Shown: piece after piece, positions 1 through 64,000 of the stretch
Numbering within the stretch: position 1 is the stretch's first letter
Layout of the letters: each line of letters starts with the position of its first letter
Virus record (IMG/VR): IMGVR_UViG_3300031143_000003
Location: 83,287 to 147,286 of that record
Reading direction: 5' to 3' (one strand)
Source: a virus
Taxonomy: Duplodnaviria; Heunggongvirae; Uroviricota; Caudoviricetes
DNA length: 64,000 nucleotides
Program-made: the position numbers and the translations under genes
Notes under the pieces: generated by a model
Databases searched by the model: none
What the model was told of the DNA's origin: nothing
What the model saw: the letters and a program-made list of their open reading frames with translations, nothing else

Positions 1-765
1 AACAGTGTTACCAGATGATATGAAGTCACAATCGCATTCCTGCGCTGCCATTTTCTTACCAAGTAGAGAATCTTGCTTATCTCGCCAATCTTGATGTCGA
101 TCAGGATGTCTAGACCAGTGTAATCTAACTGGAAAGAATTCTCCAACCTGTTGTTCTGCGTCTACCCATGTTTTATGAAATACGTTACCTGTTCCGTTTG
201 GTGTAGATAGCATAATAGCTCTACCACCAGTTGCTAATGTTTGCTGTGCTGATGTCCATATCTCAGGTAGTTTATCAATAAATGCTGCTTCATCGATTAC
301 CAGTAATGATAGCGCTTCAGATCTTGCTGCATCTGGTGCACTCGATACGGCTTTAATATGTGATCCATTCTTGAACCTAAGTGATAGTCTATTGTCTTCG
401 GATGTTCCAACTCTAAGCCAGGTTGGCAACAAATCATGCATTACCCTTACCTTCGTTACTAAATTTTTTGCTGTTTCTTGCTTTATTGCAATAACTAATA
501 CGTTGAAATCCTCTCTAAATACCATTGACCACAATGAATATCCCGCAGTAAGTGTTGATATGCCGAGTTGTCTAGATTTTAGAATTATTGTATAGTTGTT
601 TTCATTGAAACTATCCAGTAAATCCTCTTGGAAGTCGTATAAATTGAATTTTATCTTTCCACGTGTTGGATGCTGGATGAAACAATATTTCTTCATGAAA
701 TATATTGGATCCTTCGAGCAACGTAGATATTCTTCTGCTAATGCCTGTTTTACTGATTTTGCCAT
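1..765 (-). CDS. terL: Terminase large subunit, N-terminal ATPase part; partial, continues past the window start
   Basis: Minus-strand ATG at 765 gives an open frame to position 1 (255 codons). The translation MAKSVKQALAEEYLRCSKDPIYFMKKYCFIQHPTRGKIKFNLYDFQEDLL...KSRQLGISTLTAGYSLW...LLVIDEAAFI carries a Walker A (SRQLG..T) and Walker B (hhhIDEA) in T4 gp17-like context. Absent from the ORF track because it is truncated by the window edge. Confidence 0.85.
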   Translation of the reverse strand, partial: MAKSVKQALAEEYLRCSKDPIYFMKKYCFIQHPTRGKIKFNLYDFQEDLLDSFNENNYTIILKSRQLGISTLTAGYSLWSMVFREDFNVLVIAIKQETAKNLVTKVRVMHDLLPTWLRVGTSEDNRLSLRFKNGSHIKAVSSAPDAARSEALSLLVIDEAAFIDKLPEIWTSAQQTLATGGRAIMLSTPNGTGNVFHKTWVDAEQQVGEFFPVRLHWSRHPDRHQDWRDKQDSLLGKKMAAQECDCDFISSGNTV

Positions 766-772
766 AATGTGC

Positions 773-1153
773 CTACTTTGGTAATGAATAGTCTATTGAT
801 CTAACTATAAATATCGTTGTGAATGATCCAACAACAAACCCGACCCATGGCTTATTGTACCATTTATCTATCTGATTCAGTCTGTCATTGTATATGCTTA
901 TCTGGTCTAGATATAATTGTATTTCTTGGTTTTTGAAGCCGATTATCGTGCTATCATGCATTGATAACTGATTATAATGGGATATCTGAGTGCGCAATAG
1001 GATGATCAACCTATCATTGATTGAATCCTGCTCAACCAATACATCCATAGCTGATATTATGTTGTCGATTTCGATTTGTGGAATGCGGAGTGTGTCTTGT
1101 GCAGTTGCAACTATTGGCATCATAGCCAATAACACAATCAATATACATCGCAT
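773..1153 (-). CDS. Hypothetical secreted/periplasmic protein with N-terminal signal peptide
   Basis: ORF of 126 aa. N-terminus MRCILIVLLAMMPIVATAQ is signal-peptide-like, followed by a coiled-coil-like region. Tightly packed between terL and the next gene. Confidence 0.5.
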   Translation of the reverse strand: MRCILIVLLAMMPIVATAQDTLRIPQIEIDNIISAMDVLVEQDSINDRLIILLRTQISHYNQLSMHDSTIIGFKNQEIQLYLDQISIYNDRLNQIDKWYNKPWVGFVVGSFTTIFIVRSIDYSLPK

Positions 1154-1440
1154 TATTTTTTACTATATTTTGTTTTAAATGATTTTGCAGTTTTTCTAGC
1201 TGATGCAGTTGACTGCTTTGATTTTGATATATTAGCTATGTCGGCTTCCGCTTTCTTTATTTTGAACTTTGCAGCTTTTTTCTTCTCAGTAGTATACTTG
1301 ACCTTATTATGTACATCGTGAATAGTGTTAACATTCTTGTCAAGTCGTTTTTTTGTATCGTTCTGCTTCTTTGTTCGTATTATCATTAGTCCAATGCAAA
1401 AACCTATTGCTGATGCTAATATTGTATATAATCGTTTCAT
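1153..1440 (-). CDS. Small membrane protein, N-terminal TM helix and Lys-rich tail (possible lysis/spanin-like component)
   Basis: 95 aa. Hydrophobic N-terminus ILASAIGFCIGLMII followed by a highly basic KK-rich region. Stop overlaps the downstream start (ATGA). Confidence 0.5.
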   Translation of the reverse strand: MKRLYTILASAIGFCIGLMIIRTKKQNDTKKRLDKNVNTIHDVHNKVKYTTEKKKAAKFKIKKAEADIANISKSKQSTASARKTAKSFKTKYSKK

Positions 1441-1577
1441 GTAACTATCTCCGTTTATTTTTGTTTGCCGTATTTAGTTGGCGGTATAACCAATTTTTGA
1501 TTGTATGTTTTTCGTGGAATAACACATATAATATCCCACCAACTACAATTGATATTATATAACAATGTAATTCCATG

Positions 1578-1943
1578 TTAATAGAATAGCATCTTTATAA
1601 TTAAACCAATTATAGCAGAATATATTATCCACAGCGCTCTACTTACGGAATTTTTCCATGTTAGTACGCTTTCCAGCTTCACAAGCTGCTTGTCATAGTC
1701 AGACTGCTTATCGTCGGCTTCATATCTAAAGTCCGTATTTTTGTTCACCTTAACAACTATTCCGTTTTCTGGATCGAGTATCTTTAGTTTTATATCAGAT
1801 ATATCAGATTTCATATCCAGCTGATGTTGCTGCATGTCAACCAATGCTTTTTCTATTCTAACAATATTGCCATTTGGTAGATTCTGGCGTAATTGTGATA
1901 GTTCAGCTATCATATCTTCTATTAATTCTTTTTGTGTTGCCAT
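1578..1943 (-). CDS. Coiled-coil protein with C-terminal TM anchor
   Basis: 121 aa. C-terminal hydrophobic segment ALWIIYSAIIGLIIKMLFY. Sits in a cluster with the two preceding small membrane proteins. Confidence 0.5.
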   Translation of the reverse strand: MATQKELIEDMIAELSQLRQNLPNGNIVRIEKALVDMQQHQLDMKSDISDIKLKILDPENGIVVKVNKNTDFRYEADDKQSDYDKQLVKLESVLTWKNSVSRALWIIYSAIIGLIIKMLFY

Positions 1944-1951
1944 GTTAAGTT

Positions 1952-2527
1952 TTACCCAGTTATATTAGTCAGTTTTAATTTTTCGTTTTCAATGTATACA
2001 TCAAATTCAGCTAGCAATTCGTCGTCGGATTTTCCACCTGACCAATCTTCAATGTCTCCAGCTTCTGATATTTGCGTCTTTGATCCACGTGTTTCTAGCC
2101 AGTCTTTAAATTCTGCCCTAGACTTGTGTAGCCATCCTTCAAAATTTCTATTTATTTGACTGTTTTGCCATGCATCATATGTGCCATTTGATCGCATTTC
2201 CATTTCAGCATCAGTTTGACAGTGCAGACAATGTTTAAATCGCTTATACATGTATTTGTGCTGATCAGCTAGCATTCTACTGTCGCATTTTGGACAATGT
2301 AATGGTATCTTTGCCATTGCTCTAGCCTTATCCAATTTTGTAACGGTCTGTTTTATTCCGTTTTTGATTGTCCAAGTTTTACCATTGTTTTCCCAAACGT
2401 CACCTTCAATGTGTTTAGCCATTGATTCTTTGGTGTAGCCTGATCTAATTTGAGTTTTGTTAGTGTAGTCGCCTGTCACTAAATTTCTCATTCGTTGTAC
2501 TTTGCTTTTTGATATATGCTTCTTCAT
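1952..2527 (-). CDS. Zinc-ribbon protein (CxxC...CxxC), function unknown
   Basis: The track ORF is 1952..2581. Starting at the internal Met (MKKHISKS, position 2527) avoids overlap with the upstream 759-aa gene. Contains CPKCDS...CLHCQ. Confidence 0.5.
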   Translation of the reverse strand: MKKHISKSKVQRMRNLVTGDYTNKTQIRSGYTKESMAKHIEGDVWENNGKTWTIKNGIKQTVTKLDKARAMAKIPLHCPKCDSRMLADQHKYMYKRFKHCLHCQTDAEMEMRSNGTYDAWQNSQINRNFEGWLHKSRAEFKDWLETRGSKTQISEAGDIEDWSGGKSDDELLAEFDVYIENEKLKLTNITG

Positions 2528-2534
2528 TGTAACT

Positions 2535-4814
2535 CTATTTATTATATTTAAACAATCCCAATATTTGATTGATCGGAGCAAATGCGCCTGTTAATTTATA
2601 TGTGTTGTTTTTATATACGAAGACTATTCCTTCGTTTGAAACTATTTTATCCATACCACCAAGTGATTGTAGTCGTTCTAATTCTAATTTTAACTTGGCT
2701 ATTTGTACATCATCGCCTTTTTTCATAATATCAGCTATTGCTGATTTTAATTCCTTTTGCATATCTCTTGCTGCCGAACGAGGATCTACGGCTAATACCG
2801 ATTGCATATTGTATAATACCTCGGCACCCAATCCTAAGAATATCTCTTCGAATTTTCTATTGTTGTTCTTAGCTATTTTTTTATGATCTTTTTTATCAAT
2901 CTGTTTAGCCCAAGCAATTAACTTTTCATCTACCAATGTTTTCTTGTCTAGTCTAAACGATTTTTCACCAAAGGCCCATCGTTTAGTCAATCCCATTAAT
3001 TTGTCTTTGTCAAGTGTTTCGGGTGCATTTTCATTAATAAATTTTGTCCACCAACGCTGATGATATTCTGCTAAACCGTCGCTATCTTTGAGACCAAATT
3101 CTGATTGTAGTTTAGTTATCATGCCATAGTATTTAGATTGCGAAACTTTGAAACTCTTTGATTGAGGTAACACGGTGATAGGTGGTCCCTTTATTGTATA
3201 TTTATCTTGCACATGTCCGTTTATATCTTCTATCATTTTAGCTAGTTTACCAGCAGCAGGTTGATTGCCTGATGTAGGATTACCTGACATGTCATATGTG
3301 GTTGTATTGTGGAATATAAGTAAAGCTTGACCATACGGAATAACATTTGTACTTCCTGGCCATATTACTTCTAGGTTCATGAATGTTTCACCATCAGCAA
3401 AGATTGATATTCTTTGTTTTTTCGATAACTTGCCTAATGCCGTTTCTAGATCCTTCATTGCAAAATTAAAACCATCGGATAATTCTCCTCTACCTGCCAT
3501 CCAAGATTTAACTCCAGATAAATTCATTGCATTTTCACCCTTATCTTTTAAGTGTCCTTTATTTCTAGCTGCAATGAGTCCTCCTTTTTCTTTCCAAGAT
3601 ATAGCTAATGCTTGTCCATCTGTCTTTTCACGTGTTAATTTGAGCTGACCTTTAAGTGCGTCTTTTACAATTTTTTTGAGATCTGAAAATGTTAGATTCA
3701 TCTTTATATCGAATGGATGATTCATATGACCCCAAGCTCCGCCTTCTAATAGTAGCCCTTCGGTTAAAGCTTCTCCTGGTTTCTGCTTCTTCATTGGTTC
3801 TTGCTTGGAAGATGATATAGATGCGTCTGCATCCATAAAGCTTAAGAATTCGTATCCAGCAACGGTCGCTATATGCTTAGACCATTTTGTCCATCTGGTA
3901 TATGCAACTCTTCCTTTTTTATCTTTAAGTAGATTTGTTCCACCATATTCGCCTGGTACACCTATTGGAAAATAAGATACAGCTCCTGTTGGTCCTCCTG
4001 AGAAATCCTTTTTGAATTCTGTATCATGTTGAAAGAATTCGTCTTCTCCACTTATATAATTAAGTACTTCCCAACCTAAATCTCTTGCGGATTTTTTGCC
4101 GAATTTCTTCCAAGATTTCTGATTTCCCCAATATCCCCTAGGTCCATCGTCAACAGAATCTCCCATGTGGGTTGCGTTTTCCTTAAGTAAATCTGGAATG
4201 CTAAAATGGGTGCAGAATCTTTCGACTAAATCCTTTGCGTCGATTAACTTAGATGTTATTAAATCATATGCAGCTTGGTCAAATTTTCCATATATTTTTT
4301 TAAAATTTTTCTTACGTTTAATTGGATCTAGATCTGATAACATGTTTCTAACATCTGTTCCACTTAATGTAGATAATCTAGGTAATCCATAAACATATCC
4401 AGCATCAACATGTCCCTGCGTCATGTCTGCATTGTAGGGTGAGTAATACTTACCACCTAGTCTTCCTGCGTCTTTTTGTCCTACTGCTGTAATGTACCGT
4501 GTATCTTTGTTGAACTTAGATAATATCTCCTTTGGATTGTATGGATTTTTAACTTCTACAATTCTAGTGGAATTTATACCGAACATTTTAGATATTATAC
4601 TTTGCTTTTCTTTAAAGTTCATTGGAGATTTTGGCATTTGAACTTTGTTAGATGTACATATATAAACGTTATTCTTTCCAAATTTGTCTACTAAATGTTT
4701 GTAGTTCTTATAATGCCCAGAATGAAACGGTTGGAATCTGCCTGCATATACTACAACAAGCTCATCTTTACTTTCATTGATAAACGATTCAGCTATCCAA
4801 TTACCTAATTTCAT
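2535..4814 (-). CDS. Multidomain nucleotidyltransferase: N-terminal NMN adenylyltransferase-family domain fused to a large C-terminal region with ligase-like (KxDG / DGE) motifs
   Basis: 759 aa. N-terminus carries VVVYAGRFQPFHSGH (the GRFQPFHxGH motif of archaeal/NadR/NadM-type NMNAT) plus an ISST-like motif LSGTDVR. Further along: REKTDGQALAISW (KxDG-like), FADGETFMNLEV (hhDGEhh-like), NEGIVFVYK...YKLTG. Start overlaps the stop of the upstream kinase gene (ATGA). Confidence 0.55.
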   Translation of the reverse strand: MKLGNWIAESFINESKDELVVVYAGRFQPFHSGHYKNYKHLVDKFGKNNVYICTSNKVQMPKSPMNFKEKQSIISKMFGINSTRIVEVKNPYNPKEILSKFNKDTRYITAVGQKDAGRLGGKYYSPYNADMTQGHVDAGYVYGLPRLSTLSGTDVRNMLSDLDPIKRKKNFKKIYGKFDQAAYDLITSKLIDAKDLVERFCTHFSIPDLLKENATHMGDSVDDGPRGYWGNQKSWKKFGKKSARDLGWEVLNYISGEDEFFQHDTEFKKDFSGGPTGAVSYFPIGVPGEYGGTNLLKDKKGRVAYTRWTKWSKHIATVAGYEFLSFMDADASISSSKQEPMKKQKPGEALTEGLLLEGGAWGHMNHPFDIKMNLTFSDLKKIVKDALKGQLKLTREKTDGQALAISWKEKGGLIAARNKGHLKDKGENAMNLSGVKSWMAGRGELSDGFNFAMKDLETALGKLSKKQRISIFADGETFMNLEVIWPGSTNVIPYGQALLIFHNTTTYDMSGNPTSGNQPAAGKLAKMIEDINGHVQDKYTIKGPPITVLPQSKSFKVSQSKYYGMITKLQSEFGLKDSDGLAEYHQRWWTKFINENAPETLDKDKLMGLTKRWAFGEKSFRLDKKTLVDEKLIAWAKQIDKKDHKKIAKNNNRKFEEIFLGLGAEVLYNMQSVLAVDPRSAARDMQKELKSAIADIMKKGDDVQIAKLKLELERLQSLGGMDKIVSNEGIVFVYKNNTYKLTGAFAPINQILGLFKYNK

Positions 4815-5515
4815 TTTGTGTTCCTTAATTCTAGTTCAGCGTCTATCCAACTCTGTGCTATTTTATTTTGTATTGGGCGACGAACAAATTTAGACGCTGT
4901 TTGCTTGATTGATTTTGAGAAGTCAGCTTTAACTGAATTGTCTATGCTAATGAAGTTTTTGTCACCAAATAATGTTTTATATTTTTTTAGATTTGCTTGG
5001 CATTCTTTCCATGATCTGTTTACCAATTCTACTGGTACCCGTCTTGGTCTAGATTCGTTTCTAGATAATGCAACTTCTAGTGTGGTATTTATGAATGTCA
5101 TATAACAGTCGTAGCCTTGCTTTTTCAACATTTTTACCTGGGCAGCGATCTTATTGTAGTCTTTACCTGTACCGTCTATCAATAAGCCAAGTTTGCCATT
5201 CAAATAATGCTTGAGTCTAGAACTAGTTATTGATTTTGCTGATTTGCGTATTTGTTGGGATTTGGCATATTCTTTAGCACTTAATTTTGTCATATCAAGG
5301 TCAATATTATGTTTTGCCATGATTAGCTCAAATGCTGAGTCTGAATTTACTCCCTTTAGTCCGTCGCTTGATACGGTTGGAGTTGATTCCGGCATACCGA
5401 ATAATGAATTTGCTGCGAAGGATTTGCCTGAGCCTGGACCACCTGACATAAAAACTGCCTTAAATATTCCTGGATCATATGTGCCTTCATTCAATAAATC
5501 TATCATCTTTATCAT
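4811..5515 (-). CDS. P-loop kinase of the polynucleotide kinase (Pnk) family, kinase domain only
   Basis: 234 aa. Walker A GGPGSGKS. The C-terminal block GLLIDGTGKD...ALSRNESRPRRVPVELVNRSWK aligns with T4 Pnk GVIISDTNLN...[23 protein letters not shown]. No phosphatase domain in this ORF. Confidence 0.6.
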   Translation of the reverse strand: MIKMIDLLNEGTYDPGIFKAVFMSGGPGSGKSFAANSLFGMPESTPTVSSDGLKGVNSDSAFELIMAKHNIDLDMTKLSAKEYAKSQQIRKSAKSITSSRLKHYLNGKLGLLIDGTGKDYNKIAAQVKMLKKQGYDCYMTFINTTLEVALSRNESRPRRVPVELVNRSWKECQANLKKYKTLFGDKNFISIDNSVKADFSKSIKQTASKFVRRPIQNKIAQSWIDAELELRNTK

Positions 5516-5562
5516 ATAATATAAATATCAATGTAATAGTTTAATGTATCAGCTATGTGAAC

Positions 5563-5766
5563 CTATATGTAATCGGATTGGTCCGTGAAGTGGCCATTTG
5601 TACAATAATACACATCAGAGAATTCACCTATTTCTGAATCTGTTAGATTGTGATCATCTATGATTTTTATCAATGTGTCGTCAGTTCGTATAAGTCTATA
5701 ATCTGACTCTGTGCATATGTACTTAGCACTTATTATATTATTAGCATTACATTCTATGCAATCCAT
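5563..5766 (-). CDS. Small Cys-rich hypothetical protein
   Basis: 67 aa with several Cys (CIECN...C...C). Packed between flanking genes. Confidence 0.4.
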   Translation of the reverse strand: MDCIECNANNIISAKYICTESDYRLIRTDDTLIKIIDDHNLTDSEIGEFSDVYYCTNGHFTDQSDYI

Positions 5767-5767
5767 A

Positions 5768-6583
5768 TTAACCTCCAGTAATTGTTATGTTGTCTAGACA
5801 TATATCGCCCTTATATGTTGTTCCAGATTTTGCGAAGAACCATACGTATACGCCAGCTGCATTGCCTGCAATATTGTTCAAGTCAATTTCAGCTTTTCTC
5901 CAATATCCTTGTGTAGATGTACTGGTATGTCCTGAAGTCTGCTGCTGGCCTGTTATCCGATCTGATGTCGTGGTAGCTGTCCCAGTGTTATTTGTCCAAT
6001 GTAATATGTCACATCCGCCACCAGTATCAGAAGTAAATCCAAATCCAGAATAAGATTCTACGGAACTATCTGCGCTGGTTGCACTATCTGTAATTGCTAC
6101 ACCCAATGATCCTATATTCGCACCATACATATGATACCAGAATTCCAACTTTAAGGTGCTATTTGCTGCGGCCGAAGATAGGTCTATCTCAGGAGTTCGC
6201 AATACAAATCGCTTATTATATTGGCCAGATGTTTCAGTATATATATATTTACTGGCAGCAGTTGTTGCTCCAGTTGTTAGTGATTCGTTCATACCGTATT
6301 TAGGCCCAGTATTAGATGACGGAGTTGTTCCACCTTCAATATCCCATTTCCGAGTTGAAGTCGTTGAACCATAGATTGTCGCAGCAATATTATTCAACCA
6401 ACCTGTTGGTGATACTCCATAGCCTTCGGATATGGCATTAAAGTTTTCCGATAGTAACGTTGCGCTTGATGCAGCTGGAATTGCTATTGCCGTCATATAG
6501 TATATGGAAGCTTTTGCTACACCAGATACTTTTGCAATAGTAGATATAGGGACGGCTGATACTTTCGCTATAAACGCTGGCAT
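5768..6583 (-). CDS. Putative virion/fibre-associated structural protein
   Basis: 271 aa, Ser/Thr/Gly-rich. Start overlaps the upstream fibre gene stop. Lies inside the fibre gene block. Confidence 0.5.
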   Translation of the reverse strand: MPAFIAKVSAVPISTIAKVSGVAKASIYYMTAIAIPAASSATLLSENFNAISEGYGVSPTGWLNNIAATIYGSTTSTRKWDIEGGTTPSSNTGPKYGMNESLTTGATTAASKYIYTETSGQYNKRFVLRTPEIDLSSAAANSTLKLEFWYHMYGANIGSLGVAITDSATSADSSVESYSGFGFTSDTGGGCDILHWTNNTGTATTTSDRITGQQQTSGHTSTSTQGYWRKAEIDLNNIAGNAAGVYVWFFAKSGTTYKGDICLDNITITGG

Positions 6584-8364
6584 TATGCTATCTCAATCCA
6601 AGTGTTATCAGGGCTAAAATATATTGGTGCAGTTGTACCTGTGCTATAACCAATTATTCTAACGACATCCCCGGTTGCAGTTGGTTTAGTTTTTGATAGT
6701 CCACCGGCTGTTGTGCTTAAGTATATAGGGACTCCGGGTTCGCCAGCTGGATTTGACGTTGGATGGATGAGACCGCTAACCAGCATACCATCAGCTAATG
6801 CACTTGTTCCTACGGCCATTCCTAACATTGTTGTTCCATAGTTGACTGTTGCTGATGCAGCATGCCATGTGCCAGAACCCTTTAGATAGTATATTCCGCC
6901 AGCTACTGTTGAACCAGTTGCGGTGTATATCACATTTCCTTGTGCGGGTCGATATGTTGCGTGCAGTGAAGTTGGAAGTAACACAGTTTGATCAACATCT
7001 AGGTTATTACCAATAATTGTGTCAGTGAATACTGCAAGGTCATTAAACGTTGCACGACCATTGAAAGTTGACCTCCCTTCAGTAGTAACATCACCATTAT
7101 TATTTATCGTCATTCGGACTGTATTATCTGTGCCAAACTGAATATCATTTGTTGTACTACCACTAATACCTATCAATAATGCGTTGGCAGTTGTACCAGA
7201 ATATGGTAAATCATTTGGAGCATCACCAGCGTCACCAACATGGCCAATATAACTACCAATTCCACCACCATCTTGACTAAGTTTTATATATGAATTCTTG
7301 GATTCATCATCATTATTTGGATCAGCTGCTATTGTTAATGATGCATTGCCGGTTGTTGTTGATACCACCAAGTTACCAGCTATTGTTTGATTTCCACTAG
7401 CTAATGCTGTTGCAGTTCCAGCGTTACCAGTAATCGACGTTTGATCGCCTGTATTTGTTCCACTTAAATTTGAACCAGCTAATGTACCACTTGCACTTAC
7501 GTGGCCAGAAGCTGTTACGTCACCATTCATAGTTATCGGATTTGCAGATTTACCTATCCGTATTGGCGTATTATTTTCATAACCTAAAGTCATAGCGGCA
7601 GCAGTATACATCCCAACTGGATGACCCTCAGAATAAAATCTGTCGGCAGATATATCGCCACTTGCACTTACATGACCAGAAGCTGTTATATCGCTTAACG
7701 AATTTATGCCGCCATACACTTTTAAACCTAGTCCTGCACTACTAGATATTATAGTTTCATTATCAGGTATCAGTGATAGGTCTTGATTTGCATATATTTC
7801 TAAGTCATCTGGCGTATCCGAATTAACCCCTATGTATGAGTTGGATGATCCTTCATGAAAAAGGACTCTATTGCTATTCATATTGAAATTGGACAATACA
7901 TCTATTGTTGCTACTGGCGAATATATCTTTGGATTAGTAGAAGTCCATGTACTACCACCCCTAAGTTCTATTCCCCTAGCTGATGGTCCTACGAATAACG
8001 AACCTGTGTTGAGACTGTCTCCAATAGATAATCCCTTAAGGACTATTGAATCTAAAGAATGCACAACGCCACTCGCGCTTATATTGCCAGAGGCTGTTAT
8101 ATTTCCAGTAAACGTATGCTCGTCTGATACTGAATCTCCGAATGCTGTAGATCCTGAGCTAAATGAAGTTGTCATGTGTGTTACTGATGATGATATAATA
8201 TAGTTTTCTGCTGTCAATGTTTCGACTGCAAAATTACTAGATACGCTCGAACCAGAACCATAGTATAACTTACCAGAATCTAAGTTTATTGCTAACTCGC
8301 CTTCTTCTAAGCTTGATGGAACGGAATTACCAGTTCCCCTTTTTATTCGTATTGTCTGTGACAT
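6583..8364 (-). CDS. Tail fibre-like protein (593 aa)
   Basis: Repeated ITASGN(V/I)SASG motifs shared with the 1261-aa and 390-aa proteins. N-terminal GSTAFGDSVSDEHTFTG module shared with the 390-aa protein. SD-like AAGGAAA lies 9 nt upstream. Confidence 0.65.
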   Translation of the reverse strand: MSQTIRIKRGTGNSVPSSLEEGELAINLDSGKLYYGSGSSVSSNFAVETLTAENYIISSSVTHMTTSFSSGSTAFGDSVSDEHTFTGNITASGNISASGVVHSLDSIVLKGLSIGDSLNTGSLFVGPSARGIELRGGSTWTSTNPKIYSPVATIDVLSNFNMNSNRVLFHEGSSNSYIGVNSDTPDDLEIYANQDLSLIPDNETIISSSAGLGLKVYGGINSLSDITASGHVSASGDISADRFYSEGHPVGMYTAAAMTLGYENNTPIRIGKSANPITMNGDVTASGHVSASGTLAGSNLSGTNTGDQTSITGNAGTATALASGNQTIAGNLVVSTTTGNASLTIAADPNNDDESKNSYIKLSQDGGGIGSYIGHVGDAGDAPNDLPYSGTTANALLIGISGSTTNDIQFGTDNTVRMTINNNGDVTTEGRSTFNGRATFNDLAVFTDTIIGNNLDVDQTVLLPTSLHATYRPAQGNVIYTATGSTVAGGIYYLKGSGTWHAASATVNYGTTMLGMAVGTSALADGMLVSGLIHPTSNPAGEPGVPIYLSTTAGGLSKTKPTATGDVVRIIGYSTGTTAPIYFSPDNTWIEIA

Positions 8365-8397
8365 ATTGTGTTTCCTTATGTATAAATATCAACGTTA

Positions 8398-11300
8398 TTA
8401 GAATGTTCCACCATCTATTGTGCCATCCATGTCAGTCAAGCTACCAATGTAACTAGTTGCCGTTATTGTTCCACTTGCGCTTACGTTACCAGACGCTGTT
8501 ATATGTGTATCTACCTTTAAATTGCCGTATACTCTAGTCTCCATACTTTCACTGACGGAGAATAGTCGATTACCGTAACCAACTGCGCCACTATTACTTT
8601 CAATCACAAACTTAGCTGCGGGCTTTTGATCATCTGCATCCAATAATATTGCGAAACTTCCAGACCCCTTCTGCGTTATTGACCCCATTACTTCGTCTGG
8701 ATCAGATAGTACTGCTGATTCTGCCCTAAGTATAGTTGATCTACTACCAGCTGTAGCATTAACAGCTACGAATCCCTGAGTCTGAGTTCCTATTTGTACA
8801 GATGAGGCTGCGCCAAATGCACCCATGTTGACTTCTTTTACTCTAATTTTTTTGTAATCACTACCTGATATAAATTGTACGTCGCCACTTGTATTATCAA
8901 TACCCATTCTAGCATGCTCTACTGCATCGGATCCTGAATCATCGGCTGATGCACTATAGAATATAATTGAACCAGTTGAAACGTGAATGTGTCTAAATGG
9001 GAATCGCTTGCTACCCAATGAATGGTATTCTGGTCTATCCGGAATCACATCTCCACCAACTATTGTTGCTCCATTCCTAACGTATAATGAATAATGAGCT
9101 TCACCGGGTCCCTTGAAGAACGTCTCAAGCTTACCATCATTATACGTTTGCTTTTCAGATCCAGATATACCAATTATTGCAGGTCCAGACTTCAAATTAC
9201 CCTCTATTGCATGGTTATCAGTTGTTGCATTTCCGAACGAAGTGTTACCAGTTGATGTTATGGTTGCAAAAGTTGCATTTGTGTTGGTTGTTGCCTTTGT
9301 ATTGATATTTGTTTGCAATATTGAGCTAGATGCATTTAATTGTGCGTTAGTGGAATAGGCTGTTAAGTCTTGATCTCCACTATTATGCCCTATTATATTG
9401 GATGCGCTGATATGTCCGCTTGCACTAACCGTTGTTACATTTGTTATTGCATTACTTGCCATATCTAAAGTCTGCGTTGCAGTATGGTCGCCTAGATCAT
9501 CTGCTCCAGCGATAGCCGTTGAAAGAGAAGCCGAAACATCAGCAAATCCACCTAAAGAGAATGTGCTAGTTACTTCTAAGCTACCAGTTATAACTGCATC
9601 TCCAGTATATGGAAAACCTGCGCCTGATCCTCCAGTGATTCCCTGATATGCAGATGCGCTTAGTGTACCTGCTATTTCGAAGTCGCCTATCAATTTTAGT
9701 GGTGATGTTATTGTTTGTATTGCACCAGCAGAACTCAAAGAGAATTTATCCGGATCTATATAATTGTACGTTAGAGGGTAGTATGTTACCAATCCCCTAG
9801 AGGCGTTACGATCTTCCTTCACATATGTACCAGCGAACTGTTTTTTCGGATAATAGACATCGTAAGTAGCATTATTTGATTGTGAAGGGTAGTTTTGGAA
9901 CCAGACAGTATCTCCTGATGATGATACTACATATTTTACGCCATATACACTGTGTGATGCATAAGTTGTATTTATATGGCTGCCGGACGGCTCACGATTA
10001 TCCAAGTCAAGATAGCCAGCTAAATTGATAAAGCCCGATGATGATGGGGACGTTATGGAACCGGATATTAGACTTACTGTGCCAGAATTTGTATGTACAG
10101 GATCGTCATAATAGTCCTTCAGATATGTTGGTGTCATTAAATCATACATATCTAACATAGGCCAATTATGAGCCTGTTTCTGTGATGCGACAGAATCTGC
10201 ATATTGTATAAATGGGATATCAGAGGAATAGACAAAATCTGTAAATCCACTATTATCATGCATCATAGCTTTTAGTGTTTCAATAGTAGTGGTATGGTTA
10301 GGATCATTGGCAAACTTACCTTGATGGTGACTCCCAGCTTGCCATAGATCATTCTGTATGACCATTTCTCCAAACTTCAAGATTGATCGGTTCGTTGGAT
10401 TCAGTTGACCTAATTCGCCATTTACCAACACAGTATCTTTACCATATGGCAGTCCACTAGCTGTAACATCGTTTAAACAGATAGATGCCTTGGAGTTCAT
10501 ACTTTTATCATATACGAAGAATGGGATATCTCCAAAACCAGGGGACTGTGTGTTATCAAATCCGACGTCTACCGTTGTACCGAATCCCAGTGCTCCCATG
10601 TATGACGATTTCATACCAAATATACTCCAAGAATTGAGGAAGAGGACGCCATCCGAATTATGGCAATTTTCCGGATAGTATAGGTTTTGTGTTTGAGTTG
10701 AGCCTCCGGTAAAATGGTCACTGACGAATGTATGTGCGGGAATTTCCTGTAGATTTGATCCAGTGGAAGATCCGTAATACTTTATGGAATGATCTGCGTA
10801 TGGATAACCTGCATATACCTGTTCTACTTGCAATCTATAATCTGAATCTATAGGGTATACTGATGCAGATACGTGTTGATAGCATTTGCTCGTATTTATT
10901 AATTGTCGTAAACCATCTGCTATTTCAAACTTGGTTTTATTAGTTATATCAAACTCTATACGGGAATTTGTGTCTCCAGCATACCACGCTCGTTGGACTT
11001 TTGTATTTTGTTGATCAGGCAGAATTTGATTTACAGCACGAACGTTGAACGGGATATTACCATTGGCTCCATCAGTATATTGTAGATTTAGATAATTGGA
11101 AGATGTTTCAGTTGCATGGTAATCCCATTTATCGGCTATGGAATGTTCGAAATAGTGATGTCCAGTCAGATCAGATGATTCAAAATTTGATGATGTAAAG
11201 CCAATACTAAATCCAAAACCCAGTGGCATATGGATAACGGGTATTAATAGTTGGTTGTCGGCGCCATCTGTATATGGTGCACCATTTGCGTCTGAGTCAT

Positions 11301-12183
11301 TGTTTATTAATATGGATGATGAATTTCTGAAGTCGTGTCTTGCAAAATCATGATTATAATATGCTCTTTTGTATGGGGATAAACTACCGACGCCAATTGC
11401 AGCTGTTTGGGCCCCAATAGTAATTACACTAGAATCTGCGTCGAATGATAGATTTGTTTCGGTAGTCGAATCAATAGCAGTAATTCCTCCGCCACCTGAT
11501 GAAGCTGCGCCAGTTGCTCCTATATATCTATATCCAACTATCCACAGCGGCTTGGCATAGCCACTCATATCTGGTCCATCTCCATTACTCTGGTCGCCAC
11601 AATACATTATTCCCTGATAGTAATCGAACGCTGCTCCTCCGAAATTCTTACCAGTCTGCGTTCTACCACCGTATGGTATAGCATTCGAACTAGGTCCATT
11701 TGTCGATGTATCGTTTTCATATACAACCGCAGCATATCCTGGTCCAAACTTAGTTGGATTTAACCAATTCTTGAACCGGCTATCGGAATATTCAGCAACT
11801 TCGCCGGCTTGAACATCACCAGTATTAGCCTGGCTAGCTGATATGAATGCAACATATGTTTGGCCATTGCCGTCCATATCAGTTAGTGGCATAGTTATTT
11901 TTTCAAAATTTGGATCAGTACCTATACCAGTTGCCGATACAAATGCACCATCGTCCCATATTTCAGCAGTTGTTGCAAATGTTCCATCCCAAGTGCGACT
12001 TGTTGCAAATTCTGGCGCTACTGATGCATATTCAATGTCGCCAACGTCAGATAATAGTTCAGCTGAGTATATCTGGTGACTAGCTTCTAAGTCTTCACCT
12101 GATATTGGTCCTGGTCCAGTGTGTAGCTTTCCAAAAGCATGTTTAAATGACGCTTTACGTTGGTCGGTTGTATTGAATGCCAT
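8398..12183 (-). CDS. Giant tail fibre/structural protein (1261 aa)
   Basis: Long single ORF with an SD (GGAG) upstream. C-terminal ...ITASGNVSASGTITATSYIGSLTDMDGTIDGGTF resembles the repeats of the 593-aa protein and the C-terminus of the 206-aa protein. Confidence 0.65.
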   Translation of the reverse strand: MAFNTTDQRKASFKHAFGKLHTGPGPISGEDLEASHQIYSAELLSDVGDIEYASVAPEFATSRTWDGTFATTAEIWDDGAFVSATGIGTDPNFEKITMPLTDMDGNGQTYVAFISASQANTGDVQAGEVAEYSDSRFKNWLNPTKFGPGYAAVVYENDTSTNGPSSNAIPYGGRTQTGKNFGGAAFDYYQGIMYCGDQSNGDGPDMSGYAKPLWIVGYRYIGATGAASSGGGGITAIDSTTETNLSFDADSSVITIGAQTAAIGVGSLSPYKRAYYNHDFARHDFRNSSSILINNDSDANGAPYTDGADNQLLIPVIHMPLGFGFSIGFTSSNFESSDLTGHHYFEHSIADKWDYHATETSSNYLNLQYTDGANGNIPFNVRAVNQILPDQQNTKVQRAWYAGDTNSRIEFDITNKTKFEIADGLRQLINTSKCYQHVSASVYPIDSDYRLQVEQVYAGYPYADHSIKYYGSSTGSNLQEIPAHTFVSDHFTGGSTQTQNLYYPENCHNSDGVLFLNSWSIFGMKSSYMGALGFGTTVDVGFDNTQSPGFGDIPFFVYDKSMNSKASICLNDVTASGLPYGKDTVLVNGELGQLNPTNRSILKFGEMVIQNDLWQAGSHHQGKFANDPNHTTTIETLKAMMHDNSGFTDFVYSSDIPFIQYADSVASQKQAHNWPMLDMYDLMTPTYLKDYYDDPVHTNSGTVSLISGSITSPSSSGFINLAGYLDLDNREPSGSHINTTYASHSVYGVKYVVSSSGDTVWFQNYPSQSNNATYDVYYPKKQFAGTYVKEDRNASRGLVTYYPLTYNYIDPDKFSLSSAGAIQTITSPLKLIGDFEIAGTLSASAYQGITGGSGAGFPYTGDAVITGSLEVTSTFSLGGFADVSASLSTAIAGADDLGDHTATQTLDMASNAITNVTTVSASGHISASNIIGHNSGDQDLTAYSTNAQLNASSSILQTNINTKATTNTNATFATITSTGNTSFGNATTDNHAIEGNLKSGPAIIGISGSEKQTYNDGKLETFFKGPGEAHYSLYVRNGATIVGGDVIPDRPEYHSLGSKRFPFRHIHVSTGSIIFYSASADDSGSDAVEHARMGIDNTSGDVQFISGSDYKKIRVKEVNMGAFGAASSVQIGTQTQGFVAVNATAGSRSTILRAESAVLSDPDEVMGSITQKGSGSFAILLDADDQKPAAKFVIESNSGAVGYGNRLFSVSESMETRVYGNLKVDTHITASGNVSASGTITATSYIGSLTDMDGTIDGGTF

Positions 12184-12185
12184 AA

Positions 12186-12377
12186 CTAGTCTCCGCTATT
12201 GTATTTTGATGATATTTCAGTTAATCTTCGCATAAAATTAGATGTTTCTGATACACTCAAATTGCGTTCAAGAAAAACTGATTCAGATGGGAGTTCACCA
12301 GCTGAAAGCTTATATTTTAGGGTACATGATTTGTCAGCATGTACAACGACATTAAATAGTTCATATGTGTCTATCAT
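12186..12377 (-). CDS. Small hypothetical protein between giant fibre genes
   Basis: 63-aa ORF that exactly fills the gap between the 2011-aa and 1261-aa genes. Confidence 0.4.
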   Translation of the reverse strand: MIDTYELFNVVVHADKSCTLKYKLSAGELPSESVFLERNLSVSETSNFMRRLTEISSKYNSGD

Positions 12378-12379
12378 AA

Positions 12380-15300
12380 CTACTCCTTTTCCATTGTTAT
12401 ATATGTTATGTTATGGTTTGATTCGGTTGCGTCAGCAGCTAATCGTATTTCAAGCAATACAATTGAGTCGGTATAATATACTGCGTAGTTTTTTGTGCTC
12501 CACAGTATAGCTACGGACGTTGATGTTGCCTGTGCGTGGCCAACAGGATAGAATGCTGCTGTCGATAAGTCTACCCAATTTTCAACAGATGGGGCAGTAG
12601 ATAGACCGGTACCAGCTGTCACAACAGACCAGTTTGTTCCAGATTTAGTTGGTAACTGACTATTAGTTGAATTGATTGCGCCTGGCAGTCTTGCTCTAAT
12701 TCGAATTTTTCGCGAATTGAAGTGTACGCTATCGCCATCGGCTATTGGCTGATCAGCCCATATATCCTCAGACGTTATGGGATCATTTGGATCACATCCA
12801 ATATGTAGTTTAATAACCTTGTGTTGGGTGGAAGATATATTTTGGACATTGATTGCTCTATAATAGAATCTGTCGCCAACTGAATTTGTATAGTCCGGAG
12901 CATTTGGATTAATTCCAGACGAATAGTCCTGTGTTGGGTATGTTAGCTGTCCAGATGTATTCTGCTGTAGGTCATCTGTTGTTGATATATCGACAGTTGA
13001 ATCGTATGCACAATTGGCAGCTGTTGTCCAATATGCATAATTTCCGGCACCAAGGTGATCACTAAATGACGATGTCTGGGATTTAGCGAGTCTGAATTCT
13101 TCGCTGTAGAAGTTTTCAGTTGTGGTTGATGAGGGCGAATGTGATCCGTTATCTACATATCTACCAATGATTGGTGTAATTGTTTCCGAACCACCTCCAT
13201 CATTGAATACAACTGTTGCAGATCTATTTGTGCCGGTTGTATTTGTTCCAGTAAATTGCGCTAGATATGATAGGTTTGCTGTATCTGAAACAGTCGGTAT
13301 ATCATTTGTGCTATTTGACCATGTTAATCCGTCATTGTGCGTTAGGTATCTACTGTAATCAGTATATGACCCATTTACATATATCTTGAGTCCAGTTTCT
13401 GTGTCAATTGTTCCAAATCTGCCAGATGTTACATTATATGTTTCGTTAGCTACACCAGTAATATATCCCGAATATGATATTTCGAATGGTACATCTGGTA
13501 TAAAGTAGTCTACGCCGGATAGCGACATGGTTGGAGAAGTGCTATTATATTCATTCCATGTGAACGCATTTGTTGCTGGCTGATTTATTGTAACAGTATG
13601 ATCGCCATCATCGTAATACCATCCATATACTGCAGATGTCTGCGTTACTCCTCCAATAGTTCGCTCTAGATACAGCTCATTGTATCCGGGGACATATTTT
13701 GATGTTATAGCTATTGTTGGTGAATAATGCTGGTAACCGACTGGATATAATTCAGTTCCATCATATACTGGTTGACTTATATTATTATGTACGCCACGTG
13801 TAATGGACAATACTCCACTTGTTTGAACCGCTTGAGTTGTTGCCTTAAGCGAATCATTGAATGTCGCATTTAGATCAATTGATGATACTTCAGCTGAGTT
13901 GATGTATAGTTTAATTGATCCAGACTCAGCATAATCATATAATTTACCAGGCATTGTCAACGTTATGCCATAATTTGTGCCAGCTGTCTTCAATATATTT
14001 GATACACTATCACCAGGTAAATCGCCAGATTTATATGTCCAAGTTGATTCGGACGGTAGTTGCGCTGTTTGTAATGATATGTTGTCAGTAAACGATTCAC
14101 CATGTATTGATGTTGGTTTGTTTGGTAATATATTAATAACCTGTGTTACAACTTCTTGTTCACTATCATTTACAATATTTGAATCAATCGTTGCAGTTAT
14201 ATTATATGAAGCAATGTTGTTGTTATTGGATATATCTGATATATCTATATACGCTATTGTCTTGCCTGATCCTAGCGTTACGATGTCAGATCCACCATTG
14301 TGTGTCCATACTACGTCATAGTTTGAAGCATTCATAGTATCGTATGACGAGGTAGTCATTGGGTCAGCAACAATTGTAGTATGTAGTTCGACATTGGTTA
14401 TTACATCAGAATGCCCAGACGAAATATAGTCATCTAACATGACAATTCCTGCACTAGCTGAATAGTGTGCAATATTTGGCGTAAGTGATGCATCTATTTC
14501 AGAATTGTCTGCAGCTTGAACTGTTACTGTCGCAGACGATATTGTTTCTGATATGTTAGTCCCATTTGTAATTGAATCATGTGAGGTAAACACTGGAACG
14601 AATGTGTTTCCAGATAAAACAAATTCAAACGGGATCCAGCTTGATGTAAATGTGGTATTCCATCTACCTGCATCCATTGATTCTGTTTGCACTGTTGATC
14701 TATTGATAGTATACGTTGTGCCATCGTAGGAGTAAACTGTTGACTCGGTATGTGGGCCGAACGGCTCTATTCGATTGACCATAAATTGAGTTCGAACCAA
14801 TTGGTCTTGTGCAATCTGAGTTGTTCCTGTAATTGCAACAAGTTGAGTTGTTGTTAATCCATGTAATAATTTTGATGTTCTAGTTGTTGTTGCTATATTT
14901 GAACCAGACGTATTCTGTTCAACCATCGATTGTGCAGTTATAATTGTATCAGCTATTGGTGCCATGATTAACTCAGCAGTTGTTGCAGAGAAATTATTAG
15001 TTATATTTGTGCCGTATAGTATTGTTGATATTGTATGTGTTCCAGCAACAAAGGTTGACTCTTGCCAGCTTGATGTGTATGATGTAACCAAGCTTATGTT
15101 TGCGTCATATGCCGATACTGGAGTTGGGTTAGATGAATTGGACAGAGAGATTGTTGTCAAATTTGTATTGCCATTTCTAAACAATGATGACATTGCATTA
15201 TGCGTTGGACCAAACGGCTCAGTCACAGTTGCAGTCAATCGATATCTAATTACTGACTCGTCCAAGTGTGCTTGCACATAGTTGGTCAACCCTTGTAATG

Positions 15301-18300
15301 TCGCAACGTCTGTTTCCAATAGTGAAGAATTATATCCATACATAACTTGTGCGGATCTACTTGAACCGCCAGTATCTGATAGATAATTTGATGTCTCAAC
15401 TTCTACAATTGGATTGGTTATCAATGTTTTCTGCAACGATAGCATTGTTAACGTAGCAGGCGTTATAGATGGGGAACCAGATATTGTTGTCCCACTAGTT
15501 ATATTTGCAGACAATGTATGTGAGTTTGCATTAAATGCAGAATCATTCCAACTTGATGTGTATGTCGATACCAATCTGCCGCTCACATATTCAGATGTTG
15601 CCGCTGATGCAGTTGCCAATGTTAATGATGCGATGTTAGAAGAATTGTCTGTAAACTGTATACTAGTTGTATTTGCCTTTGGACCAAACGGCTCAGTTGT
15701 TGTTGATGTTATTCTATATTGTATTATAGCTTCATCTAGGTGCTGAGCCTGGTAATATGGCATAGCAATTAGTGTGTCTTCTTCTGTGGTTAACAGTGAT
15801 GCATTGAATCCGTATAGTATTCTAGCTGTTCTAGTTGCTGCGCCAATTCCGGATCCATAACTTGTTGCTTCAACTTCAACAGTAGAATCAGTTATTTCCA
15901 ATTCGTCGTGCGCTGACATTGTTAATGCTGCAGATGCTATTGCTACCACTGCATTACTTAGGTTGTTACCAGATAGATCTGATGATATTGTTCGAGAGCC
16001 GACATTGAAAGTTGATTCTTGCCAGCTAGATGTGTAAGTGGTTACACGTTGATCTGTTCCATCATATATTGAGGAAGCTGTTCCATCAAACGTATCCTTG
16101 TTGACAGATATTGATACTAAGTTCGAACTATCGTCGGTAAATTGTGACGTTATGTAATCATGCTTTGGTCCAAATGGCTCAGTGATTTTACTCTTCAATC
16201 TATATCTAACTACTGCTTCGTCCTTGTGTATTTGCGCATAATTTGGCTCAGCGTACAAACTGGTAAGTCCAGATTCCAGTATAGATGAACCATAACCATA
16301 CATTAGTTTGGCTGTTCTATCCGATCCACCATTGCCTGATAGATACGATGTTGTCTCAACTTCAACGATTGATTCATTAATAACCGTTGCGTTTACTGAT
16401 AGTACTGATATCGTTGCTGGTGATATTACGCCTACGTTTATTCCAGTGTTTTGCGCAGCTGTTGTTATGTTTGCAGTTATTGTATGGTTTCCAGCTACAA
16501 ATACTGATTCTGTCCAACTAGATGTGTAATGTACAACAAGTTTATCCGATTCATATGTTGGGGATGTACCCGATGCTACGTGTGAGCTAGTCTTATTTAA
16601 TATAATAGTTTCTATGGTATTGCCAGCATCCGTAAATTCAACCGTTGTGTCCATGTGTGAAGGACCCTTAGGCTCAGTGATTGTTGCCGATATCCTATAC
16701 CTAACAACAGACTCATCCTTATGTTCTTGCTTGAAGTTGTCGTGGGCTTCTAGTGCTGAAATGTCTGATGGCTGAAGTGTTCCATTATATCCGTATAGTA
16801 TTCTAGCTGTTCGGCTGGATGTTGGACTATCCGAAAGATATGCCGATTCCAGTTCAATATTTATGTTTGATACTTCGATGTCCTCAATTGGATTAACAAT
16901 TACCTGTACAACATTTGATGGTGTTGCGTGGTGGTGATTATGGGTACCATGTCGTACCCCATCATCTAGGTTATTTATGTCGGTTACACCTGAAACTGTT
17001 CCAATATTATGTGTTCCAGTTTGTAGTGGTATATTAACAAAATCATCTAGACCAATTACAGCTGTTGTTCCAAACGCATTTCCAAATTCTGTTGCAATTG
17101 CGTTAGATCCAATGATTTTATATATTCCAACTGTATCTGCGTGCGTATATATTGTTGACGTGCCGTCATCTAGTATTTTTATTTCAGTGTCATGTCCAGC
17201 TACAGCTGTATATCCATTTGGTTCAGTTATTGTTGCTCCAACCTTCAATCTAACTAGCGATGACGTATATCTATTTGCTAAACTTGACGTTGTGGTTGCA
17301 GTTGTATAATTATCGTACATCATGTCGACGTTAATTGTTTCAACTTCATTACCAGTATATGCGTCTTCATTCAATGATAACGTTATGTTTGATATGCTAG
17401 CCGTAGCCGGGGGAGTTATTGCAACATTTACAGCCAAACTGCCGGTACCATTCGGGTTGTCATCAAACACTTCAACAGTATATTCATTTACATATGTTGC
17501 AGTATCATTTGATATTATATTATTAGATGTGTCAATTGTATTGTATGCTGATACAGACATAGTTACATGTAATTGGTCAGACGTTAGTGAATTATATGAT
17601 AATCCTGGTGCCTGTGTTTCATATGTTATTTGTGTTGTATTTTCTGTGTCATTGTTATGGTCTATGGTTGACGAAAATCGATGTTGATTTGACGATACAT
17701 GTTGATCACTTGTCATAAACGCATTGATACCACGTAGGAAATCAGATGTTGCCTCATCTGCGGTTATGTTTAAATCAGATGTTGTTGAAAAGTCAAGTAC
17801 AACTGATCCAGTTATTTCATCGTGATTTATTATTATCGGCAACGCTGATGTTAAATTGACGACTGGGTCAACATTGATGAAGCCGTATATTGTTATTGAT
17901 GTAAATAGATTCTTAGCAATACCGATAGCTGTATCTGCTGCATACACCATATATCTATGTGTACCTGGAGCTAGATCATTTTCGTATGGATCTACACCAG
18001 TGAGGTCGGGCACAGTTGCACCATCGGATCCAGTATAATATGATTGCGCTCCGACTTGTAATCGAGTGAATCCATTTTCAATTAGCTTATAGAATGCATA
18101 ATAGTTTGGTGCAAAATTGTCAGATGAAGTTGTATGTATTTCAATGTCTGATTTACTTGCCGTCTGTTGACCAGAAACAAGTTGTACATATGTATCTATT
18201 GACTGTGGAGGGTCTAAGTCTAATGCCGATTGTTTTCCAGTGTAGAAGTCTTGTTCAAATATACCAGTAAGGCCAGATCCATCCCCAATAAACGTTGTAG

Positions 18301-18415
18301 CGTTTATATCGCCGTCAACATTTAACGAGCTTGAAATAATTAAACCCGTTTTGAATTCTGCTGCGCTTCCAGATTGTATCCATGCGCTACTTGTAAATAT
18401 GTGTGTTCCTGCCAT
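12380..18415 (-). CDS. Giant fibre/structural protein (2011 aa) with five tandem ~160-aa repeat domains
   Basis: N-terminal FIGDGSGLTG module paralogous to the 146-aa protein. Internal repeats share (A/S)(R/K)ILYGYN..........RYR(I/L)..T(I/V)TEPFGP....TSSW.ES.F at aa ~510-1290. Confidence 0.7.
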   Translation of the reverse strand: MAGTHIFTSSAWIQSGSAAEFKTGLIISSSLNVDGDINATTFIGDGSGLTGIFEQDFYTGKQSALDLDPPQSIDTYVQLVSGQQTASKSDIEIHTTSSDNFAPNYYAFYKLIENGFTRLQVGAQSYYTGSDGATVPDLTGVDPYENDLAPGTHRYMVYAADTAIGIAKNLFTSITIYGFINVDPVVNLTSALPIIINHDEITGSVVLDFSTTSDLNITADEATSDFLRGINAFMTSDQHVSSNQHRFSSTIDHNNDTENTTQITYETQAPGLSYNSLTSDQLHVTMSVSAYNTIDTSNNIISNDTATYVNEYTVEVFDDNPNGTGSLAVNVAITPPATASISNITLSLNEDAYTGNEVETINVDMMYDNYTTATTTSSLANRYTSSLVRLKVGATITEPNGYTAVAGHDTEIKILDDGTSTIYTHADTVGIYKIIGSNAIATEFGNAFGTTAVIGLDDFVNIPLQTGTHNIGTVSGVTDINNLDDGVRHGTHNHHHATPSNVVQVIVNPIEDIEVSNINIELESAYLSDSPTSSRTARILYGYNGTLQPSDISALEAHDNFKQEHKDESVVRYRISATITEPKGPSHMDTTVEFTDAGNTIETIILNKTSSHVASGTSPTYESDKLVVHYTSSWTESVFVAGNHTITANITTAAQNTGINVGVISPATISVLSVNATVINESIVEVETTSYLSGNGGSDRTAKLMYGYGSSILESGLTSLYAEPNYAQIHKDEAVVRYRLKSKITEPFGPKHDYITSQFTDDSSNLVSISVNKDTFDGTASSIYDGTDQRVTTYTSSWQESTFNVGSRTISSDLSGNNLSNAVVAIASAALTMSAHDELEITDSTVEVEATSYGSGIGAATRTARILYGFNASLLTTEEDTLIAMPYYQAQHLDEAIIQYRITSTTTEPFGPKANTTSIQFTDNSSNIASLTLATASAATSEYVSGRLVSTYTSSWNDSAFNANSHTLSANITSGTTISGSPSITPATLTMLSLQKTLITNPIVEVETSNYLSDTGGSSRSAQVMYGYNSSLLETDVATLQGLTNYVQAHLDESVIRYRLTATVTEPFGPTHNAMSSLFRNGNTNLTTISLSNSSNPTPVSAYDANISLVTSYTSSWQESTFVAGTHTISTILYGTNITNNFSATTAELIMAPIADTIITAQSMVEQNTSGSNIATTTRTSKLLHGLTTTQLVAITGTTQIAQDQLVRTQFMVNRIEPFGPHTESTVYSYDGTTYTINRSTVQTESMDAGRWNTTFTSSWIPFEFVLSGNTFVPVFTSHDSITNGTNISETISSATVTVQAADNSEIDASLTPNIAHYSASAGIVMLDDYISSGHSDVITNVELHTTIVADPMTTSSYDTMNASNYDVVWTHNGGSDIVTLGSGKTIAYIDISDISNNNNIASYNITATIDSNIVNDSEQEVVTQVINILPNKPTSIHGESFTDNISLQTAQLPSESTWTYKSGDLPGDSVSNILKTAGTNYGITLTMPGKLYDYAESGSIKLYINSAEVSSIDLNATFNDSLKATTQAVQTSGVLSITRGVHNNISQPVYDGTELYPVGYQHYSPTIAITSKYVPGYNELYLERTIGGVTQTSAVYGWYYDDGDHTVTINQPATNAFTWNEYNSTSPTMSLSGVDYFIPDVPFEISYSGYITGVANETYNVTSGRFGTIDTETGLKIYVNGSYTDYSRYLTHNDGLTWSNSTNDIPTVSDTANLSYLAQFTGTNTTGTNRSATVVFNDGGGSETITPIIGRYVDNGSHSPSSTTTENFYSEEFRLAKSQTSSFSDHLGAGNYAYWTTAANCAYDSTVDISTTDDLQQNTSGQLTYPTQDYSSGINPNAPDYTNSVGDRFYYRAINVQNISSTQHKVIKLHIGCDPNDPITSEDIWADQPIADGDSVHFNSRKIRIRARLPGAINSTNSQLPTKSGTNWSVVTAGTGLSTAPSVENWVDLSTAAFYPVGHAQATSTSVAILWSTKNYAVYYTDSIVLLEIRLAADATESNHNITYITMEKE
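14546..16888 (-). repeat. Five tandem ~480-nt (160-aa) domain repeats inside the 2011-aa gene
   Basis: Protein-level periodicity (see the 2011-aa CDS). Coordinates approximate, derived from aa 510-1290. Confidence 0.6.
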
Positions 18416-18855
18416 TATTTTACAACCGTTGTGCCAACAACCCTAGTCTTAAGTGAGCTAGTGTTAACTGCTATTAATAAATATCTATTTACACCATTTT
18501 CTGCATTTGTATCAATACAATTATCATTTAGAATTAACCCATTTTGATATATTGTGTAGTTATTTGGATCAACCTCCGACCAACCATTTGATTTGTCCGA
18601 TAGGAATGTATAGTGGTCGTATGCAACTTCTGCCGATGCTGATAAGTGTATGTCTGATCCTATTAGTTCACCGCCAAAAGATATATCAGATGTTCCCTGA
18701 TTTGAGAATCCAGTTAGTGAACTACCGTTACCAATGAATGATCCAGATAACGTTCCATTGAAATCAACGGATCCTGTTACAATTACACCACTTATAAATT
18801 GTGCTGCTACACCTGCATGCTTAAATGAGCCTGAATATTCGAATCGACCAGGCAT
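18415..18855 (-). CDS. Short fibre-like protein sharing the N-terminal module of the 2011-aa protein
   Basis: 146 aa. GSVDFNGTLSGSFIGNGSSLTGF is paralogous to SLNVDGDINATTFIGDGSGLTGI of the 2011-aa protein. SD-like AGGAAA upstream. Confidence 0.55.
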   Translation of the reverse strand: MPGRFEYSGSFKHAGVAAQFISGVIVTGSVDFNGTLSGSFIGNGSSLTGFSNQGTSDISFGGELIGSDIHLSASAEVAYDHYTFLSDKSNGWSEVDPNNYTIYQNGLILNDNCIDTNAENGVNRYLLIAVNTSSLKTRVVGTTVVK

Positions 18856-20027
18856 TACATTTTCCTAATCATTGCATTAACTAATCCACCATCGGATGAT
18901 TCCAATGCTTGTGCTATTACTCTACCATGTAGATTAACCTGTGACAATTCGTCTGGAGAAATAGCTTTACCATGTCCAATCACGTCACTGGTTATAATAA
19001 AATCACCAATGTTTATGCTGCCGTCGATTAGTATTGGTTCTGCTCCCATTACAATTGGGTAATCTGCCTTTGCGTTTGATACTCCCATTACTAATGGGTC
19101 AGCCAAAGAATTACATGGAATTAAGCCTGTGATACTATGTACTAATATTGTTCCGATAGGCAAATGTTGAATATCTTTTGTTTCTAGGTTTATTTCGTGT
19201 ATACCGCCGAAGTATGTATTTTGTGCGTATAGATCTTTCCATTTCTTATCAGATGCTCCTAGATTATTTGATATGTCTGCAGATGGTAGCAATGTGCCGA
19301 TACTACTTGTATCAATACTGACTGGAGCATCCTTCCATGATATTGCACTTGCTGAATATGTTAGTATTTGGTCATCAGCTGCAGCAGCAAATGTTGGGAC
19401 TAGATTATCTTCAACATTAATATCATTGATATATAGACTATTTGAAACGTAGACGCTACCAGTGAATTCATGCTTATCGGTTATTGCATTTCCCCAGTTA
19501 TGGGAGCCAGTATGTGATTGTATAATTGTATCAGAAAATGTTACACCTGCAAATATTAGTGTACCCTTGAGTTGAGCTGATCCGGTTACTCGTAAATCCG
19601 TTGCATATATTGTTGAAGCCGATATATGCGTTGAGGCGGTTAATGATGTTATACTAACGTTACCAGTTGATTCAGACACATAGTTTTCAGTTGAATGATC
19701 TCCCCAACTATATGCACTGTCCCATTCGTTGGATCCAGTTGAATTTCCACGTTTTATTGGTTGAGCTAGATGTAAACTACCTGTAAACTGGTGCGTATCA
19801 TCACCATCATCACCAAATTTTGTTGATCCACTTGCAAATATCTCAGTTGATGACCCAGATATAACCAGTCGGTCTACCTTAAGTTCTCCAACTATTCTAA
19901 CATCTTCGCCTGATATATGTATTGGTAGGGATGATCCAGTTCCGTCGAGTAATTGACCGTCGCCAACTTGGACTAGTCGCGGATACGTATCCTGTATACT
20001 TGAGCCTGATAGATTAAATTGGGACAT
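18855..20027 (-). CDS. Fibre-like structural protein (390 aa)
   Basis: Shares ASGSTKFGDDGDDTHQFTG with the 593-aa protein and has (T/I)SASTIYA-type repeats. Confidence 0.55.
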   Translation of the reverse strand: MSQFNLSGSSIQDTYPRLVQVGDGQLLDGTGSSLPIHISGEDVRIVGELKVDRLVISGSSTEIFASGSTKFGDDGDDTHQFTGSLHLAQPIKRGNSTGSNEWDSAYSWGDHSTENYVSESTGNVSITSLTASTHISASTIYATDLRVTGSAQLKGTLIFAGVTFSDTIIQSHTGSHNWGNAITDKHEFTGSVYVSNSLYINDINVEDNLVPTFAAAADDQILTYSASAISWKDAPVSIDTSSIGTLLPSADISNNLGASDKKWKDLYAQNTYFGGIHEINLETKDIQHLPIGTILVHSITGLIPCNSLADPLVMGVSNAKADYPIVMGAEPILIDGSINIGDFIITSDVIGHGKAISPDELSQVNLHGRVIAQALESSDGGLVNAMIRKM

Positions 20028-20041
20028 AACTACCTATTATT

Positions 20042-20623
20042 TTACTTTCGTTTGTCTAGTACTTTCAATAGTTTTGATATAACTGGCTGTCTTTGCTCTT
20101 CAGTAACAGTATTATCTGATATGTATTCTGCTACTATGTTATTCAGTTTGTCTTTTTTGACGTGTAAATTGCTGATGTTTATATTTTCTTTTATCAATAT
20201 CTTCATTATGTTGACGATGTGCTGCTTCTCAGAAACTGTTGGAATATCTGATTCAGTTTGCGATTTGATTATTACAGTTGAAGTTGTTTGATTCTCTGTA
20301 ATCGTTTCACCAGATTGTGATACAACTTCAGCTTGAACAGTCTTCGATGTTTTAACGGTAAATTCACTTTCCCATGGAGTGAAGAATGTATCTTCTGCAA
20401 TTACTTCTAAACGAATTGCGCCAGACGTATCTTCGTCCATTAATCCACGTAATCGTCTTACTGGTATTTTTACATTTCCGCTTTCATCAATTTTACCATT
20501 GAATAATAACGAGAAGTTTTCAGCTTCCACGACTAATCTAGCTTTTGATTTCTTGAGAGAAGCTCCCTCAATTTTTATCTTTGCTTCGAAGTTTTCAAGT
20601 TTATCAGTGAATAATTTGTACAT
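20042..20623 (-). CDS. Hypothetical protein (193 aa)
   Basis: ORF in the structural block. 20-nt overlap with the upstream gene. Confidence 0.45.
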   Translation of the reverse strand: MYKLFTDKLENFEAKIKIEGASLKKSKARLVVEAENFSLLFNGKIDESGNVKIPVRRLRGLMDEDTSGAIRLEVIAEDTFFTPWESEFTVKTSKTVQAEVVSQSGETITENQTTSTVIIKSQTESDIPTVSEKQHIVNIMKILIKENINISNLHVKKDKLNNIVAEYISDNTVTEEQRQPVISKLLKVLDKRK

Positions 20624-20921
20624 TTTTCTTAATTTCCTCTATTATGAGTTTTACATCTTCAACGTATACATGGATATTTGATATTTCCTTTGATTCGTCA
20701 TATACCTGTATGTCATTGATATGCATTATTAGTCGAATTAACTTTGCTTTATCAGCTTGTTTAAGCTTATCTAGTTTTCGTCGCTTTGATGAGCTAGCAT
20801 TTATTGTTGATAGATCGAGTACGACGTCTTCGATTATTTCTCGGACGTCATGCCATAAGTATGAGTTTTCATCCCATATTATATTGGCATTATCCCATGT
20901 TATTTTATCACCGAATCTCAT
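20604..20921 (-). CDS. Hypothetical protein (105 aa)
   Basis: ORF in the structural block. The motif GATATTTATAT lies immediately 5' of its ATG. Confidence 0.45.
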   Translation of the reverse strand: MRFGDKITWDNANIIWDENSYLWHDVREIIEDVVLDLSTINASSSKRRKLDKLKQADKAKLIRLIMHINDIQVYDESKEISNIHVYVEDVKLIIEEIKKNVQIIH

Positions 20922-20943
20922 ATATAAATATCACACATATTAA

Positions 20944-21564
20944 TTAAAATGATCCACCATCAATTGGACCAATGAATGCAGAAGCAGATAATTCGCCTGC
21001 AGCTGTTATCTTTGCAACTTCTCTTGGTGGATTTGCCTTATTGGCTGAATCAGTTGTTAGAAATATGATGTCTCCAGCTGTGCCGGTTACGTCTGCATGG
21101 GTACAAACTGAATATATTGCTGCAGATGCACCAGGGTCACCAGCTTCATTTTCATCCATCCATTTGATGCCACCCATATTGTCGTTTACGGCCGCCTTCT
21201 GACTCATTTTATCATACGATATTTCTATGATTGATCCAGTATCAGGAGTTCGTTTTTTGGTTTTAAATTCACCAGATATTTCAAAATCTTTAGTTGGATT
21301 TTTAGTGTTTATGCCAATCTTTCCAGATGACGAATAGTAAAATGGGACACGATCAGCTAATCCACCGAACGATGCAGATGGTATTCTGAATTCTATATTT
21401 TTTGATTCGGATCCCTCTAGTCCCCATGTACCCATTACAACAGCTGTACTTTCATCGATCATGGTTGTCATTGATCCGGATGGCCCAGCTACTTCAATTG
21501 ACTGGCTCACAGTAATTGACGTTGAACCACTCGTGAATTCTATGTTATTGCTTATTGATGCCAT
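20944..21564 (-). CDS. Small fibre-associated protein (206 aa)
   Basis: C-terminal ELSASAFIGPIDGGSF resembles the C-terminus of the 1261-aa protein. 20-nt overlap with the upstream tail fibre gene. Confidence 0.5.
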   Translation of the reverse strand: MASISNNIEFTSGSTSITVSQSIEVAGPSGSMTTMIDESTAVVMGTWGLEGSESKNIEFRIPSASFGGLADRVPFYYSSSGKIGINTKNPTKDFEISGEFKTKKRTPDTGSIIEISYDKMSQKAAVNDNMGGIKWMDENEAGDPGASAAIYSVCTHADVTGTAGDIIFLTTDSANKANPPREVAKITAAGELSASAFIGPIDGGSF

Positions 21565-24500
21565 TGAACATCTCCGTTAATTCTAATATTTGTTGTTTCA
21601 TATTGGCTATTTCTAGTTGTTGATCCTGTACACTTTTTACAAGAATAGGGATTAAGCCATCCCTATTTATAAACCATCTATCCGGATTTGATGTGTCTAC
21701 TAATTCCGGTAATACTTTATTCAATTCTTGGGCTATGAATCCAGTTTCTTTTTTGCCATCAGACTTCCATTCAAAATCTCGGACGTTTATAGCCAATAGA
21801 TCAGCCAAGGTTTTGTTGGTGTCAATTATGCTTTTCTTAAGACGAACATCAGATGATTCATATACCTTTATACCATTACCATCTGGTCGCGCATAACCAG
21901 ATTCTCCATTTGGTCCATGATAGCTTATAAATCTACCAGTTGAAGTTGTATTGTCAGTTTCCAACTTTAAGACTCTAGCATCAGTTGTTGAACTATGTTT
22001 CAAATGCGCAGTATAATTACCTGCTGAAGACGTTATAAACATTCCACCTTCATCGCCACCATCATTATATAATTTACCTTTACCGAAGAATGAATATGAA
22101 TAGCCAGAATATGCAGATGCATCAGCAATTATTGCAATTGCATTATTCTGACCCAATGTACCTGTATATGTAGTTGCTTCGGCTTTGAAGATTGCCCCAA
22201 TTTTTGTACCACCAGCGTAACATACGCCACCAGCATTGCATCGAGAGCTTAATGAATTTGCAGAGGCTACAACATCGTATGTAGACCAGGTTGAATCTAG
22301 AGTGCCCTCAGATACTCCAACATATAGACCCAAATCCTGTGATGTTGAACCTCCAGAATTTGATTGCTTTATATATGCTACAGCATCATTTGTTCCTAGT
22401 GCAGCTGTCCGATTGATTTGTAGAACCCCGTCTTCGATTTTGATACCGGGATTCGTTCCGTCTACATTGTCATCAATTGTTAATATTGGGGATGTGGTAG
22501 TACCATAGAATTTTAGGTTTGAATTTTGGCCGTCTATGATGAGACCTTGTGTCGACGTTCCAACATTACTACCGCCAAACGTTATCTTCTCGCCATTCAG
22601 ATCCATTTCCGTACCAGTAGTAGTTGTCCAGTTGTTTGATTTGACCTTACCTGAAGATATATTATCTCCAGATATTCTCGTAGATCCGCCGCCAGATTGA
22701 AATTCCGATATTCTAATGTAATCTATATTGGTTGTTGAGACCGAACCTGTTTTGTAATTTGTAATAATCAAAGGGGATATGTATTCAACATTATTATGGA
22801 GGGTCGTTGGATTAGTTATAGTTGGAGCTGATGCACCATTATCAGACGAAGACCTACCTTTGAAATATCCCTTGTATATTGTCCAATCTGTATTACCAAT
22901 ATCTTCAGCACTCAATGCAACATAATGTTGACTATAAGTACCGTTTGAACCATTGATATTTACATAGGTTGAACCATCCAAGGCATACCCATTTATCCCA
23001 ACATAAGCTCGAGCAGTAGAACCAATCTTAGTAGCTTTAAGTCTAATTTCGATTTCATATAATGATGCTGGATTCAATGGTATTAACTGGTTGCTTATCA
23101 TCCAGGTTCTAGTATTTGTAGTAGTACCATCACCAAGTTTTAGCGATCTAGACCCCTTTATATGACCCTCATCTGTTTTGAAGGTACGGGGTGCAGTCTC
23201 ACCAGTAGGAATATACCAACCTTCACCGGAGCCATCGGTCTTAGGATTATTTACTGATGATGTCATATCGGACATAGCGGCATATGTTGAGAAGTCTTCA
23301 TAGAATATTGTATTGAAGCCGTTTGACTCGCCAGCAAGAGATAGCATATTCGTAGATGCATTCCAGGATAATCCAGCGGAGGTGTTTGTTCCACCAAGAT
23401 AAAAGTCTCCAGAGGAAGACATATATGTATCCCATCCACTTCCACTATAATAACCTAAATTATTGGCGCCAAGGAATAAACCCTTTCCGGATGGAGTTGG
23501 AGAAAAATCGATCAAACCTGCTGATGTATTTGGTATTAATTCTGCATTTGAATCAGCGACTGCTTGTGCTGCTGCGGCTGCATTTGCAGCTGTTGTTGCA
23601 TTGGCACCAACTGTTGAAGTTAATGTAGATGTTGCATTTGCAGCTGTTGTTGCATTGGCACCAACTGTTGAAGTTAATGTAGATGTTGCATTTGCAGCTG
23701 TTGTTGCATTGGCAGTTATGCCCATAACATCATTAGTGTCAGTGAATGCCTCTATTGTTATAGCGCCTTTAACGACCAATTGTGTTCCATTCCAAGAAAA
23801 TTTATCAGCTAAGCTAAAGTTTCCAGTGTTATCAACATAGAATGCCGTGTCAGCATCACTATGTGTGCCATCTCCAATATACAGTTTGTCTGATTCTATG
23901 TCAACGCCACCAATTCTACCCGATGTTGCTGTTATTTTTCCAGTTAAGAATACATTTTCGGAGTATAATCCATATCCAGGATCAGTTAAGCTACCAATAC
24001 CACTAAGATCACCTAGTCTAGCTTTTACTTCTACATCATTGACTCCAGAACCAGTTCGTTCTATTATATCAATATACGGTGTACTGTTGTCACCAGGATC
24101 AGCATTGAGATGTATATAACCACTTTGTGTTACTTGACCAGGATTAGTTGTATTGTCATATAGACCTGCCGAAATTAATACTTGACCGTCAGTTACAGAT
24201 GGGATATATGGACCTCCACCAATTCGTCTAACCATATCTAATGATATAGGATCAGCCGATATTGTGTCGATCTGCATTATCTCCTCTACAAAACCAGTTG
24301 ACGATGTTGCTTTAGCTCTAACATATTCACCAACTACCCATCCGCCAGTATTTGCAACTGTAAATGAGTGTGTTGGATTACCAGTTCCGTCGAAGTCCAA
24401 ATTACTACCAGTAAATGTTGTCGCATTAGCAATCATTACTTGCCCACCTACTGCAGATATCGTGTCTTTTTCGAATACAGTCGTTCCAAGTGTACCACGT

Positions 24501-25144
24501 ACCTTAACATTGGCAAATTCAGCTTCAGTGCCATCTATCTTCCAACCAGTTTGATTAGAAATATAATCCTTAGTCTTTATTTCACCAGATGAATCTATTA
24601 CCAAATTAGAACTCGATAACGATGTTGCATTAATTGACCATCCAGATATGGACGAATTACCCGGGGACAAATTAACAGCATATGTTCCGGCGCCATCACC
24701 TACGAATTTTGCATCACCTGAACTAGATATGTATGCTGTTGCATTGTTTGCGTCTTTTCCGGCTGGCACAAATAATTGATTAGCAGATAAATCAGCGTTT
24801 ATAACTGTTCCTGCACCAATAATTAAGCTGTTGTTCAATGGATCAAGATGGAATAGTGAGGAAGATATTTCAATATTACCATCTGATCCAGATATGTATT
24901 GCGTATTCGCTGTTCCAACGAAGAACTTCTTAGCTCTAATATCCAATTCTGCACCTGCTGCTGATGCATCAAATTTCAAATATGAGTCTGATCCGGCGAC
25001 TAATTCCATTCCAACGCCATTGTATAAACTACCTGATAATTCTTGTGATCCAGACCAAAGCATCCATCCTGAAGGTCCTGTTCCATCTGATGCTGAGTCA
25101 AATCCCTTATAGTCTATTGTTTTTATATTAGCCTGATTAGCCAT
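21545..25144 (-). CDS. Tail fibre/tailspike with C-terminal intramolecular chaperone (Peptidase_S74-like) domain
   Basis: 1199 aa. C-terminus SSDVRLKKSIIDTNKTLADLLAINVRDFEWKSDGKKETGFIAQELNKVLPELV...DRWFINRDGLIPILVKSVQDQQLEIANMKQQILEL matches the SD.RLK...L..L....Y.W......GFIAQE...V.PE.V pattern of self-cleaving fibre chaperone domains. Strong SD (AGAGGAG) upstream. Contains a perfect 54-nt tandem duplication. Confidence 0.75.
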   Translation of the reverse strand: MANQANIKTIDYKGFDSASDGTGPSGWMLWSGSQELSGSLYNGVGMELVAGSDSYLKFDASAAGAELDIRAKKFFVGTANTQYISGSDGNIEISSSLFHLDPLNNSLIIGAGTVINADLSANQLFVPAGKDANNATAYISSSGDAKFVGDGAGTYAVNLSPGNSSISGWSINATSLSSSNLVIDSSGEIKTKDYISNQTGWKIDGTEAEFANVKVRGTLGTTVFEKDTISAVGGQVMIANATTFTGSNLDFDGTGNPTHSFTVANTGGWVVGEYVRAKATSSTGFVEEIMQIDTISADPISLDMVRRIGGGPYIPSVTDGQVLISAGLYDNTTNPGQVTQSGYIHLNADPGDNSTPYIDIIERTGSGVNDVEVKARLGDLSGIGSLTDPGYGLYSENVFLTGKITATSGRIGGVDIESDKLYIGDGTHSDADTAFYVDNTGNFSLADKFSWNGTQLVVKGAITIEAFTDTNDVMGITANATTAANATSTLTSTVGANATTAANATSTLTSTVGANATTAANAAAAAQAVADSNAELIPNTSAGLIDFSPTPSGKGLFLGANNLGYYSGSGWDTYMSSSGDFYLGGTNTSAGLSWNASTNMLSLAGESNGFNTIFYEDFSTYAAMSDMTSSVNNPKTDGSGEGWYIPTGETAPRTFKTDEGHIKGSRSLKLGDGTTTNTRTWMISNQLIPLNPASLYEIEIRLKATKIGSTARAYVGINGYALDGSTYVNINGSNGTYSQHYVALSAEDIGNTDWTIYKGYFKGRSSSDNGASAPTITNPTTLHNNVEYISPLIITNYKTGSVSTTNIDYIRISEFQSGGGSTRISGDNISSGKVKSNNWTTTTGTEMDLNGEKITFGGSNVGTSTQGLIIDGQNSNLKFYGTTTSPILTIDDNVDGTNPGIKIEDGVLQINRTAALGTNDAVAYIKQSNSGGSTSQDLGLYVGVSEGTLDSTWSTYDVVASANSLSSRCNAGGVCYAGGTKIGAIFKAEATTYTGTLGQNNAIAIIADASAYSGYSYSFFGKGKLYNDGGDEGGMFITSSAGNYTAHLKHSSTTDARVLKLETDNTTSTGRFISYHGPNGESGYARPDGNGIKVYESSDVRLKKSIIDTNKTLADLLAINVRDFEWKSDGKKETGFIAQELNKVLPELVDTSNPDRWFINRDGLIPILVKSVQDQQLEIANMKQQILELTEMFNGINKQ
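23582..23714 (-). repeat. Perfect 54-nt tandem repeat (2.5 copies) inside the tail fibre gene
   Basis: atttgcagctgttgttgcattggcaccaactgttgaagttaatgtagatgttgc repeated at 23582-23635 and 23636-23689, plus 25 nt of a third copy. It encodes (TSTLTSTVGANATTAANA)n. Confidence 0.9.
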
Positions 25145-27117
25145 TAAGATACTCCTCTAAGTACTATTCCGTTTCCAATCACAAGTGATCCAATTATATG
25201 ATTGTTTGCACCGTTTATATATGTATTTGGTCCTGCGAAGTTTATGTCGCGAACTATATGTGAATATTCAGCCAGTTGTTCATTTGCATTGTAAAAATCA
25301 AACTTAAAGTCGAGTTGTGCGTCTTGTTGCTGCGTATTTAATTGTACGTCTACAAATGTATGATTCGGCGTGAAGCCAGTTTCAGACGTAGACGTTAGTG
25401 ATATATCCGATATCCACCATTTACCATGTGATATTTTGAATACTGGTACAATTGATCCATCGCTATCGGCTGTGAATTCAAATCCCAGCATTTCATCAAC
25501 TGTTATCGGATTAGTTATCTGTGGAGGACTAGTTGTTGGCGATTGCGGAGAAGTTGCTTGGGAACGAGATTGGCCAGTTGATGATAGCATACGCGTTGGA
25601 AAAGCTCCATTTGTCGTTGAAGCAAAATATTGCATCTTGCCAGTCGGTACTGGACTAGTTGATGGCGGTGATATCTTTCCAATATATTTTCCTAGTTCAG
25701 GTATCTGTGAAGTTACACCTGATCCAGACAAATAGAACTTAACCAATGGATGAACAAGACCATTTGGACTGTCATTAACTGATATACTTTTAGCCCTAAA
25801 CGATAAATAATATGTGTTGCCTTTATATATTTGTATTGGTTTTGTGCCATTAAATCTAGTGTAAGCTGATGATCTTGGCGTAGCATTCAATAGCAATTCT
25901 GTTCCAGACAATTCAACTGCATCTACCAATTCAACGTCACTAACTGCTGTTGTTGGACTTCCAACTACACCTACCATAGACGATTCCCAGTACGATGTTA
26001 ATACGTCTGAATTAACAAACTTGCCTGTTGGCTTTCTATGGAATATGTTGGATGAATCTATCAATAATTCACGTGACTCTACTATGTCATCTGATACCGG
26101 ATTCCAGTCTGTCTCGCTATTCAGTTTCATATATGTTTTTATCTTGTGTACGTCTCCAACCATTGGATCCATGTTTGCAACTATTATGCTTGCATATGAA
26201 ATTTGATTTTCAGCTACAGTTGTATATGCATCTGGAATCTGCATGTATGATATTTGGAATGATGTGAATGCAAACGTAATTGGATAAACAGTTGTTTGCA
26301 GTGGTCCACCATAATTCATGGTTGAATTTCGACTGATGTTTGGATTTGCAATTGTTACATCTACTGAATAATGTGGGGAAATCTTGATTGTGGTAGAATT
26401 TATAACGTCAACAATTGTTGCATTGAATGATGGTGGAGTGCTAGGAGTTAGGTAGCCATCGACTAATTCAGTAGATGGAGTAATTGATATAGATCCGCCT
26501 ATCATGTCAGATGTTAGTGTTGCTCCAACAAAGTTCAGTTGCGACTGATTATTTGATAATTTTGAATATGTACCTGTTCCAGTTGAATATGTTGCAGCAG
26601 ATGCTGTTCCTATTGCATACGACTGAGATAATTGACTTCGAACAGATTCATTAATATGTACTCTTGGGTTTTCATTGAATAGTATTGGAGTTATATTTGC
26701 TTGCGTTGGATCAACATATAATTGTTTTTTCCAGCGTACATTTTGTTTACCTTTCCAGTTGTCAGATACATCGCGACCGTTTGGACGTTTTGCTGCTGTT
26801 CCAATGATAGTTAGTGTTGCAGGGCCAGCTGGAGTCTCTGGATAAACATATATTGCAACGAGTCTTCTATCCAATCCATCCTTGTAATTTAATACTTCAT
26901 GGTAAATAACTTGACCTATAGCATCAGTTATTTCAACCGATATTTCAGTATTTATTTCAAGTAATGAACTGTTTCCAGTTAATTTGAATTGATTTTTGCC
27001 GGAGGTAAGAGTTTGGGGTATATCAGAGACGTTAAAATATTCAGAATGAACTGATTGATCTGTTACAAGTACGGGTAATTCGGCTAAACCCTTATATGCA
27101 TTTCTTTTTCTAATCAT
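25144..27117 (-). CDS. Large structural protein (657 aa), possibly baseplate/fibre-associated
   Basis: Long ORF with SD (GGAG) upstream. Start/stop overlap with the neighbouring tail fibre gene. Confidence 0.5.
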   Translation of the reverse strand: MIRKRNAYKGLAELPVLVTDQSVHSEYFNVSDIPQTLTSGKNQFKLTGNSSLLEINTEISVEITDAIGQVIYHEVLNYKDGLDRRLVAIYVYPETPAGPATLTIIGTAAKRPNGRDVSDNWKGKQNVRWKKQLYVDPTQANITPILFNENPRVHINESVRSQLSQSYAIGTASAATYSTGTGTYSKLSNNQSQLNFVGATLTSDMIGGSISITPSTELVDGYLTPSTPPSFNATIVDVINSTTIKISPHYSVDVTIANPNISRNSTMNYGGPLQTTVYPITFAFTSFQISYMQIPDAYTTVAENQISYASIIVANMDPMVGDVHKIKTYMKLNSETDWNPVSDDIVESRELLIDSSNIFHRKPTGKFVNSDVLTSYWESSMVGVVGSPTTAVSDVELVDAVELSGTELLLNATPRSSAYTRFNGTKPIQIYKGNTYYLSFRAKSISVNDSPNGLVHPLVKFYLSGSGVTSQIPELGKYIGKISPPSTSPVPTGKMQYFASTTNGAFPTRMLSSTGQSRSQATSPQSPTTSPPQITNPITVDEMLGFEFTADSDGSIVPVFKISHGKWWISDISLTSTSETGFTPNHTFVDVQLNTQQQDAQLDFKFDFYNANEQLAEYSHIVRDINFAGPNTYINGANNHIIGSLVIGNGIVLRGVS

Positions 27118-27178
27118 TGTGTCTCCAATATACCTACCCTAATCTACTTAGGATATCGTATATAAATATACAACATAC

Positions 27179-30100
27179 TTAATATTGTACTAGACTCGTT
27201 GAATCTGTTACGTCTATTTCAATTAAACTGTCAACCATATCCTTCATGATGTCAATATGTGACACAATCATTAGAAAGTCGAATTCAGTCTTGAGATAAC
27301 CAAATAATAATTCAAGTGAGCTGATGTTGGTTGAATCTAGGTTACCGAATCCTTCATCAATAATTAGGAAGTTCGGACGTGGTAAGTTAGATACCTTAAT
27401 CAATGCAACTCTAATTGCTAATGAGCTTATAAACTTTTCCATACCCGAAGTCATTTCAAGTGGCCACATATTGTCGTCGTATTTTATGTAGCTCAATATG
27501 TCCTTACCGTCAACGTCAAAACGTATCTCAAAATCAACTATTTGCGAAAGTGTATTGTTTACTTCCTCTTCAATGTATGGTAATGTTTCTGCAATAATTT
27601 CATATGGAATTCCATCGCGTCTAATTGCATCTAAATAATATTCGTATGACTTGAGTTTCAATTCTAATTCATGTGCATCACCAATTATTGTCTGAATTGA
27701 TTCAATTGTTTGTTTTGCCATGGATACACTACTGAATGCATTACGTAATACTATGTTTTGGGACGATATTCTACCCTTGATCGATGATCTATTTGATTCT
27801 AGGCTAGACAGTTCCAGGTTTATAGATATATTATGCTTTATTGCAGCTTCATTTTGGTAATATATAACAATACTTGCATCAACATCAGTTAAATTTCTAT
27901 TTGATTCAAGTAATGCATTTCTACGTCGTTCCAATTTTGTAACAACTTCTGACTCATATCGAATATATTTTGATTGGTCATTTGTTAGTGTGCTATACGC
28001 ACGAATATCATCCGATATTTTGGCTGCACCTTGTAGCAATTTGTCAGAGTCCGATTTAGCTGCCAATAACGATGCCACGACCAGTTTATCGTCTAATAAT
28101 TCAATTTTTGCATCTTCAGCTGATTTAACAAAGTCGTTGTTGCAACAGTATTCGCAGTTTGGATCATATTCATGCTTTGCTAACTTTGATATTGATGTTA
28201 ATTTATTTTGTACGTTTACCTTGATTATGCCAATCTTTTGCTGAATCTGTCTGTTATTTGACTGTTCAGTTTGCATTGTTGCATGTTGCGTGTTCAATTG
28301 AACTATGTCATATGATAACATCTCTGTTGCCAGTTCGTCCAACTTTAGTTTATTTGTTTCCATATACGCCGAATATTTTTCCAGCTTATCTGTATGATCA
28401 ACGATATCTGATGCGACATTGCTTCTAGTTAATTGCATAGCAGCCAAGTCTGTTGATACTGATACATGCTTTAGTTCCGCAGATTTATCCTTTATTGATA
28501 ATTCGGCAGCGTCTAAATCTTCAGTTAATTTAGCTTGTTGTGCAGATAACGTGTCGTATGCTATTACATGTTCATCCAACAAGTATTCTGCGTCAATTAA
28601 TTTTTGCGCATAATCTACATTCTTAAAATTTCGCAGTAATGTTTGTACAGACTTTATTTCGTCATTGGCTAATCTAAATAATTCCTCGAAAACAAATATG
28701 TCTAAAAACTTAGACAATAGATTTTTCTTTTCCGGTTGAGGTTTATCAATGAATCCAGTATTGTTATTTTGCATTGACATTGCTGTTAGTACAAAATCCT
28801 CATATATTCCCAAATATCCAGTTATGTTTCTATCTGTATATCTACGTTGTTCACCATTAAGTGATAGTTTTTCACCGGATTCATCGATCATCCAAAAGTC
28901 AACATCAACTCGAACCGATTTACCATCCTTGTTTCGTTTTCCCCTACGTTCAACAAAATAATCTACACCGTCTATTTCAAAGTTTAATTTGCTATTGAAT
29001 GTATCTAATCTATTATTCATTACATTTGCAGCAGAGAATGTTCTAGAGCATTTATTGAATAAGCAGAACATTAGCGCATCAAATATTGCAGATTTACCAG
29101 CATGGTTAGGGGCAAATATTCCAATCACATCGTTCGCCTTAGAAAAGTCAATTTTATTGTTTGGCCCATAGCTGAACATGTTGTCGAATTCAAACGTTTT
29201 GGGTTTCCAATTGATTCCCCTTGATACATCGGCGTCAAGTAATCGTTTATTCAATTCCCTGTTTATGTTCTTAATTCTACGCATTGTCTCATCATCTGGA
29301 TTATGATTTGTTCTAATATAATCATCCAACAATTGATTCTGATATGAAACGTCACGAATATCCCTAACAATCTTTCTAGTTTTCTTATTTTGTGCATCCA
29401 ATCTATCGTTTCTAATTATAACGATGTCAGTTGTTTTGCAGCTAGTTTTAATTGTTTTAGTTAATTCCTTTATTTGAGCTTGAGTTGTATTTGTTGTACG
29501 CAATCTAACCCGGGGATACTTTGGTATATCTGATATATTGGGAAGTACACCATCAGCTATATCAATAGTATAATATCCGTAATTATTTGTGAAGTCTACA
29601 AATTCGACAGTCCTAGATTTAACATCCCATATGCCACATCCATGGTTTTCAAATGCTTCACCAAAATTTTGTTGCAATGTTGAGCCAATCTGTAGTATCG
29701 TTTTTGCTTCGTCGTAAAATTGTCGCTTATGAATATCTCCCAACATTGACATGTCATATCCATCAAACATTGTTACGGGCAAATTGTCATTACTAACAAC
29801 ATATCCCTTATCAGTAGTCGACTTATCAACTGCACCATGAAATAATGCTATCTTTGTTTCGGCGTCAAATGAGTCCGATTTAATAAATGTAGCAGGATCA
29901 TCAAATATTCCAAATACTGTGAAGTGCACATTTGCTATATGATATACACCTGAATCCTTTAGGTAGTGCAAGTTTGGATGATTTAGCGCTGAAATTATTG
30001 GCGTTAATGAGTCCAACCTAGTTGAATTATTTAGATTTGCATCATGATTACCAGTTATAACAATAGTATGTCGTCTATCTGCTAAATTAGTAAAGAATTC

Positions 30101-30325
30101 AGACGTTAGTTCAATTAACTCTGGTGATATGTCAGTTTTACTATGTACAATATCTCCGCCTACATAGACAATAGCGTTTTTAGGAAGGCGATCGATCTCG
30201 TCATATAGTTGTTTGAATACAGCACGGTATTCCGCATGTCGCTGATAGTTTCGAATATGGATATCAGCCACGTGTAATATTTTGTCAATTTCATTAAATC
30301 CTACGTCTATTTTATTAAAATCCAA
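27179..30325 (-). CDS. Fused Mre11-Rad50 (SbcD-SbcC; T4 gp47+gp46 equivalent) recombination nuclease/ATPase
   Basis: 1048 aa. N-terminus has phosphoesterase motifs VADIH, GGDIVH, GNHD, GDIH (Mre11/SbcD). Then Walker A FAPNHAGKS, long coiled coils, zinc hook CEYC, signature SGME, Walker B LIIDEGF, H-loop IVSH (Rad50/SbcC). Confidence 0.85.
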   Translation of the reverse strand: MDFNKIDVGFNEIDKILHVADIHIRNYQRHAEYRAVFKQLYDEIDRLPKNAIVYVGGDIVHSKTDISPELIELTSEFFTNLADRRHTIVITGNHDANLNNSTRLDSLTPIISALNHPNLHYLKDSGVYHIANVHFTVFGIFDDPATFIKSDSFDAETKIALFHGAVDKSTTDKGYVVSNDNLPVTMFDGYDMSMLGDIHKRQFYDEAKTILQIGSTLQQNFGEAFENHGCGIWDVKSRTVEFVDFTNNYGYYTIDIADGVLPNISDIPKYPRVRLRTTNTTQAQIKELTKTIKTSCKTTDIVIIRNDRLDAQNKKTRKIVRDIRDVSYQNQLLDDYIRTNHNPDDETMRRIKNINRELNKRLLDADVSRGINWKPKTFEFDNMFSYGPNNKIDFSKANDVIGIFAPNHAGKSAIFDALMFCLFNKCSRTFSAANVMNNRLDTFNSKLNFEIDGVDYFVERRGKRNKDGKSVRVDVDFWMIDESGEKLSLNGEQRRYTDRNITGYLGIYEDFVLTAMSMQNNNTGFIDKPQPEKKNLLSKFLDIFVFEELFRLANDEIKSVQTLLRNFKNVDYAQKLIDAEYLLDEHVIAYDTLSAQQAKLTEDLDAAELSIKDKSAELKHVSVSTDLAAMQLTRSNVASDIVDHTDKLEKYSAYMETNKLKLDELATEMLSYDIVQLNTQHATMQTEQSNNRQIQQKIGIIKVNVQNKLTSISKLAKHEYDPNCEYCCNNDFVKSAEDAKIELLDDKLVVASLLAAKSDSDKLLQGAAKISDDIRAYSTLTNDQSKYIRYESEVVTKLERRRNALLESNRNLTDVDASIVIYYQNEAAIKHNISINLELSSLESNRSSIKGRISSQNIVLRNAFSSVSMAKQTIESIQTIIGDAHELELKLKSYEYYLDAIRRDGIPYEIIAETLPYIEEEVNNTLSQIVDFEIRFDVDGKDILSYIKYDDNMWPLEMTSGMEKFISSLAIRVALIKVSNLPRPNFLIIDEGFGNLDSTNISSLELLFGYLKTEFDFLMIVSHIDIMKDMVDSLIEIDVTDSTSLVQY

Positions 30326-31220
30326 ATCGCATCTCCACTATTTTTGTTAAATCCAATGATTCAGATTTATTAATTATTTCTTTCATTTTATCAAGTCCAA
30401 TATCACTTGGATCAGTGTCGTTTGGCAGTTCAATTAAATGTACGTCCACATCTAATCCTAGTAGATATTCGGATAGTCTCAGAGCTTCTTTCATAGCATC
30501 CTTATCTAATATTACATTAATCCGCCTTACCTTTTTGTCATTAATCTGTTGCTTGAGTTTTGGCGATAAAAACTTCCCAAACAATGGTATCGTATTTTCA
30601 CCTATTGCAAATGCATCAAAAACGCCTTCACATAGGTTTATGTCTTCTTTCCAGTTTATCAACATGTCGAATCCAATTATGTCTTTAGATACTTTTGGAT
30701 TTTTGTGCTTGTATGCGACTTCATAGTACGATCTACCAACGAAGTAGTTTAATATTCCGTTAGCATCGTAACTTGGCACAATAATATATCCTGCATAATA
30801 CCCAGATTCACAATATCCAATATTATGTCGTAATACGTCGACCTTAGATAATCCCCTATTGCGTAAATATGCCATTGCATTTTTGTATTCTGGACTATAT
30901 CGGTTACCGTTGATCATTGGTATGAACTCATATGGTAATACACATATCGTCGATAGTTTATCGGTTTCAACCGTTTGCTTCGGTGTGAGCAAGTTCAGCT
31001 CAGCAATCTTACTACCAGCTCCAACTGCCTTGAATATCCGGTGTATTCCAACACCCTTTATTCCACATACCCAACAGTGCCACCGATAGTTATTCAAATT
31101 GATGTTGAACTTCTTTTTTGGATGGGAGCAGTAAGGGCATGCAAAGGCTATTTCATTTTTGCTGATCTTTGCAATACCGAGTACTGCCTGCAGAAGATGA
31201 ATTAGCCTTTGTTTTTTCAT
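30315..31220 (-). CDS. DNA primase (zinc-ribbon plus TOPRIM, DnaG/T4 gp61 type)
   Basis: 301 aa. Zinc-binding CPYCSHPKKKFNINLNNYRWHCWVCG, TOPRIM-like EGVFDAFAI and ILDKD. 11-nt overlap with the SbcCD start. Confidence 0.7.
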   Translation of the reverse strand: MKKQRLIHLLQAVLGIAKISKNEIAFACPYCSHPKKKFNINLNNYRWHCWVCGIKGVGIHRIFKAVGAGSKIAELNLLTPKQTVETDKLSTICVLPYEFIPMINGNRYSPEYKNAMAYLRNRGLSKVDVLRHNIGYCESGYYAGYIIVPSYDANGILNYFVGRSYYEVAYKHKNPKVSKDIIGFDMLINWKEDINLCEGVFDAFAIGENTIPLFGKFLSPKLKQQINDKKVRRINVILDKDAMKEALRLSEYLLGLDVDVHLIELPNDTDPSDIGLDKMKEIINKSESLDLTKIVEMRFGF

Positions 31221-31248
31221 ATGTTTAAATATAAGAAAAAAAGTTGAA
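31221..31248 (-). promoter_or_regulatory. Short copy of the conserved early-type intergenic element upstream of primase
   Basis: atgtttaaatataagaaaaaaagttgaatt shares the aaatataag core and the downstream cttattttc box with the copies at 51-62 kb. It sits between the GIY-YIG and primase genes. Confidence 0.45.
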
Positions 31249-31692
31249 TTATGAAAATTTTATGGTGCTTATTTTCTCGAATGTTTGTTCTGTTAATCTA
31301 ACTCTGGCGAAGCGCCTAGGGCCTATGCAATCATTGTAAAAATCTGATTTTGCTGAAACATGGAATCGGTGGTGGATGTTTTCCTCAAGATAGTTTACCT
31401 GTCCCTTTGTTTCACCAAGTATCAATATCTCAAATGTGAAGTTGGATTTACCGAGTTTAGCTATATCTGAATTCAGTAGCTTGGATGATCCAGTGTATTC
31501 TCGCCAATTTGAATCCTTTCTAATAACCTTTCTGCGAGTTTTGCCTGGTACCTTTATTCGTCGAGTTGTACCAAAGTATTTTCTACCGACGTATTTTTTT
31601 CCAGTTTGATTGTTTGTTATTAAGTAAACAAAACCAAACATGTCTTCTGGGGTTTCACTCAGAATTGACCCATTATATAACCAATGTGACAT
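31249..31692 (-). CDS. GIY-YIG family endonuclease (free-standing, Seg-like homing endonuclease candidate)
   Basis: 147 aa. GFVYLITN...GKKYVGRK (GIY...YIG-like) with downstream conserved R/E/N positions. Inserted between primase and a structural gene. Confidence 0.6.
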   Translation of the reverse strand: MSHWLYNGSILSETPEDMFGFVYLITNNQTGKKYVGRKYFGTTRRIKVPGKTRRKVIRKDSNWREYTGSSKLLNSDIAKLGKSNFTFEILILGETKGQVNYLEENIHHRFHVSAKSDFYNDCIGPRRFARVRLTEQTFEKISTIKFS

Positions 31693-31700
31693 ATTGTCTC

Positions 31701-33356
31701 CTAATTTGTATCGAATCTGATCATGAATGATATATCATAATCGTCTGGCTTCTTAATTGGTTGAGCCATTTTACCTATTGCACATAGATCACCAGAATCA
31801 TTATATAGCCCAACCGATGTGATATATGGTGAGAACTCCGATTGTGTTACATGTGATCGCAAATCTTCGCTGTTTATATCGTATTTGTCACGCAATGTTA
31901 TGTTATATGAACTATTATATTCACCATCTAACACGTTGCATACATACATATGTTCAGTTACATTATGAGATCCCTTGAATGATAATTCATCGTATGCAGA
32001 TGAACTATGGTAAATATCCTTTCCACCAACCAATGGCGTTGTTATTGTTGCAATACCATGCTCGTACATTATATTTCCAACCCTATTTGTGTTGTTTACA
32101 GATGAATAGTTTGAAGTACGTTCAGCCGATGTTAGCGATCTATCGAAGAATTTAACTTCATCTATTTCGCCAGTGAATGGATACGCTATGTTTTCTCCGG
32201 TCCAGCCATCGTCTATTGAATAATGCTTAAATCCACATCGTCTACCTCCAACGTGGATTGGTATGTCATTGGATGTTGTTACGCCAATTGCAGTATCGGT
32301 TGCCGTTACTGGTGTGCCATTGTCAATATATAGTTCAATTGTTGATCCATTTTTCTGAACTAGGCAATGGTGAAGTGTAGAATCATTATATGTTGCTGCT
32401 GAAAATATTTGCATTAAGCCTGATCCAGACTTGCTTTCACGTTTAAATATGATTTTTCCATCTGCATTAGATCGGTCGTTTGCAATAGATATATCGAATG
32501 GAATATGATTTCCAGTAAAACCAGCCTTTGATAACATTGAATTAACGTATACATTTGATAGTGCTCGTTCTCCACTTGGCGTTGGACGTCCAATGTAGCT
32601 TCGGGTCGACGACTGAGCTGTTGGAGCCTTAAACCAAAATGATATTGCAAAATCATCATCAAATGAGATATCAGCTGATCCATCAATTCGTATTACGCTA
32701 TTCGTTGATTCTTGTGACGATATTGTTCCGTGGAACTTTGCAGCCTTTCCCCATTTCCCATCAACAAACTGTATGTTTTGAGCTGCTGATGATAATTGTA
32801 GTTGGCCTTCAGTTTTCAGTGTAGTTGTTACAGATGTTTGATTAAATCTATACCCTTCCCATAAACCGAGATGTAGCGTTGTATGCTCATTTGATATATA
32901 ATCATTTGTGTCGGTTGAGTCGTATAGATTACCGAATCCGTCATCCAATATCACAACTGATCCAGATGTTAGCTTGAATGATTTTGCATGCAGCTTGTCA
33001 CCAAATATCTGTCTTGGAATGGATATGACTGTTACCTTGCTTGAATATTCACGTATTTGCTTGTTTGGATTCTCATTACAGTATACATCGTATCTATTGT
33101 CGTTTCCTGCATAATACAGCTTGTCAATCGATGCATGGATCAATCGCTTGTATTGGCCATTTGATGTGGTTGCATATGTAGTTGCTGATTCAATTGGATG
33201 ATCTGATATATTGAAGTCGCCTATTGCATATTCTCCATCGTATGTAATTACACCAAGATCAGTGGCATTAGCCAAGGTTACGTTCCACTGTTTATGTGCA
33301 GTGTAAGGCGTAACCTTTATATTATCCTTATTTAGATCCTTAAATACTAAGCCCAT
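31701..33356 (-). CDS. Structural/receptor-binding-like protein with concanavalin-A/LamG-like domain (551 aa)
   Basis: Motif FTGEIDEVKFFDRSLTSAER is typical of LamG/ConA-like jelly rolls. C-terminal ITSVGLYNDSGDLCAIGKMAQPIKK is paralogous to the C-terminus of the next gene. Confidence 0.55.
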   Translation of the reverse strand: MGLVFKDLNKDNIKVTPYTAHKQWNVTLANATDLGVITYDGEYAIGDFNISDHPIESATTYATTSNGQYKRLIHASIDKLYYAGNDNRYDVYCNENPNKQIREYSSKVTVISIPRQIFGDKLHAKSFKLTSGSVVILDDGFGNLYDSTDTNDYISNEHTTLHLGLWEGYRFNQTSVTTTLKTEGQLQLSSAAQNIQFVDGKWGKAAKFHGTISSQESTNSVIRIDGSADISFDDDFAISFWFKAPTAQSSTRSYIGRPTPSGERALSNVYVNSMLSKAGFTGNHIPFDISIANDRSNADGKIIFKRESKSGSGLMQIFSAATYNDSTLHHCLVQKNGSTIELYIDNGTPVTATDTAIGVTTSNDIPIHVGGRRCGFKHYSIDDGWTGENIAYPFTGEIDEVKFFDRSLTSAERTSNYSSVNNTNRVGNIMYEHGIATITTPLVGGKDIYHSSSAYDELSFKGSHNVTEHMYVCNVLDGEYNSSYNITLRDKYDINSEDLRSHVTQSEFSPYITSVGLYNDSGDLCAIGKMAQPIKKPDDYDISFMIRFDTN

Positions 33357-33372
33357 TAAAACTCCTTAATAT

Positions 33373-34449
33373 TTAGTAATCTAATTTTACGCGGATAGTT
33401 GCTTCTCTTGTGAAGTTTTTAAGTAGTGGCTTAGACAGTTTTGCAACTGCAACTAATTCATTTTCGTCACTATATAATCCAACAGTTGTTATATATGTTT
33501 GTGGATCATTTATCATTTCAACATGCTTTAAGTTTCCTGATCCTGTTACAAATGTATTGTTGTTTGTAAAATTGTATTCAGAATTTTTAACTCTAATAAA
33601 GTAATGCGTTGATGAAATATCCTCTTCAGCGCGAGCTTTAAATGACGATAATGCAGTAATCATATTTGTTTTCATGGCTGCGTCTACGTCTAATACTGGA
33701 GCTGGAAAGTATCCGTTTAATCCGCTTGTATCATCCATCTTATCAACACTTAATGCAATTATACCTAATTCTGGATAGAATAATCCATATTCAGTGTGTT
33801 GTGGAGATGACGCAATAGTTGTACCAGATCCAGATACAACTGAATATACTTTCTTGCCATTTTTAGCCATTGCTGGAACAGTTGAACTGTTATCGATTAA
33901 GCTAATTGTGTCTGCACCATTTTCTAGGTCAATATCCCAATTTCCCTTATTTGCTTTTTCCTTGTATCTAGCTCGATTGAACGTGATGAACATCATGTCA
34001 GTTTCATCGTCGCCATCTATTGTAAACTTATCGTCACCTGGTTCCAATAATAGATTTGCAAACTGAGTGTATATTGCTTTAGCTGGAGACATACTAGCAT
34101 CACTTGCACCTGAACTGGTTACAGCACCTGCGCCATCGATGTTTCCATATGCTATACTAAATTGTGGAGTAGCAGTAGCGTCAGTTGCTGGGTCAGTTGA
34201 GTATACCTCAAATTGGTATTTTCCACCTGCGGATGCAACTTGATCTGATGATGTATAGAATGAGGTTAGTGTTGAATCGGCGTCATTTGTAAACATTGCT
34301 GATGTTATACCTTTTGCAACGTCGGATTCAACAACATCGTCTTCATTAAAGTTTTGAAATACTCGCATGTTAATTCCACGCTTTGCCTTTCTAAGTCTAC
34401 GTGAAACTAATGCTTGTTTGTCTATTCCGGATCTAAATCTATTTGCCAT
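33373..34449 (-). CDS. Structural protein, C-terminal paralogue of the 551-aa protein (358 aa)
   Basis: C-terminus ITTVGLYSDENELVAVAKLSKPLLKNF matches ...SVGLYNDSGDLCAIGKMAQPIKK of the 551-aa protein. Confidence 0.5.
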   Translation of the reverse strand: MANRFRSGIDKQALVSRRLRKAKRGINMRVFQNFNEDDVVESDVAKGITSAMFTNDADSTLTSFYTSSDQVASAGGKYQFEVYSTDPATDATATPQFSIAYGNIDGAGAVTSSGASDASMSPAKAIYTQFANLLLEPGDDKFTIDGDDETDMMFITFNRARYKEKANKGNWDIDLENGADTISLIDNSSTVPAMAKNGKKVYSVVSGSGTTIASSPQHTEYGLFYPELGIIALSVDKMDDTSGLNGYFPAPVLDVDAAMKTNMITALSSFKARAEEDISSTHYFIRVKNSEYNFTNNNTFVTGSGNLKHVEMINDPQTYITTVGLYSDENELVAVAKLSKPLLKNFTREATIRVKLDY

Positions 34450-34458
34450 CTTTGTGTC

Positions 34459-35109
34459 CTATAGTCCCTTTGTTATAATATCAATTGTTGGATCTTTTTT
34501 GATTGTTAGTGGAATAGTTATAGTTCCACCAGTTTCATTTCCAATAATTGTTATAGTTGTGCTAGCATCAGCTGTTACTGATTTAGCTGTGATGTTAAAT
34601 TTTGTACCAACAATTGATACAGAGTTTGCTGCGTTATCGCCAATTGCTGAATATGTTGTGGCATTTTCTACTTCTCCACCAGGTGCAACTGATATTGTTG
34701 CCATATTTGCGTTTGATAGTATACATGTATAACCTAATGATCGGTTACCGTTTGATACATTTGAAGTCGACGGATGTATTACACTAACTAAACCTGGACG
34801 GTTTAATGTGATAGATGATACACCAGCTTCTACTAATGGAAGCTTAACTGTATTTTTCGGTAGAGATATTAGTTTAGATCGCATCATTTGATTTTCATCA
34901 GCAAATGCTTCTAATATCGGCATATTTTCAATTGCCTCACCGTAATAATTTGTACCTAGAGAATGGTTTGGATCCCATAGTCTATAATCGATTTCGTCGT
35001 CACCTAATGCAAACTTTGTTATTTCAAGTGCGCCTTCAGATAAAAGTTGACGTCCTTTTTTTGTTAAAATTGCATCAACTGTTAGTGTTGTGTTGTCTAA
35101 ATATCCCAT
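34459..35109 (-). CDS. Hypothetical structural protein (216 aa)
   Basis: ORF in the structural block. SD-like TAGGA upstream. Confidence 0.45.
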   Translation of the reverse strand: MGYLDNTTLTVDAILTKKGRQLLSEGALEITKFALGDDEIDYRLWDPNHSLGTNYYGEAIENMPILEAFADENQMMRSKLISLPKNTVKLPLVEAGVSSITLNRPGLVSVIHPSTSNVSNGNRSLGYTCILSNANMATISVAPGGEVENATTYSAIGDNAANSVSIVGTKFNITAKSVTADASTTITIIGNETGGTITIPLTIKKDPTIDIITKGL

Positions 35110-35151
35110 TTTAATGTCCTATCTTGTGAATTCTTTATAATAAATATATGG

Positions 35152-38100
35152 TTAAACTATTTTTATGTCTCCGCTGTGTGATGTATTATCAGTTATGAGC
35201 TTATTTGGATTCGTTTCAAATACTTCCACAACTGGTTTACCATCAACAGTGTCCGGACTGTCAATATTAAAATCGTCACTAGTCATTTTGCAGCCTTCAA
35301 CAATTAGGTTGTTCATGCCGGTAAAATCAGTTTGCAATTGAGCAGCATGAGTCAAGCCGTTTGACTGATATTTGCTATTATTGCGTGAATTGCTTGCGTT
35401 TTGCATTAGTCCATCAGTGTCACATTTTATGACATTTAGATTGAGTTTAGCAGGAACATACGACGTCCAATGCTTATGTGTTGCTGCGCCAGCTGCGTCA
35501 TATAATTGTGTACCTACCGCATTTGGCATATTTCCAACTATTCCATCTTCAACCACGTTGATTTTGCATTGGTGATGCATATCTTCATATGATATTACCG
35601 GCTCAGTTACGATTTTTGGACGTTCTAACATTGTCTGTTTAACAACTAGTCCAACAATTTTATTTGCTCGAGCAGGTAACATACTTTCTATTTGTTTGAA
35701 CAATGCAGTATTGAAATACTTGACCATTCTCATGAATGCCCATATATTTTGTTTACCATTGTACTTTTTAAAATATGCGTTTCTAAATTGGGCTAACCCA
35801 GTATATTCTGATTTATGATTATCTCTAGGGTCTCCAACTATGTCGTCGATCGATAACCCACCGAATTGTAATGATATATCTGCATCTAATTCAGCTTGTG
35901 GAGAGAATCCAACAAATAATAAATTTGAATCAATTGGATTATTCATTCCAGAACTAACCTCTACACTTTCATTTGGATGTAGGTCGCCAACTGCAACATT
36001 ATCTTCTACTCTAATTTTGTTTGCTAAGCCTCGCATACCAATTGAATTTGGTACTGGAGTAAAATAATCTTCTTCGTTGTATGTCCAAGCAAACGTTCCA
36101 TTTATGGTTGCTGTTCTAGTCGTTGATTGATTTGGATGCGAAGATGAAATATTTGCAACTGTTACATCTGGACGATTTGTGTCTGCTCCCATTGGTAATC
36201 TAAATAATAGATTGTCATATGATCCAGTATATGAATTACCAAGTATACTAACTGGAGCCTTTGTGTGCACATCAATTACATCATCAGATAATTCATTATC
36301 CCATAATCTAACTTCCTGCATATGTCCATTAAAAAAGCCAACTACATTATTTGTATCATTGTACTTTGCTGCCGATGATGATTTTCCAATATCAAAATAT
36401 TCTATGCCGCCATCAGTCCATCCATATGGTGTAAGTGGAGCTGGTACAGATGATTTTGCAGCATGCGTTATTCTGGATCCAGCATGATCTGGCGATTTTT
36501 GACAGGCTAATGAAATATTTCCAGTTATATCGTCACGTTTGACTGAAACGTTCCACCAATCATTATCATATATTGGTAATCTTGCTAGTGACGTTGACGC
36601 ATACGTTATAACCGTTGGTGAGGTTGTTTTGGTTACAGCTGTTGAATACTTAACTATACCGTATTGTCCAGATGATTCTGGCTCAATCCATAGTGATGAT
36701 GCTGGAATTCCAGCAATGTTATATGATGTTGCACATAATGACATTGTTGCAATAGTATTTGTTTTAAATCTTAATTCAATTGTGTTTATTGGTGTAGTAT
36801 TGTAATTATTGTCCCAATCTGTTCGTAAATATGAATCGGTACCATTGAATTTCAACATGTATCCGGCTTGAAGTATTTCATTGTTACTGCCAATGGATGA
36901 ATCAATTGGATCTGGACCACCGAATTCCTGTATTTTTAGTATTGTGGATGGTATACCGTAGCATGACATTAACGCTTTTACGCCTCTAGCCGTTCCCTTT
37001 GTCTTTAGTAAGTATGGTAAGTTATTAAGTATTCTTGACCATGGTTCCGCCTCTATGTCTTGTATTGACATTGTTTCACCAGTAACGGTTTTTATTGTTG
37101 CTCCATTTGGATATTCAGCCGATGATGTTTCAACAGTGTTTGTTCCAGTTTTGTTTGTACCTAAATAATATGACCATATGTTTGATAAATCTAAACCAGA
37201 TTCTGGCTTCCAGCCGAATGAAGATAGCACGTCAAATAATAGATCCTTTGATAGTCCAACATTAACGTCCTCATCTTTACTGTGTATGTTTTTCAAATGA
37301 TCAACATGATTATATACTTCATCAAAATGCTGTGAGACCATGTCAACAAATAATACGTATCCATTATTTCCACTGTCCAATTTTATATGCAATGGAATTG
37401 TACTTCTAAGTGAATTATCATTTGCTAAATCATAATCTGCCGCAATTGCCATTTGATTATCAAACCAATCCGTTGATGCAACGTCTAATGTGCTAGCAAC
37501 TGTATACGGTTTAGTTTGAGTAGTCTTTGGCCATGTCGTATCTGGATGTGTGCCATATGTATCAGTATATTCTGATGCGGAGTTAAAGTACATATGTTGC
37601 TCATAGCCATCAAATGTTCCAACTAATTTTGCTATTTTGTCATCCATATCAGTCTTAACTGCAATGTAATAGCTTGATCCAGTTGCTGATGACGTTATGT
37701 TTGATTTTGTCGATTTGTATGATTCTATTAACTGTAGCTTATATTTGAAGTTACGTAATCGTTCTTCAGCTGAACTGAAGTGGACAAAGTTTTCATATGA
37801 TGAATAATCTATATTAAGTGTTGCACCTAAACTACCACTAAATACCTTGTCGACTACTCTACTATTTGTTTCAACATCTGCTGAAAGTATGTCATTCCAC
37901 GATGATAATGCAGTTGGTTTTCCAATTTCCCTATTTACATCAAGGGTTAGATTTGGGCCTCTAAGTATATTAAAATCTTCTGGTGCAGATGGATCGTCTA
38001 ATTGTATTGTGAATTGTATTTCAAATGGATTGATTATATCGTCAAATAATTGAACAGTATCTCCAGCCTTAATACTTCTAGGTAAATCGTCTGCTACCTT

Positions 38101-38601
38101 AACAATAATTGTTGATTCATTATTGTGCGTATCTTCAGTCCAATTGATTAATCTAATTGTTCCAGCTTTATCATGAACTAGACGTAATGTTTTATATCCG
38201 TCATCATCTTTATCACGTATACCAACCAACGCTGCATCATCTGTCCAGCCATCCAATCTAAGTTCAGTTTTGTTTCTAGATATTTCATCAACTCTAACGT
38301 CAACATTTGGATATATCGGATTGCGCAAGATTGATGTTTGTATGCGATAAAATCCAGATACAAATCCAAGTGTATTAACCAATATATCATAATAATCAAT
38401 ATTAATTGATCCACCCAATATTTCAATATTGTCGATCGCAGGTATAGTCACATTTTCAATGAAATTTTCACCAGAATATATGTCCAGATGTAGAACATCA
38501 TTTTGATCCAATTCAAATTGTGATATTGAATTTTCAGTCGATGCTAGCTTTGATTCCAAATCTACATTGAAATAATCTATGTCATTAATTAGTTCTGCCA
38601 T
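35152..38601 (-). CDS. Giant baseplate/fibre-associated protein with LamG-like domain (1149 aa)
   Basis: FFNGHMQEVRLWDNELSDDVIDVH is a LamG/ConA-like motif. Start overlaps the upstream gene's stop. Confidence 0.55.
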   Translation of the reverse strand: MAELINDIDYFNVDLESKLASTENSISQFELDQNDVLHLDIYSGENFIENVTIPAIDNIEILGGSINIDYYDILVNTLGFVSGFYRIQTSILRNPIYPNVDVRVDEISRNKTELRLDGWTDDAALVGIRDKDDDGYKTLRLVHDKAGTIRLINWTEDTHNNESTIIVKVADDLPRSIKAGDTVQLFDDIINPFEIQFTIQLDDPSAPEDFNILRGPNLTLDVNREIGKPTALSSWNDILSADVETNSRVVDKVFSGSLGATLNIDYSSYENFVHFSSAEERLRNFKYKLQLIESYKSTKSNITSSATGSSYYIAVKTDMDDKIAKLVGTFDGYEQHMYFNSASEYTDTYGTHPDTTWPKTTQTKPYTVASTLDVASTDWFDNQMAIAADYDLANDNSLRSTIPLHIKLDSGNNGYVLFVDMVSQHFDEVYNHVDHLKNIHSKDEDVNVGLSKDLLFDVLSSFGWKPESGLDLSNIWSYYLGTNKTGTNTVETSSAEYPNGATIKTVTGETMSIQDIEAEPWSRILNNLPYLLKTKGTARGVKALMSCYGIPSTILKIQEFGGPDPIDSSIGSNNEILQAGYMLKFNGTDSYLRTDWDNNYNTTPINTIELRFKTNTIATMSLCATSYNIAGIPASSLWIEPESSGQYGIVKYSTAVTKTTSPTVITYASTSLARLPIYDNDWWNVSVKRDDITGNISLACQKSPDHAGSRITHAAKSSVPAPLTPYGWTDGGIEYFDIGKSSSAAKYNDTNNVVGFFNGHMQEVRLWDNELSDDVIDVHTKAPVSILGNSYTGSYDNLLFRLPMGADTNRPDVTVANISSSHPNQSTTRTATINGTFAWTYNEEDYFTPVPNSIGMRGLANKIRVEDNVAVGDLHPNESVEVSSGMNNPIDSNLLFVGFSPQAELDADISLQFGGLSIDDIVGDPRDNHKSEYTGLAQFRNAYFKKYNGKQNIWAFMRMVKYFNTALFKQIESMLPARANKIVGLVVKQTMLERPKIVTEPVISYEDMHHQCKINVVEDGIVGNMPNAVGTQLYDAAGAATHKHWTSYVPAKLNLNVIKCDTDGLMQNASNSRNNSKYQSNGLTHAAQLQTDFTGMNNLIVEGCKMTSDDFNIDSPDTVDGKPVVEVFETNPNKLITDNTSHSGDIKIV

Positions 38602-39827
38602 TATGAGCTCGTGTATGGAATAGTTATGTTATTAATCGTTTTATATGATATATTCGGATCAGACGGTACCTGTATATCGTATATCCTATGGTAGGTTCGT
38701 GTATGCTTCTTCCTAAATGGCCAAGCGCCAGAGTAAAACTTATATTTGTATCTAAATTCAAATTTAGTAGTTGAATTTCCTGGTGCCGACCAAGTTATAT
38801 CGGTTGGTTCATCATGGAATCGATATGCTCTATGACTATTTGATTTTCCAGCAAATACGCTACTAGCCTTTACCCAATTACCACTGTCTACTCTATATTG
38901 TGCCTCATAAACCCATCTTGAATCAGATGGATCCTTCTTGAATTTGGATTTTGCAGAATGACCTGATCCATATGAGTTGAATGTTATGCCTTTTACAGTT
39001 ATATCTCGATTCGCTGTCATTGGATCATAGTGTTTTGACCATGGGGTAGTTGATTTAGCCATGAACTTTGAATTATCAAATGCATTCCAATATCCATCTC
39101 TAGCACGCTTAGTATGTACTCCATCGTATCGTACATCATCAGCTACTAAGAATTTCAGAGTTTCACTAATGCTACCAAATTCATTTGATACAGTGCATAC
39201 TAATGTTTTATATGTTGTTACTTCGCTATGTTTAGGTCCCTGTGATTCGGCATTATTTAGCATGAACTGCGGGGAGGTGGATACAATGTTTCCATCTAAT
39301 TTCCATTCCCACGTTAGTCCATCTAATACTGGTTCATTGTTCTTATCAATGTAATTTACTACACTATGTGGTAGGAATAATGCGTGTTCATCTGTTGCAT
39401 ATAAGAATACTGGATTTACTGGGTTCGCATATTTGCCACTTGACGCTATTCCGGCTGGCGTAAATGCATCATGTCCGCCCCATTTATCTGATACGTTTGT
39501 TCCATCTACAGTTATCCAGTGCCAGTTTGTAGCAGTTATAGCTAATGACATTGGAGGTTTTCTTGATGCAAGAGGTCCTTCGGTAACAAGTTGCCATATC
39601 TTAGTGTCTATAAACTTTTCAACCGTCTCAGTTGTAAATGATGACCTAATTATTGGTACATTTACAACATTAACATGATCCGGACTATCACTAATTATGA
39701 CAACTGTATCAAGTATGGTTGTCAGATTGCTATTATCAGTTGTTGGCATATCAACCATTGTTTGGTATGAATGTTCCTTTGACTCAACTAGCCTATCTGC
39801 AGTTGGAGCGTTGTCATTTTGTTTCAA
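38601..39827 (-). CDS. Baseplate/wedge-associated structural protein (408 aa)
   Basis: ORF immediately downstream of the gp6/gp25 baseplate genes. Confidence 0.45.
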   Translation of the reverse strand: MKQNDNAPTADRLVESKEHSYQTMVDMPTTDNSNLTTILDTVVIISDSPDHVNVVNVPIIRSSFTTETVEKFIDTKIWQLVTEGPLASRKPPMSLAITATNWHWITVDGTNVSDKWGGHDAFTPAGIASSGKYANPVNPVFLYATDEHALFLPHSVVNYIDKNNEPVLDGLTWEWKLDGNIVSTSPQFMLNNAESQGPKHSEVTTYKTLVCTVSNEFGSISETLKFLVADDVRYDGVHTKRARDGYWNAFDNSKFMAKSTTPWSKHYDPMTANRDITVKGITFNSYGSGHSAKSKFKKDPSDSRWVYEAQYRVDSGNWVKASSVFAGKSNSHRAYRFHDEPTDITWSAPGNSTTKFEFRYKYKFYSGAWPFRKKHTRTYHRIYDIQVPSDPNISYKTINNITIPYTSS

Positions 39828-39829
39828 TA

Positions 39830-40858
39830 TTATACCACCTTAAATGTGTGCACATTTTCAAAATATTCAACTTGACCAACAAATGAACGATCATTCACCA
39901 TTATTGATATGCTATATTCTCTATTCTTAAGTAACGTATCAGTCCATAGATCAAAGTTTGATCCATCTGTTGCATCACAACTTATTTTTGTTCCAATTGT
40001 TGAGTAGTCCCAAACGATTGTATTTGCAACCGTGTCGGTTACACAATAATATGCTGTTTCTGGTAGAACATTGGCTAGTTCAACCTTTGCAGATGTACTA
40101 TATGATTTGACCGGTCTAACATCAATTGGATTAATATATAATTTAGTACGTTCACCTTGATTGTATGTTGACTTTGCATCATATACTGACATTACAATAT
40201 TTTTTGATGCCAATACTGATCCAGATCCGGTTGCATATGTTGAATCATCCCATTCCAAATTTAGTTTTGGACGATATATTGTGTGGGTTTCATTTGAAAA
40301 ATAACTAATTGATCCATATGATTTTGAGCTAGCCTCTTGACCGTGACGGTATGCGACTAAACTAATGTCGTTTGATCCAGAATGCATATTATATGCGCCA
40401 ATTACATTAGATGATATGTCGGTTGAGTCTGTTACAAGCTTCGGTATGTCGACAAAATTAAGTGCTTCAGGATTTCCAGCTGTCCATGCTCCCAATGCAT
40501 CGTCGCTATATGCCCAAGAAGCACCATCTTCAGATGGAGGATTATGTATTGTTTTTCCAGTACCCATTGTCCAATCTTTATATGCTGCCTCGATTGGGGC
40601 TAGTCTAACATTATAGTCATTAATTATACCAGACACATTTGCCGTGAATAGTTTCAACGTTGCAACAGTTGGAATAGCCGATTCAGATTTGAATGTTGCT
40701 ATGTCAAAATTTAATAATATTCTGGAGTTGTTTATACCATTTATTTCTGGTGTTTTAACATGCTTTGTTAGCTCCAGAATTTCGTCAATTCCAGCATTCA
40801 GCTTATTGCTATGCTGATAAATTGTTGTATCTTTATATGGGTATACTGTATATATCAT
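39830..40858 (-). CDS. Baseplate wedge-associated protein (342 aa; position equivalent to P2 gpI / T4 gp7-8 region)
   Basis: Synteny: follows the gp6/J-like gene. No diagnostic motif seen. Confidence 0.4.
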   Translation of the reverse strand: MIYTVYPYKDTTIYQHSNKLNAGIDEILELTKHVKTPEINGINNSRILLNFDIATFKSESAIPTVATLKLFTANVSGIINDYNVRLAPIEAAYKDWTMGTGKTIHNPPSEDGASWAYSDDALGAWTAGNPEALNFVDIPKLVTDSTDISSNVIGAYNMHSGSNDISLVAYRHGQEASSKSYGSISYFSNETHTIYRPKLNLEWDDSTYATGSGSVLASKNIVMSVYDAKSTYNQGERTKLYINPIDVRPVKSYSTSAKVELANVLPETAYYCVTDTVANTIVWDYSTIGTKISCDATDGSNFDLWTDTLLKNREYSISIMVNDRSFVGQVEYFENVHTFKVV

Positions 40859-40865
40859 GTTTGTC

Positions 40866-42728
40866 CTAGTACGTTACTACTTCGCCTTTAATATCAACAT
40901 CAGGGTATTTCACCTCAAATACAGCTGGGTCGATTGATGGATAAATAATGCCATTTTGATTTGCTGCATTTAGATCATATTTGTTTCCAGAATAACCATC
41001 GCTGGTTTTCCATTTATTTGTAATGTCAACTCCCATTACCGATTGTACACCATCAACGCTAGCCAATAATAAGATTAGGTCCTTTGTGATAATTGGTTGG
41101 TTGAATTGCATTTTGTCGATTGATAGTTTTTTCTTTAATGCACCAATGCATTTTAATATTACTGACTTTGAATTTCTACCTGGTAGGACAACGATACTAA
41201 AGTTTATCCCAATGTTTATAATATATCCATTCTTAATATTCACAGAATCGGTCATCATTCTATATTGTGATAGGTATGTTTTGAGATTATTTTTGGTCGT
41301 CGAATTCAAATTTGTTAATTGCTTATTTGCATTAAATCCTAATACATACATGTTCATTGCTAATGGATTCTGCATCTCTTTATTTGTTGACTTGTCGATA
41401 ACAGTATCACTTGTTATGCATACCTTTGAGATTGATCCAAATTTAGGTGGCATAGAATATGCTCTAATGATATAATCATCCCTTGTTACGGCTCGTTGCT
41501 GTGTAGCAAAGTATGCTAATGAATTGTTGCGAATCTCTTCAATAGTTTCAGCTGATTTTCCACCAGTTGCAGGATGTGGATTCGATACTGCGATTGAATC
41601 TGCTACCTCTGTTTTTAGTGCAGTAGTTAATCCATCAACTTTATATGTAATAACCTTACCATCTGCAATAGTTGTTAGTTCATCAGAATTTACATTTCCT
41701 GATAAGCCGTATCCTGTTGTATAGTTTATTGTTAGTGTTGTATTTGCAGGTACTTGTCCATATGTATTAGTATGCAAGAAGTTCGATGGGTCAAATGCTT
41801 GGTCAAATTTATTAGTTGTACCATGTAATCCGATTCCAACGTTACTTGGACTTGGTATAATCTCAATGTCTGGATCTGATGATATTCCAGCTCCAAATTG
41901 TAGTTCTAGTTTATTCTTTGGTGTAACATTTGTTATAAATCTACGTGTTGTTTTACGCAGGCTCATTATGTATGGAGTTGCCTGCGATTGTTCTGATAAT
42001 TCTGGATCAAATGCTGGGCTATTTACATTTTCATCAAACAATGTATCTTGGGCTAAATATGGTACTTCATACCAGATATTGCCAGATGAATCAACCACAC
42101 TGTCAATTCCAATTATATTGACATCGTCAATTAGTATCTTATTATATTTTTTTGCATCGGCTATAACAACAGATTTAACCTTTGCTTCTCCACTTTGTGC
42201 ATTAACTCGTTTTTTGAGCAAATAGTACGTTGGCTGTCCAGCTTCGTCTAATTTAGATATTGTTATTTCTGTCTTATTTGTTTGTGATTCAGATGCAAAG
42301 TCCAAACTATCTAGTGTGGTAAATCGCTGTCCTCTTATTCCAGTAACAACCAATCCTGCTTCAAGTATTCCAGCATAGTTTAGGTCTGGCAATGAATCAG
42401 CTCCGATACCAGTTGCAGGGACTTCCATATATATGTCTAATGATACAATAGAGGCTGCACTAATCTTAGGTTTATATCCAAATGACTGTGCTAGCGCATA
42501 TATATTCTTACGTTCTTGCGCATACTGGATCATATTTTCTTTCATTGCATAATCAGTATAATATGATAATACATCACCAACGTACGCAGTCATTTCCATG
42601 AACATCATTCCAGGTGAAGCAGAGTTAAAATCATTATACGTTGTCGGAAAATAGTTTTTAGCGTATGCCGTCAACTCAGCTTTTATACTGTTAAAGTCCT
42701 TGTTTATATATTTAATGTCTTTGCCCAT
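40866..42728 (-). CDS. Baseplate wedge protein, Baseplate_J (T4 gp6 / P2 gpJ) family
   Basis: 620 aa. N-terminal NSASPGMMFMEMTAYVGDVLSYYTDY is typical of the Baseplate_J domain. Immediately follows the gp25/W-like gene. Confidence 0.7.
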   Translation of the reverse strand: MGKDIKYINKDFNSIKAELTAYAKNYFPTTYNDFNSASPGMMFMEMTAYVGDVLSYYTDYAMKENMIQYAQERKNIYALAQSFGYKPKISAASIVSLDIYMEVPATGIGADSLPDLNYAGILEAGLVVTGIRGQRFTTLDSLDFASESQTNKTEITISKLDEAGQPTYYLLKKRVNAQSGEAKVKSVVIADAKKYNKILIDDVNIIGIDSVVDSSGNIWYEVPYLAQDTLFDENVNSPAFDPELSEQSQATPYIMSLRKTTRRFITNVTPKNKLELQFGAGISSDPDIEIIPSPSNVGIGLHGTTNKFDQAFDPSNFLHTNTYGQVPANTTLTINYTTGYGLSGNVNSDELTTIADGKVITYKVDGLTTALKTEVADSIAVSNPHPATGGKSAETIEEIRNNSLAYFATQQRAVTRDDYIIRAYSMPPKFGSISKVCITSDTVIDKSTNKEMQNPLAMNMYVLGFNANKQLTNLNSTTKNNLKTYLSQYRMMTDSVNIKNGYIINIGINFSIVVLPGRNSKSVILKCIGALKKKLSIDKMQFNQPIITKDLILLLASVDGVQSVMGVDITNKWKTSDGYSGNKYDLNAANQNGIIYPSIDPAVFEVKYPDVDIKGEVVTY

Positions 42729-42730
42729 TA

Positions 42731-43156
42731 TTATGCCCTATTTATTTCCATTGAAAATGTGTCTGATATGTTGAAGTTTGGTACTACAAATGATATTGAT
42801 ATATTCATTGTATGGTCGAGCATGGTTGTATCGACTGCCGATATTTGTACACCAGGCATCCATCGTTTGATACTTGATGTTATGTCTAATCTGATTCGTT
42901 TATTTAATGTGACTGTGTCAGCTGTTTCGAACATTAGTCTATATATATTTGTTCCGAACTCAGGCTCCATAACACGTTCACCCTTCATTGTCAATATTAG
43001 GTTTTTCAAATTTGATATAATCTGTTCCTTTGACGTATAATTTAGGTTGAATGTGCCAAATTTATCGCCAGACATTGGAAGACCGATGCCGATAGCAATA
43101 TCAACCTCTAAGTCTAGAGGATTTATTCGGTGTATATGTTCGTCCAGCTTAGCCAT
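42731..43156 (-). CDS. Baseplate wedge protein gp25/GPW family
   Basis: 141 aa. GERVMEPEFGTNIYRLMFE matches the GPW_gp25 signature. Start/stop coupled to neighbours. Confidence 0.75.
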   Translation of the reverse strand: MAKLDEHIHRINPLDLEVDIAIGIGLPMSGDKFGTFNLNYTSKEQIISNLKNLILTMKGERVMEPEFGTNIYRLMFETADTVTLNKRIRLDITSSIKRWMPGVQISAVDTTMLDHTMNISISFVVPNFNISDTFSMEINRA

Positions 43157-43518
43157 TATTTGAATCGTTTAACTAATTCTGAATAGTCTCTAGTTAATGC
43201 AGACGATAATGATGGATCAAGTTTGGATGTGTCGACTGGACGATTATTAATGTCAGTCATAGCTGGCGTATGAGGTGTATTACTATTCATTGCCATAAAT
43301 TGTGAACGCATATCACTTGTGAAGTTTTGCATAGTTGGCCATTCCGGCTCTGCTGCAGTTGCTGTCTCATTGATTGCGTCATTAAGCGATAATTGTTGCG
43401 TATAGTTTTTCACTGGTGGGGTTGTATCCATCATTTCGCTAATCTGCGTTTTGACAGCAGATTCAACTTCTCGTTGTACAACCGCTTTGATAATTTTTAC
43501 CAAATCTTTTTTCGTCAT
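43156..43518 (-). CDS. Hypothetical baseplate-region protein (120 aa)
   Basis: ORF between the spike-like and gp25-like genes. SD AGGAG upstream. Confidence 0.45.
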   Translation of the reverse strand: MTKKDLVKIIKAVVQREVESAVKTQISEMMDTTPPVKNYTQQLSLNDAINETATAAEPEWPTMQNFTSDMRSQFMAMNSNTPHTPAMTDINNRPVDTSKLDPSLSSALTRDYSELVKRFK

Positions 43519-43578
43519 TGCTCACTCCTATGTTTATTATAAATATCTAATAGGATTGGTTTTAAGCTGTTTGCAATA

Positions 43579-44478
43579 TTATTGTTTCATCTTGTTTAGC
43601 TCAATCAGTACTTTGGAAAAATCAGCTATATTTATTGGCATTCCAGGACCAAGACTAGTTGGAATCGTTAACGCCATCATAGCCTTTGTCAACGCTTCGA
43701 TTTGTGTCATGAGGACTTCGACATCAACTGCCCAGCTATTTGTTGATATTCCAACATTATCTACAGCAGACAAAACTAAACTATCTGCTTTAGCATGGAA
43801 TACTATTCTATCAGCTTCGATTATAGCTTGACTACCGACGTATTGGTCAGGTCGTTCAAATGTGAGTGGGGCTTTGGCCGATGTTGGGATGGATTGATCA
43901 GACGTCAGTACAATTTGAGCGCTGTCATCTTTGATTGTTGGGGAAGTTGATTTACCATTTCTAATAATGATTATCGGTTCTCCATCTTCGCCATCTAATG
44001 ACCAATCCGACTGTATTGCGTCATGTTTGGCTCCCATTAATATAGATGAACCATATCGGCTTTGTAATATTGTTTGACCAGGAGTAATTATATTCCTGTC
44101 AGTTGGTTGCTTCTTGATTGTTTCTTCTGGTGGTTCACCGTCATCTAATATTGTTATTTTATCATTTAACATATATCCGATGTTTGATGTGTTGTTGAGG
44201 ATGCCAGTATAGTACCAGTCTGAATCGTGTGAACTGTTGAATAAAAATACTGATTCATTTATTAATGGCATTGTGAAACTGTTTGCGTCGATTGGATGAG
44301 CTACTATTGTTTGTATTTCGCCAGATTGACGCAATAGTTTACATGTTACACTACCAATTCCATCAGTGGCTTGTGATGCGACAATTCCCAATGAATATCC
44401 ATTCGGCTGCTTACTTGATGTTTTTGATGATGAATATCCATCATGTAGCGTATTATCGTTCCAAACTACTCCAGCCAT
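43579..44478 (-). CDS. Baseplate central spike/hub-like protein (gp5/gpV-like OB-fold N-terminus, no lysozyme domain)
   Basis: 299 aa. GYSLGIVASQATDGIGSVTCKLLRQSGEIQTIVAHP resembles the OB-fold N-terminal domain of phage spike proteins. Position upstream of gp25/gp6 fits the V-W-J order. Confidence 0.4.
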   Translation of the reverse strand: MAGVVWNDNTLHDGYSSSKTSSKQPNGYSLGIVASQATDGIGSVTCKLLRQSGEIQTIVAHPIDANSFTMPLINESVFLFNSSHDSDWYYTGILNNTSNIGYMLNDKITILDDGEPPEETIKKQPTDRNIITPGQTILQSRYGSSILMGAKHDAIQSDWSLDGEDGEPIIIIRNGKSTSPTIKDDSAQIVLTSDQSIPTSAKAPLTFERPDQYVGSQAIIEADRIVFHAKADSLVLSAVDNVGISTNSWAVDVEVLMTQIEALTKAMMALTIPTSLGPGMPINIADFSKVLIELNKMKQ

Positions 44479-44813
44479 TATTTGTCTTCCATTTCAGCTG
44501 CTGCATCTAATAGTTGTTTCTTTTCTTCAGGCGTCAATAATGTTCCACCACTAGCATTCGACGATGATCTGCCTTCTGCACGTTGAACTATTGCTGCCAT
44601 CTTAATCAAATGGTCGTCATTTTTAACTGCTACATCTAAGTAGTCTTTTATTATTGGCACTAATATTGTTGCATCTCCGATGTTCTTAATCATTGGTTGC
44701 AATTGCTTAATTAGTTCAGCTATTTGGGCTTCTTTTCGGATCGAATTATCATATATATTCTTCATTAATCCGGAAAATGTCTTACCCTCGAATATGTCAT
44801 CACCTTGTTCCAT
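44478..44813 (-). CDS. Hypothetical protein (111 aa)
   Basis: ORF preceded by SD AAAGGAA and, further upstream, a strong terminator. Confidence 0.45.
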   Translation of the reverse strand: MEQGDDIFEGKTFSGLMKNIYDNSIRKEAQIAELIKQLQPMIKNIGDATILVPIIKDYLDVAVKNDDHLIKMAAIVQRAEGRSSSNASGGTLLTPEEKKQLLDAAAEMEDK

Positions 44814-44848
44814 TGTACTGTTCCTTTGTTTAATATAAATATATGAAA

Positions 44849-44876
44849 CAAAAAAACCCCAATCAAAAGATTGGGG
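44849..44876 (-). terminator. Rho-independent terminator
   Basis: Stem CCCCAATC / loop AAAA / stem GATTGGGG at 44857-44876, followed on the minus strand by TTTTTTTG (A-run 44850-44856 on +). Lies just downstream of the 79-aa gene. Confidence 0.8.
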
Positions 44877-44906
44877 TTAATTATCAACAATATGTTGGTA
44901 TGTAAT

Positions 44907-45146
44907 CTATTTTTTAGTCTTCTTTGGGTTAGCAAAGAACGACATAACAACAACTAGTGTTACTAAGCCGACAAATCCGCCATTACCAATGTAACTAATG
45001 ATTGTGCTAATGTTTCCAATAACATCCATCCCAAAAACAACTCCTCCGGTTAAAACCTGAAATAAAATTGCAATTGGTAAAATTGACATAAGTAATCCGA
45101 ATAATCCAGATAAAAATCCTTCTGCGTACTTAAAAACGTAATCCAT
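44907..45146 (-). CDS. Small two-TM membrane protein
   Basis: 79 aa, hydrophobic throughout (LFGLLMSILPIAILFQVLTGGVVFG...LVTLVVVMSFF). Confidence 0.5.
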   Translation of the reverse strand: MDYVFKYAEGFLSGLFGLLMSILPIAILFQVLTGGVVFGMDVIGNISTIISYIGNGGFVGLVTLVVVMSFFANPKKTKK

Positions 45147-45214
45147 ATTATATTCTCCTTGTATTTATTGTTGGCAATATTGCCTATGATCGTTATATGT
45201 TACATAACAATGTT

Positions 45215-45997
45215 TTAACTAAGTTTGTCTTCATACATATTGTATTTTTCAATATATTCTTTCTTTATGATGTTAACAACCTTAGATATATCTTGTGTGC
45301 GTTCATTTGTCATTTCACGTATTAACAAATATAGCGCTTTCTTATTATATTTTTCAATGTTTTCACGTTGTTTAAACAATTCCAATATTGCATATGCTAT
45401 TCTACGCTCATACTGTTTAGTAAATATTGTTTCAACTTTTCGTTCATAATAATCTATAAACGTATCCATAAATTCTTTTATTGCAGCCAATCGTTCAGTA
45501 TTTCCAACTTCATTAACAATATTTCTATTTTTATCTATAGATAATACATCATCTTTAGTTTTCAATCTAGCGTATGCTTTATTATTTGTTTGAATGCAAT
45601 AATTTTTTGCAACAATACTAAAATATGAAAATGCTTTACCTTTTTCAGCTGTAAATTTATTCAATTTTTGTAAAACAAATCCCATAACTTCATATTGCTT
45701 ATCTTCAGTTGTTCCATCCATATATGGAAATCTAAACCTATTAATTATATTTTGCGTTAACTTCCACATTGAATAATGTATGTGTGCGTTATATAATCTG
45801 TCACGTTTAATTTTTGATGGTTCAATATTATATGCGATAATTGCTTTTTCAGTTATTGGCGTAAAATACATTTTATTTTTACGCTTTCTACCTCTACGAA
45901 CAACGTTTGGATTTAATAATATCTCCAATTCTTCTTCGTACATTGGTAAATTGTCATAAAATATATCGACTGGACTCTTACTCATCATTACTTCCAT
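45215..45997 (-). CDS. Late-transcription sigma factor, T4 gp55-like
   Basis: 260 aa. Region WKLTQNIINRFRFPY...KAFSYFSIVAKNYCIQTNNKAYARLK parallels T4 gp55 KRFNFSGY...[23 protein letters not shown] (sigma region 2-like). Confidence 0.5.
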   Translation of the reverse strand: MEVMMSKSPVDIFYDNLPMYEEELEILLNPNVVRRGRKRKNKMYFTPITEKAIIAYNIEPSKIKRDRLYNAHIHYSMWKLTQNIINRFRFPYMDGTTEDKQYEVMGFVLQKLNKFTAEKGKAFSYFSIVAKNYCIQTNNKAYARLKTKDDVLSIDKNRNIVNEVGNTERLAAIKEFMDTFIDYYERKVETIFTKQYERRIAYAILELFKQRENIEKYNKKALYLLIREMTNERTQDISKVVNIIKKEYIEKYNMYEDKLS

Positions 45998-46247
45998 ATA
46001 TTGCCTCTAAGCCATTAATTTCATCTTTAATTGCATCAAATATTTGTCCTACCTCATCATCACTAGCGAATCCACCCTTTGAATCAATTTCTCTTAGATT
46101 ATCAAACGTATTATTTAAGTTTAATAAAATAGATTTTTGTTCAAGTTCAATTTGTTCAACCGTATCTTGTGATTGGTCAAACTTTCGAATTAGGTTTATA
46201 ACAACTAATGTAAGTATTAGTATAATGGTACATAACATATATTCCAT
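45978..46247 (-). CDS. Small membrane protein (N-terminal TM)
   Basis: 89 aa. N-terminus MEYMLCTIILILTLVVINLI is hydrophobic. Confidence 0.45.
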   Translation of the reverse strand: MEYMLCTIILILTLVVINLIRKFDQSQDTVEQIELEQKSILLNLNNTFDNLREIDSKGGFASDDEVGQIFDAIKDEINGLEAIYGSNDE

Positions 46248-47038
46248 TATGAGTCTCCGAATAACCCCTTAAACAGTTCCTGTGCATCCGATTCTGATGT
46301 AGATACTTTTCCAGTAACCTTCTTAGGTTTATGAGCTGTGGCTGCTACTGCTGACTTTTGTGTATTTGTCATACTTGCTGTAACACCCTGATTAGATTTC
46401 CAATGTTCGTATTCAATTTGGCTAGCCATATGGTCAGCATGATGTAATAATAATGGCATATGGTTGTGCATTTTTCTATGCTTGTCATATGATTTAAAGT
46501 ATGAAACGTTTCCATCGTCATACATTCCATCGTGTATCATTATTGCAATCATTTCATTTTGAGAGTATTTGATATTGAAGTTCTGTAATAACCATAAACT
46601 TCTATGTGGTACTGACATATTCTGGATTTCAGGATTGATGTCATATATTTTACCTTGATTTTTTCTGTGCCAATCTGATGGATTTGGTACATAGTAATCA
46701 TTAAGTAAATCTCCGACCTTTCCTAAATCATGATTCAATGCTGCAAATAATAGTTCTTCGCGACTATAACCAGTAACATTTGCACCCATACTACTCCATG
46801 CACCATGTAATTTAATAGAACAATTTAATACCCGTAATACATGATCTACATATCCACCAGCAAAGCAATTATGATAATGTTCTATTCCTGATGCAGGAGC
46901 AGCAATCATTCGCTCTTCTAATGTTTCATACATGTGCTTGATATTATCTCGCCTTGTACCACTAAATTCAGTATCTATAACTGTCATTAGTCTGTTCCAA
47001 TTTTCTAATAAGTTTTCTTCGTTTGTCTTCATAACCAT
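46247..47038 (-). CDS. HD-domain metal-dependent phosphohydrolase
   Basis: 263 aa. H..H...NHDLGK...MIHDGMYDD...HHADHM motifs. Confidence 0.6.
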   Translation of the reverse strand: MVMKTNEENLLENWNRLMTVIDTEFSGTRRDNIKHMYETLEERMIAAPASGIEHYHNCFAGGYVDHVLRVLNCSIKLHGAWSSMGANVTGYSREELLFAALNHDLGKVGDLLNDYYVPNPSDWHRKNQGKIYDINPEIQNMSVPHRSLWLLQNFNIKYSQNEMIAIMIHDGMYDDGNVSYFKSYDKHRKMHNHMPLLLHHADHMASQIEYEHWKSNQGVTASMTNTQKSAVAATAHKPKKVTGKVSTSESDAQELFKGLFGDS

Positions 47039-47475
47039 TTTTTTACTTTATTCCAATATTTGATTGTTGCGCTTTTCTTATATCCTCTCGGACCACCATT
47101 CCAGGCTCTAGCAATTTCTTCAGATGTATCTAAACCATAATGCTCAATGTATATGTTAAACATTTCAATTGATTTTAATCTATTCCATCTGTCTTTATAT
47201 TTGTATCTGTGTTGCTTGCGCTGAGTCTTTAATATCCTATTGATATCTCTTACCATTGTTCGCCTAATTTGCATACAACCTACAGCGTCTTCTACTTTAC
47301 AATATGCAGAATCATTATTTGAAGATTCTACGAATATTATTGCATTAGCTAAACTTGGAATGTCAAGTTCAACCACTGTTATATGAATCTGTTCTAATTT
47401 AATCGGAACAATTTCAATATCAGCGGTTGGATAAGTAAATGCAAATAATGGAAAGATAAACAATAATTTTTTCAT
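47029..47475 (-). CDS. Lytic transglycosylase (SLT-domain) with signal peptide; endolysin/cell-wall enzyme candidate
   Basis: 148 aa. Signal peptide MKKLLFIFPLFAFTYPTA. SLT motifs ESSNNDSAY...GCMQI and AWNGGPRGY (compare ES...GLMQI and AYNAGPG). Confidence 0.6.
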   Translation of the reverse strand: MKKLLFIFPLFAFTYPTADIEIVPIKLEQIHITVVELDIPSLANAIIFVESSNNDSAYCKVEDAVGCMQIRRTMVRDINRILKTQRKQHRYKYKDRWNRLKSIEMFNIYIEHYGLDTSEEIARAWNGGPRGYKKSATIKYWNKVKKWL

Positions 47476-47476
47476 A

Positions 47477-47698
47477 TTAATCGAATAAAATTTGTAATTG
47501 CTTGATGTTGCCTTTTTCAGTATCGTTTCCGAAATGAGTATCGACCAATGATGTACTATAGCCTAAAGCATATGCCAGTCGTTTACAGGTTCGCTTGAAT
47601 TCAGTTATTGATAAGTCGTTACTTACCGCAAATTCAATTCGTTGCGCTTCCTTTGATAATGAACCACGTACATATACTAATTTATCATATTCCATCAA
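47477..47698 (-). CDS. Hypothetical protein (73 aa)
   Basis: ORF downstream of a conserved intergenic element. Confidence 0.4.
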   Translation of the reverse strand: MMEYDKLVYVRGSLSKEAQRIEFAVSNDLSITEFKRTCKRLAYALGYSTSLVDTHFGNDTEKGNIKQLQILFD

Positions 47699-47758
47699 TT
47701 TTCCTCGTTGTATTTTTTGTTATAGCTAAATATAAGAAAAAAAATTGACATAAAAAAA
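47699..47758 (-). promoter_or_regulatory. Conserved intergenic element (type 2: aaatataag ... ttgacat ... ttattc)
   Basis: ttgttatagctaaatataagaaaaaaaattgacataaaaaaattattc. Confidence 0.45.
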
Positions 47759-48286
47759 TTATTCAGCAAAAAGTTTTTCTTTGAATCCTTCTGGGAATTT
47801 TCCAACGGCTATTCTAGAAAAATATTTTATTTCTGCTTGAACTATTTTCTTATCTTTTTTCCAACGAAGTGTTGCCAGTTTTTTCTTTAACTTGCTTATT
47901 TTTAGGGCAGCCTCATATTTGTATCTGTCCTTTTCTTTCTTGGATAACCTAACTTTTGGCGCTATGACTGTTTTATCAAGTGTACCCTTAAGATCAGGTT
48001 GTTCAGTTCCCTTATGATAAACTGTACCATCACCGTGAACGTAAACCGCCATCCAGTGCCATCCAGCAGGTTTTTTATCTTCTTGACGTTTATGTTGAGA
48101 TGTTTCTGGTGGATCAACCATATCAGCGACACAATGTTGGCATGTTACTGCAGTTGCGTTCTCTCCAACTCTGTCATATCCGCCACATAGTTTACATTCC
48201 ATATATTTGTATAATCTATCCGGACTTTCGTTCCATCTGGTACCAGGCTTGTAATATGAATCGTATGTATTTTCTTCGTTTGCCAT
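47759..48286 (-). CDS. Zinc-ribbon protein with Lys-rich C-terminus (175 aa)
   Basis: CKLCGG...CQHC followed by KK-rich tail. Confidence 0.45.
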   Translation of the reverse strand: MANEENTYDSYYKPGTRWNESPDRLYKYMECKLCGGYDRVGENATAVTCQHCVADMVDPPETSQHKRQEDKKPAGWHWMAVYVHGDGTVYHKGTEQPDLKGTLDKTVIAPKVRLSKKEKDRYKYEAALKISKLKKKLATLRWKKDKKIVQAEIKYFSRIAVGKFPEGFKEKLFAE

Positions 48287-48474
48287 AACTATTTCCTATT
48301 GTTTATTTTATTTTAAATATAGTGAAATTATTAGTTATATTTAATTTCACTACAGCCATTGATTAACAATGAAGCTGATCCATGTTCCGAATTGTTCCCA
48401 TTGATCACAAATTTTGCTGTAAGCCACATTTCGGGATGCAGATGATACTTTACCTACAATTTCCCTAGGAGTTT

Positions 48475-49329
48475 TCAATTCCAGCTAATGGGGATATGTT
48501 TTTGTGATGAATCATATATCAAACTGTATATGATACCTTGTCCGGATGGATTTGGTTTTTGTCTAATCGACATATCAATTATGCCGTTTTGCGCAAACTT
48601 TATCTGTAAATTAGTTAGTTTGGTCAAATTGGTGTGACTTATGATTGTATATTTATCAAGATACGATATTACAATATTGTCATGATAATTAATTTCTTCA
48701 GATGAATCTGCGTAGTTGTCTATGATATCATCTGTAATTTGTTCGTGTTCTATATTATTGTATAGAGGTTGATCTGGTATTAATGGTCCATCGTCTAATA
48801 ATCGTTCGATGTAATCATCTCGTGTTTTTTTATCAAGTAATTCTGCCCATTTACAAAATGCAACAATATCACCGTTGAATATAGATTTATCAGCATCTGA
48901 TAATATGCTCCATATTTCAAGGTCAGTAACATCGTTAAGCTTATTATCTATTGTGCTAGCTTGTGCGATTAGCTGGTCAATTGATTGCATATCAGGTTGA
49001 ATATCTGGTATATCTTCAGTTCCATAATATGGTTCGTCAATTACCAATTCAGCGATAATTGCTTCATGTTCAGGTTCATTATTTATTAGTTTGAATATTT
49101 TTGCGCATCGCTCATATTCTTCGGTAACTTCATAATGATCCAACATATCGCGTAATATATCAACAAACTCTAATTTGTCTAGGCTATATGGATCATATAA
49201 TGTTGGTACTTCAACTTCAGACGAATTCATCAACATTTCAATACTCATTTCACCAATAAATAGTAAATATGTTGTATCAAATGCCGCATTAATAAATTCA
49301 GTGTCGTCTATTTGTTCTTCGCTGTTCAT
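48475..49329 (-). CDS. Acidic hypothetical protein (284 aa)
   Basis: Long ORF, very D/E-rich. Confidence 0.45.
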   Translation of the reverse strand: MNSEEQIDDTEFINAAFDTTYLLFIGEMSIEMLMNSSEVEVPTLYDPYSLDKLEFVDILRDMLDHYEVTEEYERCAKIFKLINNEPEHEAIIAELVIDEPYYGTEDIPDIQPDMQSIDQLIAQASTIDNKLNDVTDLEIWSILSDADKSIFNGDIVAFCKWAELLDKKTRDDYIERLLDDGPLIPDQPLYNNIEHEQITDDIIDNYADSSEEINYHDNIVISYLDKYTIISHTNLTKLTNLQIKFAQNGIIDMSIRQKPNPSGQGIIYSLIYDSSQKHIPISWN

Positions 49330-49392
49330 ATGTATGATATAATATGTTTAATGTAAATTAATAGACCAGTTGTCTTGATCTATTATAAATAT

Positions 49393-49418
49393 AAGGGCTC
49401 AAATTAAATTGAGCCCTT
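49393..49418 (-). terminator. Stable hairpin, possible terminator
   Basis: AAGGGCTCAA-ATTAAA-TTGAGCCCTT, a 10-bp perfect stem, between the 49595 gene cluster and the 48475 gene. Followed on the minus strand by A/U-rich ATATTTATAATAG. Confidence 0.5.
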
Positions 49419-49450
49419 ATACACATACAAAAATTATTTCTACCGGAGGG

Positions 49451-49591
49451 TTAGTCCTTCTTATTCAACTCCTTCCTTAACAAGTCATTAATAAGTAATT
49501 TATCACCCAATCGAGTTTTAATGCGTCGATTTAATACGTAATGTATTGCGGTTACAACTGTTGCACCTACAATTAGTCCTAATATAAACAT
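49451..49591 (-). CDS. Small TM peptide (46 aa), below the ORF-track threshold
   Basis: MFILGLIVGATVVTAIHYVLNRRIKTRLGDKLLINDLLRKELNKKD. ATG lies 4 nt after the upstream stop. Confidence 0.35.
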   Translation of the reverse strand: MFILGLIVGATVVTAIHYVLNRRIKTRLGDKLLINDLLRKELNKKD

Positions 49592-49594
49592 ATA

Positions 49595-49891
49595 TTAGCC
49601 TCTATACGTTCCAGTACCTGACTCCAATTGTCCCATTCTCTTGGCGACATTATATTGTGTCTGAGCATCCATTAATGTTTCCATTATCTTATTTGACTCT
49701 GTAAACGTAATTTCAACTCGTTTGCCTGCAATTAATAGAGTACCAATAATTGGTTGAGTAGCTGGAGCAATTGGATGTAATGCTTTAGGTCCATGTGCTA
49801 GTTCAAAATCTATTGTTGCCCATGTTTTACCATACTTTGAAGGGTTAAATTTTGACTGATGATCTACGTTGGTTTTGAATGTCTTTGACAT
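49595..49891 (-). CDS. Hypothetical protein (98 aa)
   Basis: First ORF after the long AT-rich intergenic region. Confidence 0.45.
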   Translation of the reverse strand: MSKTFKTNVDHQSKFNPSKYGKTWATIDFELAHGPKALHPIAPATQPIIGTLLIAGKRVEITFTESNKIMETLMDAQTQYNVAKRMGQLESGTGTYRG

Positions 49892-50093
49892 AGTTTAATT
49901 GTTTTGGTTTGATTGTTAATTTGAATTATTGATTGTAATTACAGCGAAGCTGTATTTATTAATATATTATTTTCAGATATATTAATGTTATTAGGATATT
50001 AATAGATATTATATAATAACTAGTAATAAATAATTATGTTGTAAATATATTAATATTTTTTGACTCGGTAAAATGTTTTTCAACTTATTTTCA
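49892..50093 (-). promoter_or_regulatory. ~200-bp AT-rich intergenic region with reiterated ATATTAAT-like motifs (promoter cluster or origin candidate)
   Basis: Largest non-coding gap in the window. Repeated tatattaat / gatattaata / aatatattaata motifs. Confidence 0.4.
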
Positions 50094-50327
50094 TTATTTT
50101 GTTGAATTATTTTCAAATAGGTAGGCATCAATGTATATATGAATCAAATGACGCTTGTCTTCAATGGTCAATTGCTTTTCCATGATCTCTCCAATATACC
50201 TAGATTCATTGTCGCACATTATAATTGTTTCAGACATCGTATATAGATTTGATATTCCTTCAGCACCATTGATTGTCCAAGCACATTTGATTGTATCAAT
50301 ATTGATATATTGTTTGTTTGCACCCAT
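50094..50327 (-). CDS. Hypothetical protein (77 aa)
   Basis: ORF in the early-gene block. Confidence 0.4.
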   Translation of the reverse strand: MGANKQYINIDTIKCAWTINGAEGISNLYTMSETIIMCDNESRYIGEIMEKQLTIEDKRHLIHIYIDAYLFENNSTK

Positions 50328-50328
50328 A

Positions 50329-50772
50329 TTATTTTGTTTTTCCGTCTATAAAACGTTGTTGTTTCTTAATAGCTAAATCTAAATCAGTTTGTTTACGCTT
50401 ACGTGGAACAGCTTTCTTTAATACAATTGTCGCAGAAGATTTAACGGAAGGTTTCTTTTTGAGTTTTTTACGCTTAGATGGCTTAGCCTTAACTGTTGTA
50501 TAATTAGATCCATACTTACACGATTTAATTAATTGGCCATTTGCCGATATTATTCTAGCCTCTCCGACGCATGGGTACACCATGTAGCCCCGGATATCCC
50601 CGTTATTTATAACTGTAATAGTATATATCATTGCAGAGAAGTCAGTCGGGATATGATCCCAGTTATCTCCAGCGTAACCTATGCGAGTAACCTCACCGTA
50701 CCTAATGGTACCATCCATATATCTAAATTGAACATCGTCTCCGATTTTGTATTTGTGACTGCGTTTCCTCAT
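50329..50772 (-). CDS. Hypothetical protein with basic C-terminus (147 aa)
   Basis: ORF with KPSKRKKLKKKPS tail. Confidence 0.45.
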   Translation of the reverse strand: MRKRSHKYKIGDDVQFRYMDGTIRYGEVTRIGYAGDNWDHIPTDFSAMIYTITVINNGDIRGYMVYPCVGEARIISANGQLIKSCKYGSNYTTVKAKPSKRKKLKKKPSVKSSATIVLKKAVPRKRKQTDLDLAIKKQQRFIDGKTK

Positions 50773-50783
50773 ATTGATATGAT

Positions 50784-51233
50784 TTAGTTGGTTGCTAATA
50801 TATTAACGTGATCTACAACTGATGTCCAGTCTGGGAATTGATCAGTGCCAAAGTGGATTAGTTTTCCACTAAAATCTCCAGCTCCATTCCAAGTGTGATC
50901 GTCGATTAGTATGTCTCCGATCAATAGATCTTTTCTATGTGTCAATATTAATTTTTTTCTAAATTGTGGAAAGTGATCTGCTACCCATAATCGCTTTTGC
51001 GTCCAAGCATTTGGGTTATCCCAAGGAGCCGTAGAAGCGATCAACAGGTCATGACCGGAATCAAGTAAAGCTTGAACAGCTAACTTAGCTCCGGGTATAG
51101 GTTGTAATATCGAAAAATCGAGGTCTAAATCTGGACAATGTCCATCCCCTGTAAAGTTTGGGTGAGCTGATGCGAGTAATGCAAAATCTGCCAATACACC
51201 ATCTAGGTCAATGAATATTCGTAATTTGGTCAT
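50784..51233 (-). CDS. HAD-superfamily 5'(3')-deoxyribonucleotidase-like protein
   Basis: 149 aa. IFIDLDGVLADF matches the DxDGVLADF motif of NT5C-type deoxyribonucleotidases. Confidence 0.65.
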   Translation of the reverse strand: MTKLRIFIDLDGVLADFALLASAHPNFTGDGHCPDLDLDFSILQPIPGAKLAVQALLDSGHDLLIASTAPWDNPNAWTQKRLWVADHFPQFRKKLILTHRKDLLIGDILIDDHTWNGAGDFSGKLIHFGTDQFPDWTSVVDHVNILATN

Positions 51234-51268
51234 TTGTTATTTGTTATTTGTTATTTGTTATTTGTTAT
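51234..51268 (-). repeat. Heptanucleotide tandem repeat (TTGTTAT)x5 immediately 5' of the nucleotidase start codon
   Basis: ttgttat repeated five times at 51234-51268. It appears to be an expansion of the tttgtttaatttgttat part of the conserved intergenic element. Confidence 0.9.
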
Positions 51269-51348
51269 TTATAGTTAAATATAATCATAATCGATTAACC
51301 CGGAAAATAAATTTAACATTATTTTCAAAAGTTATTAACAATTTCTAT

Positions 51349-51699
51349 TTAACTGTGCATTTGATCGACTAGCATAATTAATCGTTTCTTTGCATCAGCG
51401 AGATCGGAAATAAGGATTTTTCTAATGTAGTATTCTAAATCGGTCTCCAATATGCTAGAGTATGCTCTAATTCTGTCTCGAGTAAATGCGATATCTTTAC
51501 ATAACATATCATGCATAATATCAGCGTCTAATTTATCGTTGGTTTCCGCTTGAATCGGAAGCTGATCCGAATCGTCAGCTAATTGCTGTATAAGCGCCTC
51601 TGATCGATCGCTAAAATACCGTTCAATTGATGTTGAGTCCAATGCACTCCAATGAGCCATTATAAATTCAGATGTGTTTGATTCTGTATTGTTTTCCAT
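51349..51699 (-). CDS. Hypothetical protein
   Basis: The track ORF 51349..51738 begins inside the conserved intergenic element (MLIFTYNQSNKPT). The start is reassigned to MENNTES. Confidence 0.45.
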   Translation of the reverse strand: MENNTESNTSEFIMAHWSALDSTSIERYFSDRSEALIQQLADDSDQLPIQAETNDKLDADIMHDMLCKDIAFTRDRIRAYSSILETDLEYYIRKILISDLADAKKRLIMLVDQMHS

Positions 51700-51794
51700 A
51701 GTAGGTTTGTTTGATTGGTTATAAGTAAATATAAGCATAATAATTTAACCGGAACAATCTTGGACTGTTTATTTTCAAAAGTTATTAACAATCT
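51700..51794 (-). promoter_or_regulatory. Conserved ~90-bp intergenic element (type 1: ...ttataagtaaatataagcat...aaccggaacaatc...ttattttcaaaagttattaacaat)
   Basis: One of at least 12 near-identical copies. This copy and those at 52828, 57009, 57729 and 60661 (51234-51345 also resembles the type-1 pattern) share the same two halves. Confidence 0.55.
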
Positions 51795-52208
51795 CTATTT
51801 GTCAAAATGATCTCGAGAGAGCTCTTCTATTCTATACTTAGCATGGCTTATAACCGATGAGGCTTTCCTATGGTGTTCTGCTACCTCTACTACGTTTTCA
51901 AGTTCCTCTGTAAGCATTTCTCTTACATACTGGTCTACGTATATTTTAACTAAGTAACTATGGAGCTCTTTAGCTTCAGTTGAAGTCGATGGCTGGTGTA
52001 TTGTATTTAATAACCTGTCATGCAATATATTCCGTTTATTTCCCTTTAGCCTATAGAAGAGGTTCCATCCAGCTTCTATGTCTTCTACATGCATTATTAC
52101 ACTATACTCTGCTAAGTATTCATCTAGAGATATCTGATTATCCATACGGTATGTCTGATCCCATTTGATCATTAGCTCTATAGCTTCTTCGTGTATATCT
52201 ATCGCCAT
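51795..52208 (-). CDS. Hypothetical protein (137 aa)
   Basis: ORF preceded by the AACTAAAACAAGACTAAG-ATG leader motif. Confidence 0.45.
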   Translation of the reverse strand: MAIDIHEEAIELMIKWDQTYRMDNQISLDEYLAEYSVIMHVEDIEAGWNLFYRLKGNKRNILHDRLLNTIHQPSTSTEAKELHSYLVKIYVDQYVREMLTEELENVVEVAEHHRKASSVISHAKYRIEELSRDHFDK

Positions 52209-52219
52209 CTTAGTCTTGT

Positions 52220-52435
52220 TTAGTATCCGTAATTAATTTTAATTGAAAGTGCTTCATTCTTACCTTCCTCACCAAAGGATTCCATTACTTCAATAGCAAT
52301 ATCGGTGTCTAGTTGACATATAATACTTGATACGCCACTTAAAAACGAATCCTTATTCTTTATTTCGTGCTCTTGAAGTAAATCGTTTAGCTCCATTGTA
52401 ATTGTATTTATCTTTCCTAGTCTTTCTCTATCCAT
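52220..52435 (-). CDS. Hypothetical protein (71 aa)
   Basis: ORF with the same conserved leader motif. Confidence 0.4.
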   Translation of the reverse strand: MDRERLGKINTITMELNDLLQEHEIKNKDSFLSGVSSIICQLDTDIAIEVMESFGEEGKNEALSIKINYGY

Positions 52436-52436
52436 C

Positions 52437-52655
52437 TTACTCTTGTTTTAGTTCTTTGATTCTATTTTTAAGATTATCTGATAGGTAGGTTTCTACTTCT
52501 TGATTAAAGTAATTTTCTAATTGCTTCTCCAACTCTTCTATTACTCGCTTGTTAGTAAGCTCCTTAATACGAACATCAATCAGTCTAGCTAAATCATTAG
52601 CTAATCGTTTTGGTACTAGACTTAATAAATTCGCTAATAGTATTTCAGTACTCAT
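52437..52655 (-). CDS. Hypothetical protein (72 aa), paralogue of the partial gene at the right window edge
   Basis: C-terminal NRIKELKQE matches ...NQRIKELKQD of the ORF fragment at 63899-64000. Confidence 0.4.
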   Translation of the reverse strand: MSTEILLANLLSLVPKRLANDLARLIDVRIKELTNKRVIEELEKQLENYFNQEVETYLSDNLKNRIKELKQE

Positions 52656-52656
52656 C

Positions 52657-52827
52657 TTAGTCTTGTTTTAGTTTGTTGAATCTATTTATAAAGTAGTAGT
52701 TTATCTCTCCACTATCATCTATAAGCTGGTAAACATCTTCGTCCAATGCAATTACATTGTACTTTGAACCTAATGTCAAATGGTTCTTCCATACGCCTGG
52801 ATCTATGCATTCTACAATTATCATCAT
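52657..52827 (-). CDS. Hypothetical small protein
   Basis: The track ORF 52657..52866 starts in the conserved element (MLIFNYNKLNKPI). Start reassigned to MMIIVEC. Confidence 0.4.
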   Translation of the reverse strand: MMIIVECIDPGVWKNHLTLGSKYNVIALDEDVYQLIDDSGEINYYFINRFNKLKQD

Positions 52828-52922
52828 AATAGGTTTGTTTAATTTGTTATAGTTAAATATAAGCATTATTCTTTAACCGGAACAATCCTATGTGATTATT
52901 TTCAATAAGTTATTAACAATTT
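52828..52922 (-). promoter_or_regulatory. Conserved intergenic element, type 1
   Basis: ggtttgtttaatttgttatagttaaatataagcattattctttaaccggaacaatcctatgtgattattttcaataagttattaacaat. Confidence 0.55.
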
Positions 52923-53285
52923 CTAACGATCACTGCGTTTGAGTATTTGTTTCAGAATAGCCCGATCTGCCATAGATTCAATTAGGTCAGATTCATCTCC
53001 CAATATTGCATGATCCCGGCCTAGTTTATATGCCGGCAAATATTCATCTGCAATAAATTTGATGTTTGCATCTGCCCAACCCCATAATTCGTCGTGCCAA
53101 CCTTGTCCGTACCAATCTAATAATATCTTTTCATCTTGTGTCATAGTTTTGTCCGTGTTAGTTTGTTGTTTTTTAATGCAATTTTCACATAAAACTGCGT
53201 TATGTAATCCTCTACCGATAATGCAGCGACATTGGTTACATAATGTAGCGCCATACCCGTTGTTGAATTTATGTATTGCTTTCAT
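52923..53285 (-). CDS. Cys-rich zinc-binding hypothetical protein (120 aa)
   Basis: CNQCRC...CENC. Confidence 0.45.
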   Translation of the reverse strand: MKAIHKFNNGYGATLCNQCRCIIGRGLHNAVLCENCIKKQQTNTDKTMTQDEKILLDWYGQGWHDELWGWADANIKFIADEYLPAYKLGRDHAILGDESDLIESMADRAILKQILKRSDR

Positions 53286-53303
53286 ATTGAATGTCTATTA
53301 ATG

Positions 53304-53765
53304 TTAAAATGAACCAGGAGCGACTTGCATAACCGTTAATCCTCTATCTCTCCACATTTTCACGACCTTATCGCGATCATCGAATATACATAGTACATCA
53401 GATTGATTTGGAAATTTAGCGTCGAACCAATCTGATTTGAGCTTATCGTCGGGTGTGAATGAATTTAGTGGTCTCATTGTGATACTGTCAAATGGTACAT
53501 TGAATTTATCAAGCCATTTTGTTGTAGTGTCCTTTGTTCCAGTACATCGACCAGAAAATATCGCAATATTGAAACCTTGTGATTTGAGTGTTTGTGCCAT
53601 GATTATGACTGGATTATTGGGCTTATCCATTTGGATATTATTTGGATCAAAAAACTTAGTCCAATTAATCTTCCCATTGTCCTTTGTGCTAAAGGATCGT
53701 CGATCATCAATAAGTGCTAGGGTGCCATCTAGATCGAAAATTACCCATTTGTTTGAATTGCTCAT
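53304..53765 (-). CDS. Polynucleotide 3'-phosphatase, homologue of the T4 Pnk C-terminal HAD phosphatase domain (stand-alone)
   Basis: 153 aa. VIFDLDGTLA (DxDGT). IAIFSGRCTGTKDTTTKWL versus T4 VVVSGRESGTKEDPTKYY. C-terminus IFDDRDKVVKMWRDRGLTVMQVAPGSF versus T4 [27 protein letters not shown]. Confidence 0.85.
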   Translation of the reverse strand: MSNSNKWVIFDLDGTLALIDDRRSFSTKDNGKINWTKFFDPNNIQMDKPNNPVIIMAQTLKSQGFNIAIFSGRCTGTKDTTTKWLDKFNVPFDSITMRPLNSFTPDDKLKSDWFDAKFPNQSDVLCIFDDRDKVVKMWRDRGLTVMQVAPGSF

Positions 53766-53833
53766 AGTTGATATGTTTAATTGTTATAAGTAAATATAAG
53801 CAATTAAAATGACATAAAAAAATATTATATCAA

Positions 53834-54232
53834 CTATTTTATAATTAATATATTTGCCAATTCGATGGCCTTAAGGTACTGGCCATTTTCATCTTCAACT
53901 GTCCAAAAAACAATTGACTTTTCCTCATGGAATATACAAATTTTGGATTTATCTCCGTCTGTTATGTAACAGTCATATGCATCATCGCATTCTGGAATCA
54001 ATACCCACCAAGTATGAATAATCTCGGTATCGTTTAACATTACTTCTATGTACTCTTCGTGGATTGTAAATGCAACTTCAGATTTGAATGATTCATCTAA
54101 TTGATAAGCCATACCATTCCAATCATACAGGTTGGTCACATCTGATATATAGGTTGTCTGTGCGGTACATACTGTCGATAATAACATGAATATACATAAT
54201 GCCGCCTTAATCTTTTTCATCTTTTGCTCCAT
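53834..54232 (-). CDS. Secreted hypothetical protein (signal peptide)
   Basis: 132 aa. N-terminal MKKIKAALCIFMLLSTVCTAQ. Confidence 0.5.
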   Translation of the reverse strand: MEQKMKKIKAALCIFMLLSTVCTAQTTYISDVTNLYDWNGMAYQLDESFKSEVAFTIHEEYIEVMLNDTEIIHTWWVLIPECDDAYDCYITDGDKSKICIFHEEKSIVFWTVEDENGQYLKAIELANILIIK

Positions 54233-54281
54233 GGTTTAAATCTGTTCATTAATAAATATACATGGTGCTAATTATTGTTGA

Positions 54282-54355
54282 GTGGACCCTACTGGACTCG
54301 AACCAGTGACCTTAACATTATGAGTGTTCTGCTCTAACCAACTGAGCTAAGGGTC
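54282..54355 (-). tRNA. tRNA with CAU anticodon (Met or Ile2/lysidine type)
   Basis: Minus strand GGACCCTTAGCTCAGTTGGTTAGAGCAGAACACTCATAATGTTAAGGTCACTGGTTCGAGTCCAGTAGGGTCCA. 7-bp acceptor, D-arm GCTC/GAGC with GG, anticodon loop CTCATAA, T-arm ACTGG-TTCGAGT-CCAGT. 74 nt, no encoded CCA. Confidence 0.8.
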
Positions 54356-54439
54356 CGGGTGATGGTTGTCTAACTTTAATTATGGGTGGAAAACCCAACT
54401 AAAGACCTTAGTTTGCTGGTACCATCAACAGCTATACTG

Positions 54440-55297
54440 TTATTTGCCGGTTACGGACTTAAATAACTGTGGTACTACGCCGTATGTTGGCAATTTACCA
54501 TCCCATTTCTCGATCATCTGTTGTTGAACCAATAGATCGGTCAATGCTGTGTTTTTCTGCTGGAAAGCATAACGTTCGGCCTCTGCATTAATTCGCATAG
54601 CTTTCGCATCTCCCTCTGCTTCTGCAACAATTTTCTCTGCATCTGCTGTAGTTTGAGCCAATTCCTCTTGCTTACGTAATGCCATTTGAGTAGCATTAAC
54701 CTTCGCTTCGATGTTCGACACAACCGATTTTGGAAGTCTCAACTCATTTAATAATACAACTTGTTCGATGACAAATCCTTCTGGCTCGAGAATCGTTCTA
54801 ATCGCATTTTCTGACTCAGTTTGGAAGTCATTACGACGCTCATATAATTCCGAAGCTGAATAGTTTGCAGCTGTTGAGTTAAACGCATCACGCATATAGT
54901 TCTTGACGATCGTTTTTTCTAACTCTCCAATTGGTCGACGATATTTCTTAAATATACTTACAACATTTTCAGCTGGAGTATAATAGTTTATAGATACATC
55001 GAATGCAACAACTAGTCCATTACTCGTCGTTATTCTAAATTCCTCATTTTCATCGGAATGACGAGTGTCTTGCTTAGTGTAAACTGCGTTTTGAACATAC
55101 GTTGGTACTTCATATACCTCTGTCGTGAATGGATTGTACCAAACTGCTCCAGTAACTGCTGTTACGTTTTGCACTCCCTTTTCATTTCCATATAGATTAA
55201 CTCTAATTCCTTCGTGTCCTGCGTCAATACGCTCATATCCACATGAAGATAACAATAACGTTGCTACCCCTAATACTAATAAAATTTGCTTTTTCAT
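54440..55297 (-). CDS. SPFH/band-7 (stomatin/prohibitin/HflK-like) domain lipoprotein
   Basis: 285 aa. Lipoprotein signal MKKQILLVLGVATLLLSSC. C-terminal ...NATQMALRKQEELAQTTADAEKIVAEAEGDAKAMRINAEAERYAFQQ is typical of SPFH family coiled-coil/A-E-rich tails. Confidence 0.55.
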   Translation of the reverse strand: MKKQILLVLGVATLLLSSCGYERIDAGHEGIRVNLYGNEKGVQNVTAVTGAVWYNPFTTEVYEVPTYVQNAVYTKQDTRHSDENEEFRITTSNGLVVAFDVSINYYTPAENVVSIFKKYRRPIGELEKTIVKNYMRDAFNSTAANYSASELYERRNDFQTESENAIRTILEPEGFVIEQVVLLNELRLPKSVVSNIEAKVNATQMALRKQEELAQTTADAEKIVAEAEGDAKAMRINAEAERYAFQQKNTALTDLLVQQQMIEKWDGKLPTYGVVPQLFKSVTGK

Positions 55298-55301
55298 ATA
55301 A

Positions 55302-55466
55302 CTACCTGTTGATTAATTTAATACCGGAATAAATTGTTAAAAGTACGACTAAGAATCCGGCGATATTCTTAGTTGTATTCGGTTCACTAATTAGGTCGAG
55401 CCCAATTGTTATCATAAATATTGCTACAAACAATGTTATGATTATTCCCATTATTTTTTCGATCAT
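55302..55466 (-). CDS. Small two-TM membrane peptide (54 aa), possible NfeD-like partner of the SPFH protein
   Basis: MIEKIMGIIITLFVAIFMITIGLDLISEPNTTKNIAGFLVVLLTIYSGIKLINR. Start overlaps the upstream gene's stop (ATGA) and it ends 5 nt before the SPFH start. Not in the ORF track (under 60 aa). Confidence 0.35.
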   Translation of the reverse strand: MIEKIMGIIITLFVAIFMITIGLDLISEPNTTKNIAGFLVVLLTIYSGIKLINR

Positions 55467-56143
55467 TTTGCGTATGTTAAAATGTTACCTTGGCCAGTAT
55501 TCTTGCCAAATCTTCCGTCTTTTACGCATGAACCGTTACTATAAAGTGTGTCGATTCCTGCAATCGTTTTTGTTCCAGCATTGATTATGCCTTCGCAATT
55601 GTGAATGTGTCCAAATAATACTAGTTTTGGACGAACAGTCAATAATCGTTTTGCTAAAGCCGAACATCCACAGTATTCTAATGCTCCGAATCTATCAGTT
55701 GATAGGTCCAATATGCCCTTAGGTGGTCCGTGCACAATAACAATGTTCGTGTTATCTGGAATTTCAGCCCAAAGTCGACTTAATTTTGATCGATTTTTCA
55801 TGAACGACCAGTCTCCGAATGTTGGAGAGAACGGTGATCCCCATATGTTAATACCATCGATCGTTACTGATTCATTTTCCAAATAGACGATACCATTTGC
55901 CTTGAATAGGTCCCTATCGACAAGTCCATATTCGATACTTGAGTCGTGATTTCCAGCAACGAATATCTTGTGCTTGATTTGTAGACTACTAAACCATGTT
56001 ATAAACGAACGAACCTCAGGCTCATTTGCATATTGATTTCTAGGGTTCGAACAGTCTCCTGAAAAGATCACCATGTCAATATCTGATGGTATATTCAAGT
56101 GACCATGATACGTGTGAGTATCGCTTATGTGCCAAATTCTCAT
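55463..56143 (-). CDS. Calcineurin-like metallophosphoesterase
   Basis: 226 aa. HISDTH, GD, GNHD, VHGPP, GHIH motifs. Confidence 0.7.
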   Translation of the reverse strand: MRIWHISDTHTYHGHLNIPSDIDMVIFSGDCSNPRNQYANEPEVRSFITWFSSLQIKHKIFVAGNHDSSIEYGLVDRDLFKANGIVYLENESVTIDGINIWGSPFSPTFGDWSFMKNRSKLSRLWAEIPDNTNIVIVHGPPKGILDLSTDRFGALEYCGCSALAKRLLTVRPKLVLFGHIHNCEGIINAGTKTIAGIDTLYSNGSCVKDGRFGKNTGQGNILTYAK

Positions 56144-56412
56144 TAGTCTTGTCTTTCTAGGGTGTATATTGAATTGAGTGTGTCGATCGTTAGTGATCCA
56201 TCAACGCCAAACTGAACTGTGTTTATGACGGTGGTCTGCCAAACATATTCGTTTGTAAATGGACCGAGTATTAGACTTCTACCAATTTTTATGCCGTCGA
56301 TACCGATGATAAGTTCATCGAATGTGTCGTCGTCTTTCCATGATATAAATCCAATTTGATCAGATAGTTTGGTTAAACCGTCTCGTGATCTAGTTAATTT
56401 CCATTCTGTCAT
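56143..56412 (-). CDS. Hypothetical protein (89 aa)
   Basis: ORF, start/stop coupled with neighbours. Confidence 0.4.
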   Translation of the reverse strand: MTEWKLTRSRDGLTKLSDQIGFISWKDDDTFDELIIGIDGIKIGRSLILGPFTNEYVWQTTVINTVQFGVDGSLTIDTLNSIYTLERQD

Positions 56413-56413
56413 G

Positions 56414-56662
56414 TTAGTATGCTTTTATGAATGTTCCTTCTTTACTCGATAAAATTGATAGGCTGAATTCCTTATCGAGGTGCTTAGTAATACTTGATAT
56501 GTCCATAGATCGCAATGCCATCATAAACATATTATAGTTACTGTCTCCGCCGTTTTTGACAAAATACGAAAAAAGCAATTGCACATTCAAATTACTTGAA
56601 TTGCGCATTGCAATGTATTCTTCCCTAGACATAGCTAATATTACCGTGACCAACCATTCCAA
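56414..56662 (-). CDS. Hypothetical protein (82 aa)
   Basis: ORF. 38-nt overlap with the upstream gene suggests the start may be further downstream. Confidence 0.35.
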   Translation of the reverse strand: MEWLVTVILAMSREEYIAMRNSSNLNVQLLFSYFVKNGGDSNYNMFMMALRSMDISSITKHLDKEFSLSILSSKEGTFIKAY

Positions 56663-57008
56663 CTTCCAATGTCGGAACTAATCCATCGCTATGTAAATCT
56701 CCGTATGATTCGTTCATGAACCAGTTTTCAGAATCAGAAACTGTTCTACTGAATTCCTTGAAGATATCGTCTAATGTGAAACCTTCTCCGAATCTGTAGC
56801 ACATTGTAGCAACCACATTTCTAAATGCTGTTTCCGAACTTGGATTGCTTTCATCATCGGCTAACTTGCGAAGTTTACCACCCAATTCCATAATAATTGT
56901 CTTCATGTTATCAGCAACTGTATCGTTGTGGCTGTACATTTCGCTTGAATGTGGCTTTGTAATTTCGATTCCGTAAATGAATTGATTTGGTTTTTTAGTT
57001 CTGCTCAT
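56625..57008 (-). CDS. Hypothetical protein (127 aa)
   Basis: ORF preceded by the conserved element, with AAACCTACTTATT-ATG leader. Confidence 0.45.
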   Translation of the reverse strand: MSRTKKPNQFIYGIEITKPHSSEMYSHNDTVADNMKTIIMELGGKLRKLADDESNPSSETAFRNVVATMCYRFGEGFTLDDIFKEFSRTVSDSENWFMNESYGDLHSDGLVPTLEVGMVGHGNISYV

Positions 57009-57120
57009 AATAAGTAGGTTTAGTTAGTGTTAATTTGTTATTTATAGTATAAATATAAGCAATATTTTCCCAACCGGAAAACGTTTTTACATTTATTTTC
57101 AAAAGTTATTAACAATCTAA
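57009..57120 (-). promoter_or_regulatory. Conserved intergenic element, type 1 (contains TATAAATA on the coding strand)
   Basis: ...tatttatagtataaatataagcaatattttcccaaccggaaaacg...ttattttcaaaagttattaacaat. A near-identical copy lies at 57729-57840. Confidence 0.55.
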
Positions 57121-57279
57121 TTCTACAGGCCTAATATATATGCAGTCAACATTATTGCTACGTATAAAAAACCGCTAACGTCTATTTTTGTGTGTTGTTT
57201 CATATGAATATAAATATGATTGGCTAGCCGAAGTGTATTAATTCAATGTTACTAGATTGTTAACATTATGATACATTAT

Positions 57280-57519
57280 CTAGGCCTTTGTTTTTCCGAA
57301 AACTGCGTAGTATTTGCCATCCCAAAATTTGGATAGTCTGTCTTTTCCAGTTAGGAAATATGGATTGGCAGATGAACTAAATGCTGAGCTGTAATATCCT
57401 CTGTTTTTGCGATAGTCGTATGTAATACCATTCAACTTACAAACGAAGGTTATAATCTCAGTGTATGTTGCTCCACGTTTTGTTGCAACGTATTCTAATA
57501 CTTGTGATTTGATTGTCAT
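57280..57519 (-). CDS. Hypothetical protein (79 aa)
   Basis: ORF. Confidence 0.4.
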   Translation of the reverse strand: MTIKSQVLEYVATKRGATYTEIITFVCKLNGITYDYRKNRGYYSSAFSSSANPYFLTGKDRLSKFWDGKYYAVFGKTKA

Positions 57520-57530
57520 AATTGGATTGT

Positions 57531-57728
57531 TTACTTTATGAAATTACTATATACAAAACTTGCTACAGCTGCAATTGCTACAACAGATACGACCAATAGA
57601 ATTGGAATCCAGATTGGCGATAGAACCCATGTCCATGACCATGAAATTAGGTTTGTTAACTTCAAGATAACGAATACAATCAAAACGATTGATGATGAGT
57701 TGATTCCTGATTTTGCTTGATTTTGCAT
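57531..57728 (-). CDS. Small two-TM membrane protein (65 aa)
   Basis: Hydrophobic ORF (IVLIVFVILKL...WIPILLVVSVVAIAAVASFVY) directly after a conserved intergenic element. Confidence 0.45.
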   Translation of the reverse strand: MQNQAKSGINSSSIVLIVFVILKLTNLISWSWTWVLSPIWIPILLVVSVVAIAAVASFVYSNFIK

Positions 57729-57840
57729 GTTGCGTAGGTTTAGTTAGTGTTAATTTGTTATTTATAGTATAAATATAAGCAATATTTTCCCAACCGGAAA
57801 ACAATTGATCATTTATTTTTAAAAGTTATTAACAATTTAA
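57729..57840 (-). promoter_or_regulatory. Conserved intergenic element, type 1 (near-identical to 57009-57120)
   Basis: About 70 bp is identical to the 57009 copy. Confidence 0.55.
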
Positions 57841-57980
57841 AGTATGATAATTACTGATTGGGCTGCTGCCGTACAATCTAATAAAGTCCGATTTAAGAAT
57901 AGTTTCTACTTCTGAGTCTGGCCATACCATTGAAACCATATTGCTGTACACGTCTAATACTGTCATATTTTGTTGATTGG

Positions 57981-58259
57981 TTATATTGATTTTATTGTAC
58001 TAAGAATTTGTCGTAAATCGGAGTTTATCGCCTTAAGGTCTGCATAAATGCGCCCACATTCAAAACTTAATTGACTAAGCTCTAAATCCTGCTTACCAAC
58101 CCTGCCGGCATGTGTTTGAATTGCGTCAAACCGATCGGCTATTTGTTCTAAATCAGTCGATTCATATTCAAATTGATCAACTTCTGGCGGTGTAGATCCA
58201 GTTTGACCACTTGGTTCAGATGACGTTCGAGTCATTGTACTAATCCATCGTTTTTTCAT
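57981..58259 (-). CDS. Hypothetical protein (92 aa)
   Basis: ORF. Confidence 0.4.
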   Translation of the reverse strand: MKKRWISTMTRTSSEPSGQTGSTPPEVDQFEYESTDLEQIADRFDAIQTHAGRVGKQDLELSQLSFECGRIYADLKAINSDLRQILSTIKSI

Positions 58260-58260
58260 A

Positions 58261-58491
58261 TTAATCTTTTTTTGTTATGAAGTTACTAGATAATTTGCGT
58301 AGCGCCGAAGATAAATGTTCGTTCAAATTTGAACCAGTTCTAGCCATTTCTTCACAGATCAATTCTCGAATTTCGTATAATTCTGCGTTAGATAGATCTT
58401 CCATATTATTTATCTGCTTTAAATCCAGAGATTGGCTTTCTTTCAATATCCAAATCAGATATTGTATGTTCGATTGCGTCCATTCTGTCAA
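58261..58491 (-). CDS. Hypothetical protein (76 aa; start may be at internal Met 58404)
   Basis: Overlaps the upstream ORF by 86 nt in another frame. The internal start MEDLSNAE would remove the overlap. Confidence 0.35.
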   Translation of the reverse strand: MTEWTQSNIQYLIWILKESQSLDLKQINNMEDLSNAELYEIRELICEEMARTGSNLNEHLSSALRKLSSNFITKKD

Positions 58492-58684
58492 GAATAATTG
58501 CTAGTGCTTCGTTTGTACTTTCAACGATCGTCTTATCAGCAGCCTCGAGAGATTTGATCTTTGGATTGCTCTTAACGTTTAGCTTGTTCCAAACCATGAA
58601 ACCAAATATTGTTGGAGCTAATACTAATCCAATACCAGATGCTTTACCTAGCATGTCTAAAAATAATGTTAATTCTGTTTCCAT
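58406..58684 (-). CDS. Small membrane protein (92 aa)
   Basis: TM segment GIGLVLAPTIFGFMVW. Follows a conserved intergenic element. Confidence 0.45.
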   Translation of the reverse strand: METELTLFLDMLGKASGIGLVLAPTIFGFMVWNKLNVKSNPKIKSLEAADKTIVESTNEALAIILDRMDAIEHTISDLDIERKPISGFKADK

Positions 58685-58763
58685 AATGTTGTTTGATATG
58701 TTAATTAATAAATGTAAATATAAGCATTAAGTTTGACACGGGAAAATTATAGTGAACTTATTT
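58685..58763 (-). promoter_or_regulatory. Conserved intergenic element, type 2
   Basis: ...aaatgtaaatataagcattaagtttgacacgggaaaattatagtgaacttattttcaaat. Confidence 0.5.
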
Positions 58764-58979
58764 TCAAATTAGTTTCATATCAACCAACTTGTTTACGACA
58801 ACTGCTACGTCCCTATGCGTTGCAATAACCGATCCATCTATTTCTAGTACCCATTTTCTACTGACTCTACTTAGCCAGATGTTGATGTCTCGATCGTCAT
58901 GATCAACTGATACAAATGTGTCGTTCACTGCGTTTGCAGATATAATGTCTTCGACTAATCGAGTTGCTGCATTTTCCAT
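58764..58979 (-). CDS. Hypothetical protein (71 aa)
   Basis: ORF. Confidence 0.4.
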   Translation of the reverse strand: MENAATRLVEDIISANAVNDTFVSVDHDDRDINIWLSRVSRKWVLEIDGSVIATHRDVAVVVNKLVDMKLI

Positions 58980-58984
58980 AATAG

Positions 58985-59191
58985 TTATTTTATAAATTCA
59001 AGTGTTGATGGTAGATCTACGAGTTCAAAATCTCGTCCGTTCCATCTAGCCGAGTGGCCGTTGTTCAATTCAACGAGTGGAAAATTTCCATCGTGAACCA
59101 GTACTACTTCAACATTGACGTAGTTTCTTGCGGTTGAGGAGCATGGCACGATATATTGTGCTGAATCTCCAATTTGGATATCATTTTTCAT
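58985..59191 (-). CDS. Hypothetical protein (start reassigned to MKNDIQIG)
   Basis: The track ORF 58985..59245 overlaps the upstream gene by 47 nt. The internal Met removes the overlap. Confidence 0.35.
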   Translation of the reverse strand: MKNDIQIGDSAQYIVPCSSTARNYVNVEVVLVHDGNFPLVELNNGHSARWNGRDFELVDLPSTLEFIK

Positions 59192-59198
59192 ATTGATT

Positions 59199-59498
59199 TT
59201 ATATGTGTTGTTTCCATTCTGGGTGAAGGTTATGGTGAGCATCATCTAAATATACGATGGTTTTGAAATCGCAGTATGGATCATCGATACCCAATTCCCT
59301 TGCTGTTAATTGGAATATGATACCTTTCTTAGTTAAGCTACCAAGAACTCCTCTAATAGATTTAGCTGGAATTCCAGTTTGTCTAACTAGATCTGCATCT
59401 GAAACATCGCTGAATCCAGGCTCAGCGTATAATCCTTGTATTAGTTCAGTTAGTACCTGTGTTTCTAATGTTGTGATGTTGAGATTGTGATTTTCCAT
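59199..59498 (-). CDS. Hypothetical protein (99 aa)
   Basis: ORF directly downstream of a conserved element. Confidence 0.45.
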   Translation of the reverse strand: MENHNLNITTLETQVLTELIQGLYAEPGFSDVSDADLVRQTGIPAKSIRGVLGSLTKKGIIFQLTARELGIDDPYCDFKTIVYLDDAHHNLHPEWKQHI

Positions 59499-59600
59499 GT
59501 GGTAGGTATTTAGTTATTGTTAATTTGTTATAGTTAAATATAAGCATTAAGTTTGACATAAAAAAACTTTATGTTAACTATTTTCAAATTAATTTAAGTG
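59499..59600 (-). promoter_or_regulatory. Conserved intergenic element, type 2
   Basis: ...gttatagttaaatataagcattaagtttgacataaaaaaactttatgttaactattttcaaat. Confidence 0.5.
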
Positions 59601-59903
59601 ATCCCAGTAGGAATCGAGCCAGTATTCTTCAGTTACCTAATATTCAAACTTGGTTTTGATGGACTATTCTCTTCCCGCTAATAGCTTCCAATTTCCAGTA
59701 TCACCACGGGGAGGTGTTTGATTGATACCATTTTTAATATTATTCTACTAGTTCGTATACGTCGTATGGTTCGTTAACTCCATTTGTGAATCTGTTAACT
59801 GTAATCACCTTGTACTTGTCGCCGTTTATGTAAATGAAATCGTTCATAATGTGTAAGTTTTAATTTGTATAAGTAAATATAATCATTTAGTCTCGAGCTA
59901 CAA

Positions 59904-60299
59904 TTATGACGCTGGTCCGATTATTGATTCCATTTGCTCTGCCATTCGATTGATAACTGTTTGGCGTTTAACTTCAAGATTTATAAGGCGTTCCAGCTTT
60001 GATGAATAAAAAGCAAGGTGCTTTGTGTTTAGCTGTTCGACAGCCTGATTAACTTTGTGCTGATAAAAACCAATCTTGCCCTGGTAGTGTGCTGTCTCCG
60101 TCTCTTCAACTTCGTACGTTATATACCTAGTTTCGTCTGTGTCAATCTGAACGATTCGTTTAACGTGTTGGTCCAATGAAATATCGTGACCTAATGACTG
60201 AACTGGTACATGAGCACCTTCAGCGAGTAATCCATACTGATTAGCATCGATGATAAATGTTTGGTCGAATTTTGTTGTGATCTGGTAGGTAGTAGTCAT
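59904..60299 (-). CDS. Hypothetical protein
   Basis: The track ORF 59904..60350 starts inside the conserved element (MSNLMLIFNYNKLNKST). Start reassigned to MTTTYQ. Confidence 0.45.
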   Translation of the reverse strand: MTTTYQITTKFDQTFIIDANQYGLLAEGAHVPVQSLGHDISLDQHVKRIVQIDTDETRYITYEVEETETAHYQGKIGFYQHKVNQAVEQLNTKHLAFYSSKLERLINLEVKRQTVINRMAEQMESIIGPAS

Positions 60300-60378
60300 A
60301 GTTGATTTGTTTAATTTGTTATAGTTAAATATAAGCATTAAGTTTGACATAAAAAAACTTTTATGTACTTATTTTCAA
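60300..60378 (-). promoter_or_regulatory. Conserved intergenic element, type 2
   Basis: gttgatttgtttaatttgttatagttaaatataagcattaagtttgacataaaaaaacttttatgtacttattttcaat. Confidence 0.5.
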
Positions 60379-60660
60379 TTAAAATATCAACATACTAACT
60401 GGAACATTGTAACTGTTACCAGCATCATCTACAGCGACTATCTTAGTGCTATTGATCTTCGTAATAACAAAGTCGGTATTTCTACATTTTTTGTGATCGA
60501 TTCCAACTTTCATTCCAACTCTTAGTAGTGCTTTAGTTGAACGATCAGATGTTGATTTCTTCGCTTTAATTGAGCCGATAACCAAGATGTTTAGGCTACG
60601 TAATTGCTCGATTGGAAGATCTGCGGTTGAAATTGCTTTAACGATTTGTGCGTAAGTCAT
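60379..60660 (-). CDS. Hypothetical protein
   Basis: The track ORF 60379..60699 starts inside the conserved element (MLIFNYNKLNKPT). Start reassigned to MTYAQIVK. Confidence 0.45.
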   Translation of the reverse strand: MTYAQIVKAISTADLPIEQLRSLNILVIGSIKAKKSTSDRSTKALLRVGMKVGIDHKKCRNTDFVITKINSTKIVAVDDAGNSYNVPVSMLIF

Positions 60661-60760
60661 AGTAGGTTTGTTTAATTTGTTATAGTTAAATATAAGCATA
60701 ATAATTTAACCGGAACAATCCTATGCAATTATTTTCAATAAGTTATTAACAATTTGGAAT
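60661..60760 (-). promoter_or_regulatory. Conserved intergenic element, type 1
   Basis: agtaggtttgtttaatttgttatagttaaatataagcataataatttaaccggaacaatcctatgcaattattttcaataagttattaacaat. Confidence 0.55.
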
Positions 60761-60764
60761 GTTG

Positions 60765-60857
60765 TAAGGGAGGCAGGACTCGAACCTGCGCGATAAGGAT
60801 TTGTTAGCCTTATCTCTCTTATTTGCGTATAGCGTTTCCCAGTTTCGCCACTCCCTT
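60765..60857 (-). tRNA. tRNA-like element (93 nt) with canonical acceptor stem and T-arm but atypical internal arms; possible class-II tRNA or tRNA-like RNA
   Basis: Minus strand AAGGGAG...GCAGG-TTCGAGT-CCTGC-CTCCCTT-A. Perfect 7-bp acceptor and 5-bp T-stem with TTCGAGT loop. A 3-bp D-stem (GCG/CGC) with GG-containing loop, and a 7-bp hairpin GATAAGG-CTAACAAAT-CCTTATC. No standard 5-bp/7-nt anticodon arm could be placed. Confidence 0.4.
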
Positions 60858-60871
60858 ATTTGCCACTAATA

Positions 60872-61294
60872 TTATTCTAATTCTACTAAGGCTTTAACTA
60901 ACGCCTTCAATTTAGAAAAGTTGACTACCACGAATCCAGTTGAATCTACAACATGGAACGGTTCAAGACCGCCAACATCAGTTGACGTTAGATCTAATCC
61001 ATGTCGATCGAATGTATAGTATATAAATCCTGGTGCACCTGGTTCCGGTTCCTGATATATTTCGCTGAATCCAATACTGAGTAGGGATTTGGGCGTAATG
61101 TCCTGATTCTCGACTTGCTCCAAATGTGCATCAATGGCTTCATCAAATAATTCTTGCGAGTATGTTAACGTAAACGCAGCGTCGCATGTTGCAGCTTGCC
61201 AATCAGATTCATCTTGTTCCAATTGAGTTGGTCTTGGACGCGTAAACGTTTTTGTTTGTCTAAGCTCGTCCATTGTTCGTTTTTTACTTAACAT
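60872..61294 (-). CDS. Hypothetical acidic protein (140 aa)
   Basis: ORF. Confidence 0.45.
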   Translation of the reverse strand: MLSKKRTMDELRQTKTFTRPRPTQLEQDESDWQAATCDAAFTLTYSQELFDEAIDAHLEQVENQDITPKSLLSIGFSEIYQEPEPGAPGFIYYTFDRHGLDLTSTDVGGLEPFHVVDSTGFVVVNFSKLKALVKALVELE

Positions 61295-61296
61295 AA

Positions 61297-61536
61297 TTAG
61301 TATCGTTTTGGTATAAGATTAACAATTGGACCCTCGCTACCACTTGCCACATTCGCGGTCAATATGATACTGAGCAAGTAATCCTTTTCACTGATCGTCG
61401 CTTCGCTAACTATCAAGCTTAATAATTCGGCATTGTTCGTACATGCTTCAACTTTTGCATTCCAACTTTCGTTCATATGAAACGGCATGCGATAAATCTC
61501 GCCTCGTAGATAACCTATTGTAAATTTGTTTTGCAT
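61297..61536 (-). CDS. Hypothetical protein (79 aa)
   Basis: ORF downstream of a conserved element. Confidence 0.4.
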   Translation of the reverse strand: MQNKFTIGYLRGEIYRMPFHMNESWNAKVEACTNNAELLSLIVSEATISEKDYLLSIILTANVASGSEGPIVNLIPKRY

Positions 61537-61620
61537 AATGTGTGTGTTTAATTATTATATGTAAATATAAGCAATAAAATTGACATGGTAAAACATTCGT
61601 CAACTTATTTCGCAATCGCC
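61537..61620 (-). promoter_or_regulatory. Conserved intergenic element, type 2 variant
   Basis: ...ttatatgtaaatataagcaataaaattgacatggtaaaacattcgtcaacttatttcgcaat. Confidence 0.45.
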
Positions 61621-61723
61621 CACCGATAATAACCTAAGCGGAGACCGCCATACCAGGACAGATTCCAGGCAGGTCTATCTTATAAGTATTACAATAACCC
61701 TCGATCGTTAGCGTCTCACGATG

Positions 61724-62029
61724 CTACTGGTCTTGCATGAATACGTTGAAATGATCAGGCATACCACATGCGGTTAACCGTTCACAAATAGCTAACCGTG
61801 CTTCCGCACATAATTTGCTACTCAGTAGTATTTGGTTACCCATGTCAAAGCGTGATATAACGACCATCATATTGTTTTCAACGTTATTGACGTCCTTGAT
61901 GTACTTCACCTTTTCAGTGACATATCCATATTCGTCGGAATGGTTCTCTTCCCAAATGCAAATAGAATTTGCCATGACTTCGTCAAAAACAGCTTGATCT
62001 GGGGTTGTGTAATATAAATTTGCTTTCAT
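61724..62029 (-). CDS. Hypothetical protein (101 aa)
   Basis: ORF. Confidence 0.4.
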   Translation of the reverse strand: MKANLYYTTPDQAVFDEVMANSICIWEENHSDEYGYVTEKVKYIKDVNNVENNMMVVISRFDMGNQILLSSKLCAEARLAICERLTACGMPDHFNVFMQDQ

Positions 62030-62040
62030 ATTAGTGTATG

Positions 62041-62373
62041 TTAGTTGTTAATTTTCAATGTAACGGATAGATCATCTTGGACGTCGTATGCCATTTCAAA
62101 TTCGACTTGCTTCCAATAGCTATCGTCAGTTTTGTACTTGTGTACATCAATTGCCTTCTTAGCTAAATCAATTGTATCGAAATATGTTGGATCGTCTTCG
62201 TACCAAACTAAACCCTTAAAGCCAATGCTTTTGATGATGGTTGGAGATGTGAAGGTGATCATGCGGATGAACCGCTTAAATAATGATGTACCGTCCTGGG
62301 TACCAACGTATGCGGCATATCGGTCCGTACCGTTTCGCAATGTTTGTTTTTTAATGTAGTACTTGTGTTTCAT
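62041..62373 (-). CDS. Hypothetical protein (110 aa)
   Basis: ORF. Its 5' leader contains copy 1 of the 21-bp direct repeat that flanks denV. Confidence 0.45.
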   Translation of the reverse strand: MKHKYYIKKQTLRNGTDRYAAYVGTQDGTSLFKRFIRMITFTSPTIIKSIGFKGLVWYEDDPTYFDTIDLAKKAIDVHKYKTDDSYWKQVEFEMAYDVQDDLSVTLKINN

Positions 62374-62387
62374 GTTTAGTCCTGTTT

Positions 62388-62408
62388 AGTTAAAATATCC
62401 TCTGTCAT
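62388..62408 (-). repeat. 21-bp direct repeat copy 1 (tagttaaaatatcctctgtcat), downstream flank of denV
   Basis: Identical 21-mer to 62798-62818. Together the two copies bracket denV. Confidence 0.85.
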
Positions 62409-62429
62409 ATGCTTTATTTAAAAATGTTC

Positions 62430-62789
62430 TTATTTGTTTAGTCTTTCGTTTATTCTTTCTCTAATTATTTTTGCATCATTTGATCTAACTTCGTAATCAT
62501 TCATTAGATATTCGGGTACATCATTCCAAGCTTCAATATAATTTTGCACATTAAAACCCCGTTTAATGCATTCTTCATATATGATAACATATCTCTTCCT
62601 AAGATACAATAGCTTATTATAAAAGAATTTAACGTGCCCGGTGCCTAGTTTAAATCTGTCTGGAATTCCATCCATATTATATTTACCATTAGCAACACAA
62701 TTTGGTATTCGCTTAATTTCTCTATGCTCAGCTAGTAAGTGTTTATTAACTAATTCAGCTGGCGGTATACCTACGTTTATTCTTGTCAT
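62430..62789 (-). CDS. denV: Pyrimidine dimer DNA glycosylase (T4 endonuclease V)
   Basis: 119 aa. MTRINVGIPPAELVNKHLLAEHREIKRI...GTGHVKFFYNKLLYLRKR...CIKRGFNV aligns along its length with T4 EndoV [27 protein letters not shown]...GAGHVTFFYDKLEFLRKR...CLKRGFNI. Confidence 0.9.
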   Translation of the reverse strand: MTRINVGIPPAELVNKHLLAEHREIKRIPNCVANGKYNMDGIPDRFKLGTGHVKFFYNKLLYLRKRYVIIYEECIKRGFNVQNYIEAWNDVPEYLMNDYEVRSNDAKIIRERINERLNK

Positions 62790-62797
62790 AGTTGTCT

Positions 62798-62818
62798 AGT
62801 TAAAATATCCTCTGTCAT
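62798..62818 (-). repeat. 21-bp direct repeat copy 2, upstream flank of denV
   Basis: Identical 21-mer to 62388-62408. Confidence 0.85.
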
Positions 62819-63351
62819 GCAGCTGTAACCAAGCGTTGCAGTCTGATATGGTGCCTTGATATATGCTTTCGCCGTCCAATGAGCTTACTACCTCATACGT
62901 GCTATTGATAAATAATCTTACGTAGTACTTCATCTTAGTCTTGCTCTATATGGTTATACACTAACTTACAAACCCATGCATTCTCAAATTCATACATACC
63001 ACAGGTTTCAGCCGCTTCGTCTGATGTATCGTAGTAGTTGATGTGTCCGCCCTTACTCTTCATGAAGTCCATGGTCCTAAGGTCTATGATTACGTATTGA
63101 TCTTTCATGATTTGTCTTCTTTATTCTGTTTATGCTTACCCTTTCGAGTATACTTTTTCTTGCTACGATGTACTGCTGGACGGGTCGCGTCCCATATATC
63201 TTGCAGTTCTATTTTTACCTTCTTCATAATATTCCATTAGTTATACGTATATAACGTGATCTTTTCAATTGCCCAAATTAATGTTATCGCAATTGCATGA
63301 CTACCACATATCGTTAATACTGTGTATTTAATAAATTTACGTTTGCTCATC

Positions 63352-63792
63352 TTATTTTTGTTTTATAATGTTTCTTAATTTGCCTTCATCTAGTAGTACG
63401 TTCATCTTATGAAGTCGAGGGCTGCTGAACCCATAGACCTTCTTTACCCAAATCATTCCTTTGTTTAGGTATCTGTTACTATCTAGCTGCAACTCCTCGT
63501 ATTCGAATCCTATTCTGAAGTCTTCGATAACTAGCGGTAAGTCTTGTTCCATCTTATTCTCAGTTAGTTCTGCAATCCTATTCTTTAAGTCGACCCATAT
63601 CCAGCCATAATCTTCAATTGCGCAGTTATAAGGAAACTTTGCCTCGATAGCTTCCAACTCCTCTATGACCAGTTGGTTAGCTAATTCCATGATCCAATCG
63701 ATCTGCTCATCGCTAAGGTCTGTACATAAGGCATCGCAATAAGGTACCTTACATCCTCTACACTGTAGTCTTTCCTTTAGCTTAGCCTTCAT
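63352..63792 (-). CDS. Cys-containing hypothetical protein (146 aa)
   Basis: ORF with CRGCKVPYCDALC near the N-terminus. Preceded by the AACTAAAACAAGACTAAG-ATG leader. Confidence 0.45.
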   Translation of the reverse strand: MKAKLKERLQCRGCKVPYCDALCTDLSDEQIDWIMELANQLVIEELEAIEAKFPYNCAIEDYGWIWVDLKNRIAELTENKMEQDLPLVIEDFRIGFEYEELQLDSNRYLNKGMIWVKKVYGFSSPRLHKMNVLLDEGKLRNIIKQK

Positions 63793-63898
63793 CTTAGTCT
63801 TGTTTTAGTTGTTTAAAAATAGTATCGCCAAATAAAACACCCCAGTTGCCAATATTGAAGCTACGCACCATTCAAACAAGTCATTTTTCTTCTTCATC

Positions 63899-64000
63899 TT
63901 AGTCTTGTTTTAGTTCTTTGATTCTTTGATTCAATGCTTTTGCAATTTCCTCCACAATAAAACCATCATACATACTGTCAATCATATCTATGGCATTTTC
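63899..64000 (-). CDS. C-terminal fragment of a small protein paralogous to the 52437..52655 product (N-terminus beyond the window)
   Basis: The minus strand translates to ...ENAIDMIDSMYDGFIVEEIAKALNQRIKELKQD*, matching the ...NLKNRIKELKQE* C-terminus of the 72-aa protein. Confidence 0.4.
   Translation of the reverse strand, partial: ENAIDMIDSMYDGFIVEEIAKALNQRIKELKQD

Follow-up and report, generated by a model that had tools for sequence, protein, structure and literature searches.

Bacteriophage T4 repairs tRNA with Pnkp (PseT) and RNA ligase 1 and so counters the PrrC anticodon nuclease. Phage NAD salvage with fusions of a HIGH nucleotidyltransferase (NTase) to a kinase or to Nudix has also been documented (PMC7824862). 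We analyzed a stretch of 64,000 nucleotides from a marine phage (the window), in which the gene for a PNK-like kinase is coupled to a gene for a fusion of an NMNAT/PPAT-type NTase and an RNA-ligase-like domain. The two genes are surrounded by tail-fiber-like structural genes and not by replication genes, and are arranged as follows:

1952..2527, minus strand: zinc-ribbon protein, about 191 aa, with its ATG at 2527, 7 nt past the stop of the 759-aa gene
2535..4814, minus strand: 759-aa multidomain gene, encoding a HIGH NTase, a middle domain and an RNA-ligase-like domain, in that order
4811..4814, minus strand: ATGA stop/start overlap, read from the sequence, with the kinase TGA over the ATG of the 759-aa ORF
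4811..5515, minus strand: kinase gene, 234 aa, a P-loop kinase of the PNK/PSTK/zeta-toxin clade

Gene coupling and the kinase

Both ORFs, their overlap, and the P-loop, HxGH, SGTxxR, KTDG and EGIVF…K motifs lie where the original prediction had put them, and the matches and conservation described below place the motifs above chance. Judging from the sequence, the ATGA overlap is a translational coupling of the kinase gene to the 759-aa gene; an AGGA is found 8-11 nt upstream of the ATG of the latter. The zinc-ribbon protein had no match in family searches. A homolog of it lies directly downstream in about 55 of 80 related loci, as well as in LR756508 and Mel-JY01, and at one locus (L091) a homolog with 51% identity directly follows the kinase. 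On the basis of gene order, it is a conserved partner of the ligase-like module.

The kinase contains the following motifs:

5420-5443, minus strand: Walker A GGPGSGKS, kinase aa 25-32
5330-5350, minus strand: VNSDSAF, with the candidate catalytic Asp59, invariant among 28 homologs
5033-5062, minus strand: lid RNESRPRR (RNESRPRRVP, kinase aa 152-161)

In Pfam, the kinase matches Zeta_toxin (E = 2.6e-10) and AAA_33 (3.6e-10), and it also matches phrog_505, 'polynucleotide kinase' (1.8e-7). Its profile finds PSTK (1.8e-7), zeta toxin (1.5e-5) and 4mde/4gp6 (6e-5) in the PDB, the last of which we take to be the kinase domain of C. thermocellum Pnkp, together with T4 PNK across the whole domain (0.023). 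The protein can be aligned pairwise with T4 Pnk over the entire T4 kinase domain (E = 6e-4, 21% identity). Specifically, K31/S32, D59, R152 and R156 align with T4 K15/S16, D35, R122 and R126, while the position equivalent to T4 R38 is occupied by Phe. Among the 28 homologs K31/S32, R152, R156 and R158 are as invariant as D59, and the catalytic set (P-loop Lys/Ser, Asp and two Arg) is common to the related PSTK and zeta kinases too. The window kinase does not match the RNK family (AAA_28), which was found in one relative at only 4.5e-4, and NadR chains in the PDB are matched by the profile of the N-terminal NTase domain, not by that of the kinase. By these profile comparisons, the kinase clusters with PSTK, zeta toxin, the bacterial Pnkp kinase and T4 PNK, and not with the NMN or nucleoside kinases that the original prediction had named as the contrary outcome.

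Domains of the 759-aa protein

The N-terminal part of the 759-aa protein has these features:

4230..4763, minus strand: HIGH-superfamily (cytidylyltransferase-like) NTase domain, aa ~18-195
4713-4742, minus strand: HxGH within GRFQPFHSGH (aa 25-34; FHSGH, aa 30-34)
4347-4367, minus strand: SGTxxR within LSGTDVR (aa 150-156)
3825..4172, minus strand: middle domain, VDDGP … VSYFPxG, aa ~215-330, with conserved blocks in alignment A1

An NMNAT-type N terminus had been proposed, which is correct at the level of the superfamily: PF01467 matches at 23.3 bits against a gathering cut-off of 21, and G25, R26, P29, H34, S151 and R156 are invariant. The narrower identification as NMNAT was not supported: among the curated NMNAT models of NCBIfam, the best match reaches 22.9 bits where 127 are required, and it spans residues ~20-77 only. 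HxGH and SxTxxR are ATP-binding motifs common to the entire HIGH superfamily. In the PDB, the domain profile matches the archaeal NMNAT 1f9a (1.4e-8) over the first ~55 aa only (profile positions 20-72) and PPAT (1e-5) over the whole domain (profile positions 12-187). On these matches, the N-terminal domain is a generic HIGH NTase rather than a demonstrated NMNAT. The middle domain, for which family searches gave no match, has low pLDDT in the predicted model; it is missing from the Mel-JY01 relative and is joined directly to kinase domains in four others (P0337, P0428, P0305 and P0384).

The remainder of the protein is laid out as follows:

2538..3761, minus strand: RNA-ligase-like covalent nucleotidyltransferase domain, aa 352-759
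3708..3746, minus strand: family signature EGGAWGHMNHPFD, aa 357-369, N-terminal to motif I
3609..3629, minus strand: motif I EKTDGQA, with the candidate AMP-accepting K397 (EKTDGQ, aa 396-401; KTDG, aa 397-400)
3363..3383, minus strand: motif III FMNLEVI (E482), invariant in alignments A1 and A2; beta-strand in the model
3306..3326, minus strand: motif IIIa ALLIFHN (F501, H502), H502 invariant; beta-strand 150-159 of the model
2646..3260, minus strand: all-helical insert, ~200 aa, separating motif IIIa from motif IV; helices 207-375 of the model (domain numbering)
2586..2636, minus strand: motif IV NEGIVF (E728, G729) and motif V KNNTYKLTG (K735, K740); terminal beta-hairpin in the model

In its AF2 model (pLDDT 91), the domain has the ligase-adenylylation fold that had been predicted for it, the fold of the covalent nucleotidyltransferase superfamily (ATP-dependent polynucleotide ligases and capping enzymes). 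A Foldseek search of the PDB returns RNA ligases only at the top of the list, and RNA ligases rank above DNA ligases in both fold searches; the known RNA ligases that were matched align over only ~165-185 residues of the domain. Motifs I, III, IIIa, IV and V follow one another in canonical order and show little or no variation among 35 sequences with identities down to 23%. The proposed motif I lysine, K397, is present in 34 of 35 diverse homologs, with D399 and G400 invariant; E728 and F732 of EGIVF (aa 728-732) and K740, T742 and G743 of YKLTG (aa 739-743) are invariant across all 35. Motif III had been assigned to FADGETF, but E476 is not conserved and the invariant Glu is E482 in FMNLEVI. 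The signature EGGAWGHMNHPFD is invariant in A1 and nearly so in A2, and aligns with H-L-E-H-x-E-D of DUF6267. PF09414 (RNA_ligase) does not match the window protein and is below threshold in 11 of 35 relatives (at most 17.1 bits against 27), at profile positions 2-33, which correspond to motif I.

An unusually long stretch of 226 aa separates motif IIIa from motif IV, and the protein terminates 19 aa past motif V. The model has no Rnl1-type all-helical domain after motif V, the helical module being located between IIIa and IV, and no Rnl2-type C-terminal domain; an Rnl5-type N-terminal OB-like domain is also absent. As modeled, this layout, with a ~200-aa helical insert between IIIa and IV and neither a C-terminal nor an OB domain, is new. 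The original prediction of an undescribed architecture stands in that respect, but the architecture is not rare. The family, which already carries the label 'cytidyltransferase-like', is very large (more than 3,500 matches), and its members are almost all viral.

Fusions, relatives and the distant phosphatase

In five proteins, the kinase, the NTase and the ligase-like domain follow one another on a single chain in the order seen here, and 5 more are fusions of kinase and NTase; kinase-HIGH NTase fusions number 10 among the top 150 kinase relatives. At the level of sequence, then, the kinase-NTase-ligase association is real, as had been proposed, but adjacency is not general. In the 7 kb around each of the 80 closest homologs there is no Walker-A/P-loop ORF, and a neighboring kinase is therefore not obligatory. 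Across relatives, the ligase-like domain may precede or follow the NTase within a fusion, or the two are encoded by adjacent overlapping genes. Judged by co-occurrence, the ligase-like domain has as its obligate or frequent partners the HIGH NTase, the middle domain and the zinc-ribbon protein.

In one relative (L051), the same protein carries an in-frame insertion of an HD domain and a PolyA_pol head of the CCA-adding-enzyme type (E = 4.6e-27), and inserts homologous to this module occur at 9 of 80 loci, which points to tRNA repair. Another (P0366) is a fusion that combines a Pol-beta NTase with the kinase and the NTase. Further inserts are GNAT, DUF5661, HNH and ParB-like, and a SET domain in one BFVD match; the first four are not specific to RNA repair and speak against reading the locus as a repair kit.

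The family is probably related, at a distance, to DUF6267 (PF19782), a conserved cyanophage gene. PF19782 had no Pfam match to the window protein at E ≤ 1 and HMM-against-sequence searches were negative, while hhalign gave a weak match between the families (E = 0.002) in which all motifs are collinear (HxEHxxD, KWDG, FHT and EGYV…K in DUF6267). Foldseek matched the domain to uncharacterized phage proteins of ~390-450 aa and cytidyltransferase-like proteins of ~900-970 aa (E from 1e-9 to 2e-4), the matches to probable DUF6267 proteins ranging from 1e-9 to 1e-5. DUF6267 shares the obligate link to a CTP_transf-like partner, either in adjacent or overlapping genes (P-HM1, syn9, HTVC008M) or as a phrog_455 fusion. 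In Pelagibacter phage HTVC008M, a kinase with 45% identity to the window kinase is likewise joined to the CTP_transf gene by a 4-nt ATGA overlap.

Four features elsewhere in the window bear on end healing and on tRNA:

53304..53765, minus strand: standalone PNKP-type HAD 3'-phosphatase, 153 aa; PF25109, E = 1e-31
54282..54356, minus strand: tRNA-Met (CAT), between the phosphatase and a Band_7 gene; ARAGORN
55463..56143, minus strand: calcineurin-like metallophosphoesterase, near the HAD phosphatase; PF00149, E = 9.8e-14
60764-60857: tRNA-Leu (CAA), the second tRNA of the window; ARAGORN

The phosphatase, which carries DLDGT (DxDxT) at aa 11-15, is a genuine PNKP-type HAD protein, as had been claimed. 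Its described near-identity to the C terminus of T4 Pnk is confined to the last ~17 residues, and its overall identity to the C-domain of T4 Pnk (residues 160-301) is 32% (E = 2e-18). Its assignment to the module was not borne out: it lies 48 kb away, HTVC008M has the kinase module and no phosphatase homolog, and no HAD phosphatase was seen fused to kinase relatives. These observations, too, run against a repair kit. The phosphatase is a candidate 3'-end healing enzyme for the kinase/ligase module, and the metallophosphoesterase is a possible alternative for healing 2',3'-cyclic phosphate or 3'-phosphate ends.

Proposed function and comparison with known systems

From what is seen directly (gene structure, fold, motif conservation, fusions and coupling), we infer the activities and the substrate. 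We lean, if only slightly, toward the view that the two coupled genes form a kit for healing and sealing nucleic-acid ends, most probably those of broken tRNA or other RNA. The 234-aa kinase would phosphorylate 5'-OH ends. The C-terminal domain of the 759-aa protein, to judge from its fold and motifs, would be of the ATP-dependent RNA-ligase type, forming a lysyl-(K397)-AMP adduct, passing the AMP to the 5'-phosphate and then sealing it to a 3'-OH. More speculatively, 3'-phosphate or 2',3'-cyclic phosphate might be removed in trans by the HAD phosphatase or the metallophosphoesterase. We count the two tRNA genes and the PNKP-type phosphatase in the window as pointers to tRNA or RNA, and the healing and sealing role first proposed is partly supported. 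We know of no healing and sealing system that uses a HIGH NTase, and half of the conserved core is therefore unexplained by this role. It is conceivable, if unlikely, that the HIGH domain acts directly on nucleic acid, by adenylylating the kinase-made 5'-phosphate or a 3'-phosphate, or through an acyl-adenylate that modifies tRNA. If so, the kinase would work together with the HIGH NTase and the ligase-like domain in a repair or modification chemistry of three steps, for which no precedent has been described. This chemistry would be borne by one of the most abundant marine myovirus gene families, including the cyanophage DUF6267/'cytitidyltransferase' pair.

Somewhat less probable again is a phage DNA nick-sealing or repair ligase that serves where a T4 gp30-type ligase is missing, with the kinase acting on 5'-OH DNA and the NTase supplying or regenerating cofactor. 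HTVC008M fits this description, since it has a complete T4-like replisome without an annotated DNA ligase and its DUF6267-kinase-CTP_transf cluster directly follows gp41. P-HM1, S-CRM01 and syn9 share the synteny gp41-mazG-…-DUF6267-cytidyltransferase, and a DNA role fits this placement of the pair in the replication block equally well. Standalone homologs also adjoin replication genes, namely gp32/UvsW/DNA polymerase B/RNR (L007) and DNA pol III alpha (L006). However, RNA ligases outrank DNA ligases in the fold searches, the protein ends soon after motif V with neither an OB nor a DNA-binding domain, tRNA is indicated by the CCA-adding/HD modules, the window genes sit among structural genes, and the DUF6267 homology is weakly supported.

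We give lower weight still to a polyvalent counter-defense or RNA-modification protein that does not ligate polynucleotides, and would instead AMPylate a protein or small molecule or modify tRNA by the acyl-adenylate route of citrate-lyase-ligase/TmcAL-type HIGH enzymes. The highly modular architecture with its many unrelated inserts would suit such a protein, as would weak matches of relatives' HIGH domains to Citrate_ly_lig (4.4e-5) and of the N-domain profile to UPF0348 protein MJ0951 (0.005); the invariant GHMxHPFD signature is not among known ligase motifs. Nevertheless, all five ligase motifs, both motif V lysines included, are kept as in true polynucleotide ligases, the nearest folds are RNA ligases, and a PNK-like kinase partner suits end healing.

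Hardest to credit is NadR/NadM-like salvage of an NAD-type cofactor, in which the kinase would make a mononucleotide (converting NR to NMN, for instance), the HIGH domain would adenylylate it, and the ligase-like domain would use the product in the manner of an NAD-dependent ligase or do unrelated chemistry: the archaeal/NadM NMNAT signatures (GRFQPFHxGH and SGTxxR), the NMNATs as best PDB and NCBIfam matches, the frequent kinase-HIGH NTase fusions (parallel to NadR), the fusion to NUDIX in 2 of 43 cases (parallel to NadM), NadE in HTVC008M and the documented phage fusions all count for it, but the NMNAT matches are limited to the ATP-binding first ~55 residues and fall far below cut-offs of 127-449 bits, PPAT matches the whole N-domain about as well, the kinase is not of the ribosylnicotinamide kinase family of NadR, and the near-obligate ligase-like partner and CCA-adding/HD inserts are left unexplained.

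Compared with known systems, the proposed healing and sealing kit is distinct in several ways. T4 Pnkp is one polypeptide, whereas the kinase and HAD phosphatase of the window are separate genes 48 kb apart, and the kinase, 21% identical to that of T4, lacks the R38 equivalent. Unlike T4 RNA ligase 1, the ligase-like domain has no Rnl1 C-terminal domain and carries the IIIa-IV helical insert instead; its fusion to a HIGH NTase and a middle domain has no counterpart in T4, where both are missing. Where fungal and plant Trl1 and bacterial Pnkp have a 2H cyclic phosphodiesterase or a metallophosphoesterase/HAD phosphatase as their third module, the HIGH NTase takes that place here. The domain order also differs from Trl1, Pnkp/Hen1 and Pnkp1-Rnl-Hen1, and no Hen1 methyltransferase was found here. 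The nick-sealing ligases Rnl5 (Naegleria/Deinococcus) and Rnl2/REL1 are 11-14% identical to the domain, which differs from Rnl5 in having no N-terminal OB-like domain, from Rnl2 in having no C-terminal domain, and from all of them in the ~200-aa helical insertion and the GHMxHPFD signature. The likeness to NadR/NadM, which comprises the HIGH NTase motifs, a P-loop kinase partner and Nudix in some relatives, is limited in the NTase to ATP-binding motifs; the window kinase is of another type than RNK, and the main partner here is an RNA-ligase-like domain. The DUF6267/'cytitidyltransferase' pair of T4-like cyanophages and HTVC008M shares the CTP_transf-like partner and, in HTVC008M, the kinase as well, with the domain order reversed: in the window protein, the NTase comes first.

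Gene arrangement and the kinase

The two genes of interest overlap on the minus strand, and a third open reading frame (ORF) follows immediately:

4811..5515, minus strand: kinase, 234 amino acids (aa), by ORF calling
2535..4814, minus strand: 759-aa protein, by ORF calling
1952-2527, minus strand: zinc-ribbon protein (CxxC…CxxC), without family assignment

The kinase stop overlaps the start of the 759-aa gene in an ATGA at 4811-4814 (sequence …AAAATGAAA…), an AGGA can be read 8-11 nt upstream of that start, and the third ORF begins with the ATG at 2527, 7 nt past the stop of the 759-aa gene. The terminator scan found no terminator-like site between the three on the minus strand, at chance-level performance; the promoter scan was also at chance level, and neither carries information on the transcription unit. 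All real-looking genes among the ORFs of at least 100 aa lie on the minus strand, and the plus-strand ORFs overlap them. Very large repeat-rich genes (271, 593, 1261 and 2011 aa; 5768-18415, minus strand), probably tail-fibre or structural, adjoin the kinase operon. The window opens inside a large-terminase gene (1-765, minus strand) with 30% identity to TerL of Pelagibacter phage HTVC008M; close kinship of the two phages was rejected, as this and other protein matches were weak and only six in number.

The kinase matches Pfam Zeta_toxin and AAA_33 (both about 1e-10), phrog_505 'polynucleotide kinase' (1.8e-7) and the NCBIfam/PDB L-seryl-tRNA(Sec) kinase. Against solved structures, a 28-sequence profile scored best with PSTK (1.8e-7) and zeta toxin (1.5e-5), followed by the 171-aa chains 4mde/4gp6/4jst (6e-5 to 1e-4), which are the Clostridium thermocellum Pnkp kinase domain, T4 PNK (0.023 over the full domain) and Pnkp1 (0.03). 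Deoxyguanosine kinase and adenylate kinases scored more weakly than this group, and NadR-type ribosylnicotinamide kinase had no match. Pairwise alignment with T4 Pnk covers the entire T4 kinase domain (E 6e-4) and sets K31/S32, D59, R152 and R156, invariant in 28 homologues, against T4 residues K15/S16, D35, R122 and R126; T4 Pnk R38 has no equivalent in the window kinase. Judged by sequence, the profile ranking and this alignment of invariant residues make the kinase a member of the PNK/PSTK/zeta clade, which is compatible with the original prediction of a Pnk-like kinase.

With the kinase as single query, a scan of viral contigs returned one locus only. Methylophilales phage Melnitz (L010, 4983-6282) encodes a kinase homologue (42% identity) followed by an NT5C-like HAD phosphatase (PF06941, 1.2e-5), a pairing that differs from the one in the window. 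In Agrobacterium phage Atu_ph07 (L092, 2758-6590) the kinase domain occupies aa 250-456 of a 778-aa protein (phrog_12810); the 490-aa protein encoded just before it carries a second copy of its N-terminal region, and neither region has a family match.

Domains of the 759-aa protein

The N-terminal domain matches PF01467 (cytidylyltransferase-like) above cut-off, and its ATP-binding residues H34, S151 and R156 are invariant. Its profile matched archaeal/NadM NMNATs best (1.4e-8), over the first ~55 residues only (the HxGH region), and phosphopantetheine adenylyltransferases at 1e-5 over the whole domain; curated NMNAT models gave 22.9 bits, far short of their cut-off of 127. By its sequence, the domain is a HIGH-superfamily nucleotidyltransferase (NTase) with intact ATP-binding motifs; the HIGH motifs originally noted hold, while a specific NMNAT identity is unsupported.

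Residues 200-759 had no match in any sequence library searched. PDB searches with the 759-aa protein and with a 35-sequence profile of the C-terminal domain returned no ligase, only spurious eS6 matches, and the domain cannot be placed from sequence alone. With the 421-aa standalone form encoded by an uncultured jumbo phage as query, we gathered diverse homologues and built an alignment of 35 sequences with identities down to 23%, in which the following residues are conserved:

K397: motif I lysine, 34 of 35 sequences
D399-G400: motif I (E-K-x-D-G), invariant
E482: in FMNLEVI, invariant
H502: in LLIFH, invariant
E728: in EGIVF, invariant
K740-x-T-G: motif V, invariant

An AlphaFold2 model of the domain from this alignment reached pLDDT 91 and pTM 0.87, and Foldseek placed Trl1 on top (E 2e-3, probability 0.98), then T4 Rnl1; an earlier full-length model from a shallow 25-sequence alignment (pLDDT 63) was left out of the fold search. 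Pfam RNA_ligase gave sub-threshold matches in 11 of the 35 homologues, in the motif I region only. The conserved motifs, the model, the Foldseek ranking and these matches lead us to assign the domain as a predicted ligase-type covalent nucleotidyltransferase, nearest to RNA ligases. All motifs quoted in the original prediction lie at the expected residues, and the alignment and model confirm its motifs I and IV/V; its motif III, FADGETF, was six residues off the invariant glutamate E482.

In the model, a helical insertion of about 200 residues separates motif IIIa from motif IV, and the chain stops 19 residues past motif V. An invariant G-H-M-x-H-P-F-D signature (aa 362-369; window 3708-3731, minus strand) lies N-terminal to motif I, outside the known ligase motifs and at low model confidence; it may bind a metal or phosphate, and its counterpart in DUF6267 is H-L-E-H-x-E-D. 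This layout of helical insert, early end and signature is unlike every described ligase family.

DUF6267 (471 phage records, mostly cyanomyoviruses) shares a partner domain with the 759-aa family, phrog_455 being a DUF6267-CTP_transf fusion, and HTVC008M encodes both a DUF6267 protein and a kinase of the window type. By eye, its motif series (HLEHxED, KWDG, FHT, EGYV…K) matches that of the ligase-like domain. BLASTP, hmmsearch and hhalign with shallow profiles found no homology, and hhalign gave E 0.002 with all motifs collinear once the DUF6267 profile had gained cyanophage and XaC1 members. Foldseek against viral models returned uncharacterised phage proteins of ~390-450 aa and cytidyltransferase-like proteins of ~900-970 aa (E 1e-9 to 2e-4); these candidate DUF6267 members outrank annotated viral RNA ligases. 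We consider it quite probable that DUF6267 and the ligase-like domain are homologous.

Distribution, fusions and partners

The 759-aa family had more than 3,500 significant matches among those listed, mostly in marine metagenomes. Among 185,579 species with cellular genomes there were 11 matches, all on short MAG contigs and probably binned phage DNA. ORFs in relatives range from 391 to 1846 aa. The HIGH and ligase-like domains occur together, either fused as in the window, fused with extra domains (ORFs of 760-1846 aa), or split into a standalone ligase-like gene and then an overlapping or adjacent HIGH-domain gene (loci L003, L007, L103 and L110), and the HIGH NTase is a near-obligate partner of the ligase-like domain. 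In-frame insertions concentrate in the linker that immediately precedes the EGGAYGHMxHPFD signature (window equivalent ~3750-3830), as follows in related loci (L) and proteins (P):

HD phosphohydrolase plus CCA-adding-enzyme (PolyA_pol) head domain with RNA-binding region (PF01743, E 4.6e-27): L051 (3002-8209), L069, L068, L066, L070, L025, L015, L067 and L058, 9 of the 80 closest IMG/VR loci
GNAT: L024
DUF5661: L071, L045 and L022
HNH/ROS-MucR-like module: P0017

The 915-aa homologue in LR756508 (L004, 4599-7346), an uncultured 484-kb jumbo phage, carries an N-terminal ParB/sulfiredoxin-like 'DGHHRW' domain before the HIGH NTase, and a zinc-ribbon gene comes next. A zinc-ribbon homologue lies directly downstream of the ligase-like gene in about 55 of the 80 loci and also occurs in distant phages; in locus L091 one (51% identity) stands right after the kinase. 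This protein probably serves the system as a subunit or specificity factor.

A kinase, or any Walker-A ORF, was found within 7 kb in none of the 80 loci, and the kinase was rejected as a conserved neighbour of the family. It is a facultative partner, but its link to the HIGH NTase/ligase-like protein is nevertheless real, because the three occur in single chains and because of a gene overlap in HTVC008M. Among the top 150 kinase-family representatives, five proteins (P0340, P0398, P0402, P0361 and P0419) join kinase, HIGH NTase and ligase-like domain, and five more join kinase and HIGH NTase; CTP_transf is the most frequent identifiable kinase fusion partner (6 of 43). The HTVC008M kinase, 45% identical, has a 4-nt overlap with the start of a CTP_transf/DUF5824 protein, itself two genes after the DUF6267 protein (region 103.7-109.0 kb, L002/L096). 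The middle domain of the 759-aa protein (aa ~215-330) is also seen fused straight to kinases.

Proposed substrate and function

The original prediction of a Pnk-type phosphatase far from the kinase was borne out: the 153-aa ORF there matches PF25109 (E 1e-31) and T4 Pnk residues 160-301 (32% identity, E 2e-18). The following features all lie within 53.3-60.9 kb of the window:

53304..53765, minus strand: PNKP-type HAD phosphatase, 153 aa
54282-54356, minus strand: tRNA-Met(CAT), clustering with the phosphatase
54440-55297, minus strand: Band_7/SPFH protein, same cluster
55463-56143, minus strand: calcineurin-like metallophosphoesterase, same cluster
60764-60857, minus strand: tRNA-Leu(CAA), beyond the cluster

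Membership of the phosphatase in a conserved kinase/ligase-like module is unsupported; it is absent from HTVC008M and never fused among the kinase relatives.

Our preferred substrate is RNA, and tRNA in particular, on account of the HD and PolyA_pol inserts, whose architecture is that of bacterial CCA-adding enzymes, a Pol-beta nucleotidyltransferase within one kinase-HIGH NTase protein, and the tRNAs, phosphatase and phosphoesterase of the window. In tRNA repair, phage RNA ligases are known to be accompanied by template-independent nucleotidyltransferases and by phosphoesterases (PMC7824862, section 3.4.9). The kinase would phosphorylate 5'-OH ends, the ligase-like domain would self-adenylylate at K397 and join 5'-P to 3'-OH, and 3' ends would be cleared in trans. 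We lean towards such RNA or tRNA healing and sealing by the kinase and the 759-aa protein, each step of which is put forward from sequence and model. This mechanism does not account for the HIGH domain, the middle domain, the GHMxHPFD signature or the zinc-ribbon partner.

Against an RNA substrate, the probably related DUF6267/cytidyltransferase pair sits in the replication block after gp41 in cyanophages and HTVC008M; in the Kyanoviridae P-HM1 (L009), S-CRM01 (L097) and syn9 (L098), DUF6267 and 'cytitidyltransferase' occupy syntenic positions following gp41-mazG. No DNA or RNA ligase is annotated in HTVC008M, despite a complete T4-like replisome. DNA nick sealing or repair would suit this setting, but the CCA-adding-type inserts and tRNAs point to RNA, and we regard it as unlikely. 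The GNAT, DUF5661, HNH and ParB-like inserts also count against an RNA substrate, not being specific to RNA repair. The system might instead perform adenylylation or modification chemistry without ligation; with RNA ligases the nearest structural matches, this is a slightly less likely reading still. NadR-like cofactor salvage, which the NMNAT-like HxGH region would recall, is the least probable, the kinase profile having no NadR-type match.

No published characterisation of the 759-aa family, DUF6267, DUF5824, 'cytitidyltransferase' or a HIGH NTase with an RNA ligase was found in the literature searched, whose scope excluded the RNA-repair survey of Burroughs & Aravind (2016), which may mention the family. 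If healing and sealing is the correct reading, these proteins would make up a structurally new family of RNA-ligase-type enzymes, almost virus-exclusive and extremely abundant in the ocean, whose adenylylation domain contains a helical insert, lacks accessory domains on its N and C sides and bears an HxxHPFD signature unique to it. Pelagiphage and jumbo-phage proteins labelled 'cytidyltransferase-like' would thereby gain a function, as might, by extension, the DUF6267/cytidyltransferase pair in hundreds of T4-like cyanophage genomes; this reading also suggests tRNA/RNA breakage-and-repair conflicts in SAR11-type and cyanobacterial hosts. The HIGH NTase partner is a concrete, testable lead to new end-processing chemistry, possibly to molecular-biology reagents. 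The system is best described as one of the known healing-and-sealing type, in which the ligase-like structural family is new and the HIGH NTase partner unprecedented.

Follow-up and report, generated by a model that had tools for sequence, protein, structure and literature searches.

A candidate late promoter motif, the reverse complement of the T4 late octamer, in a phage family encoding a predicted gp55-like sigma factor

Late promoters of phage T4 consist of the octamer TATAAATA at positions -13 to -6, which gp55 recognizes together with gp33 and the gp45 sliding clamp. The window analyzed here, a 64-kb stretch of phage DNA, raises the question of what directs late transcription when that octamer recurs in front of structural genes but on the plus strand, opposite to the coding (minus) strand. 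The original prediction had offered three readings of these elements: a variant late promoter, an A/U-rich translational enhancer, and antisense promoters. Our analysis favors the first and disfavors the other two. We propose that ATATTTAT(A/T), with the family-wide core TATTTAT, probably serves this phage and many marine relatives as the late promoter and that its probable reader is a phage sigma factor, a distant relative of gp55.

Distribution of the motif in the window

All nine sites that had been listed are present, each with ATATTTAT on the minus strand (5528-5521, 8389-8382, 20931-20924, and 27169-27162, followed by 35147-35140, 43546-43539, 44842-44835, 49392-49385, and 54259-54252). 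The centers given for them were off by 0 to 10 nt, the worst being 35133 (vs 35143.5) and 27160 (vs 27165.5). The motif had been placed 0 to 55 nt upstream of the ATG, in agreement with the 2 to 55 nt measured; in the above order, the called ATG lies 5, 17, 2, 44, 30, 20, 21, 55, and 19 nt past the 8-mer. The list was nevertheless incomplete, since sites at 814, 18484, and 57217 had been missed.

Preceded by TTG, the 9-mer ATATTTATA lies at 5520..5528, only 4 nt from the first ATG of gene 5515-4811, whose real start may be a later in-frame ATG, and at 8381..8389, where AAGGAA stands in the 16 nt that precede the ATG of gene 8364-6583. A copy preceded by GTG (20923..20931) abuts the ATG at 20921; that gene more probably starts at a second in-frame ATG, some 24 nt further on. 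Further copies of ATATTTATA are found at 27161..27169, 43 nt from the ATG of gene 27117-25144; at 44834..44842, 20 nt from that of gene 44813-44478; and at 49384..49392, 54 nt from that of gene 49329-48475. The copy at 43538..43546, preceded by TAG and 19 nt from the ATG of gene 43518-43156, forms the head of a baseplate operon (gp25-like gene 43156-42731 and gp6-like gene 42728-40866). The form ATATTTATT occurs at 35139..35147, 29 nt from the ATG of gene 35109-34459, and at 54251..54259, right after a tRNA-Met gene (54282-54356) and 18 nt from the ATG of gene 54232-53834. Two copies within coding sequences are also near gene starts (43 to 62 nt upstream): ATATTTATA at 806..814, in the 3' end of CDS 1153-773 and ~41 to 43 nt 5' of the ATG at 764, and ATATTTATT at 18476..18484, within CDS 18855-18415 and ~60 to 62 nt 5' of the ATG of the 2011-aa gene 18415-12380. 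The gene with its ATG at 764 extends past the window edge. The status of ATATTTATA at 57209..57217 is uncertain, as the 200 nt downstream are gene-free. All of these sites are on the minus strand. The late genes headed by the motif include the baseplate operon and large tail-fiber-like genes; PHROG annotation of the genes downstream gave little besides baseplate wedge proteins and one ATPase/kinase-like protein, and an Rfam scan of the window detected two tRNAs and nothing else.

Matches to ATATTTATA number 11 in the window, compared with 4.3 +/- 1.9 in shuffled sequences, and 11/11 are on the minus strand. On the coding strand, ATATTTAT is concentrated in intergenic DNA, with 11 copies in 3,429 nt vs 4 in 60,571 nt of coding sequence, and of those 4, the copy at 57776 in fact lies between genes, as the ORF start at that place had been called wrongly. 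The opposite strand has no intergenic copy. Base frequencies predict ~0.8 intergenic copies, so the claimed excess over AT composition is borne out. An unbiased 8-mer scan of the late region ranked ATATTTAT first, with 8 of 10 copies falling within 760 intergenic positions (p=1.4e-13). Words that differ from the 9-mer at one base, which were left out of the site count, show no link to gene starts in the window; the motif is therefore a specific word rather than a reflection of overall AT-richness. The T4 octamer does occur on the plus strand, as had been noted, yet TATAAATA itself is not over-represented in the window (18 vs 13.0 +/- 3.7), and its plus-strand copies are merely the opposite strand of the late motif.

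Conservation of the motif in related phages

For comparison, 83 related loci (1.0 Mb) were gathered with the sigma-like protein as the query. Among them, ATATTTAT is the top coding-strand intergenic 8-mer, with 171 of 312 copies in 4.9% of positions (p=5e-136), whereas 18 of the 103 copies of its reverse complement are intergenic. Of the 172 late-side gaps that are 25 nt or longer, 112 contain the core TATTTAT; shuffled sequences gave 13.3 +/- 3.4 such gaps, and the reverse complement occurs in 33. This enrichment persists down to 34% sigma identity, and the motif is conserved in every relative examined. AT-rich DNA (the window has 36% G+C, and its intergenic DNA 72% A+T) could be expected to yield such a word by chance, but the counts in the window and in the family refute this explanation, to which we give practically no credence. 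Across 143 late-side sites, information content is limited to A-TATTTAT-W, and the profile contains neither a -35 element nor an extended -10 "TG" upstream of the motif.

In Flavobacterium phage immuto, whose genome is annotated, coding-strand TATTTATA lies 4 to 68 nt 5' of the terminase, portal, tail sheath, tail completion, baseplate hub, tape measure, and tail fiber genes. All 11 coding-strand copies in a 50-kb stretch of this genome are intergenic, 10 of them 4 to 68 nt from the next start and one at 133 nt, as are 4/4 in the next stretch. Where the gap before the gene that follows the sigma cluster could be compared among orthologs (the window, related loci L002 and L003, and immuto), TATTTATA is the sole conserved block. 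In phage Mel-JY01, the gap orthologous to that of 35139..35147 carries ACATATTTATTT. A megablast search with positions 43000-47500 of the window against phage genomes gave no match. A literature search on the motif, Flavobacterium phage late promoters, and Immutovirus, with most subscription journals outside its coverage, found no description.

The family data also bear on the suggestion that the plus-strand octamer, (T/A)ATAAATA, is the functional element, an antisense late promoter directing transcription away from the genes. The plus strand matches the T4-like consensus NATAAATA perfectly, including an A/T ambiguity at the equivalent of -13 as in T4-like phages (PMC1524935), so an antisense promoter also fits the sequence, and the structure predicted for the encoded sigma-like protein is nearest to that of gp55. 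However, coding capacity on that strand is 12 kb in the family, compared with 946 kb on the other, the sites track coding-strand gene starts and nothing on the opposite strand, and unbiased k-mer scans gave no alternative late promoter candidate. Occurrences of TATAAATA on the coding strand are limited to a box that follows early promoters and to a single orthologous site in one subclade. Moreover, the early promoters hold the same core in sense orientation, and the sense register retains the adenines that gp55 buries, A-12 and A-8 (see below). We therefore regard antisense promoters as highly improbable.

Early promoters and the host sigma factor

The window contains a second promoter class, composed of a -7 box, TATATTTA, and a -33 region. 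One such early-type (host sigma-A-like) promoter, TTTTTTTATGTCAATTTTTTTTCTTATATTTAGCTATAAC, has its ATATTTA core at 47727..47733 on the minus strand, upstream of the operon with the sigma gene. Two copies of ATATTTATA, at 57048..57056 and 57768-57776 (both minus strand), belong to this early class and not to the late one, as they lie in the two copies of a ~75-bp repeated early promoter (...TTCCGGTTGGGAAAATATTGCTTATATTTATACTATAAATAAC). The early promoters of Mel-JY01 have the form TTG-N19-TA(A/T)(G/A)TTTG, and those of immuto have the form GTTGC-N19/20-TATATTTAG. The class approximately fits the Bacteroidota sigma-A plan (-33 TTTG / -7 TAnnTTTG), in which the -7 consensus is TAnnTTTG and G-5 is nearly invariant (PMC6847099). 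The E. coli-type sigma-70 consensus (-35 TTGACA and -10 TATAAT, 16 to 18 nt apart) is not enriched in 43000-58000 (76 vs 81.8 +/- 10.7 in shuffled sequences).

Could the late motif itself be a degenerate Bacteroidota -7 box, used by host RNA polymerase with its primary sigma factor and perhaps a phage activator, while the sigma-like ORF serves otherwise? The core ATATTTA is common to the late motif and the early promoters in the same orientation, the early promoters resemble the Bacteroidota consensus, two of them include the full ATATTTATA (57056 and 57776), and the sigma-like protein is tied to the sites by co-occurrence only, part of which stems from the use of this protein as the query in gathering the related loci. 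Several features nevertheless speak against a host promoter. (i) The late sites have neither the conserved upstream region or -33 element of the early class nor G-5 and thus depart from the Bacteroidota sigma-A plan. (ii) In immuto, TATTTATA is frequently preceded by C, so that a -7 box in that register would lose its TA. (iii) In Mel-JY01, the early promoters have true TAnnTTTG boxes but the late site reads ATATTTATT, and two distinct promoter classes are therefore indicated. (iv) Cellulophaga phage phi38:1, a Flavobacteriia phage of another family that served as a control, shows no enrichment of ATATTTAT; 50 kb of its sequence contain 6 copies, of which 2 are intergenic. On balance, recognition by the host sigma factor is unlikely.

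Terminators and translation signals around the motif

The sigma operon is closed by a predicted intrinsic terminator, the hairpin AACCCCAATCTTTTGATTGGGGTT (44855..44878, minus strand) followed by a T-run (44854-44850), and the late motif at 44842 begins 7 nt later. Likewise, the motif at 49392 starts 2 nt beyond the hairpin GGGCTCAATTTAATTTGAGCCC (49416-49395). A terminator is predicted in 64 late-side gaps of the family, and in 46 of these the motif stands between it and the ATG. If the terminator works, a promoter is needed in the short interval to the ATG, and the motif is the only conserved element there.

The distance from motif to ATG has a mode of 15 to 19 nt and a median of 20 nt. Such fairly tight spacing would also be expected of a translation-related element, and for a promoter it would imply very short leaders. 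The motif might thus be an A/U-rich translational enhancer or ribosome standby site in the 5' leader rather than a promoter; it is composed of A/U only, and Bacteroidota use A-rich leaders instead of Shine-Dalgarno pairing (PMC6847099). Against this, the motif is confined to operon starts, with the many translationally coupled late genes lacking it, and it is an exact, strand-specific word whose one-mismatch variants are not linked to starts. Distances range from 2 to more than 60 nt, and some copies lie within the upstream coding sequence. The motif comes right after terminators, at a place that calls for a promoter and holds no other conserved element, and many late genes of the window already have GGAG-type ribosome-binding sites between motif and ATG. 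A purely translational role is thus very unlikely.

The sigma-like protein

The candidate late sigma factor is a 260-aa protein encoded at 45215..45997 (minus strand), the penultimate gene in the operon that starts from the early-type promoter with its core at 47733. The original prediction called it gp55-like. This holds for its predicted structure, which has the sigma region-2 homology domain, with a fold nearest to that of T4 gp55. Comparisons with Pfam, PHROGs, HMMER, and PDB sequence profiles gave no meaningful match, and the protein departs from the gp55 plan (~185 aa, no region 4, and a C-terminal clamp-binding tail). Its C-terminal 110 residues are helical, with no clear structural assignment. 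An hhalign comparison with gp55 gave an E value of 0.006 but a probability of 6%, with 89 collinear columns at 25% identity (family columns 57-151 corresponding to gp55 residues 27-120). The assignment as a sigma factor is based on the predicted structure and this low-probability alignment. Approximately 4,500 metagenomic relatives exist, mostly marine, all unannotated and none with a Pfam domain.

In gp55, A-12 is stacked on Y97, A-8 is bonded to T99, and A-9 is contacted by H95 (PMC7892883). Placed in the T4 register, the late motif reads T-13 A-12 T-11 T-10 T-9 A-8 T-7 A-6 and hence retains A-12 and A-8 but alters A-9. The low-confidence hhalign alignment, on which the pocket argument depends, pairs Y97 with Y125, T99 with S127, R57 with R87, F86 with F115, and L54 with I84, while H95 faces F123; the residues from F123 to S127 are invariant across the family. 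The reverse-complement relation to TATAAATA might also be no coincidence, if the gp55-like sigma reads the ancestral octamer in inverted polarity, e.g., on the template strand. In that case, the same DNA word would drive transcription in the direction opposite to that in T4. This is disfavored because the sense register keeps both deep-pocket adenines and the putative pocket residues, and we give it only a slim chance.

Searches by tblastn for T4 gp45, gp44, and gp62 in the window, ~95% of immuto, and 40 kb of Mel-JY01, which are of low sensitivity, gave chance matches (E > 0.9), and queries with T4 rpbA and gp55 likewise had no match in the window, immuto, or Mel-JY01. Since no clamp or clamp-loader homolog (gp45, gp44, or gp62) was found in these searches and the immuto DNA polymerase belongs to family A, clamp-coupled activation seems unlikely. 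A possible gp33 analog, the 89-aa ORF whose translation is coupled to that of the sigma gene, was rejected because its N terminus is a hydrophobic, membrane-like segment.

A model for late transcription

In the model that we prefer, host RNA polymerase with the host primary sigma factor would use the early promoters (-33 region and TATATTTA -7 box), and the one at 47733 would drive the operon containing the sigma-like gene (45215-45997). The 260-aa protein would then steer the host core polymerase to ATATTTAT elements. Each late (structural) transcription unit would begin at such an element, which would function like a -10 box, unaccompanied by a -35 element and oriented in the direction of the genes. 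By analogy with T4, transcription would start ~6 nt past the octamer, giving leaders of ~10 to 15 nt that carry the ribosome-binding site.

The putative sigma factor and the motif would yield a regulatory map, both simple and testable, for a phage group that is large and abundant and probably infects Bacteroidota: early genes would depend on host-type promoters and late genes on ATATTTAT(A/T), making late operons predictable from sequence alone. Direct tests are feasible with a cultured member, Flavobacterium phage immuto (vB_FspM_immuto) on Flavobacterium sp. LMO8.

Comparison with known systems

T4 late promoters are a close parallel. In both systems, a single A/T-only, -10-like element of 8 to 9 bp without a -35 lies directly 5' of structural genes, here in a myovirus whose portal, capsid, sheath, and baseplate genes are T4-like, and both phages encode a sigma factor with a gp55-like region-2 fold (predicted in the present case). 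In the same orientation, the octamers agree at 6/8 positions, including A-12 and A-8, the deep-pocket bases of gp55. They differ in the two central bases (TATTTATA vs TATAAATA), and it is this change that makes the motif the exact reverse complement of the T4 octamer; the coding strand thus does not carry the (T/A)ATAAATA of a T4-type promoter. The sigma-like protein also differs, at 260 aa vs 185 aa for gp55, with an extra C-terminal helical domain and no similarity to gp55 detectable by HMMER or Pfam. Template-strand reading, as in gp226 of the phage AR9 non-virion RNA polymerase, bears only on inverted polarity; AR9 encodes a multisubunit polymerase, whereas no phage RNA polymerase is apparent in the present family.

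Drift of the octamer alongside a diverged gp55 has precedents in Aeromonas phage Aeh1 (CTAAATA) and in RB49, KVP40, and S-PM2 (NATAAATA) (PMC1524935), but there the 5' edge is altered and the TAAATA core kept, while here the center is altered (TTTATA). With Bacteroidota primary-sigma promoters, whose plan the phage early promoters follow, the late motif has the T-rich core ATATTTA in common; it differs in having no -33/upstream element or G at -5 and in its obligatory T(A/T) extension. If our assignment is correct, gp55-type "-10-only" late transcription would extend to a host phylum with unusual promoters and an unusual sigma factor, apparently without the T4 clamp, and the pair would offer a natural specificity variant (central AA to TT, H95 to F) for study of the region-2 pockets that read single-stranded DNA.

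Genome organization

All credible genes of the window (G+C content, 36%) lie on the minus strand. Small genes are numerous between 64 kb and about 49.5 kb, a region that also holds two tRNA genes (tRNA-Met, 54282-54356; tRNA-Leu, 60764-60857) and has long intergenic gaps; at lower coordinates the genes are big and densely packed, and they include those for gp25-like and gp6-like baseplate wedge proteins and for proteins of 1,000 to 2,000 amino acids. Three long early-region gaps on the minus strand (61723-61537, 187 nt; 59903-59499, 405 nt; 57279-57009, 271 nt) contain GC-rich, possibly structured segments. Rfam at the gathering threshold detected nothing in the window beyond the two tRNAs, and a tRNA-like or tmRNA-like stretch exists in the equivalent region of L002, a related locus.

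A megablast comparison of positions 43000-47500 with the phage genome collection found no close relative. By protein similarity, the nearest cultured relatives are Flavobacterium phage vB_FspM_immuto (genus Immutovirus, 160 kb; here, immuto) and “Microcystis” phage Mel-JY01, and an uncultured 484-kb phage is also among the nearest relatives. The window and immuto are syntenic around the baseplate genes and around the gene (45215-45997, minus strand) for a 260-residue sigma-like protein. The immuto homolog of this protein is immuto35A_152 (QQO92070.1), and the phage infects Flavobacterium sp. LMO8. Among the immuto genes, those for the portal (gp20), major capsid protein (gp23), prohead protease, terminase, and tail sheath are T4-like. 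Between 18 and 37 kb, immuto also has a complete 7-deazaguanine DNA-modification set (QueC, QueD, QueE, QueF, FolE, and DpdA) together with GroES and GroEL genes; modified DNA could influence promoter reading in this phage family.

The late motif and its conservation

The original prediction described a recurrent motif 0 to 55 nt before the ATG of at least nine minus-strand genes, far in excess of intergenic expectation. All nine listed sites are present, 0 to 10 nt from their predicted centers and 2 to 55 nt upstream of called start codons, and the excess was borne out by counting: ATATTTAT has 11 intergenic copies, compared with about 0.8 predicted by composition. On the coding strand, these 11 copies in 3,429 intergenic nt stand against 4 in 60,571 coding nt, and the noncoding strand has no intergenic copy. 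The 9-mer form, ATATTTATA, matches 11 times, always on the minus strand (4.3 ± 1.9 expected over both strands). In an unbiased scan of late-region 8-mers, none was more strongly enriched between genes than ATATTTAT (8 of 10 copies intergenic; p = 1.4e-13). One-mismatch variants showed no association with gene starts in the window. Three copies are truly within coding sequences, two of them 43 and 62 nt before the next gene start (814 and 18484). The motif precedes late operons on the minus strand at 49392, 44842, 43546, 35147, 27169, 20931, 18484, 8389, 5528, and 814, with further minus-strand copies at 54259 and, as an orphan, at 57217.

Loci encoding the sigma-like protein were collected from 3 long contigs and 80 viral contigs (83 loci, 1.0 Mb), in which coding occupies 946 kb on the sigma strand versus 12 kb on the other. 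Across these loci ATATTTAT is the top intergenic 8-mer, with 171 of 312 copies in the 4.9% of positions that are intergenic (p = 5e-136), and TATTTATA ranks second; for the reverse complement, ATAAATAT, the figure is 18 of 103. Of the 172 gaps that are 25 nt or longer on the late side of the sigma-like gene, 112 contain the core TATTTAT, versus 13.3 ± 3.4 after shuffling, and 33 contain its reverse complement. The late-side sites (n = 143) give the consensus A-TATTTAT-(A/T), with A before the core in 123 of them and, after it, A in 78 and T in 55; they contain no -35 information.

In immuto, coding-strand TATTTATA is intergenic in 11 of 11 cases at 98-148 kb and in 4 of 4 at 148-160 kb, lying 4 to 68 nt (mostly 10 to 19 nt; 133 nt in one case) upstream of terminase, portal, sheath, tail completion, hub, tape measure, and fiber genes, and only 5 such sites exist in the 50-kb replication and nucleotide-metabolism region. 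The gap before the first gene past the sigma cluster has a single block in common among the window, L002, L003, and immuto, namely TATTTATA; in L004 the gap contains TACTTATA. The motif was not enriched in a control from a different family, Cellulophaga phage phi38:1 (Pervagoviridae). One subclade (L047, L049, L051, L055, L058, L059, L061, L063, L070-L072, L074, and L076) has a conserved late-side intergenic block, AAAAAAATCAATGAGTA-TATAAATA-TATATCCCTATTTTTT, in which TATAAATA, present at one orthologous site, is the genuine T4 octamer in coding-strand orientation. In L059, L072, and L074, CCACCTTTATTTGTTGAGTAATCC follows the terminator in place of the usual motif.

A second putative promoter class sharing the core

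Alignment of every coding-strand ATATTTA of the window separated two classes. In the late-motif class the upstream sequence is not conserved. The early class, by contrast, has strong upstream conservation and A, C, or G after the core; its approximately 16 members lie at 47-62 kb, upstream of small genes. The repeated early element spans about 75 bp, TTGAAAATAA...TTTT...TGTCAA...TT(A)TGCTT-ATATTTA-(A/C)nTATAAC/AAATTAAAC, and either TGTCAA or TTCCGG precedes TGCTTATATTTA(A/C)nTATAAC/AAATTAAAC. Coding-strand cores are at 61568, 60693, 60332, 59880, 59541, 58721, 57776, 57056, 53797, 52860, 51732, 51282, 50048, and 47733, with partial elements at 48320 and 31232; the full 9-mer occurs within two of these promoters (57056 and 57776). 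Some of the elements include a TTGTTCCGGTTAAA box. The ORFs called mechanically at 60699, 60350, 57804, 52866, and 51738 begin at an ATG inside an early promoter and are probably too long.

Early promoters of immuto (GTTGC-N19/20-TATATTTAGGTATCAATAATTAAAAC, ahead of dozens of small genes) and of Mel-JY01 (TTG-N19-TA(A/T)(G/A)TTTG) match the plan of the Bacteroidota primary-sigma promoter, with TTG(TTTG) at -33, TAnnTTTG at -7, and a start 4 to 5 nt past the box (PMC6847099). By this pattern, the early class consists of host-type early promoters. The nearest relatives of the Mel-JY01 locus (PP395634, 138815-179480) are Flavobacterium phages, and its early promoters are of the sigma-A type. Its cyanobacterial host label looks doubtful, and the host may be a Bacteroidota companion within the culture.

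The two gene classes also differ in translation signals. Shine-Dalgarno (SD)-like tetramers (GGAG, GAGG, and AGGA) at -18 to -4 precede 19 of 34 late genes (1-49.5 kb) versus 1 of 33 early genes (49.5-64 kb) in the window, and 43% versus 19% in the family; early-gene leaders are A/C-rich, e.g., AACTAAAACAAGACTAAG. SD pairing is not normally used by Bacteroidota (PMC6847099), and immuto late genes have no SD-like sites. The contrast points to translation initiation that switches between gene classes, or to a host unlike typical Flavobacteriia.

Orientation of the proposed late promoter

The motif is restricted to operon starts and is absent before translationally coupled late genes. Of 64 late-side gaps predicted to hold a terminator (hairpin and T-run), 46 have the motif between terminator and ATG. 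In the window, a terminator (44878-44855) is followed by a T-run, by the motif 7 nt past it, and by the ATG 20 nt past the motif; a hairpin likewise adjoins the motif at 49392. If these terminators are functional, initiation must fall within the short terminator-ATG interval, which has no conserved element besides the motif, and unbiased k-mer scans of the window late region and of the 83 loci found no other candidate late element. The core has the identical orientation in early promoters, where orientation is fixed by the -33 regions and the downstream genes, and the antisense strand offers nothing to transcribe. Motif-to-ATG spacing at late-side sites has a mode of 15 to 19 nt (median, 20 nt); if transcription began as in T4, about 6 nt beyond the octamer, leaders would measure roughly 10 to 15 nt, short but workable, into which the GGAG-type sites of the window phage's late genes fit. 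Together, these features argue for a promoter in sense orientation.

Nevertheless, TATTTATA is the exact reverse complement of T4 TATAAATA, and the family consensus, W-ATAAATA-T on the plus strand, shows at -13 the very A/T ambiguity described in T4-like phages (PMC1524935), as would suit a motif that is antisense or of inverted polarity. We consider that reading very improbable. The two octamers also share 6 of their 8 bases when both are read in the same orientation (TAT-nn-ATA); in light of the gene context, the reverse-complement relation is treated as a consequence of the near-symmetry of A/T words. A divergent late promoter, the first alternative of the original prediction, is the best explanation of the motif and a probable one, its promoter function being deduced from position, conservation, and terminator layout.

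The sigma-like protein

A gp55-like sigma factor had been proposed at 45215-45997. The ORF has no Pfam, PHROG, or PDB sequence match. Its product has 4,498 database relatives, mostly from marine metagenomes, all of which lack Pfam domains and informative names. An AlphaFold2 model built from 44 homologs (pLDDT, 85) gave weak Foldseek matches, nearly all of them sigma factors, and hhalign aligned family columns 57-151 with T4 gp55 27-120 (89 collinear columns, 25% identity, E = 0.006, probability only 6%). gp55 reads the non-template strand, with A-12 (stacked on Y97), A-9 (N13 and H95), and A-8 (hydrogen bonded to T99) in pockets (PMC7892883). The weak alignment pairs Y97/Y125, T99/S127, R57/R87, and F86/F115 (gp55/sigma-like protein) and sets H95 opposite F123; F123-S124-Y125-F126-S127 is invariant across the family. 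In T4 register the motif reads T-13 A-12 T-11 T-10 T-9 A-8 T-7 A-6, with both deep-pocket adenines (A-12 and A-8) retained; A-9 and the residue paired with its contact H95 would both have changed, a suggestive pattern that depends on the weak alignment.

Directly 3' of the sigma gene and before a small gene (45146-44907) lies a perfect inverted repeat, GGCAATATTGCC (about 45174-45185, minus strand), which could serve as an operator or form an RNA hairpin; its position is conserved in L002 (GGCAATTTTGCC) and L003 (GCCAATATTGGC and GGTAATATTGCCC). An 89-residue ORF (45978-46247, minus strand) overlaps the start of the sigma gene, with synteny kept in L002-L004 and immuto. Its product, with a hydrophobic N terminus and an acidic C terminus, could act together with the sigma factor or regulate it.

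Comparison with known systems

The late motif is undescribed in the literature searched, the coverage of which was incomplete. The finding yields a regulatory rule that can be put to use, together with a candidate late sigma factor, in a very large set of uncharacterized marine phages. Like the T4 late promoter, the motif would act as a -10-only element before structural genes, putatively dependent on a phage sigma factor. However, it lacks the defining T4 sequence, TATAAATA on the coding strand, the sigma-like protein differs from gp55 in size and architecture, and the gp33 and gp45 dependence of T4 is unsupported here. Its center, TT instead of the AA of T4, is shifted toward the T-rich Bacteroidota -7 box. 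The motif is also distinct from the Bacteroidota sigma-A promoter. Conceptually, the late motif and its candidate sigma factor extend the T4 paradigm.

Follow-up and report, generated by a model that had tools for sequence, protein, structure and literature searches.

An in-frame 54-nt tandem array with variable copy number in the tail-fibre gene of an uncultured marine phage

The tail-fibre gene and its tandem array

The window, by which we mean the whole 64-kb stretch of DNA analysed, holds its convincing genes on the minus strand only, and a gene for a 1199-aa protein lies among those of the tail and baseplate (Table 1). The C-terminus of this protein matches the Pfam domain Peptidase_S74 (PF13884; E=1.3e-10, 41.8 bits versus a cut-off of 22). 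The domain opens with SSDVRLKK (residues 1097-1104), which we take to be the S74 Ser...Lys cleavage motif. The protein also matches the PHROG tail fiber family phrog_5668 (E=1e-19) and has 491 homologues, one of which bears the NCBI name 'tail fiber domain-containing protein'. The gp6-like baseplate wedge gene of the window has relatives that infect Flavobacterium and Microcystis. Because of the Peptidase_S74 domain, the PHROG tail-fibre matches and the nearby baseplate genes, we identify the product from its sequence as a tail fibre with a C-terminal intramolecular chaperone, in agreement with the earlier note on this DNA.

Table 1. Features of the tail-fibre locus, with positions in the window
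Feature	Position	Strand	Basis
Tail-fibre gene, 1199 aa	21545-25144	minus	ORF list, translation
Conserved N-terminal part, residues 1-477	23714-25144	minus	Alignments A2, A4
Ala/Thr/Asn-rich stalk segment, residues 470-535	23540-23737	minus	AF2 model
54-nt perfect tandem array, 2.5 copies, 136 nt	23579-23714	minus	TRF, exact search, coding-strand reading
Array codons: residues 478-522 and last base of codon 477	codon 478 at 23713-23711	minus	
Full unit copy	23579-23632	minus	Exact-unit search
Full unit copy	23633-23686	minus	Exact-unit search
Partial copy, 28 nt	23687-23714	minus	Twin at opposite array end
Small adaptor domain 3' of the helix, residues 536-606	23327-23539	minus	Local blastp, sequence views
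Peptidase_S74 intramolecular-chaperone domain, C-terminal, residues 1098-1149	21698-21853	minus	Pfam
gp6-like baseplate wedge gene	40866-42728		

The N-terminal part of the fibre is common to hundreds of homologues, and all but one of the invariant or near-invariant columns of alignments A2 and A4 fall in residues 14-411. It is followed by the low-complexity stalk segment and then by a small adaptor domain with the motif LIPN..GL.D..P.P.G.GL.LG...LGYY.G..W..YMSSSGDFYL, for which beta strands are predicted with low confidence. In other family members this motif stands directly behind low-complexity repeats of their own.

The array lies within the stalk segment. A perfect 54-nt tandem repeat with two copies and a partial third had been reported here, starting at 23582; Tandem Repeats Finder (period 54, 2.5 copies, 100% matches, 0 indels, score 272) and an exact search both recover it and move its start to 23579. 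The exact unit occurs twice in the window and not at all in 100 dinucleotide-preserving shuffles. Read on the coding strand, it consists of ANATTAANATSTLTSTVG twice and then ANATTAANA; the unit TSTLTSTVGANATTAANA of the earlier note is the identical repeat in another reading phase. With head-to-tail, identical, indel-free copies inside an ORF and a period that is a multiple of 3, it has the features of a minisatellite, and it is both the sole strong tandem array and the sole perfect coding array in the window. Each unit carries two N-A-T sequons, as many as expected by chance from its composition.

Three other candidate roles for the array were rejected. Its DNA folding energy (z = -1.1) speaks against hairpin-promoted slippage, matches to promoters and terminators are no more frequent than by chance, and an overlapping ORF on the plus strand (23463-23840) consists of Ala codons read in antisense, in a window whose convincing genes all lie on the other strand, and is not a gene.

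The stalk around the array is probably alpha-helical, as judged from structure models that disagree at residues 478-503. AF2, given the segment alone as a single sequence, predicts a continuous helix over residues 470-535 (pLDDT 95-98 over the array). The full-length MSA model (mean pLDDT 55.6) has a helix only at residues 504-532 (pLDDT < 55), and residues 478-503 form a low-confidence coil (pLDDT < 50). Hydrophobic periodicity in the array is strongest at 2.0 residues and second strongest at 3.5-3.6; in the relatives P0009 and P0004 it peaks at 3.5. We infer that the segment is probably part of a trimeric helical bundle. If helical, one unit of 18 residues would make about five turns and span about 2.7 nm. 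A sequence search of the PDB gave zero matches.

Copy-number alleles among metagenome contigs

The earlier note had read the perfect identity of the units as a sign of very recent duplication or of ongoing length variation. We compared copy number among metagenome contigs of the same phage (0-21 SNPs from the window) and found not one state but three: 1.5, 2.5 or 3.5 perfect copies, giving arrays of 82, 136 or 190 bp. Contigs L002, L008 and L021 span 1.5 copies, L001 spans 2.5, and L018, retrieved via the upstream neighbour gene, spans a perfect 190-nt array of 3.5. At the protein level, a 90% cluster holds three members of 1181, 1199 and 1217 aa (the last being P0122) that are 100% identical apart from carrying 1.5, 2.5 or 3.5 units. 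Each allele is a full-length ORF, a unit being 18 codons long.

Length changes by whole units on otherwise almost identical genomes. L002/L017 match the window over 23.5 kb with 0 SNPs and differ from it by one unit fewer; which copy is missing in L002, L008 and L021 cannot be told. Over the 8-10 kb compared, L018 and L001 each differ from the window by 3 SNPs and L008 by 21, and every copy-number state is found on at least two SNP backgrounds. In the 1.5-copy allele, 28-nt direct repeats (ANATTAANA) flank a 26-nt unique part (TSTLTSTVG). A diverged relative, L023, has an imperfect version of this arrangement, with a 24/27 nt match between the flanking repeats, which points to the 1.5-copy array as the older state.

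Six or more of the contigs that we examined break off within the array or at its edge. L010 and L022, both k141 assemblies, stop in it after exactly 136 nt, and L011 stops after 126 nt, that is, k-1 at k=127. In an idealised de Bruijn graph simulation, a 136-nt end arises only from a mix of the 2.5-copy allele with a longer one at k=141, and a 126-nt end only at k=127 when some allele has 3.5 or more copies. Two further contigs, L009 with 152 nt of pure array and L019 ending at 94 nt, have ends that do not fit the graph model. Single samples thus probably contain mixed alleles; the basis for this within-sample heterogeneity, as for allele frequencies, is contig ends and an idealised graph model, not reads.

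All contigs that span 1.5 copies are ENA MEGAHIT assemblies, and all that span 2.5 or 3.5 copies are from JGI; adjacent accession numbers indicate that the same samples may have been assembled twice. The source samples are JGI 3300031612, 3300031647, 3300031687 and 3300031721, the SRR88626xx-88628xx runs and those behind the assemblies ERZ273164xx-ERZ273178xx.

Proposed origin and turnover of the array

The array sits, by sequence comparison, where the conserved N-terminal part of the fibre meets exchangeable distal modules. L023 is 100% identical to the window up to the array start, 85-88% identical in the array region and about 60% identical beyond, an alignment that places a recombination breakpoint at the 3' edge of the conserved part, exactly at the array start. 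Family members carry different distal modules behind similar linkers. P0002 lacks an entire module between two copies of an F.L....SWN motif. The sole relative found in a scan of metagenome contigs (Tara L003, 75% identical) lacks the module. Among cultured phages, a nucleotide search gave no match and a protein search gave only distant matches, to the C-terminal and middle domains; a scan of IMG/VR found no relative. A homologue search with residues 440-620 alone returned zero hits and missed even the query itself, which low-complexity candidates had probably swamped.

A parallel case exists in a sister lineage, whose fibres (P0009-P0012) differ by 14-aa units. Two of its contigs, L004 and L005, have 2.7 perfect copies of a 42-nt unit, and L006 has 1.7 copies plus a diverged unit, with flanks that are 99.9% identical. 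As far as sequence can tell, this repeat is unrelated to the 54-nt one, lies at the equivalent fibre position and is likewise variable in copy number. Overall, amino-acid tandem repeats were found in 20 of 126 homologues, with units mostly of 7, 11, 14, 18, 22, 28 or 42 residues.

Our preferred reading, to which we give a probability of about 75%, is that the stalk of a myophage tail fibre is here encoded in part by an in-frame minisatellite that gains and loses units and whose length polymorphism is tolerated. Misalignment between the perfect repeats would add or remove whole 54-nt units; we infer that the route is either replication slippage or, the phage being T4-like and proficient in recombination, unequal homologous recombination. 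The population would then carry 1.5, 2.5, 3.5 or more copies on a genome that is otherwise almost unchanged, and recurrent gain and loss would keep the copies identical. Each unit would add 18 residues of stalk and leave the distal reading frame intact. The helical register of the distal receptor-binding modules would probably be kept too, and only the reach or flexibility of the fibre would alter. We judge the polymorphism to be near-neutral or, should it act on adsorption, at most a fine-tuning of reach, and no programmed switch. The same low-complexity segment would serve as a joint for swapping distal fibre modules.

The joint itself offers a different account, which we regard as possible though unlikely as the whole explanation: the array may be a mere scar of module shuffling, a functionless duplication left by imprecise joins of Ala/Thr-rich linkers. 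The sharp L023 breakpoint at the 5' edge of the array is what such joins would leave, and the module missing from P0002 and the varied distal modules behind similar linkers point the same way. However, a one-off scar accounts neither for the perfect identity of the copies nor for three alleles whose backgrounds are identical and whose lengths are exact numbers of units apart. Moreover, the comparison of L002 with the window, free of SNPs, suggests that copy number changed without exchange of a flanking module. The scar account is largely compatible with the minisatellite, since it covers the origin of the array but not its ongoing dynamics.

The earlier note had also proposed a contingency locus that could vary fibre length or epitopes. 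In the strict sense this does not hold: the unit is long and present in few copies (54 nt, 1.5-3.5 copies), where a short unit in many copies is typical, and no allele shifts the frame, so we find no classical contingency locus. As every allele is in frame, on/off or frameshift switching does not occur, and the array carries no promoter or terminator signal above chance that could switch expression. Length heterogeneity within and between populations is indicated by the assemblies, through three alleles and contig-end signatures. Fibre length therefore does vary, in 18-residue steps across alleles, but epitope variation is unsupported: all units are the same, and the alleles differ solely in length.

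A true contingency locus, at which selection maintains high-frequency, reversible unit gain and loss as bet-hedging, with fibre reach matched to the thickness of the host surface layer and each burst mixing fibre lengths, appears improbable to us. Several alleles on near-identical backgrounds, probably within single samples, would suit it, as would the location in a host-recognition gene and the unrelated variable repeat at the equivalent place in the sister lineage. A further point in its favour comes from Enterococcus phage EfV12-phi1, whose tail-fibre gene gained in-frame tandem duplications repeatedly, but exclusively while the phage coevolved with a resistant host (PMC6365445). On the other hand, slippage of a 54-nt unit in a few copies at most should be far slower than in simple-sequence tracts, no allele alters frame or expression, identical units offer no new epitopes, and polymorphism by itself is equally expected of a neutral minisatellite. 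We hold it similarly improbable that the stalk repeat is a selected length ruler. In that case marine myophages of this group would keep several fibre lengths in the population, in register-preserving quanta (18 aa here; 14, 22 or 28 aa in relatives), so as to track host capsule or surface-layer thickness, and the same joint would catalyse swapping of distal receptor-binding cassettes, a two-level diversification of host range convergent at one fibre position.

Least probable of all, and very improbable in our view, is that the copy-number differences are an assembly artefact, one fixed true array, possibly longer than in any contig, having been collapsed according to assembler or k-mer size. 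Shortest-path collapse of a long array would yield 1.5 copies at k <= 79, 2.5 at k 99-127 and 3.5 at k 141, which is the observed set; copy number tracks data source (ENA 1.5, JGI 2.5 and 3.5), and many contigs break at the array. Yet to obtain 1.5 copies, k-mers must bridge the 82-nt array from flank to flank, and to obtain 2.5, array k-mers are required that a 1.5-copy genome lacks. According to simulation and unitig-assembler reasoning, reads from one of these alleles cannot yield the other at k >= 33. Samples also vary within MEGAHIT k141 alone (some span 1.5 copies, some break at 136 nt, some have 152 nt or more of pure array) and within JGI alone (2.5 copies, 3.5 copies or a break), and the sister-lineage alleles differ in the sequence as well as the number of units. 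Nor do the pipelines scramble repeats in general: a heptamer array at ~51216-51270 served as an internal control, and the three contigs spanning it agree on 5 units. The 54-nt array of the window has zero repeated k-mers at k >= 99 and is for this reason no assembly artefact; it is matched identically in the independent JGI assembly L001, and at k=141 none of the 1.5-, 2.5- and 3.5-copy arrays contains a repeated k-mer.

Relation to known systems and significance

Features of this kind are already known, and the 54-nt array adds a new example. Length-variable repeat stalks occur in the adenovirus fibre shaft, in trimeric autotransporter adhesins and as collagen-like repeats in host-specificity proteins of Streptococcus thermophilus phages. 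In such trimeric fibres, how far the distal binding domain reaches depends on how many stalk repeats there are, and modules are also exchanged by recombination at these repeats. These stalks differ from the array in fold (beta-spiral, YadA-like coiled coil or collagen triple helix) and in unit, and have no sequence relationship to it. Poly-G tracts in receptor-binding genes of Campylobacter phages are a related case.

Phage contingency loci are homopolymers or short repeats whose reversible frameshifts turn genes ON or OFF (Gomez, Barrick & Waters 2025, PMC12633550). In them, polymerase or recombination acting on repeats produces length heterogeneity in phage genes, host-interaction genes included, and mixed progeny. 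The array would be comparable in these respects, but its unit is 54 nt long, all its alleles are in frame, and nothing but the length of the protein changes.

The tail-fibre gene of Enterococcus phage EfV12-phi1 acquired 1.8-kb in-frame duplications during laboratory coevolution, linked to host resistance (Wandro et al. 2019, PMC6365445). Both are myophage long-tail-fibre genes with a variable number of in-frame, head-to-tail, identical duplications upstream of the receptor-binding part, and in EfV12-phi1 several copy numbers occurred in one population. In contrast, the unit described here is only 54 nt (18 aa) long, lies in a low-complexity stalk and varies in natural metagenomes.

Borg elements have genome-pervasive perfect tandem repeats within ORFs, proposed to create disordered regions (Schoelmerich et al. 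2023, PMC9879509). As described there, these repeats resemble the array in being nucleotide-perfect, recent and fast-evolving, in having units that are multiples of 3 in ORFs, and in arising independently at equivalent sites. Unlike the repeats so described, the array is the only such locus in 64 kb and belongs to a fibre stalk whose structure is probably helical.

Our data indicate that tail-fibre length can be polymorphic even in populations of uncultured marine phages that are almost clonal by SNPs. The locus is prone to interrupt short-read assemblies, and such variation is therefore under-reported; the array provides a defined, PCR-sized marker (82, 136 or 190 bp) for tracking this microdiversity. 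If fibre length affects adsorption, the array would be a simple natural system for stalk-length tuning of host recognition; if it does not, the array would be a clear-cut case of a neutral coding minisatellite located where modules are exchanged.

The repeat array and its gene

Tandem Repeats Finder placed an array of period 54 (2.5 copies, 100% matches, 0 indels, score 272) inside the tail-fibre gene; the 64-kb window has no other strong tandem array. An exact search recovered two complete units and a 28-nt partial third copy, while 100 dinucleotide-preserving shuffles never produced the exact unit. The earlier note had described a perfect 54-nt duplication here, which is right apart from a deviation of 3 nt and a shifted unit phase. 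On the coding strand the unit reads GCC AAT GCA ACA ACA GCT GCA AAT GCA ACA TCT ACA TTA ACT TCA ACA GTT GGT; residues 478–522 translate as two copies of ANATTAANATSTLTSTVG followed by ANATTAANA. The array DNA folds no better than shuffled sequence (z = –1.1), and promoter-like and terminator-like matches around it are at chance level only. A plus-strand ORF across the array was rejected: it is the antisense of Ala-rich codons, and all convincing genes of the window are on the minus strand.

Features of the window and of compared loci (window coordinates unless stated)
Feature	Position	Strand	Remark
Tail-fibre ORF	21545–25144	–	1199 aa
Peptidase_S74 intramolecular-chaperone domain	fibre residues 1098–1149		C-terminal end; 41.8 bits vs cut-off 22
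54-nt array	23579–23714		2.5 copies
Exact units	23579–23632; 23633–23686
Partial third copy	23687–23714		28 nt
Mosaic breakpoint	23713/23714		L023: 5826 onward
SNP patches between near-identical contigs	19791–19803; 19730–19741; 18736–18817; 21400–21420; 24731–25019; 29684–29813		3 SNPs at 19791–19803, all synonymous
1261-aa ORF	8398–12183	–
2011-aa ORF	12380–18415	–
Weak 27-nt tandem repeat	14176–14226		1.9 copies, 80%; in 2011-aa ORF
Fused SbcD-SbcC nuclease	27179–30325	–	one 1048-aa ORF
147-aa ORF	31249–31692	–	PF19835
gp6-like baseplate wedge gene	40866–42728
NT5C-like gene	50784–51233
Heptamer array (AACAAAT)	~51216–51270	–	5 exact units within 7.7-copy TRF array
Sister-lineage fibre genes	6001–8679; 8679–9680 (in L004–L006)		892 aa; 333 aa

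The fibre matches PHROG tail-fibre families and has 491 homologues in a large protein collection, the common part being mainly the N-terminal ~460 residues. No close relative was found among cultured phages or in IMG/VR; an identical protein is encoded on ~147-kb contigs from marine metagenomes. For the baseplate gene, which like the nuclease gene is near the fibre gene, the closest cultured relatives are Microcystis phage Mel-JY01 (48%) and the Flavobacterium 'immuto' myophages (41%). The G+C content of the window is 36%. The nuclease ORF joins an N-terminal SbcD-like nuclease (Metallophos) to a C-terminal SbcC-like part (SMC_N/AAA_23), subunits that are usually separate, and the fusion is kept in the sister lineage, with a length of 1050 aa on contig L004. 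Between it and a Laminin_G_3 protein, the 147-aa ORF, annotated on an identical ENA contig as a SegE-like GIY-YIG homing endonuclease, may be a mobile endonuclease gene. The two very large ORFs downstream of the fibre genes gave no PHROG matches.

Length alleles across metagenome contigs

The earlier note had raised the possibility of length variation, and we found it between contigs of the same phage. The 90%-identity cluster of the fibre consists of exactly three proteins (1199, 1181 and 1217 aa), which in alignment are 100% identical except for carrying 2.5, 1.5 or 3.5 units, respectively. Each of the three copy numbers therefore occurs on at least two SNP backgrounds.

Contigs spanning the array
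Contig	Source	Array	SNPs vs window
L002/L017	ENA, MEGAHIT k141, 147-kb contig	1.5 copies	0 over 23.5 kb
L008	ENA	1.5 copies	21
L021	ENA	1.5 copies	0 over 6.8 kb
L001/L007	JGI 3300031687	2.5 copies	3, all synonymous and clustered
L018	JGI 3300031647	3.5 copies, perfect 190 nt, both flanks	3 in 8.4 kb

Near-identical contigs of this phage differ in tight patches of 2–19 SNPs separated by long, perfectly identical stretches. Such patchiness suggests short gene-conversion or recombination tracts rather than scattered point mutation.

The main rival explanation is that the copy-number variation is an assembly artefact. In a k-mer analysis of synthetic alleles, assembly was ambiguous only at k ≤ 79 for 2.5 copies, at ≤ 127 for 3.5 and at ≤ 141 for 4.5. 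Under shortest-path collapse, k would determine whether a long array comes out at 1.5, 2.5 or 3.5 copies, exactly the observed set. Moreover, spanned 1.5-copy arrays occur in ENA assemblies only, and spanned 2.5- and 3.5-copy arrays in JGI assemblies only. However, a 1.5-copy path needs k-mers linking both flanks over 82 nt, and a 2.5-copy path needs array k-mers that are absent from a 1.5-copy genome. Given these required k-mers, and from reasoning on unitig-based assemblers, neither allele is derivable from the other's reads. Outcomes also differ by sample inside the MEGAHIT k141 pipeline alone: L002, L008 and L021 span 1.5 copies, L010 and L022 stop after exactly 136 nt of array (entered from the downstream and upstream side, respectively), and L009 holds 152 nt of pure array, too long for fewer than 3.5 copies. 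Flanking-gene look-ups recovered many contigs with ends at the array, and the JGI contig L011 breaks at 126 nt of array, that is, k–1 for k = 127. Simulation of an idealised de Bruijn graph produced a break at 136 nt with k = 141 only when the 2.5-copy allele was mixed with a longer one, and a break at 126 nt only in the presence of an allele with 3.5 or more copies. The ends of L009 (152 nt) and L019 (94 nt) fall outside this ideal model and may be coverage dead ends. As an internal control, the genome's other tandem array, the heptamer, showed the same 5 exact units in all three spanning contigs. We conclude, from assemblies rather than reads, that the fibre array is truly polymorphic and that some samples hold mixed alleles. 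The heptamer array is directly upstream of the NT5C-like gene, overlapping its ATG, and resembles a classical simple-sequence tract more than the fibre array does.

Sister lineage, module joint and predicted structure

Genomes of the sister lineage (L004–L006) are ~146 kb long, with gene order as in the window and a split fibre gene. There, Peptidase_S74 is on the separate 333-aa protein and the 892-aa protein is without a chaperone domain, whereas the window has a single ORF. At the equivalent position we found an unrelated 42-nt unit encoding AQSTANTATASAAA, present in 2.7 perfect copies in L004 and L005; L006 has one unit fewer, with flanks 99.9% identical. The sister-lineage fibres P0010 and P0011 are identical except for one 14-aa unit, and P0009 and P0012 show additional unit variants, as well as arrays of up to ~5.7 units. 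Amino-acid tandem repeats occur in 20 of 126 fibre family members, mostly in Ser/Thr/Ala/Asn-rich segments, and in the six members checked such segments have a conserved FSL.DK.SW.G..L...G.I.I motif on one side and an adaptor domain, likewise conserved, on the other. Units are mostly of 7, 11, 14, 18, 22, 28 or 42 residues. These lengths match whole numbers of helical turns, a fit that is only suggestive since many family arrays are phylogenetically related.

Over the 5.8 kb that lie upstream of the array, contig L023 has only 2 SNPs relative to the window; it is 85–88% identical in the array region and ~60% identical beyond it, and then has a different distal fibre part. The mosaic breakpoint is sharp, exactly at the array 5' edge. 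The L023 array is an imperfect 1.5-copy form, ANATTAANA-TTALTSTVG-TNATTAANA, in which 24 of 27 nt match between the flanking repeats. This imperfect version suggests an older 1.5-copy state, with the perfect copies in the window lineage arising from recent gain and loss. P0002, a homologous fibre 75% identical to that of the window, is without the entire helix-plus-adaptor module, which in the window's fibre has a copy of an F.L....SWN.....L..G motif at either end.

AlphaFold2 predicted, for residues 452–606 alone, a continuous helix at 470–535 (pLDDT 95–98 across the array) and, after it, a small, low-confidence beta-rich domain. A full-length model from a 50-sequence alignment was poor (mean pLDDT 55.6), with helix only at 504–532 and low-confidence coil at 478–503. 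Hydrophobic periodicity in the array peaks at 2.0 residues, with 3.5–3.6 as the second-strongest signal, and in relatives' arrays it peaks at 3.5. Because of these mixed models and periodicities, a helical stalk is a best guess rather than established; it would probably be part of a trimeric bundle. If helical, one 18-residue unit would make 18/3.6 = 5 turns (~2.7 nm), and the allele helices would be ~48, 66 and 84 residues long.

Meaning of the length polymorphism

We regard the array as an in-frame coding minisatellite. Whole units would be gained and lost when perfect repeats slip or recombine unequally; the fibre stalk changes in length with frame and expression untouched. The nearest precedent from experiments comes from Enterococcus phage EfV12-phi1, whose tail-fibre gene acquired in-frame tandem duplications of 1.8 kb, variable in number, under coevolution (PMC6365445). 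Borg elements, too, have perfect in-ORF repeats that evolve rapidly (PMC9879509); unlike the fibre array, these pervade the genome. The earlier reading of the array as a candidate contingency locus holds in part: population heterogeneity and a host-interaction gene are shared with the phage loci of PMC12633550, but the fibre array lacks two features that define a contingency locus and that those loci have, namely a tract of short units and switching through frameshift or promoter. A selected bet-hedging role for the polymorphism appears unlikely. We favour tolerated, near-neutral length variation as the more probable reading. The phage offers direct evidence of natural length alleles on near-clonal backgrounds, a convergent repeat at the same fibre position in a sister lineage, and an array that coincides with a module-exchange breakpoint.
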